From Craspedostauros australis (taxonomy: Eukaryota): a DNA stretch of 64,000 nucleotides. Location: NCBI GenBank assembly GCA_030167865.1, contig JALAGF010004049.1, positions 1 to 64,000 on the forward strand. Reading direction: 5' to 3'. Made by a program: the position numbers and the translations under genes. This document shows positions 1 through 64,000 of this stretch, piece by piece. The stretch's first letter is position 1; each line of letters begins with the position of its first letter. The notes under the pieces were generated by a model. That model did not search any database, was not told the origin of the DNA, and saw nothing but the letters and a program-made list of their open reading frames with translations.

Positions 1-807
1 CATTTCGGCAATCAGCAGCTTGGCATTGGGGCATTCATAATCGAAAGCACCCACGTGAAATCGCTTGCGCTCTTCATCGCATTGACCGGCTGTCGCATCG
101 TCGGCTTGGCTTCCGGCCGCATCAGTGGCGGATGCTGCCCGCCTCAACTTGCCTTCAGGCATGGCATGCCGATGCTGATGGTAGTGAATCGCGATGTAGA
201 TCATCCGGATCTTCCACATCGACACTCGCTCATTGGATGAGTCGGACGTGTTGTCTTGTTCACCGATGAAGCCATCGTCACCGCGCCACGATGACCTTAT
301 GCGAGATGTGGGAGAGCACACTGTCGAACTGAACACGTCCATGAACTGCATCTGATGTTGCTGTTGTGGCATGTCCGCATGGCTGCTGGTATCACCAGCA
401 TCATCCGCAGCAGCGCCGTCAATCGATCCCTCCAATGCATCCAGCCAACGGAACAAGGAATCATCCTCGTTGGCTCTGTTTTTCACAGCATTCTGAAATC
501 TTGGTCCCAACAGCCACTCTTGAGAATTCAATCGCAGGCAACTCTGCGACATGGATTGCGTTGATAGCCCATCAGTTGTTGCGTAGTTCGAGACGGTCGA
601 TGGGAGACCCTCATTCAATTCCTGCCAAGGATCTTTCTGTTGCTGTTGCTGTGGCTGTGCGGCAATGGGTTGCTGTTGGCCTTGCATCACCTTCGCGGAG
701 TAACGCACATTGCGAATGTCGCCGGCGAAGTGCAGGACGCAAAGCACAACGATGCCGCAGGCCATCCACTTGTGGCGACTTCCTTTTGGTTGGTTCACCT
801 GCTTCAT
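1..807 (-). CDS. Type II membrane protein, probable glycosyltransferase (alpha-1,6-fucosyltransferase/GT23-like); 5' part, runs off the left edge
   Basis: Hand-translated frame open from ATG 807 to position 1, absent from the ORF track because it has no stop in the window: MKQVNQPKGSRHKWMACGIVVLCVLHFAG (short basic tail plus hydrophobic anchor), a stem, then WKIRMIYIAIHYHQHRHAMPE...VGAFDYECPNAKLLIAEM. The last segment resembles the FUT8 segment DCSKAKKLVCNI just before the catalytic core. The family call is inference. Confidence 0.7.
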   Translation of the reverse strand, partial: MKQVNQPKGSRHKWMACGIVVLCVLHFAGDIRNVRYSAKVMQGQQQPIAAQPQQQQQKDPWQELNEGLPSTVSNYATTDGLSTQSMSQSCLRLNSQEWLLGPRFQNAVKNRANEDDSLFRWLDALEGSIDGAAADDAGDTSSHADMPQQQHQMQFMDVFSSTVCSPTSRIRSSWRGDDGFIGEQDNTSDSSNERVSMWKIRMIYIAIHYHQHRHAMPEGKLRRAASATDAAGSQADDATAGQCDEERKRFHVGAFDYECPNAKLLIAEM

Positions 808-1805
808 ATTTCGGCCGTGCGCTTGATGTTGCTTGTTCACGCGTAGAAAACAGATGGGGTCTTGTGAGAGTAGCCACGATGGAGGCTTCGATGGTGCTGC
901 CTTTGCGATGGGTCTGCACTCTCTCGCTGTCTCTATCTCTCCGCACTCAAATGGCACTTTGTCAGGCCATTGTGATGCGCACCAAAAACCGAACCAAGCT
1001 CGACGTGTCGTATCGTGTCTTTCTCTGCTCGTGGTGACAACGATGGTGACTGACAATTCTCACAGAATTCCTTACTTCTTACTACTCCGCTCGGACGAGT
1101 GTGCTGTGGGACATGAGTTGGGACTGTCATTAACGGTAAAGGGTTAAGTTGAAAGCTGCGGTAAACCCTGTTCCTGTTATTCCCAAAACTCCTTCCCGAG
1201 TGCTGCACGCTCGCAACCACGTCATCAACAGACTCTTTTTTGTCTTTGTGGGTGTGTCGCAACACCACATCAACATGTGACGTCGTTTCTCTGAGTTGCT
1301 CAATGAGATACCTCCATCCTAGTATCAGATCTTCGTTCATTTTGTCTCCTTTCTGTTCGCGGCGATCATGTGGGCAAATACGAGCTTCGTGCGCATACGA
1401 CAGGTTGGCTCGCCGCGTGCACGAGTCGTCATTTTTGGGAGTACCCTGCTGCGCATCATGATCGCAAACACAGCATTATTATCTGCACTGCTTTAGAATA
1501 CATGACTGCCTACTGCCACTATCAAGGTGCTCGATCTTACAGGGTTTGCCACATTCTAGTTACGTTCACCCAACGCTCTTGTATGCATCAAAGTTGTGTA
1601 TGCTGTGCGTTGCACAATGGAACGTGCTCGTTTCGTTCTGACTTGTTGTTGTCAACGTCTCTGTGATGCACCTTGCCAATTCCTCAGTGTGTAGCTTTGA
1701 ATGAGAGCCTTCCATGTACTTGTTTGTTGGGGTTTTGTGTGCATGTTTGTATGCATCACTCACTCCCTGTGCAATGGCACAAGCAAGTGGAAAATCATCC
1801 ATGAC

Positions 1806-2368
1806 TGTAGGAATGTGCAAATGTGTATGTGCATCGCTCACCCATTGTTCTCTTATACTCATGTACTGGCAGTACAACTACATTCGTGTCATGAGTGAAC
1901 TGTGATGGAATGAAATCACATCACAAATGGAACACACGACAACGAGCAGAATTTCTGGAGGACATTTGCAGTCAACGATTTCTGAGAGAATCAGGAACAT
2001 CGTCCGTCCATCCATCAATGGAAACGTATGGTATCGAGCAAAGCTCAATGTACCTCCCAACTAAGCCTCAGATGACGATATCATCTGACAGACCATTGCA
2101 TCATCGATGGAACGTGACATCTGGAGAGCAGAAGGACGACAGCTGACGTTGACAGAATGTCATCATTTCACCATGTCGACATCTGTCTCCATGTCAGAAG
2201 CAGAAGGTGAAGATCCAATGACCGAAGGACATCGAGATCATGGATATACAAAAGGGAATTCAAGTGGCAAGCACTCATGGAGTGGCAAGCCAATAGTGAA
2301 TGAACGAAGTGTTGAATGCGGAGTACGCATCGAACACGGAGTATCGTGTAACATGAACACGCGATATT

Positions 2369-2400
<32 letters not shown>

Positions 2401-2612
2401 ATACGAAGAGCAGCGAGAGAGCATCTCGCGTACCGACTCATAGTCGGAGACCGAATCTACGAAACAGATTGAAGCACCGAGAGCATCGGGCAAGAGAACG
2501 AACGGACACCAAGAGGATCGGAGTGCCAACGTAATGAAATAGCAAACAGAACAACTATCAACCAATACCATCTTCCACGATTGTTGGCTTCCAATCACGG
2601 AACTTGCCAACA
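1806..2612 (+). mobile_element. Solo LTR (family A, copia-type)
   Basis: Begins TGTAGGAATGTGCAAATG and ends GAACTTGCCAACA. It is colinear with the reverse complement of 8026-8739 (TGTCAGAATGTACATATG...GAATTTGCCAACA) and shares the exact 20-mer TAATGAAATAGCAAACAGAA. No clear target-site duplication. Confidence 0.7.
2368..2400. repeat. (GA)n microsatellite inside the LTR
   Basis: Direct reading of the sequence. Confidence 0.9.
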
Positions 2613-3540
2613 AAGGAGCATGTAGCTCACATTTTCTGTCACAAAGATCCAAAGGTGGGATCTGCGGTAATATACCATTTTGCAACGCTCAACTCCACCC
2701 TTGTGGGAGGTGCGGCAATTTGGTGTTTCACAACACCCGATTCCTGACACCCTTCGTCCACGCTCATCAACACGGAGACTCTGAGAGAACTCCACCGAAG
2801 ACGGCACCACGCTCCGCGATGCTGAGCAGTCCACGATACTGAACGCTCCACGGTGTGCGGATACACGCCACGAACCCACACACAACAACGATTGGTTCTT
2901 CATGAGATACTATGCTTGATGTTGCAACTACGGTCGATACCACGAAGGCATGGTGCCTTTTCGAAGTGTTGTTCGAAACTTCGAAAAGAAGAGAATCGTC
3001 ACATCCATACAACTGTGTCAAGTCATTGTTGAATGACAAATTTGTCACATGAGGGGCCAAAGTCTCACTCAGGAGATTCCCAGTGAGATTTCTCCTCAAC
3101 TGAAGAACAAGGATCCCAGACCTGCGACCCCAGACACAGGGCACCACGTTCGCGACTGTTGAGTGGCGTAGCTGCACAGTAAAACGCATCAGTCTTGGAG
3201 TGTTGATGCCAGGGCGACGCCCACATAGGCGCAGGCCAATTCACCTATCATAGCATGACAAGTCGCAAGGAAAAAGTGATGCTCTGCTCCGGCGTACAAA
3301 TTTCAGGACTAGACCACTCTCGTACTCACGCACGCCCAATCAAAATTCGAAAAGATGGTTGATCCTGCAAAGCGCATTCAGGTCTCGTTCCCTACCAGCT
3401 TCAATGACCTGGTTATGTTCCAACCACAAGCCCAAGTACCGATTCATCGTTGGTGTTCTTCCATTAACGTGATCAAGACCCCCGTGCATTTTCCAGCGCT
3501 CTACTCCAAGAGTGTTCTGTTACCGAATGAGTTGTGGCGG

Positions 3541-3606
3541 TTGTGTGTTGTGTGTTGTGTGTTGTGTGTTGTGTGTTGTGTGTTGTGTGTTGTGTGTTGT
3601 GTGTTG
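3541..3606. repeat. (TGTGTTG)n heptamer tandem repeat
   Basis: About 9 near-perfect copies; explains the spurious CCVLCVV ORFs. Confidence 0.95.
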
Positions 3607-4186
3607 CCTGTTATGAGTTGTGGTGGTTGCGTGTTGCGTGTTGCGAGTTGTGTGCCAAACCACGCGAAGCGCATCATTGTGGAAATCAGACCACGACAAA
3701 GTCCTCTCCTGGCATAGACGAGAATTGCAGATCAAGAAGAACGACAGATGATGACATGTGGAGATGAGCAAGGGTGGCATGTTCCGTGTCTGCTTGTCCC
3801 ACCATACTCGCAGGCGCTTTGCTCGTACGAATTATAGTTCAGGCCCAATGGATGATGTACATCAGGGAGGGTCATCCTGCACCATAAATGCTGGGCATCG
3901 GCATCGATCCACGGAGTCTTTCTGTCCAACGGTGATGTCACCAGTTGTGGAGGTCCCAGTTTGTGAAGGTTCCAGCTGCGGAGGAGCTTTGGCCTCCTGG
4001 GCATCATGCTGTCCTCGTACCATGTTGCCTCATGCACAACATCGAACATGCAAGCAAAATGGTCCAAACAACCAACAAATCAATCTCTTCATCTCATAAA
4101 TTCATCCAAGTTATCAACCAATAACACCAAACAAACAACGATCAACCCTGAAAGATCAATCACCAACCACCAAGTATCGAGCAACC

Positions 4187-7039
4187 ATGATCCACGCCAA
4201 GGCCGCCTTCGTTGCCTTTCTCGCTCTCGCCAACACGGCAACGGTCCACGCCGTGCTCCGCGGCAACAGGACTCCTGTGGATCCAAGCAAGGAACTCCGC
4301 ACGGCGATGAACAAGATCCGCGCCCTCAAGGTCGGCGTTGATGGCAACGCGAAGGCGGCAAAACAAAACAAGGCCGAGCGAGAGCCTGCCACAGACAACC
4401 CGAGTGTTCCCGAGGCCTCTGCGCCAACCGCGTTGCCGACTGGATCGCCGACTACTGGACCCACGGGCCCTCCGACTGCCTCGCCGACGCATGAACCGAC
4501 CGGCCCGCCGACGGGCCCTCCAGCTGAGATACCCTCAATGTCGCCTACCACTCAACCAGCCTCTGACCCAGCGCCCTTCGATGCCGCCATCGAAGTTGCT
4601 TGCAAGCCAGACGGTGCCACCGCCCTCGCCCTCGCCCTCACCCTTGCCGAAGCCAGCGCCAAGACCATCATCTGCGATGCCACCAAGCCATCGTGCCGCG
4701 AGGCCGTGACTGCCGTGAAGGAATCCGCAGAGCTGCAGAACTTCTTCGCTTGTGCTGGAGACCTCAGCGAAGGAGCCGCGCGCAAGCTCTTCAACAAGTA
4801 CGCAACAGACACTGTGCTCGCTGAGCAACTCACGATGATCGCCTCCACTAGCGCGACCCTCGTCACTGAACGTCTGGATGCCATGAACGAAGCATGCGCG
4901 GCCATCGCTGCGATGCAATCGCCTGCCGTCGCAGACCCATGCTGCCAGGGATCCTCGGGGTGCACTTCTGCCGCCGCCTCCGCTTCCAGCTCTCCACCAT
5001 TCATGACCGTCGCCATCACCAGCTGCACCGGCGACAGCGCATGCAAGAACATCGGACCAAATCCCCTCATCCTGGACTCGTCGTGCACTGGCGTGAGTGC
5101 ATGCGAATCCATGAATGAAAATGATCTCAATCCATCCGTTGCGGGGGTCACTTTCGTGGGTGAAGCNTCATGCACCAATCCAGGATCATGCGAGGGAGTG
5201 GGGCACCGCTCGTACGGGAATGTCGTCGTCCTGGGCGCCTCTTGCGTTGGCTCCGACACGTGCAACGCAGCCGGACGCCGCAGTGAGCAGCAGACCTCCA
5301 ACCGTTTCCCAAGCCACATCCACATTGGACCGAATGCATGCGTTGGCATCGATGCCTGCAAGGATACCCATTCTACAGTCAATCATGGCAGTGCCGGCAA
5401 GCGTGAAGGGAGTCTGACCATTGGCGACGGCAGTTGCACACAGGATCGCTCCTGCGAAAAGATTGGCTTCAACGACAGGTTGGGAATGGATATCATCGTC
5501 GCTCCTGGTGAGTGCAGTGTCGCCGGCACTTGCCGGGGATGCATCACCGCAGAAGACTGCGACAACGGTGGGGCGTATCTCATCAGCAACACCGATGGAG
5601 CTTGCCCCAAGGCAGCCATCAGCTCCGGTGGCAATCCGACTGGAAAGAAGGTGGATGAGTACTGCATTGGGAGAGGCAGCTTGCCCACAGAGACCCCGAC
5701 CTTCTTTCCAACACCTCTTCCGACCATCACAAGAAGACCAACCTCCAATCCAACGATCTTGTCGTCTCTGACGCCCTCATATCTTCCGTCAGACACTCCC
5801 TCGCAAGTTGCGTCTGAGATGCCGTCAGATATCCCGAGCTCACTCCCGTCAAACAGACCATCGCAAGTTCCGTCCGCCCAGCCCTCCCAACAACCGTCCG
5901 CACTCCCATCGACCCATGCAACTGACATGCCGTCAGTTGTACCAAGCTCACAGCCTTCGCAACAGCCCACAAGAACAAGTAGTCCAACTCTTCCTCCCCC
6001 AGCATCCTTCACTGTTGGATGTCTCTCAAAACCGGGTGACGTCTCATCAACGTTCAATGGGATCACTGGTGACTTATTGTGCGATGGTGCAACAGGCACA
6101 TGCGCGGAGTTCGTCTCCATGCTTGACGCTCTGGCTGAGGGGAAGCGCAAGATGGTCATGAGCATCTTTGGATGCAATGAGAAAGACCCTCCACAGCCGG
6201 TGACATTGGAGGTGGCGCAGAAACGCTTCAATAACATCAAGAACGAAGAAAGTGTGACCAAGGCATTGTTGGCGATCGTGAACGAGGACAAGAAGCTCTT
6301 CACTGGCAGCGCGTCTGTGGTGACAAATGCGTGCAGTGACGACTGCTGCAGCGGTGAAATACCTTGCACCATTGGTCCTGTTGGTGGCGGTGGTGTGATG
6401 ACGGTGAGCTCAGGGTCGTGTCATGGAAGATTTGCCTGCGCAAACGTGCCTCCCAATGCAATCATGCTTGACAGTTGCAAGGGAGACAGTGCTTGCCCTG
6501 GGGTGGGCAATTTTTCTCCAGATCAGCCAGCTGCTGAGGTCGAAGTCGGATTCAGGGTGATCGGACCCAGGGCTTGTGTTGTAGGCCGGAGTTGCAATGC
6601 TTTGGGAGTGAATGTCTTTGGCAATATACGAGTGGAAGAAGGAGCATGCGATGGAGCATCTGCATGCGATACCATTGCGCAGCGCGACGACCAAGGGTCT
6701 ACAACCACGGATCCGATCGTGGCAAGTGTCTTTGTTGGAAAGAATGCGTGCAAAGGATACACCGCTTGCTACAGATTGCATCAATCAAGGAACAGAGTTG
6801 CAGGAAGTGTGATCATCGAAGACGGTGCCTGCTCGGACGAGTACACGTGTACCCAACTTGGCAACAGTGACGACGCAACCAATGACATCATCATCAGAGC
6901 AGGAGTCTGCACGACAGCCGCCACCTGCACCGACTGCGCCAGGGCATCATTGTGTGATTCACCCACAGAAACGTACGTAATTGAAGACCCTGCCACGGAA
7001 TGTCCTGACCCAGTCCAATCTGCCTGCAGAGTCGTGTAA
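4187..7039 (+). CDS. Secreted Cys-rich protein (950 aa) with two duplicated modules and Pro/Thr/Ser linkers; likely cell-surface or extracellular-matrix protein
   Basis: Signal peptide MIHAKAAFVAFLALANTATVHA then VLRG; PT/PS mucin-like linkers; two Cys-rich regions with repeated [SA]CxGxx[AS]C units; GC3-rich codons in the 5' half. The N at 5167 falls in GCN, so the X is Ala. Confidence 0.9.
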   Translation: MIHAKAAFVAFLALANTATVHAVLRGNRTPVDPSKELRTAMNKIRALKVGVDGNAKAAKQNKAEREPATDNPSVPEASAPTALPTGSPTTGPTGPPTASPTHEPTGPPTGPPAEIPSMSPTTQPASDPAPFDAAIEVACKPDGATALALALTLAEASAKTIICDATKPSCREAVTAVKESAELQNFFACAGDLSEGAARKLFNKYATDTVLAEQLTMIASTSATLVTERLDAMNEACAAIAAMQSPAVADPCCQGSSGCTSAAASASSSPPFMTVAITSCTGDSACKNIGPNPLILDSSCTGVSACESMNENDLNPSVAGVTFVGEXSCTNPGSCEGVGHRSYGNVVVLGASCVGSDTCNAAGRRSEQQTSNRFPSHIHIGPNACVGIDACKDTHSTVNHGSAGKREGSLTIGDGSCTQDRSCEKIGFNDRLGMDIIVAPGECSVAGTCRGCITAEDCDNGGAYLISNTDGACPKAAISSGGNPTGKKVDEYCIGRGSLPTETPTFFPTPLPTITRRPTSNPTILSSLTPSYLPSDTPSQVASEMPSDIPSSLPSNRPSQVPSAQPSQQPSALPSTHATDMPSVVPSSQPSQQPTRTSSPTLPPPASFTVGCLSKPGDVSSTFNGITGDLLCDGATGTCAEFVSMLDALAEGKRKMVMSIFGCNEKDPPQPVTLEVAQKRFNNIKNEESVTKALLAIVNEDKKLFTGSASVVTNACSDDCCSGEIPCTIGPVGGGGVMTVSSGSCHGRFACANVPPNAIMLDSCKGDSACPGVGNFSPDQPAAEVEVGFRVIGPRACVVGRSCNALGVNVFGNIRVEEGACDGASACDTIAQRDDQGSTTTDPIVASVFVGKNACKGYTACYRLHQSRNRVAGSVIIEDGACSDEYTCTQLGNSDDATNDIIIRAGVCTTAATCTDCARASLCDSPTETYVIEDPATECPDPVQSACRVV

Positions 7040-7194
7040 CCATCACATACGTAGCCACACATACTATCATGCTTTGACTCGTACTCTACCACCATTTTCC
7101 GATCTTGCTCTGGCAAAGCAGAGCACTCTGTGGTGATGATGTAAACTCTAGCTTCACTTGTGTCTTCTACATTATCTCAGTCACTAATCGAGTT

Positions 7195-8023
7195 AGTCAG
7201 GAATCGGATGTTCTGAAGAACCAAATTGCCGCACCTCCCACACGTGAAATGCCGAGCGTTGTGAAACAATATATTACCGCACCTCCCACTGTGGATCTTT
7301 GTCACATCAAAAATGTGAGCTGCACGATTGAGGCGGAGAACACCGCATGACGAAGGCGAACCTGATTGTGATGTGCATGACCTCAATGCAGGAATGGGGG
7401 TCACACACATATGTTGCAGGAGGCGGCGATGTTGGATTCATGACCAGCATCTCGATACACAAGACTATGGCCCCCATGTCACAACGAGCAAGAAAAGAGT
7501 ATCCAAGACAGGCCAGCAACACGAAGTGTGAGATGGCTTGTGAACGGATCCCTGATGACAAACCAGTAAAAGATCGGCAAAGTATTGGCACAGTATTGGA
7601 GAAGTATCAGAGATGTCCCAGGATGAGACACTGGGAAAGCAATCATCCAAGTTGCTCTTGTGAAGTATGGGAGACTGTGATCTGATCGAATGGAATGAGT
7701 CAAGCGATGACTGTGAATCAACACTGTCTACACTAACAAAACTATAGGTGGAGAGCAGGAGATGGAATATCTGAGATGCATGATGAGATTCACTTGATAC
7801 TGCAAGATGAGATGTACATGGAGTACATGCTGCATGACATGATGAAGCAGGAGACAGCACTGCATGAGCAAGGGCAAGACTGTGTGCTACTGTGGATTTT
7901 GTATGCTTTGGCAAATGGAATTGAAAGAGATGGTGATGTTGTACTCACAGTTCCAACAATGCAATAACATGAATAGGTAACCAGAGACTACAACTAGAGA
8001 CTGGGTACCCCGGATTTCCAACA
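7195..8023 (+). mobile_element. Solo LTR (family B), degenerate
   Basis: Starts (A)GTCAGGAATCGG, matching the PPT-adjacent start at 2749 on the minus strand. Ends GGGTACCCCGGATTTCCAACA. The 3' half is visibly CpG-poor and TG/CA-rich. Confidence 0.6.
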
Positions 8024-8025
8024 GG

Positions 8026-8739
8026 TGTTGGCAAATTCTGTGCACAGTAATTCCCTACTGATAGACAGTGATGTAATTGCTGTTTCTGTTTGCTATTTCA
8101 TTATGTCGGTGGTTGAGTATCTCTGCAGATAGTTCTCAAGTATGAGTTCACACAAGATCCACTCTTGCGTTTCCGCCTCTACAAGTCCTTGTCTCTCTCT
8201 CCCTCATGATAATCATACGCATACTCTCCGCGTTGATCATCCACCTCTCATATTGGTCTCTTGCCTTACATGTAGTAGATGCTTGGCATGGTTCACATGT
8301 TGCACTTTGAAGATCTTGCCTGCTCTCAGTCATTGCATCTTCGCAATCTTGTTCTGGTGTGGAGATGACCCATGATGTGGCAATGACATCTCCTGTGTAT
8401 ACGTCACTTGACACCGTTCCATGGCTCTGTCGATTCCACATTCCATTGATGATGCTTTAAGTTGTCGGGGTTGGTGTCGCTTCAGGTTCAGTTGGGAACT
8501 AGATCAATTTAAACTCAACATCATGTGTTTGACGGATGGCGACCATACCGAATATCTGATGCTCTCAAATTGAGTCGTGACAAGTTTCCAATGAAACTGT
8601 GGATGGGCGGACGTACCAAGTCTGTGATGTGTTTCATCCGATTACTGGTTGTAGATCGAACATATATCGACAGCATCTGTGCATGGAGTGAGAGGAGAAT
8701 TGTGTGAGCAATGCACATAAGCATATGTACATTCTGACA
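8026..8739 (-). mobile_element. 3' LTR (family A) of a truncated Ty1/copia element
   Basis: On the minus strand the RNase H relic is followed by purine tract CAGAAAGGG (8740-8748) and then TGTCAGAATG...TTGCCAACA, giving TG...CA ends. Confidence 0.75.
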
Positions 8740-8759
8740 CCCTTTCTGTGTGCATTCAG

Positions 8760-9338
8760 TCATTTGTTTTCCTCTGATGTCTCAAGGTATGACTTCTTGT
8801 GCTCATGTTGCATGTCAGGCTTGATGTTCTTGGTGAATCCGTTGCCTCTGTTGTGCTTGTATTTGACAAAGATGATCTAAATGGGTTTGTTGGTGACTAT
8901 GTTTCATATGTAGTGGTGACACATGCCAATGTGGCACAATTTTTGGGATGTTGATGGGTTCTTGGCAATGAAGATCACGCTGATGCTGTCCATGCGGACC
9001 GCGATCGGTGTCTTCAATGGAATCCCAACACTATTGAGTTGTTGCATCATAAAGAAGATCTCCTTTGCTGCTTTGTAAAGAGCAACGTATTCCACCTCAG
9101 ATGAACTGAGTATCACAGCCTTCTGTGCATTGGATTGCCATAGGATCGGTGCCTGGCATAGGTACAGGATGAAACCTCCCACACTGATTTGCGTATCCTT
9201 GTCTCCTGCATATTCGCTATCGCAGAAGGGTTCCATGTCCCAACTGTTGGTGTTTGGCTGTACCGGGTGAATCTTCAATCCGTAGTGCTGTGTACACAGC
9301 ATTAACAGCATCATGATGGCAATGCCTTGGAGATCCAA
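8760..9338 (-). pseudogene. Ty1/copia pol RNase H remnant
   Basis: CDSEYAGDKDTQISVGGF...PILWQSNAQKAVILSSSEVEYVAL matches the copia RNase H motifs DSDYAGD..TR.S..G and QK.V.LSS.EAEY. The frame is disrupted by a stop, an FTKN-like motif follows downstream, and no RT is recognisable upstream. Confidence 0.92.
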
Positions 9339-11646
9339 CCTGCTTCAACCATGGCAGGGAATCCAACAGCAAATTCCGACAACAACAGCTGCAGCCACTT
9401 GATTGCAACTTCAACAGAATACTGAGTGGCACGATCTATTTGGCATTGCAAAGCAACATCAGATTGAAGATGGAGTAGAAGAGGCAGCTGGTCTGTACTC
9501 TACACACTGTACCATGAGGATCGGTGCAGAGTCATGTCAACTGTGAGGACATCGTTTCTTCATCCTACTATTGCAACTAACTATTCTATTGTAACAAACT
9601 CAAAAACACACACAACAATGAGATTAGGGCAACAAGCATCACCCTAATTCCTTGTTCTGTAACACTCTACTTCGACGAACTCGCTCCATGTGAACTGCAT
9701 CAAACGGCAATCCCGAAACCGGCAGTTCGCGACGTGTTTCCCAACAAATCGTGTCATTTTCGAGAGGAGTAACGCGATGGTGAGTCGCGACATCTTTGAC
9801 GTTCCATCACATTCCTCGATTCTGGTCCGAACCGTCCTCGAGTTGGCGGTTGTGCTCTTACTTGTACCAGTTGTTGCAGCGCCAAGCCACACACACACGT
9901 TGTGGGACACGTGGATGATGGAAAGCGATTTGTGTCACTGGGACAACAGGCCAATCCGCTGTGACATCCAAATGTCACCGTCGTCGCAGACCAAAAAGGC
10001 CCGCGTTTGGTGAGAAGCGAGAGGCGAACCAGGTCGAAGACCCAGCGGGAGCACAATTGCGCCCAAACTCCGATCTTCGGAACGTCGTCACGAGCAGCCC
10101 ATGGTAGACGTATGTGGTGGTACGACGTTGCACGATCACGTACGAGGTCTGTCCAAGAAAGACACAGAGATGATTTGTCCGATCCACGTGTGATGGGAAT
10201 GACCTGCCGAAGATAAAATCCCCTGGCTACGAAGTCATCCCAAACTTTCTTAAATGTTGACTCAGAGAACGATTTGTCTCGGTTGGCGATGCGTTGTCAA
10301 CAACTCGCGCAGATGTCGTGTGACAAAAGTCGATCGAGCGTATGTTTTGCATACACGAGCAGTCGTTAAGCGAAGCCCATTCCAGCGCCTCCTAATTGCA
10401 AGGCAAATGGAAGGACCCAATGGGTTTCCACCAATGTCAAAACGGATATATTCTTCTATCCTCATCGTGTTTTGTGCGTGAGCGTCCACGGTGCGAAAGA
10501 GCTCGTATGCACCAATTCAGTAGAAGTACGCACGCCCGGTTCCAAGAAAGTGGTGGAACGCTCGTGCCAACCAAGTAATCTGCTTCTCTCGCAGTTCATC
10601 CCAAAAAGAGAGTGGGCGGAACGCGAAGACATCGCCGCAACAACAACGATCACGGCAACGACCCACGACGCACAGCAAAGAAAAAAGGGGCACAACAGGA
10701 GACATGGAAACCACGGACAACTGTGACGATGAGGCACATACGCGTGGAGTACCGGAGCTCGTGGAATACTTATCCTGTCGGTATGACAATACGGGCATTG
10801 TCCCCGTAGGTAGCTCGTAGTTGTTGCCACTGCGGTACTCGGATGTGAAATTGTACGGTTTGTTGCACCGAATCGGCACGGCGCAGGTACTATGACGACC
10901 AGCTCTCCGAATCCACAACAAGAAAAGAAAGCAGGCACAGGCAGCATTGAAAAAGAAGAGCAAGACAACCAAGCGAATTGTCGTACAAAACGAAAACGGC
11001 ACCGAAAACGACGGCAACAACAGCAACAAGAAAAGCAGTGGCGGCAACCAAGAAGAAGGTCGGCTGCCAACCAAGATCCCCCGCAGCCACAGTCGCAAGG
11101 ACCAGCAACAGACAAGAAGCTGCAAGTACTCGAAGGTCTTTGTCGTAATAGAACGCCACATCGAGTGATCCTGTTGCGATCGGTGCGCTCGCTGTTCTCA
11201 ATTGGAACGCAGCATCGGAACTGTGTCACGCTTGTCATTATCGCGATTCCGTTCCAGTTGCATTCCAGTTGCATTGCGCTTCGGCACTTCTGCTGAGCTG
11301 CTGCTCCATTGTTTCCATCCAACAATCAGCATCAGAGAGACAGAGAGACAGAGAGACAGAGAAGGAGGGAGACAGAGACAACATCGACATCACTACTCTG
11401 GGACAATCGCAGAGCGGCGTTGCACGGAACTGGCTGTCGATCCATTGACTCGCGGAATCGGTGTTGTTGCCTGAAGAGCACGACAAGCAGGTCTTCCATC
11501 GTTCTTGCTTGGTTCGACAGTTCATGGCGCGCTCTGCGAGCTATTCTATAACATTACATCACATAATATAAAACAATATATAGGACCTTGGACTTTGGCA
11601 TCCAACAGAGTCCAGGAGACGACAACAGACGACAACAGACAGCAAG

Positions 11647-14600
11647 ATGAGCAACAACATGAACAACAGTGTTCATGGCAATCCGGAAGCTGGCGACGAT
11701 GATGGCTTGGTGACCGAACAGCCCAGCAGCGTGAGGAGCCTCACTCTGGCATCGCTGCAGCAGGAGAGGAGCGAAAGGCGACTGAGCATTCCGGAAGCCA
11801 TCAGCGATAGTGATGCCGAAGATGGTCATGCTGAGGGCAACAATGGCAACAGCAACACTCACAATGCCAACAACAATAGCAACAACAATAGCAACAACAA
11901 TAGCAACATCAGCATGAGAGAGGTGAGCGAGATGGACAAGCAGTCGCTGCACCACAGAGTCAAGTCAAGGCGCAAGTCGCAGCACTCAGCCTGGCGCGCG
12001 ATGAAGCAGAAGAAGGCCGTTCGCAAGACCTCGGTCCTCTCCAGCCTGGACTTCTGGGAGTCCAACCATTCCAGCTTCCACAAGGACTCCAGCGTTCGCA
12101 GCCTCGACAGCGCCGTCCAGGATTGCACCTCCGCATCTTCGTTTGGAGGGGATGATCTGTCGGTTGCTGCTGCTCCTTCCATTAGCCATTCTGTCAGCCA
12201 TGCGGACCTCCCAACTGCGCAACAATCGCTGGTGCAGCAGAGGCTGTCCACCTTCGAGACCGGCCACCATGCCAAGCGACGCGATGCCATGGCTCTCAAC
12301 TACAGCCATCACAGCCTTGCCAGCATTACCAGCACATCAACGCAACCTGCAAGCGAAACCGTGTCGTCTCCGGTGCCCATCACAAGTCCAGGTCTCAGAT
12401 CAGATGCAGCGTCTCCACAGACTGAAGAGCGGGGGATGACGCTCAAGAGTCGACGCAACACCAGGTCCAGATCTGTCTCGTTCTCGGAAGCCCAGGGAAT
12501 GCAGGGAATGCAGGGAATGCAGGGGAACGATGCTTATCAAAGGGAGCTCATCCGGAGGAAGCAACAGCTGCGGTACTCGCGCAGAGGCTCCGTCACCAAG
12601 CACAAGCTGCAGGCGGAGGTATCGCGTCTGCAACCAACCACTTCCAACGCAAAGGCCATCAACAACAACAGCAAAAGAGGTATCAGGAAACACGCATATT
12701 CCAGATCAAACTCTGTTCAAGCTCTTGGCAAAGCCAAAGCCCTTCCCAAATCAAGCGCACACTCGCTTCCGGCAACATCGTTTCACTCGGTCAGTTCCAA
12801 CGCCTCCTCCTCCTGCGATCTGTCGCCCACCTCGACCTCCGGATCGTCCATCGCTGCTGCCCAAACGAGGCGCCGATTCATGGACTTGGACAAACCAAGG
12901 AGGTTCAGCTCTCTCTCCACCGATTCGGGGGATCTCAGCAACGATGATCACTCTCCACAACAGCAACAACAACAACGACAACAACAACAACGACACCACC
13001 GTTTTCACCGCAATCACCATCCCATCTCGGAAGATTCGGAAGATGACTTTGAGGAAATGCGCTATCACAGTGACGACCTCATCGATTATGGAATGGGAGA
13101 CGACAGCGACTTTGATCACATGCACATGCAAGATCATGAGGTCGATCTCCATCCCCACACAGACAACGATGACAACGATGACAACACTGCCAATGACGAT
13201 ACTGATGATACTGACGAGCGCTCCTCTGCGACCAACACAATGCACGACGACTACGGCTTGTCGCAGAGCCAGACCATACGCATGCAGCTGCGTCGTGGTT
13301 CCAACGATGCTAGGCGATCCCATTCCCGTTCTCAGACGCACCAATCGCCGGATGCACAACAGCAACAGGCTCGAACAAGGCCAGCACCGCGACGCAAGGC
13401 CAGGAGGAGGCAATCGAGGTCGATCTCTGTCGACAGCGCCGCTCTGGATAGCTACCAGCACTACACGATGCAGCTTGCGGGATCCGACGCGTCACCTGAG
13501 GGAACCCGCACTGCTCGCAACGCAAGCAATCCAGCCAGTCTAGACAAACCGAGACGAAAGCAGCGTCAACATCAGCGACAGCAGCAGCGACAGCGACAGG
13601 AGGATGATCAACTGCATGGGGATGAGAGGGGAGATGCATCGACGGACGACGGTGAGAGCATACAGTGCACCAGCGTCCGATCCCAACGCAGCCGATCGGA
13701 CTCCGTGGGAAGCTGCGACAGCTTCGAATCAATCCAATCCGCCGAGCTCAACGACAATTCAAACTCCATCAGCGACAGCGCTGACATGCCTTTCCCAATA
13801 TCGGCGCACAGCACCCCACCGCGCATGACCCGAAGACGCGTACCGCGACGATGCTCGGTCGTCATCCATCCGGATTCAACGCTGTTCAAGGCGGCCGCGG
13901 CAGCTGACGACGACGATACCGACGATGCGTCCGCGATGTCAGATAACAGATCCACGGATTCCTGCGGTGCCTGCTCGGTCAAGTCTGCACCATCGAGGAA
14001 CACGGGACGTCTCAAGAAGTTCAGAGCACGCACGTCATCAGCCCTGTCCAAGAGCAGGCGCCGCATCTCGGACCCAATCCGAAACATCGCCAACGGGATC
14101 ACCGACAACCTCGCATCGGTCTCATCTTCATCGGCGCGCAATCCAAACCCGAGCCGGGAGTCCAGACGTCGAACGATTGGTTCCGCTGCCAGGATGCCGA
14201 GCGACGCGAGCGCAGACGGCGGCAGCAACAGCAACGAACCAGAACGACGCTCCCTGTCTCCACATGCCCTGTACCGCCGCACGAGGCAACTGCGCGGAGG
14301 AATGGGACGACCGGTAAGGAGCAGGTCGGTCAATGGCGACAGGAAGGACAACGATGCCAACAGTGACGCTGCTGCTGCGACAGTGGCAGCCAATTCATCC
14401 ATAATTGAGGGGCCTAGCAAGCGACCCGTCTCCAACAAGACGAAACGGCGCACGATCTCGATGCAGCCACGGTCCAACACCGCGAGCCTCGTCGCTCACT
14501 TCCAATCCTTCGGGTCCAAATCCAAAGCGGATGGCACGTCCAAAGCAACGAAGCAGGATTCCTGGGTGGACGACGAGCTGACAGAGGCGTCTTCCACGTC

Positions 14601-16101
14601 TGCGGCATCAGGCAACAATCCAGCTCGGTCGAACTCCGCGTCGTCAGCTGGACTTGCCCACTCGCAATCTGCCGCGACTGCGGATGCGAGGTTGGCGAAC
14701 ACAAGCGCATCCGCCCGTCTGTCAAGCTCCGCGTCAACCAGCAAGCTGCTAACTCCTCGTTCGAGCGGCAAAGCCAAGCTGCTGTCCAAGCTCAAGAAGA
14801 TCCCAAAGGCAGCAGCTGTCGCGGCCACCAACACCATCCGCGATGGTATCACATCCGTGTCGGATCATACCTACAATGCAGCCAACAGGCAGTTCGGGAA
14901 CAAGGCAAAGCGGAACTCCGCACGATCAAAGCAAAGGACGCCAACCCACACCGCAGCCAATGATGACAGCGAAAGCAACTACAGCAACAGCAGCGCGGGT
15001 ACCAACGCCTCTACATCAACAAGTCACACACTCTCGATCAACATGCGGTCTCCCAAATCGCCGAGGCACAAGAACAAGCATCAGTCTCCTGGAAGACAAA
15101 CGGACTCGGCAAAACAGCGACGTTGGGGCGTCAAGGGTCTCTCGAAACGACTCAACCCAATTCCGCCGCTGCCTCTGGCGGGTGACGAAGACGGCAATGG
15201 CGCTGCTGCCAATGTTTCATCCAAAACTATCCAGAATGCGCCGATATCATCATTATCATCGATATTGGCTCCTCAAAGTCCAAAGAAACCCGCAGCAACC
15301 ACGCAGCGGCGACATGCTGCCGAGAAGCCAACATCGACTACAGGCGCACCGCACTCCAACGAAGGTGGCGTCAAGGATGGCACTGACGATGATGATGGTA
15401 GGTCACCCGCATCGGCGTCATCAGCGTCATCGACGCCGACGTCCACTGTGGACAATCGCAAATCAGAATCTTCGTCCACTAAACAACGATCCTCGTCGAA
15501 GAAGCGACGATCGCACAAGCGGGCGAAACGCGTGAAGTTCGGAACCATAACGATTCAGGAATACCCCATCTGCCTGGGGGATAACCCGTCCGTCACGTCC
15601 GGGGCACCCTTGGCGATTGAATGGACACCACAGGAGAGCTACACTTTGGATCTGCAGCTGTATGAACGGATGCCGCCGAATCAACACAAGCTGGCTGCTG
15701 CTGCGACCAGCGCGCTCGTTTCTCCGGTTGCCATGGCAATGGGAACGGTCGAAGGACATTCCTTGGATGCCATTCGTGCTGCCCGTTCTGCAGCCCGCTC
15801 AAATCACAGGAGGAGACGTCGGCGAGACATGGTGCTTTCGCAGCACTCCAGGGCGCAGATTTTGCTCCGAGCGGGGGTGTCCTTGTCGGAGATCGTGCAG
15901 GCTGGGTTGGATGTGCAACGAATTCAGAAAGAACGTGCTGATTCGTTGCGCAAGCAACAGTGGGAGGTGGTCCGGGGTATCTGGAACAAGGCAGGCAGCG
16001 CTTTCTCGCGCATCGTCATGGCGACAGATACCTCCCTTCATCCCATTCTCTATCCGCCTGTACCTGATCGGCCGACAAGCGTCGGGGCAAAGATGGCATG
16101 A
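11647..16101 (+). CDS. Large Ser/Arg/Asp-rich disordered protein (1484 aa) with a conserved C-terminal RVKF...EY...LGDNPSV..GAPLAIEW domain
   Basis: 4.4 kb uninterrupted ORF with low-complexity composition. The C-terminal motif is of a type I recall from many diatom hypothetical proteins. Confidence 0.88.
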   Translation: MSNNMNNSVHGNPEAGDDDGLVTEQPSSVRSLTLASLQQERSERRLSIPEAISDSDAEDGHAEGNNGNSNTHNANNNSNNNSNNNSNISMREVSEMDKQSLHHRVKSRRKSQHSAWRAMKQKKAVRKTSVLSSLDFWESNHSSFHKDSSVRSLDSAVQDCTSASSFGGDDLSVAAAPSISHSVSHADLPTAQQSLVQQRLSTFETGHHAKRRDAMALNYSHHSLASITSTSTQPASETVSSPVPITSPGLRSDAASPQTEERGMTLKSRRNTRSRSVSFSEAQGMQGMQGMQGNDAYQRELIRRKQQLRYSRRGSVTKHKLQAEVSRLQPTTSNAKAINNNSKRGIRKHAYSRSNSVQALGKAKALPKSSAHSLPATSFHSVSSNASSSCDLSPTSTSGSSIAAAQTRRRFMDLDKPRRFSSLSTDSGDLSNDDHSPQQQQQQRQQQQRHHRFHRNHHPISEDSEDDFEEMRYHSDDLIDYGMGDDSDFDHMHMQDHEVDLHPHTDNDDNDDNTANDDTDDTDERSSATNTMHDDYGLSQSQTIRMQLRRGSNDARRSHSRSQTHQSPDAQQQQARTRPAPRRKARRRQSRSISVDSAALDSYQHYTMQLAGSDASPEGTRTARNASNPASLDKPRRKQRQHQRQQQRQRQEDDQLHGDERGDASTDDGESIQCTSVRSQRSRSDSVGSCDSFESIQSAELNDNSNSISDSADMPFPISAHSTPPRMTRRRVPRRCSVVIHPDSTLFKAAAAADDDDTDDASAMSDNRSTDSCGACSVKSAPSRNTGRLKKFRARTSSALSKSRRRISDPIRNIANGITDNLASVSSSSARNPNPSRESRRRTIGSAARMPSDASADGGSNSNEPERRSLSPHALYRRTRQLRGGMGRPVRSRSVNGDRKDNDANSDAAAATVAANSSIIEGPSKRPVSNKTKRRTISMQPRSNTASLVAHFQSFGSKSKADGTSKATKQDSWVDDELTEASSTSAASGNNPARSNSASSAGLAHSQSAATADARLANTSASARLSSSASTSKLLTPRSSGKAKLLSKLKKIPKAAAVAATNTIRDGITSVSDHTYNAANRQFGNKAKRNSARSKQRTPTHTAANDDSESNYSNSSAGTNASTSTSHTLSINMRSPKSPRHKNKHQSPGRQTDSAKQRRWGVKGLSKRLNPIPPLPLAGDEDGNGAAANVSSKTIQNAPISSLSSILAPQSPKKPAATTQRRHAAEKPTSTTGAPHSNEGGVKDGTDDDDGRSPASASSASSTPTSTVDNRKSESSSTKQRSSSKKRRSHKRAKRVKFGTITIQEYPICLGDNPSVTSGAPLAIEWTPQESYTLDLQLYERMPPNQHKLAAAATSALVSPVAMAMGTVEGHSLDAIRAARSAARSNHRRRRRRDMVLSQHSRAQILLRAGVSLSEIVQAGLDVQRIQKERADSLRKQQWEVVRGIWNKAGSAFSRIVMATDTSLHPILYPPVPDRPTSVGAKMA

Positions 16102-16367
16102 GAGTACGAGCAGAAATGATTGCGAGGATGGCATCTGTACTGGCATTCGCAACATTATACCGGTGCTATGTTCTATCAAAAACTAGTCGACTCTCTTTTG
16201 TCATCACTTTACCATTCTCATACGTCCATACGAACGCTTTGCAAATGGTCCGTATTGAACCGTTTGTGCCTGTGCGTGGACGAGCACAGCTATGGCTCGC
16301 ACAGTGTAATGTGTGGAGCAGCCCATTCGCACGTGCACCCCTCGTATCCGTAGCGGTGTGCGCGCTC

Positions 16368-18221
16368 CTAGGACAGGTGCTTGCCTTGTACGTCGGTATC
16401 CCTCCCTTGACCCGCTTGTCCCAACAACCGCTTCTGTTCGTTTTCTGTGAACGCGATGCCGCTGCGATCTTGCACGGCATCATTGCCCTGTTGCATTCCT
16501 CCATCTGTCTGTGACAGGGCCGCGATCCCCGAACGCCAGTGGATGTAGTCTGCCACTGTCGACGGTCCTTTCGTGTTGCCTTTCGTGTTGCCTTTCGTGT
16601 TGCGTGCGGTGTGCTTTGCTCCCTCCTGGCCAGTTTCGTCTGGCGCCGATACCTCCTCCAATGAAATGTTGGGGTTGGGATCGCAGAAGAAGGCCAGCGA
16701 CACCCTTGGGCGGTCGCCATCGCCATTGTTGTTATTGTCATTGTCAACATCAAAGTGGCTCGCTCCGTCCGGATTCTCACCACCACCATTTCGTCGTGCC
16801 CCAGAACCAAGCTTGGGGGGCTGTGGCTTGACGCGTACTGCCTTGCGCAACATCCTACGGCCAACCACCCTGTGCAACGTGGCAAGCAACTGATGCCCCG
16901 TCCATTCGCTCAGCAATGATCCCAAGTTGACGACGATGGCACCAGGGACGTGCGGGACATCCTTCCAATCATGCGACGCTTCGTCGTACACCTGGAGGCC
17001 TGGCACCCCATCCGTCAGGAGCAGCGTCAGGCTGCCGTAGTCGGAATGCGGTTTGCACCGAATAACCAGTTCATCATCGTTCTCCTTCCCAGTGTTGGCA
17101 GTATCCTCGTCGTTGCCACGTTTGTTGCCTCTGTCGCTGGTGGCGCTGCCGCGAGCAGACTCTGACGATCCTTGCTGCTCATTCGTCCCAGTGCCATCAT
17201 CCTGTGATGATTCTTTGTCTGACCGAAGCCCGAAGTAGTAGAGCAAGCGCAGCGCAGAGTGATTCTGGTCGTGCAGCTTGCAGAGCATGTCCGGGCTGCT
17301 TCGTATCGCGGCATTGAGAAGATCGTTAGTCACCGTGCATTCATTGCTGTTTGAGGATGCCGAGCCTGACTGCGTTCCATGTAAGCCTATTCCCATGTAC
17401 TTGAGGAGGAGACGTTTGGCTTCTTCCAAGGCGTACCAGTACTCGATGAGCTTGTCGATGGCAAATACCGCGATCGCGGCTTTGCCTGATGGTTGTTCGG
17501 ATGGTTGTTCGGATGATTGTTCTTGTAACTGAGCTTCCGCACTTGTACGCAACGTCTGGTACAAGCCCTGTGCAGTTTGCAACTCATCCCACATTATGTA
17601 ACGCTTGGGATCTGTGGGATGGGTGACGATCTGATCCAGCAGGGCTGTCAACGGCGATGGTGAGCTTGCATCCTCTCCGTTCTTTTGTTCCTCCCGCTTC
17701 TCTCGCTCAAGGCACAGGAGCGTGCGAGCAGCTTGAAGGGCATCCGATTGCAGAGACGGCGGGAGCAGGTCTGTCTGGACGAGAAGAAACCCGCTGGTTT
17801 CGAATGCTCCGATGATTCTCTTCGCAACCTCATTGTCGATGGAGACCTGAGCGTTGCTGATGTCATTGCTGCTGTCCTTGCTGCTGTCCTTGCTGATGTC
17901 ATTGCTGCTGTCATTGCCCTGTTGCATCGGCTCAGTCTGTCGCGCAGAGTTAGTTCGCGATGGCAGCCGGATGAGAGGAATGAATGCGTCGGCACTTGAT
18001 GTGTCTAGGAAAACCGCTGATTCGGTGCCCTCGGCGTGATGCTCGGACGAGGAAAGGTTCGTCATCATCCAGCCGATGCCCCTTCCAGCTCGGATGCTGC
18101 GGCAGTGTTGCCAGACTCGGCCTTGGATTCCAGCAGATGCAACAGTGCTGAGTCCTTCAACGTGGCGATATGGTTGAAGAATGCAAGCAGTCGTACTTAT
18201 CGCCAGCAAAGCCAAGAGCAT
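16368..18221 (-). CDS. 2-oxoglutarate/Fe(II)-dependent dioxygenase (DIOX_N + 2OG-FeII_Oxy, IPNS-like) with an N-terminal signal peptide
   Basis: AFETSGFLLV (DIOX_N); LRLLYY; HSDYGSLTLL (HxD); GLQV; VVNLGSLL..WT; ATLHRV (distal His); RVSLAFFCDP (RxS). Confidence 0.92.
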   Translation of the reverse strand: MLLALLAISTTACILQPYRHVEGLSTVASAGIQGRVWQHCRSIRAGRGIGWMMTNLSSSEHHAEGTESAVFLDTSSADAFIPLIRLPSRTNSARQTEPMQQGNDSSNDISKDSSKDSSNDISNAQVSIDNEVAKRIIGAFETSGFLLVQTDLLPPSLQSDALQAARTLLCLEREKREEQKNGEDASSPSPLTALLDQIVTHPTDPKRYIMWDELQTAQGLYQTLRTSAEAQLQEQSSEQPSEQPSGKAAIAVFAIDKLIEYWYALEEAKRLLLKYMGIGLHGTQSGSASSNSNECTVTNDLLNAAIRSSPDMLCKLHDQNHSALRLLYYFGLRSDKESSQDDGTGTNEQQGSSESARGSATSDRGNKRGNDEDTANTGKENDDELVIRCKPHSDYGSLTLLLTDGVPGLQVYDEASHDWKDVPHVPGAIVVNLGSLLSEWTGHQLLATLHRVVGRRMLRKAVRVKPQPPKLGSGARRNGGGENPDGASHFDVDNDNNNNGDGDRPRVSLAFFCDPNPNISLEEVSAPDETGQEGAKHTARNTKGNTKGNTKGPSTVADYIHWRSGIAALSQTDGGMQQGNDAVQDRSGIAFTENEQKRLLGQAGQGRDTDVQGKHLS

Positions 18222-21200
18222 CAGACTGTGAGTACTGCCGAAGTCGTCGTACGGGTACGAACTACTCTATGCTTGTGCTGCTTGTCCAGTCACTTCTCTA
18301 TTGATGGAACAGGCATTTTAGAGACTTCTCGCTGCGTTGAATTTCATCAATGTTGTTGGCCTTGCGTTGCTTGTCTCTCAGCGTTCTGGTTCCGGTTCTG
18401 AAGATCTTCCTGCTTGATGTTGTCAAGAGGACAGCCTTTTTATGGGTGTTCGCATCCTCGAGTTCTCGTTTCTTGTCGCATCGTGACGTGACTGAATCTC
18501 TCCTGATCATGAATATTCTATCTTCAACATACAATCTATGGATCCTGCAAAAGTGCTTCATTCGTGATCCAGAATAGTATGGTCGGATTGATCAATCCCG
18601 CAGCGGTTCGACTTGTTGAATCGGCACTGAGGAGTCATGAATACTGTGTTGGGCTTCCGCACAAAGCGGAACAACAAACACTCACAAAGTTCGTATTTCG
18701 TCACAGAAACCATGACTGTTGGCAACAATGAACCCAACGGAATGGAACCGCGCAGTCCCTGCCGATTCACATGCGTCGTGCACCCCATGCCGTCTTCCGC
18801 CGCACCTTGCTTCACATTCGAGAGCGCATTTCTTCAGATGTGCATGCATTATCTGTACCATTACAAAACATCATATAATATTATGTATTATTACATTGGT
18901 AGGCGAGAGGATTGGATCAAAGAGAAAGCGCAAGAGGGTCGGTGTTGGTCTGATCGGTACCACCGTGCGTTTACAGATGCTGGTTGATGAGGAGCAATGC
19001 CACAGAATAAGATCATGGGGAGTGGCTGGGGAGCGTGCTGTGAGGAACCGATCTGGAGGTCTGTGTGTTTCGCTCTCTTGATCCAGATCAAGAAGGGAGA
19101 AATGGGAAACGGTCACGTCTCGAAGACGTGGCTGTCTCGTCTGGCAGCGCAACAACAAATCATCACGCCATTGTTCAATGCGGAAAAGGCGCAGGTCGAA
19201 AGAACGATTCGGACCAGCTGCAGTAGTCACCAAACGATCACGAAGGGAATGGGCAACCTCAACCATCATCCTTGTATTGCAGGTCTTTTCGCGAAGACGA
19301 ATCCACAATCTGAAGCGCTGTTCGGTTGTCGAATCTAGAGTACTGAAGGCACGGGATGCTTCACTCCGTGACTGTGCGCGTCGCTTCCGTCGTGCTGGCG
19401 CGTGCCAGAGATCGGATTTGTGGTCTGGTGCCTGTTTCGCTCAAGCGCGGAGCCTGGAGATACCGGTGTGCCGACGGTCCCTGTTTGCCCATTGGCACAA
19501 CCATGTCATGTGAAGCGTGTGCATTGCACGACCATCGCAGAACAAGCACAAGCATTGATTTGCAGGATCCTGTTTGTACTGGGCTAGCAGGTACGATGCA
19601 TCCGAACGTGAGCAGTGCAAACGTGATTTGACACTCAGAGATGTCATCGTTGATAACGTCTGGCTATGTTTTGGGTACACGTCCAATCTCCTGCAAGCTC
19701 GCGGTACATCCTCCCAGGCTCTGAAGGCACTCGCACTTGTGCGCGCTATGTGTAATGTCATGAATCGGCAAGGGGCTTGCCAGACATTTGGATAGCATTG
19801 CACGAGTACAGAGCGCCATTGTGACGCGAACGGAAGATTTGGGGTGGGGCGTGCACGAGCACCATAGCTTGGATAGCTGCCATAGACACGGTATAGTTGG
19901 AGTAAATGCCATGCGACGCACGCATGCTGTGTCGGACAGAGTACGCGCATAGCAGAGCAGAGCAGAGGAATGAACGACACCACATCCAATACATCCACCA
20001 CATCAGCGAAGCTAGAACCACTGAGATGGTGATCTGTTGATCGCAGCTCCGCGCAGGAGGCCACGATTCGTCTCGAGGAGGTTTGATCACCCAGCTTCTT
20101 CCTCCATTCGTCCGAGTTGCCGGACTTGTATACTATGTTGTCTGGTCTTTTGATGCTCGTCACTCCAGCGATCGAACGTGACGGGGCGGAATGGATTGGA
20201 CAAAACGCACGAGCAGCTCACGCAGGAAGGAATGTCAGGCACGAGGGGGATGCAAATGCAGATCGAAAATGGAACAAGGAGGTGCATGTTGGTACCGACT
20301 CCCTGGCCTTACCATGCCATACCATGCCATACGATACCATGCCCCACGAGCCGCGATGGCAGCGCATGTCCTCGTCACAGAATGTCAACATCATCAGAGC
20401 AACGAGCAGAGCACGATGGTGGCGTGTCATTGTCTCCCAAATCTGCTCTCCAACCTCTTGGTCTGAACCGATGAAGCACTCACACGGTATCACAATTTGC
20501 TCTGCTGATATATCCCAATTGGTACCGCCATACCAAGAAGTGCCGATGGTAATGGAACTTGCGACGACAACAATCCTGGTGACGAGCATGTTGGGCTGGA
20601 GCTTAGTGCAGACATGCATCCCACACATTCATACATTCGTGCAATCAAACATCTGTGCATCCATCCCAGCATCGAGTGTTGTACATGCGATGCTTGCACT
20701 CTATCCCTCCTTGTTCTGCACATGTGCATACTGGTACTATTAGTCGTAATAGTAGCTTGTTTCGCTACGGATAGTCGTACAATATTATGTGTAAAAATAC
20801 ATGCTTCGCGCGAGCCGCCGACAAAAAGGTGCGGTGCTCCGTGGTGCTTTTTCTCTTTCTCTTTCTCTCTTGTGATCTGTCTCATGCGGCGTTCATGTTT
20901 CTTATCCCGCGCCAACATAATGATCGTTTGGAAAATGTCTCCCTGGATGTCGCGCTAGCACAAGCCACGAAAAAACACTGTATTGATTCTCGCCGCTCGC
21001 AACGAAAGCGACAAGACAGTCGTCATGGTCATCCATTCAGTCGTAAGCGACTGGGCTGTTAAAAGAGTGTCTCAGTACGCCAACAGCGTTAGAGCAACAC
21101 CGTCCATCGGAACTAGCTGGCCACAAATGATACCGTCATCTTCCTATCTTGCTTGTTTCGCTTGTGTCATTCCCTCGGCGATAGGATCGTCTCTTCGCAT

Positions 21201-23334
21201 CAGTCAGGTCGCCGACATACGAGGAGGGACTGTGAGGGAGGCCATCGGTACCAACCTTTGCTTATGGAGTCGTTGCTACAAGAGCAACAGCCGTTTCCGA
21301 TTGGACCACGGTGCGAGCAGTGCTTGACGTGGAGCGAAGTGCTTGGAGAGAAGAGAGATGTCACAGACATCGAAATCGTGATCCGTGGAGACAGGCGTTT
21401 TGATTTCGGGAATCAGCCAGAACATGAAATTCTGTTCTCTTTCTTCCAATGGATCAGGCGTGTCTTGCTGCGCGTACCAGTGTCTCCTTCTGCTCTGCTC
21501 TGCTCCACACTCTTCCTTCGTTCCGTCTTTGGGCGGTGGATCGGTTCCTTGGTTGCTTGCGTACTAGCCATCTTGGATGCAAGCTTGTACTTGTTCTCTC
21601 GTCTTGTTCTGTTCTTCCCTTCGTTTGCCTTCCCCTCACTTTCCTCCGTGGTGGCAGGTGTTTCCATATGTTTCTCATGGGACTCGTGCTCTCTTGGAAG
21701 GTCAATGACGTTGGAATTGATTGGACGCCACCGTTATTACCGCTTCCCTTCACGCCTCGCGTCCTCTATTGTGGTGGATTGGCGATTATGCCTGTGTTCC
21801 TATTCTTGATTTACGTTTATGGAAGCCCTTTTATCCTTATTCTTGCGATACTTATCGTCATGTGCAAAATGCGAACAACCTCGAAACGGTCGACATGATC
21901 ACTGGCCTACGACAACATTTGGTCATTTCGGGGCTTATAGTTCATGCTGCTTTTTGTCTATTTGGTCCTGCATCAACTTGTATTCGAAGACGGGAAAATC
22001 GGGGCGGTATTGACGAGCGCACCGAGGACCTCTCTTCGGAAGCGAGGCCCAGCACCCGGGTGCTCTCTTGGCACCGCCAAACAAAGAAACGTCAACTCCA
22101 TGATTCTGTTGGAGAACTGTTGGCACTTCCAAGGTGGTTGTGTTCCTGCGGTGGCGGGCCGAAACCTCGCGCCTCGGTGCTTGTTCGCGGAGCAATTGTC
22201 ATCGGACCACATGAACACGACCATGTGTTAGTTCGTCCACGTCGTGGATCCGCTATACGAACTACGGTCTTTTCATTACCACACAAATAGTCGTCTACAC
22301 GTACCACCACAGAGAATGGGCGGCTCGCACCCCTGCGCATTCGACCGCAATCGCGCCATGCCAGCATCTGCGACCGAGGCTGCCTACCGTGGGTAATTTG
22401 CGAGTTTGGTCATTGCGCGTTGTACGGGAGGAGGCACGAGGATGTCCCTACCAACAACTACGTAGAATGCTCGTAGACCACATGGCAGCCATGATCACTT
22501 CAGTTGTTGCGACAAGCGCGCCTTACTCGTATCCTTGTACGCCCAGAACACGAAGATCTGTCCAGTCATCCGGAGTCGAGACAGCGCAAATGCGCATTAC
22601 CATACTGACCACTACTATACAACGCAGCACACGACGCAAGGCAGCACAAAGCAACCCAAGGTAACAGAGGACAGGGCAAGAAACCTCGCTTGTCATACTA
22701 CCAATACAACACCATTATCATTCTTCATTCGCCATCACGGTTGTCATCACATCCGCCACCTCTCCCTTGCTATCGTGTCGCAACAACGGTTGACATCGGC
22801 GAAGGGTCATCTCCGTTATCACCAATACCAACATCCATCCATTAACAGGTTCGTGCCCGATGTGCATAGTCAGTCTTGGCGATTTCCTCATAACCCTGAT
22901 TGAGCTCACAAAAAAGAACTTGTTGCAATCTATACGCACCCTGCCCAACCGCCCATCCATCCAAGGTAAACGATTTTTCCAACCCGACAGTCTCTTTGCT
23001 CTTTAGTGAACAAACGACCACTCTCCCAACACTCCACTGTCCTCGTGTCTGCCAACCCTGCGTTCACACAACCTCATCGCGTAAACCAACTCACCATACC
23101 ACAGCAAACCACAGCCATCCAAAGCGCGCCAAGCTGCATCACACTGTGCATCACTTCATCCCGGTGCAACTCCTTAGTGGCCATCAACATCAACGGACGA
23201 CACCAACGATACCGGGCTCCGCTCCAGACATCTCCAAATCACATATCATCACATCACAGAGCAAAGTCACCGACCAAGTCACCCATCCGTGGTATCCATC
23301 AACGCTGCAAGCGATAGACCAAGCCCCACGAAAC

Positions 23335-25714
23335 ATGATGCTCAACACGATCAGCACAAACAACCGGTCCAATCTAGCTGCGACTGCCTTCTACTCTGAC
23401 AGCGGCTGCGATCGCAACAGGATGGCAGGCCACAGCATTCACAATGGTAAGCACAGTGACCAAGTACAGATCGATGGAGATGCTTTCACAAAGGTCATTC
23501 GCACCTCGGTCGTCGAGTGCAACCTTTCAATCCTTGCAGGTGCCCTCATTAGCACTGCACCACTCGTGGCTCGAAGTACGATGCATCCACCAGGCTGTGT
23601 GTGAACGACGCCTGTCTCTTACACCACTGTCTTCTTGCTACTATCCCTGCTCCTTGTTCCTGCTCCTCCGTTGCCCCCATTGGCCCTGTTGGCACACCAA
23701 CCCACCAAAACCATCGGCGCTTGCAAACATTCCAGGCACAACAGCCGGCGAAGCACGCAGCGCAAACGAGTGCGTTACTCCGATGAACCTGAGTGAAAAG
23801 CACGTTTCACGAACCCAGTACTCCGCAAGCGACGATTGGAACGTGCCCATCATCTCCCACACCAGCACTACGACGACTGCCGACGATTTGATGGGCAACT
23901 CTCATGGTGGGGCAGAACGGATGTTCGCACCGAACATCGCTTCGGCTTGCCAGAACCAACAACGGCCCTTGCGATTGACCCTGCCTCCTGATGCTCAGGC
24001 AGCATCGGCAGTTGTGTCAGTGGCAACGGCATCAAGCGACGAGACCGCAGCAGGAGACGCGGTTTCTGCGTGGCCCCTGAACAGGTTGGAACCAAGGCCA
24101 ATTGGTGCGGGCGGGATCAGCGTGGTCAAGTCAGTACCCTTGATGGCCATGGGATTGAAGGGGACGATCAATCAAGATTGGATCGCCGAGCTACGAAGGA
24201 TCGTCTGTCCGGCATGCAAAGCGAAGGATGCTGGTGAGGAGGCGTCCGCATGGTTGGCGCATGATCTCCCGACAATGTCTCCAGAGCAGTCGGCTCAATT
24301 TTGCTTTGGTTTCACGCACATGAACACAAACATGGACACAGACATGGGCATAGACAAGGACACAAACATGGACACAAACATGGCCGTTCTGCCAACACCA
24401 TCAGCGATACCAATGGCACCGCCGGCCGCGAGAAGCGAACACGCCAAGATCAAGGCGAATGAGGATATTGCCCCCCGCCTCCACTCTCATCACAACCTCT
24501 CTTGCTGTCCTTCGCCAACGACCAGCAACATCAAAGTCGAAGAAGTGAACCAAAAGCGACAACCAAACTTTTTCATCGCGAATGAGCCCAGCGAGAGTGA
24601 CGAACACCGTGACAATGGTAGCGATGTTGGCATCACTGATTCTGACTCCTCCGGCTGCGACGAACCATGGCGGGAGTCAGGGAGCGGTTCACCAAACGAG
24701 ACAAGTGCTGACAGCGACTACGGCCACCACTCCAACGATTCTCCGGCCTGGAATACTCGCACAACAGACACCGATCAATTCATCTCCATGATTACATCAG
24801 AGGAAGATCACCTGAATGGTTGCTGTTCCACAACCAGGTCGCAATTGGCTCACGAAGACCTCTTCGGTGGTGGACCGCTCAGTCTCCCTGATGCTCGGGA
24901 TGTCTCCGTCAATGGAGAAAAGAAGCCTTCTCTCCCTGATCATGTCCGTGTCAACGGCCACCCGTCACCCAATACAGCAACGAGTGGCAGACATGGCCAG
25001 CAAGGCCACACAACACCACATCATCGCACAACCTCGACACACCTGGTGTCGTCTCCCACCCAAATCGATTCGGAATCGGCCAACGGTTCGAGCTTGAGCA
25101 GCAGCAGCAGCAGCAAGCCGTCATTTCAGGAGCTGGCGCAGCTGCCGTCGAGGTGCATCACCAACGGCCCCACGCAGTCAGAACAATGGAACGATAAGTA
25201 CCAGGAGCTGATCGACTTCAAGCACCAGCACGGGCATTGCCATGTGCCCAACTCATGCCAAGGTGACAAGCCTCTTGCCCACTGGGTGCGCCGACAACGC
25301 CATCAGTACCGTCTCAAGGCAGAAGGCAAGCACTCCACACTCTGCAACGTGCGGCAGCAGGCATTGGAGGATCTGAACTTTATCTGGGACTCCCACGCTG
25401 CGATATGGGAACAGCGGTTCCAGGATCTCGTCTCGTTCCAACGAGAGCACGGCCATTGCAAGGTCCCGCGACCGTACCACACTAATCCTCAGCTTGCCAT
25501 TTGGGTCAAATGCCAGCGCCGGCAGTACCAACTCTGCCTGGCACAGCAAAAGAGCTCCATGTCCAAAGACCGAAAGCTGCGTCTCGAACGCATTGGCTTT
25601 CTCTGGAACATTCGGGGCAGGCGCAGGTCCAGCGGTGCTGCTCGTAACTCCAAGCAAAGCGCTCAGCACAAGTCAACATCAAAGTCGCAAGAAGCAAAGA
25701 TGAAGCAGCGATAG
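23335..25714 (+). CDS. HA-HA protein 1: disordered N-terminus plus two helicase-associated (HA) domains; putative nucleic-acid-binding regulator
   Basis: C-terminus QWNDKYQELIDFKHQHGHCHVP...LAHWVRRQRHQY...LEDLNFIWDSHAAIWEQRFQDLVSFQREHGHCKVP...LAIWVKCQRRQY...LERIGFLW. Proposed exon 1 is 23335-23446 with intron 23447-23735 (G|GTAAGC...CCAG|GC, phase 1, frame-compatible). The unspliced ORF from 23444 is the alternative model. Confidence 0.9.
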
Positions 25715-28700
25715 ATGACGGATATGTCATCAGCCATGTCATGAAGTCATCGCACTTGCTCCCAGCAGGGTATTGGTGGGTATAAACATGAGATGATGAC
25801 ATCCCATAATATTATATAATATTATACAATATTTATAAGAGGTTAACTCTGCTTGTGCTCTGTTGCATTCCATTTTATTCCAGCCGAGTACTCGTTTGAC
25901 ACGTTCCACAATGAGATAGAGGAAACAATTCGTCCACTCCATCGCGTGCTCGTACCTTGCCTCGGACAAAGCGCGACGGCCAAGATGCGATCAGAATCTG
26001 CAGGCGCACAGTGTTGGAGGGCTCATCGCACTCACAGGTACTCCCCTGCGTACTCCCATGCTGCTGCTATGGTTGGATGCCTGTATCAACGCAATGGGAA
26101 GCTGCCAGGAGGAAGCACGGGGACAACATGGTCGATTGTACCACTGCAAAGACACGGAGGGTACGTCCTGGCATATTGGCTGTGTGCACGCGCATGGTGG
26201 CGGTATGACAAAGAACCCGACAATGCATTGAGTGCATGCCTGTTGCGAAGGTCGAACTACGAGCATGGATAGGCAGGTTGATCTCGATAATAATACAATA
26301 CTCTAGACAGCTCTGCCACAACTCCAGGTAAATGACGCAAAACCAAATTCTGGATTGTGTTACTACTACTACTACTACGAGTGTACCATAACTCGCAGGC
26401 ACCCTTATTCATCGCTAATTGCAAGGAGAGCGAGAGAAATGTTGGCTTGCCTGATGGCGTGTTTCATCAGCTATTATATAGAATATTGTACGAGCTGCAG
26501 ACTCATATACCAGGTGAATAATGTTGATGTATTCTATATATGTCACGCTGCTGGGGTCCACGGACTTCATCAGTCCTCTACGCTCTCTGCTCCCACGGAT
26601 GAAACAACAGAGAGGAGGGGAGGGAGGCAGCCGAAGTGTCCGGCAACAGACACCACATCCCCAACTCGTTGCAACTTGAAGGGTGTCCTACTTGTGGATT
26701 GGAAATACAGTGTTCAGAGCTCGTGCGCCTGTCGTGATTGTTCGTATCTTGCCCGTTCCAAACGCCGACAACGGAGAAACATCAGTGCTCTCGTAACAAC
26801 GACGATGCACCAACGGTGTCTTCACACGCTCCCGTGGAAGCCGCTGTCGCATCAGAGGGGAAGAGGAGAAGTGCTGAGCGCCGAGAACGAGGCGGAGACG
26901 AGCGGACGGAGAGAGGACGGGCAACGCATGTCCCCTTGTCGCCTTTTCTGCTCCAGAGGCTGAAAATGTCCTTAGTTCGGAAGAGAAAGGTCGGCGAGAA
27001 CGGTTGGTTTCGGTGTTGACGACGCATCCGTTACCAACTGACTGGTTTTGGCCACGCAAAGCGATGCATACATTTTCCAGCATCAGCCCTAATCACCATC
27101 TCCGTGATGGAACCACGCGTGAGACATGCCGCTTCCAAAAGGCGCACAAAACGTCTTCCCCAGGAAGCGCAACGTGTACGATGCGTCAGTACTCGTGCAA
27201 ACAAGGGGCGCAAGTGCCATGTTCGCGAGCATACATGCATGTACCCGGCGAAGCAGTGCGTAGGTGAAGCGTGGTGGATGTGCTACCGTGACATGGTGCT
27301 GACGATGTTCGACTGTGGAAGGGACTGTCGAAATGTCCAAGCTCTCACGAATCATAAATTATGGACTTATTCAAGAACCGTTGTCGTTTCATTGCGAAAC
27401 AACTTTGTCTTTCTGGCCCACTCGCGACATGCGTTGACAAATTGGGGGGCTAGCATGCTTCCAGCAGCTCACAAAATCACTGACCTCCGAACAACTCTCC
27501 CACACGCCCACTCGATGGTTGTAGGAGCTTGGGTATTGGTCTAACCCGAATGGTCGATGTGTCTCACCATCTCTGTGTTTGAGAGCGTGTCTGCGTTGGT
27601 GGAGAAGGTCACTCTCTCTGAGGTCACTGCACTGTGGCATAGATGGTCGAACAGGCCAAAACGCTCCGCCTTCACTTCCACAATCACACACACAGAAGAA
27701 GTGATCAGATGGATGCACGCTTTTTCTGTTTCTTGGAGTGAATCTCGGAGTGGTCTGCGCCATGCGAGTTTGTTCTGAAGTATGTTTGCCGCAGCTCCAC
27801 TTCACATCGCCAACAGTGACCCCCCAAGCCAGGAGCGCCAAATATTTCCAAGGACAACGACATGGTATTGTATCGTAGCATAGGTACGAGGACGAGAGCA
27901 CCTACGGGGCTACGCACAGGCTACGCACAGCGCAGTACCAATACCATGGCCGTACCACTGAGTACATTCATGCCGTCCTCCGCTAAGCGCATGATTCACG
28001 CAAGAGCACCAGCACGAATACGAATACGAACACATAGAAATGCTCGTAGCATATTTATTTCCAACGACCGATCCGCATCATTGGCTCGTGAGGTAGTACA
28101 GGAACACATTTGCGCACTCGTGAAAGGCGAGACGCAAGCGTTCAATGACCTCACGTACCAAACACCGGAGCACTTCAAGTCCGCACCGAGTTCAGTGAAC
28201 ACGGCATTCCGTCGAGAAATGCATTCAGATTTATTGACCATCTGCTGATGTGTGTTTGCGTGTCAAGCCCAGCCGAATCGAGCGGTGCAGTTTCGCTCCT
28301 TCAGCCCTCACAGCCATACCCACGTGGGTTCAAATCGGAGCAGAGTCTGTGCAGGCGCAGGTATGTGGGATGGTGCTTTGAGGAGAGCATGCGCGGCAGC
28401 TTGCATGCTGGTGTCCTCCTGGCGAACGAAGCCGACGAAATGGGATGTGCGCGATCTGCATGACGCACCTGAGTCGAAGCTCCGCGCTGTGGACTTCAGC
28501 GTTCGTGACTGCGTGTTCAACTTTCTCTCTCCCTAGACACCATGGTGCGTCGATCTCCGCCAACTGACTCGCCTTGCGTTGCTGGCAGTGGTTGTGGGTG
28601 GCGATGGCGATGGCCGCCGCAGCTGCAACGATGGAGACGCATGATGAAAGCGGGCCAATGCGGAGTAAGATGCTGTCAACAACATGCAACTATCGTTGCT

Positions 28701-29137
28701 ATCGTTGCAAATGTTCAATTGAAGGTCTCTGCTCCCCAAGCTCGGTGGTTCCTTTGGCGCTGGTTACGATCTACGCAAGTCGGTATGCCACACGCCGCAG
28801 TACTCTGGGAGTACTTGCGACTACAACCCTATCCCACTTTGTTCCCCAGAGTCAAGCGACAAGCGAATACTCGTCATGTGTGGCAGTGTCTCCCGGTATG
28901 GAGTAGAGTAAGAGTAAGAGTCGGATGCAGTGCAGTGTCGCATAGTGTTGGATTCGAATGTTGTTGATGCTACGTGGTATTATATTACACCATACTCTGC
29001 ATACTCTGCATACTCTCCAGTGAAGAAGTCATTCTTGTTCATGTTGTTCATGTTGTCGTCGTTTCAGTCGGAGCAATACCGATGCTTCTGTCGTCACAGA
29101 GCAGAAGGACACTGTTGCTGCTGGCACAACCGTTTGT

Positions 29138-31634
29138 TCACTTGTTTTGGCGGGTTGTCCATGAAAATCCAATCTCCTCAAGTCGCTTCATGCGGTCGCA
29201 TGTGAGCGCCGCCTTGCGGCCTTCGCGGTTGAGCTGGTACTGCCGACGCTGGCATTTCACCCATATGGCGAGGCGAGGCTTCTTGCTGTAGGACCGTGGG
29301 ACTTTGCAATGTCCGTGCTCGCGTCGGAAGTTGACCAGGTCTTGGAATCGCTCCTCCCAGATGGACGTGTGTGGATCCCACTGGAAGCCTATCCTGTCCA
29401 GGGCGTCTTGTCTCTCCTGGGTCATCGTGCAGCGCTTGCCGAGCTGCCTGAGCTTGTACTGATGCCTCTGACGTCTGACCCAGTGCGTGAGCGCCTTGTC
29501 GCCGTCCCATGTGTTCGGCACGTGGCAATGGCCGTGGATCTTCTTGAATTGAACGAGCTTGCGAAACTTCTCTTCCCACTGCTGGCAATAGATCGGAGGC
29601 TGTTGCCGTGCGTTGCATGAGGGCATGACAACGGTATCGGCAGTGACAGCACTAGCCGCAGAAGTGCCTGAAGAGGATCGTGATGATGATCTGACGTCGA
29701 TCCCACCACGGCTCTCTTCGATGGGTGCAGCCGAGTTCGTGCTTGAGACCTTGCGGTTGGGTGCAATCGGGTCGTTCTGGACGGCGATGTGCTCGCTCCC
29801 ATCATGGTTGCCGAACCCGTCGCAAGGCCAGAACGAGGAAGCGTTCTGCGAACTGGCGGATGGCGAATCATGCCATTGATCGTTTTCAAGAGCCCCAATT
29901 GCCGCGGCACAAGCATCCAGCGATTCCTTCAATGCCTTCATGGTCATGGGTCGGTCACCCGTGTGAGCGCATGATGATGACATCGGCGCCGGCACAGGCA
30001 CTCGCCCCTGTGTGGACGTCGAAGCATGCATCGATGTTGGTTGGTGCTGCTGCTGCGCAGGTGGGCCCATGCTGTTGATGGTGGGAGGCTCCACAGGAGG
30101 GACGAGGTGGTCGGGAACGATAACTCTGTCCATGTCGGGAATCCCCCATGGTGCGAAGATGCTGTTTTCAAGCGTGATGTTGGTCGGATTGTATGACAAT
30201 GGGGAGACGCAGTTCGGAGTGGCGTACTTTCCCGTTTCCGCTGAGGATGTCTTGATGACCGCATCATGAGCAACGGCCTGCACGCAACTCTTGGCGGACT
30301 CTGAGGCCTGCCAAGATGCCTGGTGAGCTTGGGTATCGCTCATGTCCCTCGCATCGATCGTGATGACCTTCGCGGATGCTACAGCGACATCGTCTGGATA
30401 CTTATCGGCAGAGTGCGGTTGCCAATGATGGGGTGTCGCGGCACTGGTGTCATCCAGCGCATGGAATGACGACCCATCTGTGAGGAATGCCTCGCGCAGC
30501 GGTGCAGACGCCATTGTTGGCGTTGGCGGTGCTGCCAGCGATAGCATTGGCAACGGGAATGACAGGTCTTGTTGCATCATCGTCCGGAACTCTTGAGCGA
30601 TCGCGTGATGACTGTCGTCAAACGCTCGGCAGCTGACGGACTCGACTCTTTGGAAGCCGTCCGCATTGATCGGCGTTGGTTCTAACGAATGGCACTCTTG
30701 AAAGATATCCCCCTGGCCTTGCTCTCGACTCGCACAGACGATCATGTCGCCAGGATGCTGGATGTGATCGTCCATTTCTCCTCTGAAATTGCCGTTTGAC
30801 AGTTGGAGTCAGATGTGAGGTGAGGTGGTGTGGTGTCGTGCGGTGTGGGAAAAGTGGGAAGAAACGACAAAGCAACGCAGAGTATGGTATTTTATCGTAC
30901 CGAACAATACAGTGCGATCATGGTGCACGCGTATACGATTGTGAATGCGGTTGTGAATGCGGGTATGAATGCGGGTGTGAATGCGGATACGAATGTGAAT
31001 GCACAGCAGGACCACACACGAGAGCAACGGGTTGTAGAGTAGGATGAGTTCTCGCTTGTTCTGATAATTTGACTTAGCCTCCTTGCGGCTCTTCAAGCTT
31101 CGCTCGTATCCTCGATGATCATCTTGTTGTTGTCTCGACGATTAATAGAGCGAAGTCAGGGATTGACTCAGCCCGACCTGAACTGAGCTGAGCTGACCTG
31201 AGCCGAAGTGGCCCCAACCCAACCCAACCCAACCCAAGTCGAGCCGAGCCGAACCAATAGCGACATGGTTCAGATGATGGCACCAGACCGAGGGCCATTG
31301 CCAAGCTGCCAAATCACCAAAACACGAAACGGTATGTCAAGAGAAATCACTTCAACGCAACGCAACGCAACGCAAGAAGAGGCGAATCGAAACAAACTAG
31401 GAAGGCTGGTAGAGCGCGATGCGAGTGGATGAAATGGAAGCGAAGGCACCATCCTGATCCCAGCAAGCCGCGATCGTCTTCTTACCTTGCGGAGTTGAGG
31501 TAGACCATGGTCTCTCCATCTCGCACTGACATACTGAGACCGTCAATGTCATCTCCGAAGCCTTGCATTGGCTCGATCATTGTATGGAAGTCGCTGCAGT
31601 TGGTGCCGCTCTCGGTGGCGTGGTGAAAATTCAT
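29138..31634 (-). CDS. HA-HA protein 2 (two exons)
   Basis: Two HA repeats at about 29160-29585. Exon 1 (31634-31486, MNFHHATESG...VYLNSA) joins through intron 30783-31485 (AG|GTAAGA...TTTCAG|A, phase 2) to give ...NSARGEMDDHIQ, in frame with ORF 29138-30775. Confidence 0.9.
30941..31002. repeat. 12-bp tandem repeat (GTGAATGCGGGT-like) in the intron
   Basis: About 5 degenerate copies read directly. Confidence 0.8.
31170..31256. repeat. Mosaic pentamer repeat (GAGCT/GACCT/CAACC/CGAGC) in the intron
   Basis: A 5-bp period is kept while the unit sequence changes. Confidence 0.75.
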
Positions 31635-32456
31635 TGTCGCGTTTGTGGTTTCTGTCACTTGCGACACTTTGGAGGGACGTGAGGGATGGGTGCCCTTGCT
31701 GTTGGCGAAAGATGGCGGAATCAAGGTCGGCGCGGGTGGGAGGGCGTCTCTGGATCTCTCTGTGCACACGAAGCGCTGGTTATCGATCGTCGGAGTAGCT
31801 CGTAGTTGCCAGTGCCGCAAGGTCGTGAGTGCTGATCTTGCTTTGGGGCTGATGACTTTTTTTGGTCTGATCGGGATTTTGTGGTCATGCGCGATAGTCG
31901 ATCGGCATCTCCCGTTCAGAGCCTTCAACATGACGACAGCTGTTGCTATTTGCTGGGCGTCGAGTTGGCAAGCGGTTGGTGCTTGGCGGAGAGCACAAAT
32001 ACTCTACGCTCTGCAAAACACTTGTTGGGTCCTTGGCGCGGTTCCGCCGGTCTCGGCTGTGTGTGTTCCTGTGTACCACTCCCCTGTGGTTGTTGGTGTA
32101 ACCGTAGTGCGAAAGCCGGACAGATTTATCTGGTGCCTCTTTAATCACGTGCCGACACAACACGCACCGCGCTGACGCGCATTTCCGCGCGGTTACGTAC
32201 AAATCACATCACAGATAACCGCAAAATACAGCCGCGAGGTACAAACAGTACATGTAAAGCGCAGCAGAGCCAAGCATCATACATGCGCGTAAACAGACCA
32301 TGATCAGCGGTGTCACTGCAAGGTCCGAATGTGATAACGTTTGTACTCGTGCGAGTCTGCGTGTACCAACATCGCGCGGCAGGTCGGACAAACACCAGCA
32401 GGGCAGACAGCCGAGTGTTGTTTGCCGCAGCGTTGTGCACATGACAAGATGTTGCG

Positions 32457-32484
32457 CTGAACTGAACTGAACTGAACTGAACTG
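32457..32484. repeat. (CTGAA)n pentamer repeat
   Basis: Direct reading of the sequence. Confidence 0.85.
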
Positions 32485-35400
32485 GGATGGGCTTTGATGG
32501 GTTGCGATGAAGTCGGCTCCACTGGACCGTACTGTATTTCACTGCACTGCACGGCATCGCATTGTTCTCCCGTGGTTGAGTGTTGTTCTGCCCTCTCGTC
32601 ACGTGGGGCGAGGTATGTCGGTTTACTACCGGTTGCGCTCGGCACTTGTCTCCCCTTGGCTGCTGGATGGTTGGCTGAGGTTGGCGCAAGAAGTCATCCA
32701 ACAGTGGAGTGGACCAGGGAATGCCGTCCTTTCGTCCCGACGAGGGGATCGACTCTCTGTGGTGCATCAACAGCAACAGCGAGCCGGCTACGAAAATCGT
32801 TCCCAAATCTCCGGATTCAAACGGAAGTGGTACACTTGGTACTGCTACAAGCGCCCTTGTTGACTCAAAAGAAGGGCGATTCGTGCGACGTACGAAGTGC
32901 GACAGTCTTCGTTCACACAGCCCACATCTGCGTTTTGATTTCGCCTTCTGTCGCATTCGCCGTACCATTCGGATTTGGCTGCCCCAGAGACTGCGCGCTA
33001 TCTGTGGCGCAATTGAACGCGCATAAATGTTGTGCTCCACAATTCGTCTCATCACGTTGGAACGTTGTAAGCAGTGTGAAACTGCGGTACAAGCCAGGTC
33101 GTACGTGAGGGAACAGCAACGAAGCATCCGTGATGAGCCGCGTCGACGAAACTGCAATCTGAAACAGCCCAATGATGGACAGTTCTAGTTTGTTGCGTGG
33201 GCACAATTCAACGCTTCCCATTGCTGGCGGCTGGCTCGTCGCAGATCACGAACCGCAACAAACCCTCGCGAAAAGAGGCGATGGAGGCGGAGGGACGCAA
33301 CGCAATTCGTAGTGGTACTGCGACATGTGCCTCCATGGGACAACTAAATCTTGATTGAACACGATCGGACACAAAGCAAGACGAAAGGACAAAACGACCA
33401 ACATCCACGGAACGGTGAAATGGAGCAAAGGGAATGGTATCGGCGACGTTAGATTACGTGAGCCGCCGTTCCAGAGCGGAATAGTCCGCCGTGTGTTCAT
33501 CGCATTTGGGACATCGGCTCACACAAAACGCTGCGTCGCACTTCGTTGGGTCATCGCGTGTGTTTGCTTTTCGCAATGGCGTGCACATGCGCGATAAAGG
33601 AGGATAAGAGAGCAAAGGATAATGGAGTAAACTGAAGTGGAGGACATCAGCTTTGCCATACATGTTCATCATGCTCAATCACTCTGTGACGACTATTATT
33701 CGGTGATAGTGTGCGAGGTATCGAGATATCACGGAGGATTGTTGATTCGGCTCGTAACGATCTGCTCTCGGCTCTTAGTCATGGACACAGTATTCGTATG
33801 TTGGCTTGTATAGTATAATGCCTTGTTCGCGAGAGGGTGCGGTTTGTGTGTAGCTTCCTGCTCTGATCGACGAGCTGCTCGATCCACCTATTGGTATAGT
33901 AGGTAGCGCAATGGAATGGCTACCGATACCAGTGCTCGTATGGCAGCGCCCTGAACGAACATGTCCAGCGAGGTGAGGCACCATAGGCACATCCTCGCAC
34001 ATGCGCGTGACCGTTGCTGACATCGCCTTCATTGTCGTCACCACCACATGTCTCAGGCCGCATCCGGACCATACGACTACATGCGCACAGTAGTATGTCT
34101 GCAGGTTGTGTGGCACCTTTGGGAAGGAATTTTTCGAACTCTCGTGCCCCAGCCAGAGCAGGAAGGCAACGAACATGCGCATCGTGCACCGGAACAATCA
34201 TGAGTCCGCCCAGAAGTCAAGCGGTCTTCGGGATAACGTTGGTCAGAAACTGCACATCCAGAGCTCGGACCTACCGACAAGTGCTCGTGCTTCACAAGTA
34301 TGGCGTGATCCGAGTGCACATCGCCACATGGTATACATCGAGCAGAAGCAAGGATGGCCCGATTGTCCGATGGCACTGTTGCCGGGGAAGTCTCATTGAA
34401 TGGCCCTCCCTATCTCTTGCGATGAGTGTCGGTCCGCATCATGCTCAATCACGCAATAGCACACCCTATCAGTCTCTCCAGTGAGAGACAGAGACTCATA
34501 GCATACATATTCCCTCATGACACACAGCACCTGCGCAAGCAGATGCCACCCCAAAGGGTGAAGACAGAGAGAGGGAGTAACGAGGTGAACGAGTGAATGA
34601 GGGCATGAATGATGTAGCAAGGTAGTGAGGGAGACATTAGTTCGAAGTCAGTGTCATCACATGAAATCACTCAGAAACGAAGCCAGCAAACATGTTTCCG
34701 CGATCTGTGATCCTGCGCTGAAGGTGCCGATGCCACCGTTCGGTGCGAAGTCTCACAAACACGTTCAGACAGAAACTGTAAGATCAATGATAAGAGTCCT
34801 GACGTGTTGGCGAAATGGAGGAAGGACTGTCTGAACGTACGAGGTACGTACGTATTCTGTGATGTGCATAATCATGGTGTTGTCTGTCAGTCACGAATAC
34901 TAACAAGTCAAACTGACCCTGGCTGTCAATGTACAAACAGTCGATGCCAAAACAGACAAACAGTCGCATTCACAAACAGACAGTCACATTCTGAACTCGA
35001 GCACATACCGTCTCATGATGGACACACTATTTCCAACTGCGAACGAAAGGCGAAGGCGAACACGAGGGAAGACAAAGTTGTGATAGCTTGTTTCGCCTGA
35101 CACCAATCATCGTACTCTTCGCAGGACTCCAGCTTTCTCCACGATGACACAAAATGACGCAAATCGACACAACATCACATCAGCACCAACATCAACATCA
35201 ACATCGACATCAACATCACCACCGAAAGAGCACAAAGCAAATGCGCGTCGCTTGGATGGTGTTCATGGACGCATCAGACGGTGCCAATCCTCCGACCGTG
35301 CCAACTGGTACGATGCTCCGAATGATGCAAGTCGGAGATAATCCTTCGCGTCAACAGAAACACGTGCTGGAGCCGCACGAATGAACCCAAAGTGGAATGG

Positions 35401-36390
35401 CGTGATTGCCGTCGACATGCTCGAGGGGCGGGCATGAAGGGATCAGCTTCGCCGTTGCGCCTTGAGGTCTCCAAGAGTAGAGCAGGGGGGTTCCATTGGC
35501 GAGACGGTGCTGCACGAGTAGGACGTGCATGACATGTGGAGGACTTTGATGGATGAATGCCATGCTAGCAAAATGGCGCACCATTGATGGATCGATCAAT
35601 AATCTGTCCACGTTCGATTGGTCTGCTCTCTGCGTGTGCTCGTATGCATGTTCGGCAAGCCAACAGAAACATGATGCAGCCTGCTGAGACGTTTGACGAC
35701 CTAATGCAACAGACGGAATCCTTGTGCACGGTTTCAGGTTGTGCGGATGCAGGTATGCACGGTACCTGCGCTATTACTTTCCCTCTCTGCAAGTAGAGAG
35801 AGGGGGGTGGTGTCCTGTGTGTCGTATTCTTGGCTCGTATGACACGTCCAGTGCCGTGGAACAGATCAACAGAACGGCATGCGCCGCCCAAGCAATTTGA
35901 GTATCTCTCCTCGTTCTCGTACTCGCACTCGCACGCCAAGATCCACGAGAAAAGATCCAGCGAGGAGTGTGTGGTCGATCGTGCGCCCGCTCATGCGCAG
36001 CGCATGGAATGCAAGTAGAGTCATGGCAGAGTAGCAATGCATACATACCCCAGTGCGTCGTATTCTATAATATTCTGCGAAGGAATGAAGTGTTAGTCGA
36101 GTTGGGTGGGACGTCGTTTTCTATCACGTATTCTATGACATGCTACAAGGTATCGTATGGTACGAGAGTATTATTATTATTATGTTATATTATAATAGGA
36201 TAGTAGAATATAATATGTTGTATAGTATTGTATTGCACAATAGAGTAGAGCAGAGTACAGCACAGCGCAGCAGGATAGTTGCTTGAAAATTCTTCGTGAG
36301 TTCTTGGTGTCGTGTCCTGGTGTGCGCATCGGGAAAACTGGCTGTGACATTCTGACATTCTACCTATTGCCTCTTCCAACTGTTGCGCAT

Positions 36391-38661
36391 TCAGATGGCG
36401 TTCATCATGTTGGCACCACGAGCAAACGAGCCGGAAGGTGCGCCGTTCATGCTCATGTTCATGTTGACGTTGATGTTCATAGCATGGCCGCTGCCATTGC
36501 CGTTGGTGTTACCGTTCATGTTGGCACTCGCTTGGCGCTTGGCCGCCGCCGCGTGCGATGATCGGAAGGAGGATGGTGGCGAGACTCGCGCCCTTCGCGA
36601 AGACTCCGGCTGGATGAGGTGACCGCGGTTCCCCCTGGCGTACCACACGAATCCCAGGTCCTCGAGACGCTTGGTGCGCTCGGTCGACAGCGCGGTGCGT
36701 TCGCCGCACTTGTTGAGCTGGAACTGGCGACGTTGGCACTTGACCCAGATGGCGAGCTGCGGGTTTGGTGGGTAACGCCGTGGGACCTTGCAGTGGCCGT
36801 ACTTGCAGTGGAAGTGCACGAGCTCCTGGAATCTCTCCTCCCAGATGGCGGCGTGAGAATCCCAGACGAAGTCGAGCTCCTCGAGAGCCCGTTGGCGATC
36901 ATCCGACAGCGTGGAGTGCTTGCCTTCCACCTTGCGGCGGTACTGGTGCCTTTGGCGTCGCACCCAGTGCGCGAGGGGCTTGTCACCGTCGGAGTTTGAG
37001 TTGGGGACGTGGCAGTGACCGAAGCGACGGCGGAACGCCACCAGCTCCTGGTACTTCTCGTTCCACTGCTCCGACTGGGTCGGGCCGTAGGACAGGGTGC
37101 AGGTCTTGCCGTTGGGCGTCGTGCTGGTCTCTGTGGTGGAGGTCCTCTTGGTCTTCTTCTTGGCGCAGGCGCCGTCCAGGCTGCCTCGCAGGACACCGGC
37201 GATGCCGGCGACGGCGTTGTGGTTGGCGCCACCGACGGGGAACTTGGCGTCCTGGAAGGCCTGCGATCCTGGCGAGATGACGTTGCTGAGCCACGATGTG
37301 GGAGCCCCAGCGTTGGCGGAGAGGGAGGACTGCAGCAGCTGGTTCTGCCTGGCGAAGCCGGTGAGATCCTCCGCGCCTCTCTGCTTGGCAGCGGCGCCAC
37401 CGAGACCGGTGAGGCTGGAGTCGATGGTCTGCAGGGTGTTCTCGCAGTCCTCGAGGGCGCTGAGCAGGAACTCCTTGGTGGTCTTGGCGGGTGCCGGGGA
37501 GTTGGGCACGCCTCCGGCGCCGTTGCAGGCTGCCCAGATGTCGGACTGGTTGGGGAAGATGTCGAAGCAACCGGCACCGGCGCCCCCCATCGCGGAACCA
37601 GCCGCTGGTGCAGGCTTTGCTGCGGACGCCCTGGAGGTGGCATCCGCGAGCCCGCCGAAGGAGCAGCCTTGCGTCGAGGCGATGGCGCTCATCATCATCA
37701 TGTCGTTGGCCGATGGGAGGTTCATGGAGGAGGAGGGGGCTCCCGTGACGGCTGCTGCGGCGAGCGCGGCTGCCATGCCGGAGTGGGAGGCATCTGCGCG
37801 ATGGTTGTCGGCGGCGAAGTCGGCCTTGGCGCCGTTGATGGGGGTTGGCTCGAGCGTCCAGCCGCCGAAGCCAGGAGCGGCGCTTGAGGATCCCGCGGCG
37901 TTGGCGCTGGCGCTTCCGGTCGCTGAGCCGATGCAGCTGGCGTGGGAGGGCTGGGCCTGGAGCTGCAGGAGCTTGGCGATCTGCTCCTCCTGGTCTCTGC
38001 GCTGCTGCAGCTGGTTCTGCTGCTGTCGCAGCTCGTCCTCCAGGAACTGCAGCTGCTTGAGCGTGTCGGAGAGCCTGAGCGGGTCGGACTTGCGCACGAG
38101 GAAGGGCGAGAGCAGGGCCTGGTCCGCATCGCCCTGGATGCCGCGCGAGTACTGCGGGCTGGCCGTGAGGGTGTCGAAGAGCTTGGGCTGGTCGATGAAG
38201 TGGCCGTGGCTGTCTCCGAACATGCTCGAGGCCGGGGTTGTCTGAACAGCACCCAGCGTGCTTCGGAGGGAGCCGCCGCGGGGAGCACCCAGCGGTGCGC
38301 CGACGCCAGAGGCTTGGGAGCCAGAGGCGAACGCATCCAGCATGTCCAGCTGGGCGGAGGTGGCCGTGGCCCCTCCTGAGACCATGCCGCTAGAGATGCC
38401 GCCAGAGATGCCCAGGGGTGGCTGGGAGAGCTTGGTGGACTGGAGGAAGGGGCTGCCTGGCATCATCATCTTGCTGAACCCGCTAGCGGCCGTTGCGGCG
38501 CCCATGCCCAGGCCGATGCTGGCTCCGCTCTGGCTTGCGCTGGCGCTGCCGGTTCCAGTGCTGCTGCAGTCGCTGACTTGGATCGGGGCGCGGGAGTGGC
38601 TGTGGGCATGTCCGTATCTGAACTTTGCCATGTCCATGTTGGATGACATCATGTTCTGCAT
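36391..38661 (-). CDS. HA-HA protein 3 (756 aa) with a Gln-rich coiled-coil segment
   Basis: GPTQSEQWNEKYQELVAFRRRFGHCHVP...LAHWVRRQRHQY and WEERFQELVHFHCKYGHCKVP...LAIWVKCQRRQF; very high GC3; LKQLQFLEDELRQQQNQLQQRR is coiled-coil-like. Confidence 0.93.
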   Translation of the reverse strand: MQNMMSSNMDMAKFRYGHAHSHSRAPIQVSDCSSTGTGSASASQSGASIGLGMGAATAASGFSKMMMPGSPFLQSTKLSQPPLGISGGISSGMVSGGATATSAQLDMLDAFASGSQASGVGAPLGAPRGGSLRSTLGAVQTTPASSMFGDSHGHFIDQPKLFDTLTASPQYSRGIQGDADQALLSPFLVRKSDPLRLSDTLKQLQFLEDELRQQQNQLQQRRDQEEQIAKLLQLQAQPSHASCIGSATGSASANAAGSSSAAPGFGGWTLEPTPINGAKADFAADNHRADASHSGMAAALAAAAVTGAPSSSMNLPSANDMMMMSAIASTQGCSFGGLADATSRASAAKPAPAAGSAMGGAGAGCFDIFPNQSDIWAACNGAGGVPNSPAPAKTTKEFLLSALEDCENTLQTIDSSLTGLGGAAAKQRGAEDLTGFARQNQLLQSSLSANAGAPTSWLSNVISPGSQAFQDAKFPVGGANHNAVAGIAGVLRGSLDGACAKKKTKRTSTTETSTTPNGKTCTLSYGPTQSEQWNEKYQELVAFRRRFGHCHVPNSNSDGDKPLAHWVRRQRHQYRRKVEGKHSTLSDDRQRALEELDFVWDSHAAIWEERFQELVHFHCKYGHCKVPRRYPPNPQLAIWVKCQRRQFQLNKCGERTALSTERTKRLEDLGFVWYARGNRGHLIQPESSRRARVSPPSSFRSSHAAAAKRQASANMNGNTNGNGSGHAMNINVNMNMSMNGAPSGSFARGANMMNAI

Positions 38662-40169
38662 GTTGCTGTCTGTTGATGTCTGTTGATGCTTGTTGATGTC
38701 TGTTGCTGTCTGTTGATGCCTTTGATGGGGATGATGTGAGATGGCTCAGTTGTGTTGTGGATGTTATGGTTTGTGTTGTTGTATTATTGTGTCTTTGTGG
38801 TATTGTGCGATTGTGTCTTTGTGCCTTTTGGGGATGTTGATGATCACCGATTGTGTCACTGTGGATTGTTGGTGGGCTTTTGGATTTTATGACCACAGGG
38901 AAACCGTTTGCGTTGTGTTATTTTGTGTTGTTTTGTTGGTTTGTTGGGTTGAGTTGTTGGTTTGTTGGGTTGGAGAATCGGCGGCACCGCCAATACGCAG
39001 CACGAGCAGCTGCACAAGTCGTCTGGTTGCGAGAAAGCAGAAGGTGCCAAACGCTTTGCATCCCTCCGCCATAGATTTCTCTCCGCCTTGGCGCCAGTAC
39101 CATCTCCACGCACGAGTACGAAGATTCTATGCGGTTGTGCACAAAGCAGAAAGGTGAGATTGTTGGAGGTGACAGGGAGAAAGAGAGAGCCAGTGTGATC
39201 TTCCCCTCCTCGGCGCCGAACTCGTGCTCGTGCCCGTTCTCATCTTGGAACTTACGCCTTGCATTCTGCTGTACGAACCCTACCAAGAAAGTCAGCCAAT
39301 GGTGCGCGTCACTGTGTCAGAACACTAGCACACCAGATCAGCGTACAATTGAGCAGGCACGCAGTATGAAGAGCAGACAAAGTTCGCAACACCAGGCAAC
39401 ACAGCAACAACGCGGAGGAAGAGCGACTGACAGATTTCTTGCCTGTGGTCACAAACGATGTTCTTCGTTTCCAGAGTGATCGGTCGACTGGGGTGATGGA
39501 AACAAGGGTACTCTTCGCTGGGTTGCGAGTCCGCAAGACATCGCATTGGTCCTGATTTCTGACAGAAACTACAGGTTCGCACGAACACCAACAAGCGGTC
39601 GTCGCCGGTCTTTTGAGTTCCATGCTCCTGCGCTGTGTTCATCGCTTCACGCTCACATGGCTGAACAGCATGGCGCAACACGGCTCAAAATGGCTCAACA
39701 TGGCTCAACATGCCCCAGACATCATCGGCACGTTAAACATCCTTGCCCCTTCAACCGTTGCCAAGGCACAGATGATCAGCCTGCAACCGTCCTTTTTCTT
39801 CCTCTGTGTCTCTAGATCTTGTTCGTGGTCTCTTGTGGTGGTGTTATGTTGAGGCTTTCTGCTCGTGGACTCATCTGCTCCGTAATCTTTATCTCAGCAC
39901 AGGGCGAGGAGGTCCTCCTTGGCCCAAGTTCGGAGAGCGCCATCTCCCCTGCTTCACTGCAACTAGGTGGTTCGATTTGAAGAGCACGATATTATGGGAG
40001 TTGAGGTAAATCGACATAAATTACATATATCCACTCGTGATTTGACATCTCAGAACTGGATCGAACAACCTCGAATGAGTTGCGTCACAACACAAATCAA
40101 CCGTACCCACGCCACAATAAACTTGCTGTTGTTCAGAACTATTACTACTACTACTACTACTGCTCTGCT

Positions 40170-41960
40170 ATGATTTGTGCTGATGTTGGTGCTAGATGTG
40201 ATGGTACACTGTTTGCACTAGGATCTGGCTTCATTGGGATGGATGGACATGTCATCCTTGGTGATGTCCTTCCGCTTGTGCGCTGCAGCACGTCAAGCAT
40301 GTCGCACCTTTTTCTTCGCAATTGGCGTCGCCTTCACCTTGTTGGTATCTTGGACACAAAGAGTAAATGCACACATGCCATAGAAGATTGGCATGTCATC
40401 ATCGTCAGAATCATCCTCGAAGATCTTCCCAACACGATCAGGGTCTGCTTGGCAATGAAGGAGCGTGATCGGATCGTCGTCCTCGCCAACCTTGGCATAT
40501 CCATTTTCAGGATCCACGAAATCCAGCTCAACCTTGCCTGGGAATGTGTCAGTGAGACTGACTGCATGCTTCTCTGTGTCATGCTCAGCCTTGTAGCAGC
40601 CCCAGAAGATATCAAAGTAGCTTTGGATTTGTGGGTCCAGGTTCCCAACTTGCAGATACTCCTCTGACACCCTGTACTTGGTGTTGTAGTTGTGCACATT
40701 CTTCGCGAAACTGACACTGATGGTGCTTTCATCGACAATCTTGAATTCAACGGAATTGACTGTCACTCCAAAAGGAACCTCGAAGTACACAATGTAGCCA
40801 GTTCACATGCTTGCGTGGCTTGTGGAAGAGTTGGGATCTGGAACCTGGATTGGGATGAAGTGCAATCCAGGGATCTCAGATGAGATCTTCCCACCACAAA
40901 CCTGAACCTTCTGGGACACAGCAAGATCTGCATCATTGTTCTCAATGGGATTCTTGAGGGTGGCCTTTTGTGCAGGCATCTTGCCATTCTGTGTGCTCGT
41001 GCTGGGCTTGAATTGGGCTGGGAGCTCTTTGAAGAGGACACAGGGAGGTGGTGCCGATGTACCAACAACATTGACTCCATCACTTGATTCGACAGTCTCG
41101 AGGGTGTACTCATCTTCATTTGCGTCACTGCTATCGATGGATTCGTTGGAAGCGGATGTTAGGTGGGCGACTGGACTGGTGTCTTGAGTGATGGGAGGGA
41201 TGTCAACTTTGGTGGGGTGGCTGTCCTCTCTTTCAATAGTATTGTATGACTCTGTTATGATCAGAGATTGATAGTCATTGTCTTCACCAATGTTGTAGTC
41301 TTTGTCTTCGCTGCTTTCATTGGTGTCATTGTCTGTGGATGGTGAGTTGTTCCTCTGTTGATTTGTCATCTTATTGCTGTAGTTCGCTTCATGTCCACGT
41401 GGAGGACTGTTGTCGCTTCCTGGCTGGAGAGAGAGAGCATTGATCGAGTCTCGGAACGTCTCGATTGCGTCCGAGTGTCCCAGACAATCCCAAACGTCCT
41501 CGGAACTCCTTCTCCAAGGCTGAGAAAGAGAAGCGGGAGGGATGTGAGTGGCCGTCACAAAATTCACACCGCAAGACAGGAAAATCACATCACCACACAA
41601 ATGATGCCATCATTCATCTCATCACTGTTGGCACTTACGTTCTCGCTGAGACTGATGCTTTTTGAAGCGATCGACACAGCTTTTGAAGTTGATTGCGAGG
41701 TTGCGGCGGAGGTAGTTCTTGCCCTTTGAATCAACCCAGTTGGTGTGTGTCTTGATGAACTCGCTGAAGGTCTGTGTGATGGAGTTGTTGATGAGACCTT
41801 TGATGATGTACACAGCATCATCAGAGTCTTGGTACCATTTTTGGAAACCGGATTTGTTGAAGATGGGATGTGTTTTATGCCGAGTTGGTTTCGTGCTGTT
41901 GTTGCGAGGTGTCATTGTTGTTGTGTTGTGAGACCATCCCTCACACCACAGACCAAGCAT
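40170..41960 (-). pseudogene. Fragmented ORF(s), probably the accessory gene of a DNA transposon
   Basis: Three consecutive protein-like minus-strand ORFs (41622-41960, 40803-41600, 40293-40790) in CpG-depleted sequence, next to a subterminal-like motif array and a transposase relic. No domain recognised. Confidence 0.5.
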
Positions 41961-42179
41961 GTGAAAGCAGCGTGCGAACAGGGAGAATTATAGCAAATCA
42001 AGTTACTTGCATGATTTGCTGCAACATCATCGCAAATGTGGTGTTGTCATGGCACTTCAGAAGAAAACATTCCAACCAAGTTGAGCAAACCCATGTGAGA
42101 ACTGAGCAGGCATTGCTTCACAAACATCAGAAGTGTAGCACTATCCAGGGCACAGTGCTCAGTTGGTGGGGAGCATAAA

Positions 42180-42535
42180 TTCGAGGGAATTTCCAGCATC
42201 GCAGGAGAATCTGTCTAGATTGCAAGGGAAAGATTGGAGGTCGCAGGGGCAATTCTGAGAATGCCAAGGAAATTGCTGCAATGGGAGGGAACTTTTGGAG
42301 TTACTGGGGAAATTTCGAAACAGGAGCAACATGATGATGTGAACAAATGTACGCAAGTGTACAAAGTCATGGACATATTCATGAGGGAAATTGCAAGGAA
42401 ATATCATGTCCCAACACTCCCCAACACTATGCGAGTTTCCCCTACGATGGAATAATTTCCCTGACGGTGTTGTTTACTTCCCCTACGGCCCCCACTTTTC
42501 CCCCTGAAGACTCGTTTTTTCCCTCACGAGTGTGT
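42180..42535. repeat. Array of short AGGGAAAT-like motifs in both orientations; probable transposon subterminal repeats and end
   Basis: About 7 GCAGGGAAATT-like units roughly every 20 bp (42182-42326), then about 5 inverted TTTCCCCTACG-like units (42436-42529), ending CCCTCACGAGTGTG. Confidence 0.6.
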
Positions 42536-43510
42536 CATCGAACCAGTCAAGACAAGTAATGGTCTCTGTCATATTGAATAATGCATGGACACATGAAATA
42601 GATGAACATGACATTCACAACATTCGTTACAGGCACACAAGACTCCCACCAGAGCCGATACTGCGCACCAGACATGAACCACTACTATGGTTCATGTGAA
42701 GCAGTAGCACCAATATTGTTAAGTAGAGCACAGGAGACAACTGTTGATTGCAGCATTCATAACATTTTTAATCACACACATGCAACATCGTTCTGTCTCA
42801 ATATACATTATTTGAATGAAGTATGCGCCTGCCGTATCGCGAAGATATCCATACAACAGCTTTGTAGCCATAGTTGTGAGTTTTTACCGGTGTGGGAATG
42901 TATCCCCCAAGCCAAGTCAGCAGGGCAAGCCATGGGCTCGGACATTTGGGAACAAGAGGGAAGCCTGTGGTTCAGCGAGGCCGCTGCCCGATTCTTGACA
43001 ACCAAGTAGAACAAGTCGCAGCATGAGGACTACGCATGTCGCCTTGGCGTGTGAAAACTGATCCAAGTGGTGATACTTGCTGCTGTTCACCCAGGAGCTT
43101 CCTCAGTGCAACATGAAAGAAGCGCATTGCAAATCATGACATTGGTTGGCTGTGGAGCCCTGTGCCATGCTCATGCATCAGCAATAGCCATGACAACCCA
43201 GAACTGCTCACATTTTCAATTTCCACCATCAACATCAAAGCCAAGATGGCATGATCACCACAGACTACACCTCATGGATGCTCAGGCAATCAATGGAGGC
43301 AGCATCACCAGCCCACGCATGCAAATCAATAACCACAACCATCAATCACACACTCCATCCAACAAGCACAATCTTGATATCTATTCCCATTGGCTCCTCC
43401 ATTTCCATCACCATGGCCTGTATCAGCACAAATCTGTATTTTGCTAAGTATATTACTCCTGTAGCCCCCACTATCTAAAAATGTCACTGGTGTTTGGTTC
43501 AGCAATTGCA

Positions 43511-43580
43511 ATGACTGTAGCTCAACAGTAGAGCACCAGTAATTCTCACCAAGGTTCCGGGTTCAAATCCTGGCATGGTA
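43511..43580 (+). pseudogene. tRNA-like sequence (tRNA pseudogene or SINE-type head)
   Basis: A-box TAGCTCAACAGTAGAGC (D-stem GCTC/GAGC) and B-box T-arm CCGGG-TTCAAAT-CCTGG at tRNA spacing. The acceptor and anticodon stems pair poorly, so it is not a functional tRNA. Confidence 0.7.
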
Positions 43581-43639
43581 CTTTGCTTTTGCTTTCCCTT
43601 TGTGATTTTTTCAATAGTGCTCTTTCAGCCTGCACCAGC

Positions 43640-44677
43640 ATGCCTGCCAGCAAGGCCAGCAAGTTGAGCAATCGAAGCTCAAGGTTGATCAAGGACAAGA
43701 AGGAGAGCACCAGGATCACAAGGCAACAACAACAGTTACTTTGCTCCCAATACTCATAAGCTGGCTTTGAGTTCATTGGATTCTTCTTGATGGGGAGCCT
43801 GCTCCCCAAGAATGGCTGGTTGGAAACATCCAGGAGAGCATTCATTGTATGGTTTGGCATCACACCCAAGCTGTACAAGGAGGTATGGAATTGATGTGTG
43901 CTCCCTGCCAAGGCACAACTGAAGCACCTGTTCTGGGCTCTTCACTTTCTGAAGAATTACCCAACATATGATGAAATGAAAGCAACTTTTGCAGCTGATC
44001 CACACACACTTCGAAATTGGATCTGGCAATTGATCACCTCCATGCAACAATGATACAAAGAAGTGGCAAGTGACTTCATGCTGTGCTTTGTTCTGCCTTT
44101 TGCAATGTACCCAATGCCTGCATTCAATCCAATAGTTTCTCACACTTGTTTCCAGATCAAATGGCGCACCTGTTTGAATTCATCAAAACCTTGAACTTGT
44201 CACATTACTGTGGATGGAACGGATTTCCGCATCCATGAGCCAACACCATTCAGCTCAAAGTGGTACAGCCACAAATTCGAGATGTCTGGGTTATGGTATG
44301 AAGTTGCAATATCCATTCAAACAGGCCACATTGTTTGGGAATTTGGCTCTTTTCCGCATGGCAAGTGGTCTGATCAATAGATCTTCAAAGCCTTCCCTGC
44401 AAAGAGACTGATGAAGGGAGAATGTGTTGAGGCCAATGGGGAACGGTGGGCCCATGTGCTGAAGGCAATGCACTATGTGTCCAAGTTGAACCAACGAGCA
44501 AAGTTGAATGCTCGTGCACACCATGAAACTATCAACAGGCAGTTCAAGAGATGGGCGATCCTGGGTGACATGTGCCGATCAAGCCGCGACTGCCACAAGG
44601 AAGTATTCAAGACAATTTCTTTCCTCACACAACTTTCCATCCAATCTGGAGGCTTCTGCCCATATCAAGCAAAATGA
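43640..44677 (+). mobile_element. PIF/Harbinger (ISL2EU-like, DDE_Tnp_4) transposase pseudogene
   Basis: Hand translation: KHLFWALHFLKNYPT...TLRNWIW, then intron 44066-44155 (GCAAGT...TTCCAG), then HITVDGTDFRIHEPTPFSSKWYSHKFEMSGLWYEVAISIQTGHIVW...GKWSDQ*IF...VEANG...AHHETINRQFKRWAIL. Several in-frame stops. Confidence 0.9.
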
Positions 44678-44874
44678 TAGAGTTGAGGGTGATTCACATC
44701 CTTCTTTTGAATGCTACATTCACTTCATTGTGTAGTTGACATGCTGCAAACAACGACTCCTTGCACTGCCTTGGTGTGGGCTGCATTATTCGTTCGATGT
44801 GGGACTGACAAACAGAAAGCCAACGTGAACGGGGTTTTGCTGGAACCGTGATTCAACTTGTTCTTCTCGGAAAT

Positions 44875-44890
44875 AATATATATATATATA
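44875..44890. repeat. (TA)n microsatellite
   Basis: Direct reading; lies near the right edge of the CpG-depleted block. Confidence 0.85.
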
Positions 44891-47800
44891 CGTTTACCTC
44901 AGATCCCTGCTACAATGTAGATTGGTGGCGCAATTTGAATAGCGCGTTATTCTGGGTAGGACAACAGACATGCACGCCCCTTGTACGGGAAGGTGTCGCG
45001 TCAATCCCATCAAGGAACCAACGCGCTTCACAACACTTCGCAACGCTTCGGAACGGGTCATCACCGTACGAGTACCCTCATCTGGTGGATGCATCCACGT
45101 TGCGCCATGCGTTGCCGTCCCGCTTTGTCCAACAGCATCTTCCTCCTCGTACGCTCTCGTGCCATCTTCGTGCTTCCACCATCGCGACAGTACGGATGGT
45201 GCATGTCGCCGAAACGATGACGAACACAACAACAAGGAGGTCTTGTTTCTGCGCACGAAGGGATCCGTCGAAGTGAGGTTGCTGTGCGAGGAATCGTGCA
45301 CGTCTCCGTCCAACAGACTAAACCAGGTTGGGACTGCGATTTCGACCCTCCAAAGCGACATGAGCATGGACTGGGGTGGCCATTAAATCATCCACTGGCT
45401 TCTGTTGGGAACGGCAGCCTTTTCCATGAAGGAGGCAGGAGGAGAAGCAACCGATACGCGCAAGAAGGATGTAAAGTTTTGTGATGTTCTAAAACGTGGG
45501 TCCAGTTCCGATCCTGTGTGGAACGGGTGCTGGTGCGGGTACGCACGGCTCCGTTCCGTTCCTTGTCCCTTGAACCATTGAAGTCCCTGGCCGTTCTCGT
45601 TGCCGCCGTTTCTGTCATAGTCGCAGTTGGGCTTCAATGTCAGTTCGTCATTTCTCGTCTTTTTCAGTGTTGGCGGATTGTGGTCATTCCCATCCTCGAT
45701 GGCGCCTTGTGACGCACTCTGTGTGGTGTTGTGAGGTATCACAATTGCACGATCATTCTTGGCATGCCCGTTGCGCCAATTTGTGGCGCCATTTTGGGAA
45801 TGGGACCCTCCTTGAGCGAATGACGTCCCTGACGCGGGCCTGACGTTGACGGAATGGTTGCCGGACACAATTATGCTTGTGCAACGAATGAAGATGGGTA
45901 AAGAATGTCGCGACAAGATCAATGTTCGACCAGCGAAACGCCTTTTTTGTCGGTTGAAGGCACTGTGACAACGTGGTCGTCCCACCGGCACTCAAAAAAG
46001 TCAATGTTGCTTTTCCGCAATCGCCCTGCCTTCCTCTCACTTGCCAAAATGACCTGCGTTGTTGGCACCAGGATTGGAGCGCTGGAATGGTGGAATGCTG
46101 AAGGAGAAACACAATGCCAGAACCAAAGCTAAAGCAGGTGTGCTCGCCAGATGTCGCGGAGATTCCAATCACTGTACTATCTGCGCAACCTATTCTATAG
46201 TGGGAGATCAAGAGCCAGGCGGAGCAGAGTCTCTCTCTCGAACGAACGAACGAACGAATGAAGGAAAGCCCAGGGAGACGGGTGATGGCAGTAGCAAAGC
46301 GGCATGGTGCTGACACTGAGGCTCCCGGTATCATCATGGTATCATCGCGGTTGCCGGGGCCCTCTTCTCCCTCGAGGGTAGCGTGTATCATACCATTCAC
46401 ATACCGATAGCACAGCGCTTCCTCTCGTGGCCATGATGGCGGGGACCGACACGAATCAGTGAATGAATTGAGTACTCTGTGTACCAGAATACTGCACCTC
46501 TTCCCCACGAGGAGAATGCGGTATTCCAGTCTCACGCTTTGGCGGTTCCAGAAATCGCCATCACGGCCTCATCGGCTTCCTTCCTCTATCTGCATGTGAT
46601 CTGCACGCAAAATCCCAGCAAGCTACGGTTGGTGATGTTCCTATTCGCATCGTACGAACACGCACTGCCGAGGTCGACGATTTGCTGCACGACGAGGTGA
46701 TTGGCAGGGTGCGTCGGCGTCAAAGTGACGTTGGAGCCATCCATGCCCATCACCGCGTTCATCACCGCGCCCATCACGACGTCGCGACCCCTGGCCGACT
46801 CTGGGGCTTTCTGTGCCGGCCTGAGAACACAGCGCTCCGACCTTTCTCACGAGATCTGTCGGGTTCTGCGATTCGGATTCTCGTGGCCCAGTGATGCTCA
46901 GCAGCGTCCCATACTCGTACCAAACCAATGACTTCTCTCTGGGACGCGAAGGAGGAAGAGCATTCGTACCCAATCCTGAGTCGCAGGATGCGTATTTGTA
47001 CGATCGTTGCGTTGGGCCTGTTTTGTGCGGAAGCGATGGGATGATGCACCATACGTGAATGTGATGTCAGGATGTTGTGACCATTCATTCATCCTGTCTC
47101 CAAGGAGATCTCCTTGGAGATCGACACACCACTCGTCCAACCCGGAAAGGAAAATAGTGTCTTTCTTCTGCCCATGGGCAATCAGATCCGTCCTGTGACC
47201 AATCGACTACTCCAGGGAGGAAAGTAATGGAGTGGTATTTGTATGGTGCGAGTGGAGCATCCGAACCGTGTCGTCACAGAGTTCTATTCTACTTTGAATT
47301 CCTCTTCCCGAGATGCTTGCACCATGGAGGAGGACAAGAACAAGACAGGCCATCGTAATAGGTAAGCAGACAGACCACCGAGGCACCAAAAGACGAAGGA
47401 TACTTGGATCCGCAGAACGCATCGTACGAAATTGTATCGTATCGTATCGCAGTTGTGGGAGGAGAATGATGGGTGTGGACCGCTGATCTGCAAACCCGCA
47501 TCTCACGCTCCTACTTCGACGTCCACTTGCATTCTGCGCATCGGTTCCGTCTTCCAGACGATCCGATGAAGAATACAACACGAAAAATCTCCAATCAAGT
47601 ATCGACTTCCGCTGCTGGGAAGCAACGCAAAGGCAAAGCACAGTGCTCCACGTATCTTTGGCATGGAGAAATGGATAGAGTAGCGCAGAGCAGAGGAGCT
47701 TGTGTCTCCACCCGTTTCTCCACTCCATCCCACTCCACTCTCGCTTCTACTCTCATTTTTCATGGTACTGGTGCTCTTGCAAACACTGCAGCTGGAGCGG

Positions 47801-50800
47801 ACGCAGCTTGGAGATTGATCATAGCATAACAGCACTCACCCGCAAACCTGTCGAGGAGAGTCCTCGGCGACACTTTCCATTTCCCCAGGAGCCGACTGGC
47901 CTCCACGAGCACAGCAACAGCTGCCCTGCCGTGTGCTGCACTTCCATTTGCTCCACTCTTCTCGTATCCGTACCGTACCCTACCGCACTCCACCAACATG
48001 ATGATCGCATCCTCGTGTCTGTTGTTGTCCGTGATTCCATTGCGAGAGGCAAGGGGAGGAGAAGCGAGACCAAGCGTCATGGGAGAAGATCATAGATCGT
48101 CATGGCCTGCGTGAACGTCATTGGCCCGCTTTTGCAGGGGATGGCGAATGATGCGCGCAGGGCGTCCTCATGGTCGATCGGGTGGTTCGTCATTTGACTG
48201 GAAACCGAGGCGAGATGTCAATGGATCGCGCTGACATTTGACGAAGTTGTTGACGACTCCAGAGGAACGTTCTCCCGGTACCATTTCGTTCTGCATCCGC
48301 AAACGCCGCGATGGTGTTTGTGAGGTTTAGCCCGACTAACCACCGAAGATGATTTCGACCACAGATCAACGAAGATGCTTGGCCCAGATAGTAGTACCAT
48401 CGCCATACACGCACACTCTGCGGACATGCACCGCGCATCTTGGAACACAGTTCGAGACACGTTGCCATCATGTGACAGTGACCCACGACCTCTTCGCCGA
48501 CTGGCACCTGCGGGTATCCCTCGCAAATAGCCACAGAGGCAGGTCTGTCACATCGCAAGACAGATCTGTCCCAGTATCCTCCCTCTCTCCTTCTCTCCAT
48601 CTCTGTCTTTGAATTGGCACATCTGGCAATGAGAATACAACCAATTGCACCGATTGGTTCTGCTGCAATTGAAACGGGAAGACTTGCGGTACCATTTGAA
48701 CCACTTCATTTATTCATCACCTTCGCACGTAGAATATGATACGTCGTTGCAACGGTGCGATACGATCACGAGTGTACGTATTATCACTTGTTACTTGTCA
48801 TTATTATAATAGTTGTTAGTTGTCATCCCGCAAAGCGTACGCCATATAATACAACCCGTACTATTGCATGACTCGTTGTGCCGCCTCCTCGAGCACTTCC
48901 AGAGTTGCTGGGAATGGCCATCATCATTGGTCTGAGCTGGCATGTGAGTGTGGGTCTCAATGTGTGCGAAAGCCGCACGCGCAACTTCGGAAGACGATAT
49001 CGCAATGCCCCTCCTGTGTGTAACGGCGTGGCGCGCCATCATGGTGACTGTTTGGTGAAGTGCTCTGATACTCCTCCCTATTGGTTCTCGGCGCCATTGT
49101 CCTTCCTTGCCACCACTCGTTGCCATGAACATCGCGCGAGTACGCACACAACTGGAGTGACATCGACATCTTCCTTCGAACTGGAAATGTGATGGCAGTG
49201 TGTGGATGGTACGAGCATGAGTATGTATTGTACGAATACCATGCACTGCGGGTCCTCATCCAGCAGACGTCTGGGTCTACCCTGCTCTGCTTGTGCTATT
49301 GTCCATCAATGACAAACCATAGTCCGAAGGAAAGAGAGAAGTTCTCACCTTCTGTCATACCTCGGACCAGGGCGAAACATCGGATACGCTTTACCGCCAA
49401 AACATCCCTTGTGCCAAACACCTCGGAGCACAAGCACTCGTACGTCTGGTACGAGGAGACGGAGGACTTATCATGCCCACGATTGATGGGACGCAAGCCA
49501 AACACACGAAATTCAGGTGGACGTGCAAGAGGAGGAATTCCCATTGTGGGATCTTGTGAACGGCGGTGGACAAGGCGGGAAGGAGGCAGGGATCGGGCTT
49601 GTGTTTTGAGAGGATGTGACAGCTGGATGGGGCCATACGTATAGTAGTGTGATGCGAGCATGGCAAAATGCTGTCAAAAGATCATTGCACGATCAGCCAC
49701 GAACTTCTCGTTTCACAGGTTCGGAGGTGGAAGTGCCGACCATCGCAGTATGCTCGGAGGATCACAAGTACAAACAGAAGCACAAATGGACGCAGGAATA
49801 GGAGTTGGAGGATATTCGTTGAGCAGTAGCGCTCTGGCCCTCCTGCTCTTCCAACACGAGTGCGCAGCTCCGCTCCTTCAGAGAAAGGAGCTTGGTGAAC
49901 TGAACCCCAGGCCAACTCGCTGCTTGGCCAGCCAATCGATTGCACTTCCAACTTGGTCGGATTGACACGGCTCCTCAGTGAAACATACTGGTAGCGCGGT
50001 ATGACGGCACAGCTGATGTCGCTGCCGGAAAGGATGAGACTCGCCGCGACGATACCTTGCGAACAACACGCGTGATGAAGCGAAATTCTCATCGCCCAGC
50101 ATCAAGCTCGGAATGTCCTCATGCTTCATCTTGTGATCTGTTTTCTGCGCCGTGGCTTGTACGCAGAGCGAGTGTGCCGAAAAGCCCTCTCGGCTGATGA
50201 TGATTCAATCGTTGTGGGCACGTATTGATTCGCCGGACAACTCAAACGCACCAAAGTGACGCAGGAGGCGAACACATCAACAATAACGAAACTGCAATTG
50301 GGACCACATTTATGGCTCCAACCTTGTTGACCAACCATCTGTTCCCCTTGCGAACGACCGCATCATCACACTTGTGATAGGAGTTGGAGGCGGGGGGAGA
50401 AACGTGCAAAGTCCACCTGTTACCGAACACGACAGACTATTTGCATTTATGGTACATGTCAACCAAAGAACAATGCGAATCAGTGGCCTGTCGCAGTAGA
50501 ACCCACCACAAGCAGGTCTGGATGCGATCATGGTTTGTCTAACATCTCGCCGACAGTTTGGGCTATGGCCAGCATAGCCCAAACAAGGAGGACAAGGGAA
50601 GATTGTGAACAACTGCGAAACTCTCTTCTACCCTTTGTATTCTACAATCCTATACCATACTCCATCAAACGTATGTATCTCTCCGTCTCAGAGGAGCGCG
50701 TCTCTTTCGACGAAGAGGTCCGGACAAGCGATGAGAAAGAAAGGGGAAGCTCATTGCGACACAACCAAGACCAAGTCGAAGCACGAGAAAATAGCATTAT

Positions 50801-52785
50801 GCGCACGAGTCGCCTTTCCTTGCCGGATCAAGGCCATGGCCACGGTAGTGTACAAGGCATCAAACAAACAAGCAAGGGTGCAAACAGACGCACAACTAAC
50901 ATCCGTCCTCGCTTTGTGGCTTCAACAGCCATACAATATTATCATAGCCAAACACAAAACAGTGTAGGACTGTACAGAACAGAACAGCCTCGCGATGTCT
51001 GCGATGATGCTGGAATGAGGCTACACAAGCCCAATGACGCCTTCCTCATTCCGTTGCACCAGTCGCTTGTGAATGATGCCCGCAGCAACGAAGACTGACG
51101 TCACAGTAACATAGAGTACTGTTCCATCTAAGAAATGCACACAAGGCGGTGATGCTTGCCAAGCTCACGATAAATGCGAGCATGTGTGGCCGTGGTAATA
51201 TCGCGTGTCTGGAACTCGATATGTCTCTCCCTTTGTGCAAACCTCCTGGGCGAACGCACAATGGAAGACCATTATTCGCTTCCCCATCCGCTGACGGCGC
51301 GCGAAAGCGATGATTGCGCTTGTGTGTCAAGTTGCTGTGGGGCGGTTGTTTTGGGGGGCATGCACACACCATCACAACACCTTGGCGGAATACCTCCCAT
51401 GTACAAACGTGGCAGAAACGAACTATTCCACGCACTCTGCTCTATGTTCCTGAAATCTTCATCGAAGATGACATCTCCCAACACAAACGCTGTTATCACC
51501 ATGAGCAGTGGACAATCTCATTTCTGTTGTACCAGCGACACCATCAGCGCCAACGGCACGAAGCAGCTCCCCATGGCTGCAACACCTACCGTATGAAGCA
51601 GCTCCAAGGGTGCAGCTCAAGCCGCCGTCCAAACTCCACCTCGTGCATCATCAATCACTCACCGGAAGGGTTTGGAGGAGTATCGCTGCGTTTCCGTAAC
51701 CACAAGTCGGCGGTGCATTGAGAATGATGGCTACTTAGAGCGGACGTGCCAGCCAAGATCCATTTTGCGGACCACGAGCAACATCTGTGCTCTGAAAACC
51801 CTGCATTCTCCCCAGGAGCGTTTGGTTACTCGCCTATCTTAAGTCATGGGTGTTTGGGAACTGCGGTGCATAAAGGACAAATCCTCTCGTCGGAAGTTGG
51901 TTGCCTTTGCTATTATTGGATGGTATCTTGGGAGGTCGGAGCGAAACACGTGTCTGATTACCAGTTTCGTTTGGGCATTTGTCGGACTTCTTCCCCTTGC
52001 CACTGTGTTGTGCCGAACGTGCAGTCAGCCTTTCCTGTTGACAACTGCCTGCTGGTACCGCGTTGCGTGGTGTGGCTCGTGGAGTATGGCCTTGTGTGGT
52101 TGTGTGGTTGCGTGGGGTTTCTCTCGCATTGTTGTCTCGTTGTCTCACTGTCTCAGCGATGTGGTGCCTTGGCCATTCTTCCCTCTTCTGTTTCGCATCA
52201 CATTCCACACACTCCGATCGTATCACACAGCACCGTCGGCCTTTCTTTTATCCAAGCTAACAGCCATCCTCCAAACTCGCTTCGGAAACACGTGAAGTCC
52301 CACGCACACATCGGAGGCTGGTGACGTGATCCATTCTCAGTTCTCACAATTCCTTTGTAGCGCCAACGTTGCTTGTGCCCTCTCTTTCATCACATCGACC
52401 ATCATCACGTTCATCATCACGTTCATCATCATCATCTCTACGATCTCAGCAGGGGGGAAGCAACCACACTGTAAACAATACACATCCATACACATCCATA
52501 CACCCACACGCACATCCACACCCGCACCAACCAATCCAACACCACAACATCACGACATCACATCACAACGCAAACAGATTGCTTTCATCCCCTCTCATCT
52601 TGTGCTCAATCCACAACATCCACAAGACGACATTGTGCACATCATTACCAAAAACGTCAGTGCTATCACGTTCAACTTCAACAGCCCTCCTCACGATTTG
52701 CAACAGTTCATCAATAGTCGATCACCGATCATCCTAACCCAGTGGCTCCATTACCCACGGCCGCTCATACAACCAGGGCGACAGC

Positions 52786-54747
52786 ATGATGCAGACGATG
52801 AACTTCACACACGGAGATCTCCATGAACGTCCACAATCACGGCCACGCACGCAACCAGGCCACCAGGCATCACCATCAACAGTCACAGTAACATCATCAT
52901 CCACAGTTGCATCAGCAGCACCAGCGTCTTCAGCAGATTCGGGATATCCAACAAAGGTAGATGCGACGCATGCCATCAACCGCCAGCTACCCTTCGACGC
53001 GTGGGCCATGCCCGTACCGTCCGACTCGTTCCATCTCGGGGCGTGTCTGGAGCCAACCCCCATCGCGAGCGACGGCATGAAGGTCGTCAACTCCCTCCCC
53101 CTGGCCTCGGGTTCATCGCTGGGCCCGGACCTTTCGTGCTTCCGCGACGTGGCGCAGGACATCTTGCTGCTGCAGGACGTCCTCGTTTGCCGCAACCCTG
53201 ATGATGGGCATGATCACTGCCATCCTCCTCACGAATGCGCCATCCCCTTCCAACCGACTTCTTCGCAGCTCCTGTCTCGATCTCCATTCGATCCTCTCTC
53301 AATGGCGAACTGCGCAGCATCCCATGGAACTCACATGCCTTCCACGGAAAGGCCTGCCAAGGCTCCGATGGCGCTGCCTCATCCTTCGCACACGCAGTCA
53401 CACACTTCTATACCTCCAAATGCACATACATATGCACATGCACATGCACATACATATCCATATCCATTCGATCATTCATTCGACCAATCATATCCATACG
53501 CACGCACGCAGATGAATATGCACGAGGAAAATCTATCACAGGAGGTCCGAACGATCGCAGCACAGGCCTGCCACCACCCAACACACAACGAGGCTTTGGC
53601 GCATGCCACGGGGCTGCTGCAGAAGCACCAGCCGCAACGCCACCAAGACCAGCACTGGAGGAGCATGGTCAATGCCGTCGCCGATGTCAACCCGGCCGTC
53701 CACGCAGGCGACAGCCGCAGCTGTCTGGAGCCGGCGACGCTTCGCAAGGAGCTGGATGACTGCAACGACATACTGGGTGGTGAGGAGCTCTTGGGAGAGC
53801 ACCAACACCATGACCATCAACGCCAGCAGCAACGCTCCACTGCGTCTGCTGGTACTGCCACCACACAGCACGCCCATCCCGCCATGCTATCGCAAGCAGC
53901 TGGCAACATCGAGAATCACAGAAGCCCGCTGCCACCGAACGGCACTGACGTCCCTCTTCACGTGGCCAGCGCATGCGACGAGAAGATGCCGATTCGCAAG
54001 GATGGCAGCGATGTGGATCTGGCGAGCGCAGCAGACGCCGGCGCCACGAACTCTCACGATCCCAACGAAGGGCTCCAGTCCACCGGCCCTGCCAGAGCCG
54101 CCAAGAGACGCAAGATCTGCGACAGCGATAGCAGCGTTGGCTCCGACAGCAACGCTGCGCCCACCACGAGCATGTACGCGGAGAATTGGAACCGACGGTA
54201 CAAGCAGCTCGTGGCATACAAGCAGCGCTTCGGGCACTGCCATGTCCCCCACATCACAGGCGGTGCCAACGGCAACAACAGCGCCTCGACTGATGACAGC
54301 GGCGGAGACAATGGCAACGCTAACACCACCAACTGCGGCACCGGCACCGGCAAGAACTCCTCCCACCAATCCAGCCTCGCTCACTGGGCTCGCCGCCAAC
54401 GCCATCAGTACAAGCTCAAGATGCAAGGCAAGTCCTCGAGCCTCAGCAACGAGCGACAGGAGGCGTTGGAGGCGCTTGGCTTTGTTTGGGACCCCAACAA
54501 CGCGGCCTGGGAGGAAAAGTACCAGCAGCTCGTGGACTTTGCCAAGGAGCACGGCCACAGCCAGGTGCCACGCTGGTTCGAGCAGAATCCGCCCCTGGCG
54601 ATTTGGGTCAAGTGCCAGCGTCGACATTTCGCGCGGATGAAGAAGCAGGCGGGGTTAAGGACGTCTCTCACGCCGGATCGAATCCGAAGGCTCGAGATGC
54701 TGGGCTTCGTTTGGTACGCGAAGGCCAATCCATGCCGAAGGAAGTAA
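52786..54747 (+). CDS. HA-HA protein 4 (653 aa), with a His-rich segment and an insertion in HA repeat 1
   Basis: WNRRYKQLVAYKQRFGHCHVP-[insertion]-LAHWARRQRHQY...LEALGFVWDPNNAAWEEKYQQLVDFAKEHGHSQVP...LAIWVKCQRRHF...LEMLGFVW; NLS-like AKRRKI. Confidence 0.93.
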   Translation: MMQTMNFTHGDLHERPQSRPRTQPGHQASPSTVTVTSSSTVASAAPASSADSGYPTKVDATHAINRQLPFDAWAMPVPSDSFHLGACLEPTPIASDGMKVVNSLPLASGSSLGPDLSCFRDVAQDILLLQDVLVCRNPDDGHDHCHPPHECAIPFQPTSSQLLSRSPFDPLSMANCAASHGTHMPSTERPAKAPMALPHPSHTQSHTSIPPNAHTYAHAHAHTYPYPFDHSFDQSYPYARTQMNMHEENLSQEVRTIAAQACHHPTHNEALAHATGLLQKHQPQRHQDQHWRSMVNAVADVNPAVHAGDSRSCLEPATLRKELDDCNDILGGEELLGEHQHHDHQRQQQRSTASAGTATTQHAHPAMLSQAAGNIENHRSPLPPNGTDVPLHVASACDEKMPIRKDGSDVDLASAADAGATNSHDPNEGLQSTGPARAAKRRKICDSDSSVGSDSNAAPTTSMYAENWNRRYKQLVAYKQRFGHCHVPHITGGANGNNSASTDDSGGDNGNANTTNCGTGTGKNSSHQSSLAHWARRQRHQYKLKMQGKSSSLSNERQEALEALGFVWDPNNAAWEEKYQQLVDFAKEHGHSQVPRWFEQNPPLAIWVKCQRRHFARMKKQAGLRTSLTPDRIRRLEMLGFVWYAKANPCRRK

Positions 54748-55570
54748 CGGTTCGCACGCGGCAGCACCTTCAACCCAAGAACAGAGTGGATCCGATTGTC
54801 GATCGTCGATCGTCGTGGACGCTATTTTACGAGTATTCGTAGCCACCATGATGATCGAAGAACGATGACGGAACAGCAAGTGCAGTCGCTCGCCCATGAA
54901 GAGGCGGCAGGCTTGACCGCCGACCATGACCGTCGATGCATTCGCACGTCCCTTGCATCGGTTCCCATATTTGACCATCTCCCATCATTCTATTTCATAA
55001 ATCCATGATTAGCACTATCAATCATCATCACTCTACGACTCTACCATACCAGTACCATACTTCGCTGTACCATCCTTTGGCAATGCTCCGCCAAACGATT
55101 GATCATGCAGGGATGGCAGAGCATCGATACTCTACGACTTGGACAAGTGCCGGCACAATTGGTGGGACCGCATTCTTGCATGAGTGTGCATACGTGGCTT
55201 GTGGTGGTATGGCACGACGATGATGCACCGCACACGTCATACGAACGTGTGTGTGTATGTGGGTGCGTGTGTGTATGTTGACTCACTGCGCCTTAATTTG
55301 CTTACCAGGATGCAGCAGCTTTCTCTGCAATTGTGGCAGAGTATTTGTGCTGTGTGTATTCGCGCTATACCCACGGTCTGATTCGTCGTGCCGGAGTGCG
55401 AATGGGCATCCCGACCCGGTATTATCGCACCATACGTGCCGTACGTAGCATTCTTACCGTGTGTGTCTGCCATGCTTTCCTACCTTGCTACCTGTTGAAC
55501 TCGAAGATGTTGCAGTATTGGAAACCACTCCAAACCACTCCACTCCACGATACTCGCTAGCTCTTTGGTC

Positions 55571-58500
55571 CTAGTATATCCCCGGTTGGTTGTACAGACC
55601 CGATGTCACGGCCGACGCACCCATGAGGTGGTATCCATGATCATCGGCCATGTAGAGCCAGGCGACGGATAGCAGCATGAGGCTAGCCAAGACGTAGAAA
55701 GTGGTGGAGACGATTCGCAGCGGCGCCTTGATGAAGACCGTGTTGAGAGTCCCGAAGACGATGTAGAAGAGCAGCCCGATGAAGATCGACATCACGTCTG
55801 GACCAGGATCGGACGGTGGTGGCGACGACGGCTTCTTTTCCTTTGGCTTCTTCGTCTTCTTGCCCTGCTTTGCGGCAGCCGCATCTTCGGTGGTGGGGAC
55901 ATCGATGTCGTTGGGAACCGCGAGGTTGCCCGTTCCGACGCCGACCTCTCTGACGTCCTTGGGAGGCGACATGGAGGGTGGGGCCATCGAGGGGTCCATG
56001 CCAGCGGGCGGTGCTGATTGCACTGCCATCTGCACCTGCTCTTCCACCTGTCGCTGAGCTTCCTGCTGCATCTGCATGAGCTGCTGTTGCTGCTGGTAAT
56101 GCTGCTGCTCCAGCTGCTGCTGATGGAAAGACTCGAGCTCCTGTGTGACCTGGGATATCTGCTGCTGGACCTGGTCCTGCACCTGGCTGTGCGTTTGCAT
56201 GAGTCCCATGGCCGTGCTGAAGAGGCTGGCGCAGTAATGCTCGCGGCACATCATTGCACCTTCGTAGACCTCGTCCAAGGAGTAATCCTTCTCGTTGGCA
56301 TTCTCGTCGATGTAGGTGACGTTGCCGAGCGGCCTGTCGAGTTCGTCGACGTTGCCCGCGACCTTCCATGACTGCGGGTTGTCGATGGCGTTGTTCCCGT
56401 TGGCAACGAGGTTGTTGGGGGCATTGAAGGCATCGTCGCCAGGTCCAGATGCCACGACGGATGGAATGACGCCGTCGACGGCGGACTGGATGAAGTATCG
56501 AACCGCGGCTTCATTGCTGAGGCAGAGCAAGGAGCCGTCCGCGCTGATCTTGGCCACAACCTCCAGGCTGGATGGCGTGGAGACGTGGGCCTGCTTCCCG
56601 TAGGATGACGAGTCTGATGTGGAGGCCAGGTGGAAGAGGTCTGGTTCGGTCTCGATTCCGTAGGGTCGGCGGATGACGAAGGTGGCGACGTCGGTGGAGT
56701 ATTCGTAGGGGATGCAGTTCGCCGCCTGGACGAAGTGTCCCTGGAGCTTGCGCTCGGTGGCCTGCCTGTTGGTCAAACCTGACTTGGCGCTGGATTGATC
56801 GTCACCGAGCATCGCACCGGACGCATCTTCCCCGCCCTGCTGCGTGATGGCGGCAGCATCTTCGCCGTTCTGATCCAACAGCTTGTGACGAGGATACGGA
56901 GTGGCCATGCGCCGTGGGCGTGCCTGTTGCTGATCAGGTGTGAAGATACCACCACGGGGCGTGGTGGGACCGCCAGGTGGTGACATGAATCCAAACTGTA
57001 CCACGTAGAATGCAGTGTGCAACATGCAGCATGGTGATGGAGTGGCAGATGACAAAGAGATAGAAGGTGAGGGGAAGCGAGAAGATTCATGAATGTGAGT
57101 ATTTGGCAGGTGGGAAAATTCACGATCTCCGCTGCCCTCAGTCGTGTGTGACCCCGTCCAACCCACTCCACATCATTTCCACTCCAATCCACACCATTTC
57201 GCTTCATTCAAGTACACGATCCAAGTCAATCAGTCAACCAATTGATGTTCTGTGACTCACCTGTCCTGGCATATTGGACGTGGGTGTTGTCGCGCTGCCC
57301 GATGCGACCATGTTCTGAAGCTGCGCCCTCGCCCATTTGACGGCAACGGCTTCTCCTTGGGTGTCGGCGAGATCGACCATGGTCTTGAATTCCATGGGCG
57401 AGGCGGAGGCATCCGTCTGCTTGGCGAGGACACCTGCGAGATGCGCCTCGAGCTCTGCTTCTCGGCGCATGGCATCCTGCTTTTCCTGTTCCACTCGTTT
57501 CCACGCGTCCTCGAGACGCTTGATGGTCTCCGACTGCGTTGCGGCGGGCTGCACGTCGGGAGTGGAGACGGACGCTGGATCGGAACCGGAAGGCGGTGCC
57601 TCGTCTGGTTGCGCTTCGAATTTGGTGGGCGAGGCAACGAGAGGCGGGACCTGCTGCTGCGCGAAGGCGTCCGCGTGATCATCGCGCAAGGATATCTTCT
57701 TCATGGTGGGCGGGGTGTTGGCCACGGAGCGCATGGCGGTGATGAATTCCTTGCGCGCGGTGCTGGGCGGTGCGACGCTGCCTCCAGGCGCGACGGATGG
57801 CGTCTTTCTGACATCCGGCGTGGACGCAGACGCCATGGTCGTCGCGGGTGTGGACGGTGGGTGTCCCGATGCGACGGGCGCGTCCTTGGTGGCATCGTAG
57901 TTGGCGTCTTCGGATGGGTCCGTGAGGTTCCTTGGCGAAGAGGATCGTTGGCGCGCCTCCTGGGAGACCTTGGGCGCCTTGACCTGGGGCGGGCTGAGGA
58001 GGCTGGAGGCGGAGATTGGCTGCGGTCGTCCGCGTGGATTCTTTGGCTTCGCAGCAGTTGCAGCTGCTGGTGGGAGGGACGCAGCGGTCGTCGCTGGTGG
58101 GGCGGCGGAGGATCGCGTGATGCGGAGATTGCCGCTGCCCGGGGCCGGCGGCACCTTGGTCGGTGACTTGTTCGCTGCCCTCGGAGGTGGCGGAGGAGGG
58201 CGCGCCGGTGGAGCGGACTTGGCGCGTGTGCGCTTGGGTGGGCTCGGCGGCAAGTTGTTGGTGCGACCGGCCTGGACCGTCTCCGGTGCTGCGGATGCCG
58301 ATCCCCTTGCGGAAGAACCTCCACCGAAGGACTGTTCCAAGCGGCGTGCCGTGGGAGGAGGACGCGGCCCACCGGCTGGGACTCTGCCACGCGAGGTTGC
58401 CGACACGCCGCTGCGGCTGCGACTCGCGCTCTGGCTTCGCCTGGAGGATGGCGCGGACGAAGACGAAGACGATGACGCAGTGGCAGAGGTAGAAGTGGAG

Positions 58501-58793
58501 GTAGAAGCAGACGAGGAGGAGGAGGACTTGGGCACGCGGGGGAAGAGATCGGAATTGCGAGTGGGTGGCGGGGCTCTGCGCGATGGTGGCTGCAGTCTGG
58601 ATCGGCGCAACGGATCGCCAGGTGCTGCGGAAGATGATCTGCCTGCTGAGGCGGCGGCAGGTCGCAGGGGAGGACCAGAATCCGCCGACGTGACAGCCCC
58701 GGTCGTCAATGCCTGCAAGCGACGCAGCTCTGCACGGCGACGCGCCATGTTGTCATCGGTGGTGTTATCGAACCTGGCGGCGGCTGCGGACAT
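55571..58793 (-). CDS. Two-exon gene for a Pro/Ser-rich disordered protein with a coiled coil and two C-terminal transmembrane helices; function unknown
   Basis: ORFs 57234-59246 and 55571-57166 join through intron 56996-57260 (CAG|GTGAGT...TACAG|TTT, phase 0; ...NMPGQ|FGFMSPP...). The first in-frame ATG is 58793. The frame is open to about 59250, so an upstream exon is possible. Confidence 0.82.
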
Positions 58794-61004
58794 CTTGTTG
58801 TTGCTGCTGCTATGGCTGCTGCTACTGCTGTTCTTGCTGCTTCTAATGGGAGCGAAGGCTGAAGCCTGTGAAGTGAGGGACGGCGGGAATGCTGATGATG
58901 ATGCTGATACTGTTGTGAGACTGGTGGATGACCGATGTCTGCGTTGGGCTGTGAAGTGCTGCGGCGTTCCTCCACTCCTCTGCTTCTTCAGAGGTGGCGC
59001 AACTGGTCGAATGGGTGAAGCGTAACCGTGCAGACGTTGCTCCAGAGCGTCTTCTCCTTGTTGTCGCGGCTGTCGTTGTTGCTGCGAGTGCTGCTGAACC
59101 GAATCAATGGCGGTCTCGAGCGTGATTGCGATTCCGTTCGTCGTGGTTGCCTTCTTCGATAACTTCGTGGTCAAGCCTATCCTCTCCAGATGGTAGAGTG
59201 ATTGCGTTCTTGGCAACCTTCGGACGTGGTCTGAATGCTGTTCCACCTCTCCAACTCCTCAGAGAGAGACGTATTTTATTAGAATATATAATAGGATCGA
59301 CCTGGTCTCAAATGAGGAGTATTCTGTGGTAGTATATGATATGATATGATACAATACTACTGTGTGTATCTGTGGTACGAGTATTGGTAGTCGTACGGAC
59401 CACCAAGAATGATACAGAATTGCGCCAAGAGGGTCGGTGTCTGGATCGCAATGACTGGATCTGTTGGATCTGTTGGACTCCGACGGTGGCTAAGGCAATA
59501 CTGTCCGAGGTCTTGCTGTTTGAGATGCCTCTCGTTGATGATCTAGATGGATACGACGGGATGATTGCGTCTCACTCGAGAGTGTCGTTATCTTTGTCTC
59601 GGTCTCCTTCCGCTGTCTTGCGTTGGTGCTCGCATGGATGCTTGAATGCCGACGGCGTTGAGCAAAGTGGTTGCGAGTGCGGTTGTGGTTGGTTGTGTCC
59701 AATAAACTCCATCCGATGCCAACCCTGACGATTTTGGTCGTCCGTTGACTCCGCACGAAGGTTCGCGCCATGTTGTTGTCCACGTCGTGTCGGCGAAGAC
59801 TTCATGAATCGACAACTTCGACCACAACTGTCATTCTTGCGTGCTGACACTGCCGTTTTCAACAAGCACAAGAACACGCATGTCATGCGTACGATGGCAG
59901 CGACAACAATGAACATGGTCCAAGTGGCGTTGGCCAATTGAATCATGTTGGTTGCACCACTCACGAGGTGTTGCGCCAACATGTCACAAACGCGAGAGAC
60001 AAGGGGAGGAGGCGAAAGAAAAACCATCACCGGTCAGTCATTTGCATGAGCATCAACTCCATACCCATACTCCCAGGTCGCGGAGCACTTGAGCTATTAT
60101 ACTACTACTACAGGACTCTGCACTCTCCTCACGAGTATTATAGAATATCTTCCAAGAGGATGCAAACCCTCGTTGCGACTATGTGCAGAGGAGGGTATAC
60201 TAGTTCGATGGCAGAACTTCTGTTTCGTCCTGCTGTAGCTGTCACAAGTTCGTGCTGGGATTGATGTTTAGGGGCTGAATATACAATGATAGAATAGTAG
60301 AGCAGAGCAGAGTACTTCGCTCCACCCCGACATCATTTGGCAAGATTGGATTCGATGAATTCGCTGCTTCAGATCTTGGCGCCAAATCATGCCTCCACAC
60401 CAGCCAACTTCAGCATGCTCCAGGTGTCGGAGGCAACAAAAGGGGTGCGGCCATGTGTGGGTGTTCATGTCAGGAGATGACAACGTTCACGTCCAGACCC
60501 ACGCCAATGGAGGAAGAGGATGGAGACTTGCCCACTGCGGTTGCTGTTGTGGATGCACGTGCCGAAATGGAAGTGAGATTCGGTGCTCGTTTCACACAGT
60601 GAATGGAAAATGGGTGTCGCATCAGGTGTCCGCGGGACACTTGTTTCCCTATTCATCAGCTGCGGCAGTCACACACCGACTCAATCAATCAGTCACAGAG
60701 ACACGAAAGTGGACGGCTTGAACGGAAAAGAAAGATCGCAACCAACAGAGACGAAGGGATCAAAAGGTGGAGACAGAGGCACAAACTGTACGAGCAGTAT
60801 CTCTCCCTCTCTCCCTCTCTCCCTCTCTGAACCCATGGCGACTTGCTCGTAGTACTTGAACAAGCAAGCGCTGTATCAATGCTCGGACAGTGATCGTGTT
60901 GACGACAGTGCCAATACACAAGCCAGAGTGGTTGGATGGCCAAATCTCGCTCCGCATGCCCATTGTTCGCATGACACACCAAACTCATTTCTCGCGCCAT
61001 AATC

Positions 61005-61109
61005 ACAACACAACAACAGTAACAACAGCCAACAACAGTAACAACAGCAACAACAGCAACAACAATAGTAGCAACAACAGTAACAACAGTAACAACAATA
61101 GTAGCAACC
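61005..61109. repeat. (AAC/AGY)n trinucleotide-type repeat just upstream of the HSF start codon
   Basis: Direct reading of the sequence. Confidence 0.85.
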
Positions 61110-63113
61110 ATGACGACTAATCAGCACAAGAAGAAGCGCTCGCAACAACGCAGCACTCCAACCATGCTCAACAACCTGGACCTCAACCTGATCAACAGCG
61201 GCAAGAAGAAGCGCACCAACGTCCTCCTGTCATTCCCTCAGAAGCTGCATCAGATGCTCACTGACGTGCACAACGAGGGAATGGAGGAGATCGTCTCGTG
61301 GCTAGGATCCTCCAACGCCTTCCGCATCCACAACCCCGATCACTTCGTCAAGTACGTCATGCCAAGGTACTTCAAGCAATCGCACATCCGCTCCTGCCAG
61401 AGACAGTTCAACAACTACGGCTTCAAGCGCATCATCGGCGGTCCTTACGACGGGGCCTACCAGCATCCGCAATTCCTGCAGGGACGTCCCGATTTGGCCA
61501 AGGAGATTGTGCGCATCGCTGCGATACAGAACAAGGCCAAGTCGGCCACCACCAAAGGAGCCTCGTTCAGCAACTCATTCTCGTCGTCGATGGTGCCCAA
61601 ATCGTCTGTCTCCAATCTTGTAGCGACGGGATCGACGACCCTGGGCGATGTTGGCTTCACCCTGGCGCAGATCGTCATCCCGGAGCGACCAAAGGGCCTC
61701 GATTCATGGAGATCTGGCGTTACCGATGGCGCTGCAGCCAACAACAACAACAACAACAACAACACAACCAACGGCAATGGCATCACTATGAATGGCATGA
61801 ATGCAAACTCATTGCATTCTCAGAGCTTCAATACGGAGAATTCCATGCAGGGACTCGCTGGCGTCGAAGGATACGAGCACGGTCGCGGAAATCAGCACGT
61901 GCCTTCCTACTTGTACGGCGCACAAAATCCCGCTACCACAGACCTCATGCGCAATGCAACAACTCCGATGGAAAATCACAGCGACTCTGCCACCATGTCC
62001 AGCGCACCAGTCTCCATGTATCAATTCACGACCACCACCAAACGTCTCAAAGGTGGCAGCGAAGATGACGATGACGATTGTGACACTGGCACAGGTCGGC
62101 GCAAGAAGCAGAAGCGATCGCCGTTGGATATTCCGCCATCTGAGGAATTCGGTGACAATGACTTCGCCATGGCATTCCATCCAACCCCGTTGGCAAGATT
62201 GCAGAGCACCATCAGCGCCTTTGGAAGTCACGCATTCCGTTTTGGTCGCAGCGCAGATCACGAGGACAGCAGCACCAATCATAATGACAGCAACAGCAAC
62301 AGCAACGCCAAGAAATCGGCATTGCGGTCGCAGCCAAAAATGGGAGTCGATGCCACGATGCCGAAATTGAATCCTCAGGAATCCGCGGCCAGCTTTTCGG
62401 GAATGCAATTTCATCCACCTCCTCTGACGCGCCTGATCAGCCAAATCTCATCTTCCTTCGGCATTGTGGTGCAAGAGCTGAAGGCCACTGCCAAGGGTGT
62501 ATCTGCACAGTCCGGAGGCGGCGCGGCGTCCACCAACCCCGCGAGAGCCGGTTTGTTCCGATCTGCCAACAGTGCAGCAGCAGCAGCAGCAGCAGCAGAA
62601 AGGAAGACAACAACACTACCAGTACCATCCATGCAACGAGCGTACGGAAAGCGCTTCGTCGTCAGGCAAGATGGAAAGGAGACGAGGGAGGCGGCCACAT
62701 CCGATCCAAGCACGAAGAGCAACAAAAGTGCAAACCCGCTGCAGGGGCGCAAGATGACAGCGCAACAGACCATCTCCCGAATGTCGGTGACATCCACTAC
62801 GTCCCTAATTGACGATGATGATGACGACTTCAAGATCAACGACGACAGCGACCAGGAGCAGACGGGCAAGAGCCTCAGCAGCATGAACACCACCAGCAAC
62901 GACAGCCAGGCGCCCACGGAAACCAACGACACCGAACTGGCCCCGGAACCTCCACGATTGTTCTCTCGTTTCTCTTCGTTGCTGAAAGGGCACCTGCCCA
63001 TCTTGAATCGATTCGATACCAGCGCGACTTTCGGCGAGCTGGGACTGGAGCCGATGGCCGATGGCTCGCAACCACCATCTTCTGACCAACCCTTCACAAC
63101 AGCCGAGATATGA
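61110..63113 (+). CDS. HSF: Heat-shock-factor-type transcription factor (667 aa)
   Basis: FPQKLHQML...IVSW....AFRIHNPDHFVKYVMPRYFKQSHIRSCQRQFNNYGFKRI...YQHPQFLQGRPDL is the HSF DNA-binding domain; NLS-like RRKKQKR; disordered C-terminus. Confidence 0.95.
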   Translation: MTTNQHKKKRSQQRSTPTMLNNLDLNLINSGKKKRTNVLLSFPQKLHQMLTDVHNEGMEEIVSWLGSSNAFRIHNPDHFVKYVMPRYFKQSHIRSCQRQFNNYGFKRIIGGPYDGAYQHPQFLQGRPDLAKEIVRIAAIQNKAKSATTKGASFSNSFSSSMVPKSSVSNLVATGSTTLGDVGFTLAQIVIPERPKGLDSWRSGVTDGAAANNNNNNNNTTNGNGITMNGMNANSLHSQSFNTENSMQGLAGVEGYEHGRGNQHVPSYLYGAQNPATTDLMRNATTPMENHSDSATMSSAPVSMYQFTTTTKRLKGGSEDDDDDCDTGTGRRKKQKRSPLDIPPSEEFGDNDFAMAFHPTPLARLQSTISAFGSHAFRFGRSADHEDSSTNHNDSNSNSNAKKSALRSQPKMGVDATMPKLNPQESAASFSGMQFHPPPLTRLISQISSSFGIVVQELKATAKGVSAQSGGGAASTNPARAGLFRSANSAAAAAAAAERKTTTLPVPSMQRAYGKRFVVRQDGKETREAATSDPSTKSNKSANPLQGRKMTAQQTISRMSVTSTTSLIDDDDDDFKINDDSDQEQTGKSLSSMNTTSNDSQAPTETNDTELAPEPPRLFSRFSSLLKGHLPILNRFDTSATFGELGLEPMADGSQPPSSDQPFTTAEI

Positions 63114-64000
63114 ATCCGATGCCAAACACAGGGTGGGGAGAGAAGTACCCCAGTGCGAAATGTACAATACCATACATGCAATACGAGTACATACTTATGT
63201 CCATAGTTCGAGTCCATCACAGTATTCTCTGGTGTAAATAAGGCCGGGAGATGCATTGATATCCACACAAGGTAGTCACGGGCATGGCATGTTACGGTAT
63301 GGATTATGGAACTCATCATCATCGTTGTCGTCACGGAGAACTCTGGTCTGTCTCTATTCCGTCTTCTAGCTTTAACCGTAGCCTGTCCAACGTTCCAATC
63401 AACACTCTATCAGTTTGTCTGATACTTGGGACGTGTTGAAAACGATTTGAAGGACGGATTTATGCAAAACACAGACGCACGCTTCAACTCGTGACATACG
63501 TGATATACGGCAATATACCTATAATATGTAATATTGATGGATGGAGTTGTATCGACATTTCAGAAACCCCATGTCACATCCATGTCGTGTACGAAACGGA
63601 AGCGAAGAAACGATAGTACCGCTTCAAGGAATTGGGACTATTGCAGTACGATTGACAAACACGGATATACACGTCGGCAGGTAATGATCCAAAGTGTTTT
63701 CTGGATGGTGACGCAACGGCTGTCACAAGACAGATTCGAGATCGTGGTTCAAGGTTTGAGCAATTATGAGTGATAAGCGAGACCCATTCGTGATGTTTCG
63801 TTGGTCATGTCCAGTCTTTGCTAGTGACAAGAATTGTTGAAAGTGTTTTTTGTGTCATCCAATGCCCGATTATGTCTGTTCGTGAATTTTGGGTCGCTGC
63901 GAGCCGCACGCGTACTTGTTAGTACGGAGATGCGGAGCTTTTGGGCATCACGCGAAAGGAGTTGGTACCAGAAACGGCGGCTTCTGGCGCTCATGCGGAT

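What the first reader, a model, noticed from the sequence alone, without database searches (positions are those of the whole stretch)
23335..54747. Cluster of four helicase-less HA-HA genes that looks like an uncharacterised transcription-factor cluster
Seen: four genes within 31 kb (+,-,-,+), each with roughly 450-550 aa of low-complexity N-terminus followed by exactly two HA repeats near the C-terminus. None has helicase motifs. No other intact gene is recognisable between them. Known: HA (PF03457) is a small three-helix domain described from bacterial helicases and only predicted to bind nucleic acid. Inference: the architecture (disordered tail, basic helical tandem domain, NLS-like patches) matches sequence-specific regulators, and the non-alignable N-termini imply an old, retained local expansion rather than recent copying. 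HA-repeat proteins are common in diatoms; the tight cluster beside an HSF is the notable part.
Basis: partly seen in the sequence, partly recalled or inferred. Interest (0 to 1): 0.8.

Follow-up and report, generated by a model that had tools for sequence, protein, structure and literature searches.

The report
Overlooked diatom DNA-binding protein family cluster
Four neighbouring genes in a diatom are old copies from a large family of proteins that probably bind DNA and regulate other genes; the clustering itself is ordinary, but the family shares an undescribed conserved motif and may be a class of gene regulators that has been missed.

Summary
The four genes are real: each has two Pfam HA repeats, no helicase, and a long low-complexity N-terminus. 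They are old tandem duplicates (one clade, 100/99; a Stauroneis orthologue of gene 3 nests inside; silent sites saturated). The cluster is not special. This genome holds at least 52 distinct genes of this type, 32 of 76 copies have a neighbour, and the family is already listed as expanded and tandem-enriched in Seminavis (117 genes, supplement of PMC7335047). HSF proximity fits chance. Helix 2 of each repeat is the most conserved and most basic part. Best reading (0.55, inferred): an unrecognised family of DNA-binding transcription regulators with its own effector module. Binding, localisation and expression of these four genes are untested. The interest lies in the family, not the cluster.

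The parts
23378..25714 (+). HA-HA gene 1, main ORF (643 aa from Met 23783; the 5' end may be spliced from ATG 23336)
   Evidence: exon structure inferred, no RNA
24080..24145 (+). Gene 1 EPxPI-x6-VV box, followed by an amphipathic helix
25178..25600 (+). Gene 1 HA repeats 1 (25178-25381) and 2 (25400-25600)
29138..30808 (-). HA-HA gene 2, main ORF (545 aa from Met 30775)
31486..31634 (-). Candidate first exon of gene 2 (consensus donor, in-frame acceptor near 30783, intron about 700 nt)
   Evidence: inferred, not shown by RNA
30626..30691 (-). Gene 2 EPxPI box, followed by an amphipathic helix
29165..29584 (-). Gene 2 HA repeats 1 (29384-29584) and 2 (29165-29365)
36391..38745 (-). HA-HA gene 3 (756 aa from Met 38661); orthologue P0002 in Stauroneis constricta
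37795..37860 (-). Gene 3 partial box (EPxPI core only, no VV part)
   Evidence: 14.7 bits; 6.0 when left out of the model
36649..37074 (-). Gene 3 HA repeats 1 (36868-37074) and 2 (36649-36849)
39996..44907 (.). Decayed DNA-transposon-like repeat, 16-nt imperfect terminal inverted repeats starting GGG, broken ORFs; a bystander
   Evidence: no Pfam match
52738..54747 (+). HA-HA gene 4 (653 aa from Met 52786), 34-aa insertion in repeat 1
53041..53106 (+). Gene 4 EPxPI-x6-VV box
54157..54726 (+). Gene 4 HA pair (repeat 2 at 54502-54708)
61023..63113 (+). HSF gene (DNA-binding domain 61233-61514); a neighbour, not part of the family

Best explanation
The four genes are old tandem duplicates within a large diatom family built as: disordered N-terminus carrying an EPxPI-x6-VV box plus helix, then a C-terminal HA-HA pair (shown). 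The pair folds as two three-helix units (model). Its two basic, nearly invariant second helices most likely contact DNA as a two-part recognition head, so paralogues would bind similar sites (inferred). The conserved box and helix most likely recruit a shared cofactor, while the variable disordered parts and long intergenic regions let copies differ in regulation (inferred). They would work like R2R3-Myb-type two-repeat transcription factors, on a different fold.
For: Family size and architecture. Tandem origin and age: window four plus P0002 form one clade, 100/99, with P0002 sister to gene 3, 100/92; 55-73% of four-fold sites differ while proteins stay 46-67% identical. Helices 2 and 5 have mean entropy 1.17 and 1.15 bits (other helices 2.0-2.2) and net charge +5.5 and +4.7 (other helices -0.8 to +0.8) over 52 paralogues. 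Model pLDDT 93; only clear structural match 2KTA, Z 7.2, rmsd 2.8, 69 aligned; the paper on a Bacteroides PF03457 NMR structure is titled as indicating DNA binding (reference title seen in PMC12191111). HA repeats are fused to TniQ, to PLD nucleases, to Mrr plus helicase (P0008), and in one protein to an HSF DNA-binding domain (P0172). Box: 32 of 52 paralogues, 22 of 36 outside homologues versus 2 of 720 shuffles. In Pseudo-nitzschia two HA genes rise about 30-fold in MT- cells 2 h into mate sensing (log2FC 4.97 and 4.76; Table S10 of PMC5485032).
Against: No binding, localisation or reporter data. No known transcription-factor fold stood out in the structure searches. Conserved basic helices suit RNA or structure-specific DNA binding equally well. 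The full box was not found in 42 HSF-locus ORFs (best 4.3 bits), so it is not a general diatom activation motif. Gene 2 has no clear NLS outside the HA pair. The HSF fusion is one unnamed metagenome protein on a 1.5-kb contig. In Seminavis the family is not enriched among up-regulated genes in any condition (count 0). The Pseudo-nitzschia genes were not shown to belong to the box-bearing subfamily, and 4 of the 7 HA genes seen in that table go down. 20 of 52 paralogues did not reach the box threshold.
Confidence: 0.55

Rival explanations
1. RNA-binding post-transcriptional regulators: the HA pair binds transcripts, and the box recruits decay or translation factors.
For: [quoted passage not shown]
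Against: The bacterial fusion partners found act on DNA: TniQ, Mrr plus helicase, PLD nuclease. One fusion with HSF.
Confidence: 0.15
2. Non-sequence-specific or structure-specific DNA or chromatin binders (telomeres, repair, chromatin architecture, transposon silencing) rather than gene-specific regulators.
For: HA repeats occur in the Streptomyces telomere-linked helicase TtrA and in telomeric TniQ. Near-invariant recognition helices over 52 paralogues imply little change of target.
Against: More than 50 paralogues with variable tails and a fixed two-repeat layout is the pattern of regulator families (general knowledge). Opposite expression changes among HA genes during mating.
Confidence: 0.17
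3. Protein-interaction scaffolds with no nucleic-acid role; the HA pair binds a protein partner.
For: No direct binding test exists for eukaryotic HA proteins in the papers found.
Against: Strong positive charge is confined to helix 2 of each repeat; a reference title reports DNA binding for the bacterial domain.
Confidence: 0.08
4. Genes carried and spread by transposons, like the accessory DNA-binding ORF of PIF/Harbinger elements (family trait recalled).
For: Large copy number; a transposon relic lies inside the cluster; HA is used by Tn7-like elements.
Against: No shared flanks among 52 paralogues beyond one near-identical pair and short matches of 21-37 nt (50 upstream and 49 downstream flanks). 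The relic lies more than 1.2 kb from gene 3 and holds no HA. By eye, the nearest DDE_Tnp_4 match to any listed HA pair is about 5 kb away. Saturated silent sites, intact frames and a conserved orthologue.
Confidence: 0.05

Closest known systems
Pfam PF03457 HA domain; PDB 2KTA (Bacteroides vulgatus)
   Same: Sequence match far above cut-off; same three-helix unit, Z 7.2.
   Different: No helicase; exactly two repeats at the C-terminus of a long disordered eukaryotic protein; an N-terminal box that matched no Pfam family.
Seminavis robusta family HOM02SEM000018 'Helicase-associated' (PMC7335047 source data)
   Same: Diatom HA family listed as expanded and tandem-enriched, 117 genes.
   Different: Only a table row: the main text never mentions 'helicase', and no function, subfamily or motif was seen. 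Its sequences were not compared here.
TniQ-HA fusions and TtrA helicase (bioRxiv 2024.11.13.623437; 2025.07.27.667033)
   Same: Tandem HA repeats attached to DNA-targeting proteins.
   Different: Bacterial, with a catalytic or transposition partner domain; HA specificity was left open by the authors.
R2R3-Myb and HSF transcription factors of diatoms
   Same: Layout: compact basic helical domain plus disordered tail; large families; HSFs expand in tandem. The two-repeat layout of R2R3-Myb is recalled.
   Different: No Pfam match to Myb or HSF; no such fold listed; the box was not found in 42 HSF-locus ORFs.

Membership tests
Pfam HA (PF03457) | Profile match above gathering cut-off | tested here: met
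   118.7-131.7 bits versus 28.4, two stretches each
Pfam HA (PF03457) | Three-helix unit like 2KTA | tested here: met
   Six helices in two units, pLDDT 93; 2KTA Z 7.2, rmsd 2.8, 69 aligned, next row 4.6
HA-bearing SF2 helicases | Helicase core in the same protein | tested here: not met
   None in the four ORFs or in 24 of 24 other HA ORFs of this genome scanned; further exons not excluded
Sequence-specific transcription factor | Sequence-specific DNA binding | not testable with these tools
   Only indirect: conserved basic helices, fusion partners
Sequence-specific transcription factor | Nuclear localisation | not testable with these tools
   NLS-like patches outside the HA pair in 3 of 4 genes
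Sequence-specific transcription factor | Effector (activation or repression) region | tested here: inconclusive
   Conserved box plus helix found; its activity is unknown
Myb / homeodomain / HTH | Pfam profile match | tested here: not met
   Only HA matched at E <= 0.01
Myb / homeodomain / HTH | Shared fold | tested here: inconclusive
   No row stood out apart from 2KTA
Tandem duplicate array | Neighbouring copies form one clade | tested here: met
   81/70 among 52 own paralogues, 0 of 500 label shuffles as low; 100/99 with P0002 among 86 rows
Tandem duplicate array | Closer than genome-wide density predicts | tested here: met
   About 0.0006 such runs expected
Transposon-borne gene (PIF/Harbinger second ORF) | Shared element ends or flanks among copies | tested here: not met
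   only up to 600 nt each side of the ORF were compared
Transposon-borne gene (PIF/Harbinger second ORF) | Adjacent DDE transposase | tested here: inconclusive
   By-eye comparison: nearest about 5 kb; short contigs and other transposase families limit the test

The most novel reading that the evidence does not exclude
Helicase-less HA-HA proteins are a large, so far unrecognised class of sequence-specific transcription factors in diatoms, at least about half as numerous as HSFs in this genome. They were built from a DNA-targeting domain otherwise known from bacterial helicases and transposons, and carry their own conserved effector module (EPxPI-x6-VV box plus helix) that binds a common, unknown cofactor. 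Some members may act early in mating.
Probability: 0.45. Interest if true: 0.78.

Novelty: new variant of a known kind. Interest (0 to 1): 0.55.

Why it matters
Diatom gene-regulation studies work from known families such as HSF, Myb and bZIP. If HA-HA proteins are regulators, at least 50 genes in this genome (117 HA-family genes in Seminavis) are missing from those lists and are often labelled 'helicase activity' by annotation transfer (seen). The conserved box and the invariant basic helices give exact residues to mutate, so the question is directly testable in Phaeodactylum. The cluster alone adds little: it is one of several tandem arrays of the family.

Tried and rejected
Box binding to the HA pair: complex prediction gave no answer (score 0.00, alignments not used). 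A second model of a paralogue (L008, box to C-terminus) gave pLDDT 83 for residues 11-20 against 44-51 in the linker; no contact data came back, so it is not used. Box as a general activation motif: full box in 0 of 42 HSF-locus ORFs (6 picked only as longest ORF; 41 of about 116 HSF loci examined); the short core was in 4 of 42 versus 4 of 840 shuffles, a weak lead. A genome-wide DNA pattern gave 50 hits (control 10), 16 in HA genes; 20 of the other 34 were fetched, none had HA and the best scored 10.4 bits in a 21-aa frame. A database search with the module alignment found nothing at E <= 10 among 7995 candidates (weak). The Atlas gave no usable hit for the module and only HA clusters, mostly diatom, for the pair. 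Foldseek gave no match at E <= 0.001; Myb and HTH folds did not stand out. HSF linkage: no enrichment. Transposon relic: no Pfam match and its copies do not coincide with DDE_Tnp_4 matches, so 'PIF/Harbinger-like' rests on recalled motifs only. Earlier scan findings: none. The Mills 2013 NMR paper was not held.
Full report
Observation. The window holds four long ORFs at the stated places and strands. Each matches only Pfam HA, twice, at 118.7-131.7 bits against a cut-off of 28.4, and no helicase family. The parts before the HA pair are 463, 394, 527 and 462 aa from the first plausible Met and are rich in small and polar residues. Gene 2 probably has an extra first exon at 31634-31486, and gene 1 may be spliced from ATG 23336; both are inferred. 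Between the genes I found no intact gene, but 39996-44907 is a decayed repeat with 16-nt imperfect terminal inverted repeats and copies at 71-95% identity elsewhere (55 matches listed; 39 of 136 candidates scored). The organism is a diatom, judged from its closest homologues.

The family. A Pfam search of the genome (65.9 Mb, 6734 contigs) listed 150 HA matches, all over cut-off, from 243 candidates of which 150 were scored; a search with gene 1's pair gave 108 matches. In 78 fetched HA stretches plus the window there were 76 two-repeat ORFs, 59 after merging near-identical copies, and 52 after dropping 7 long-branch rows. All 24 further HA ORFs scanned had HA only. Outside this genome the profile hits 25,178 cluster representatives; of 56 of the top hits scanned, 6 had helicase families.

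Is the cluster special? It is closer than chance: about 0.0006 runs of four in 31.4 kb are expected. But 32 of 76 listed copies have a family neighbour within that distance, against at most 5.2 expected, and contig C3396 has four in 16 kb. That list was taken and counts overlapping or allelic contigs more than once, so the 32 is inflated; distinct arrays include C4049, C3396, C4090, C1298, C6634 and C3749. The source data of the Seminavis genome paper already list a 'Helicase-associated' family of 117 genes as expanded and tandem-enriched (PMC7335047, supplement rows). HSF closeness is unremarkable: 133 HSF matches in the genome, and 2 of 56 HA contigs have one within 12 kb against 2.3 expected, ignoring contig ends. 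Two long ORFs lie between gene 4 and the HSF.

Origin and age. Among 52 own paralogues the four form one side of a branch with weak support, 81/70 (65 in a quick tree with all 59 rows). With 36 outside homologues added and 9 divergent own rows left out, the four plus P0002 form a clade at 100/99, and P0002 from Stauroneis constricta is sister to gene 3 at 100/92 and 82% identity. So the duplications predate the split from that species (inference; midpoint root). Between the four, 55-73% of four-fold sites differ while the proteins stay 46-67% identical. Gene 3 and P0002 also share N-terminal blocks, including a Gln/Glu-rich, coiled-coil-like stretch and an L-E/D-D-C helix. Flanks are not shared among paralogues. 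These are long-kept host genes, not mobile cargo.

The N-termini share a short box, hydrophobic-E-P-x-P-I-x6-V-V. An iterated profile found it in 32 of 52 paralogues; 31 of those 32 scored above the best of 1040 shuffles when left out of the model. On held-out data it was in 22 of 36 two-repeat homologues from other sources, against 2 of 720 shuffles. An amphipathic helix follows within about 40 residues in 20 of 53 box-bearing proteins, against 2 of 286 background windows; that pattern was written after viewing the alignment, so it is not an independent test. Genes 1, 2 and 4 have the full box; gene 3 has only the core. The box matched no Pfam family, and the full box was not found in 42 HSF-locus ORFs.

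The HA pair. The model has two three-helix units, pLDDT 93. The only clear structural match is 2KTA, Z 7.2, rmsd 2.8, 69 aligned. Over 52 paralogues helix 2 of each repeat is the most conserved part (1.17 and 1.15 bits against 2.0-2.2) and the only strongly basic one (+5.5 and +4.7), with invariant W, Q and R. HA repeats elsewhere join DNA-acting proteins: TniQ and TtrA (passages of bioRxiv 2024.11.13.623437 and a legend of 2025.07.27.667033), PLD nucleases (passage of PMC12191111, which cites an NMR paper titled as indicating DNA binding; only the title was seen), and Mrr plus helicase. One unnamed protein joins an HSF domain to an HA pair.

Mechanism. Shown: architecture, family size, tandem origin, conservation pattern. 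Inferred: nuclear import, DNA recognition by the two basic helices, cofactor recruitment by the box and helix, and divergence of copies in their tails and upstream regions. I put sequence-specific transcription regulation at 0.55, structure-specific or chromatin binding at 0.17, RNA binding at 0.15, pure scaffold at 0.08 and mobile cargo at 0.05. A lead on biology: in Table S10 of PMC5485032 (rows 1-11 of 15 seen) seven HA genes change during mate sensing in Pseudo-nitzschia, three up and four down; two rise with log2FC 4.97 and 4.76 in MT- cells at 2 h. No enrichment test was possible and subfamily membership was not checked. Against a simple stress role, the Seminavis family is enriched in no up-regulated condition.

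What is in print. Full-text searches pairing 'helicase-associated', 'helicase associated', 'HA domain' or PF03457 with diatom, Phaeodactylum, stramenopile or transcription factor found no paper on diatom HA proteins (search listings). Term look-ups found no 'helicase' in the main texts of PMC7335047, bioRxiv 2026.03.25.714157 and 2025.10.24.684338, one unrelated mention in PMC5485032, none in nine supplements of PMC8027222, and only bacterial or HA2 mentions in PMC13551039 and PMC12787238 (passages). Subscription journals are not covered. Supplements of the preprints were not seen, the Seminavis file was cut when stored, and one Pseudo-nitzschia file was not searched; these could bear on novelty.

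Verdict. The genes are real, and the cluster is an ordinary old tandem array. What is new is the subfamily with its conserved box, a plausible unrecognised regulator class. Novelty: new variant of a known kind. Interest 0.55.

Noticed in passing
window 39996-44907: Decayed DNA-transposon-like element with GGG-starting terminal repeats, a broken transposase-like frame near 43760-44674 (+), broken frames near 40296-41987 (-), and a nested repeat of about 210 bp near 43418-43630 with many copies elsewhere.
   Followed up: partly
P0172: 362-aa metagenome protein with an HSF DNA-binding domain fused to an HA pair, nested among box-bearing homologues; single record.
   Followed up: partly
L013, L014, L015 (C4091, C3396): A second array: four HA-HA genes in 16 kb, five in about 21 kb if the 514-bp exact overlap with C4091 is a true join.
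   Followed up: partly
L039, L040 (C3671): Two 98.8% identical HA-HA genes in inverted orientation at the two ends of a 14-kb contig; a recent duplication or an assembly effect.
   Followed up: no
window 36391-38745 and 52738-54747: Genes 3 and 4 (and, by eye, gene 2) share a second short helix, L-E/D-D/A-C, 100-135 aa before the HA pair; also in P0002.
   Followed up: partly
L108, L112 and other HSF loci: The short core hydrophobic-E/D-P-x-P-I/L/V occurs in 4 of 42 HSF-locus ORFs versus 4 of 840 shuffles; a possible wider diatom motif.
   Followed up: partly
window 4100-7039 (+): 979-aa secreted-looking protein with cysteine-rich repeats and Pro/Thr/Ser spacers; no Pfam match.
   Followed up: no
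window 16368-18266 (-): 2OG-Fe(II) oxygenase gene upstream of the cluster.
   Followed up: no
window 55571-59258 (-): Two long low-complexity ORFs without Pfam match between gene 4 and the HSF, 62 nt apart; possibly one spliced gene.
   Followed up: no
G000 C4545 and C4432: HSF genes also cluster (four within 23 kb and three within 15 kb).
   Followed up: no
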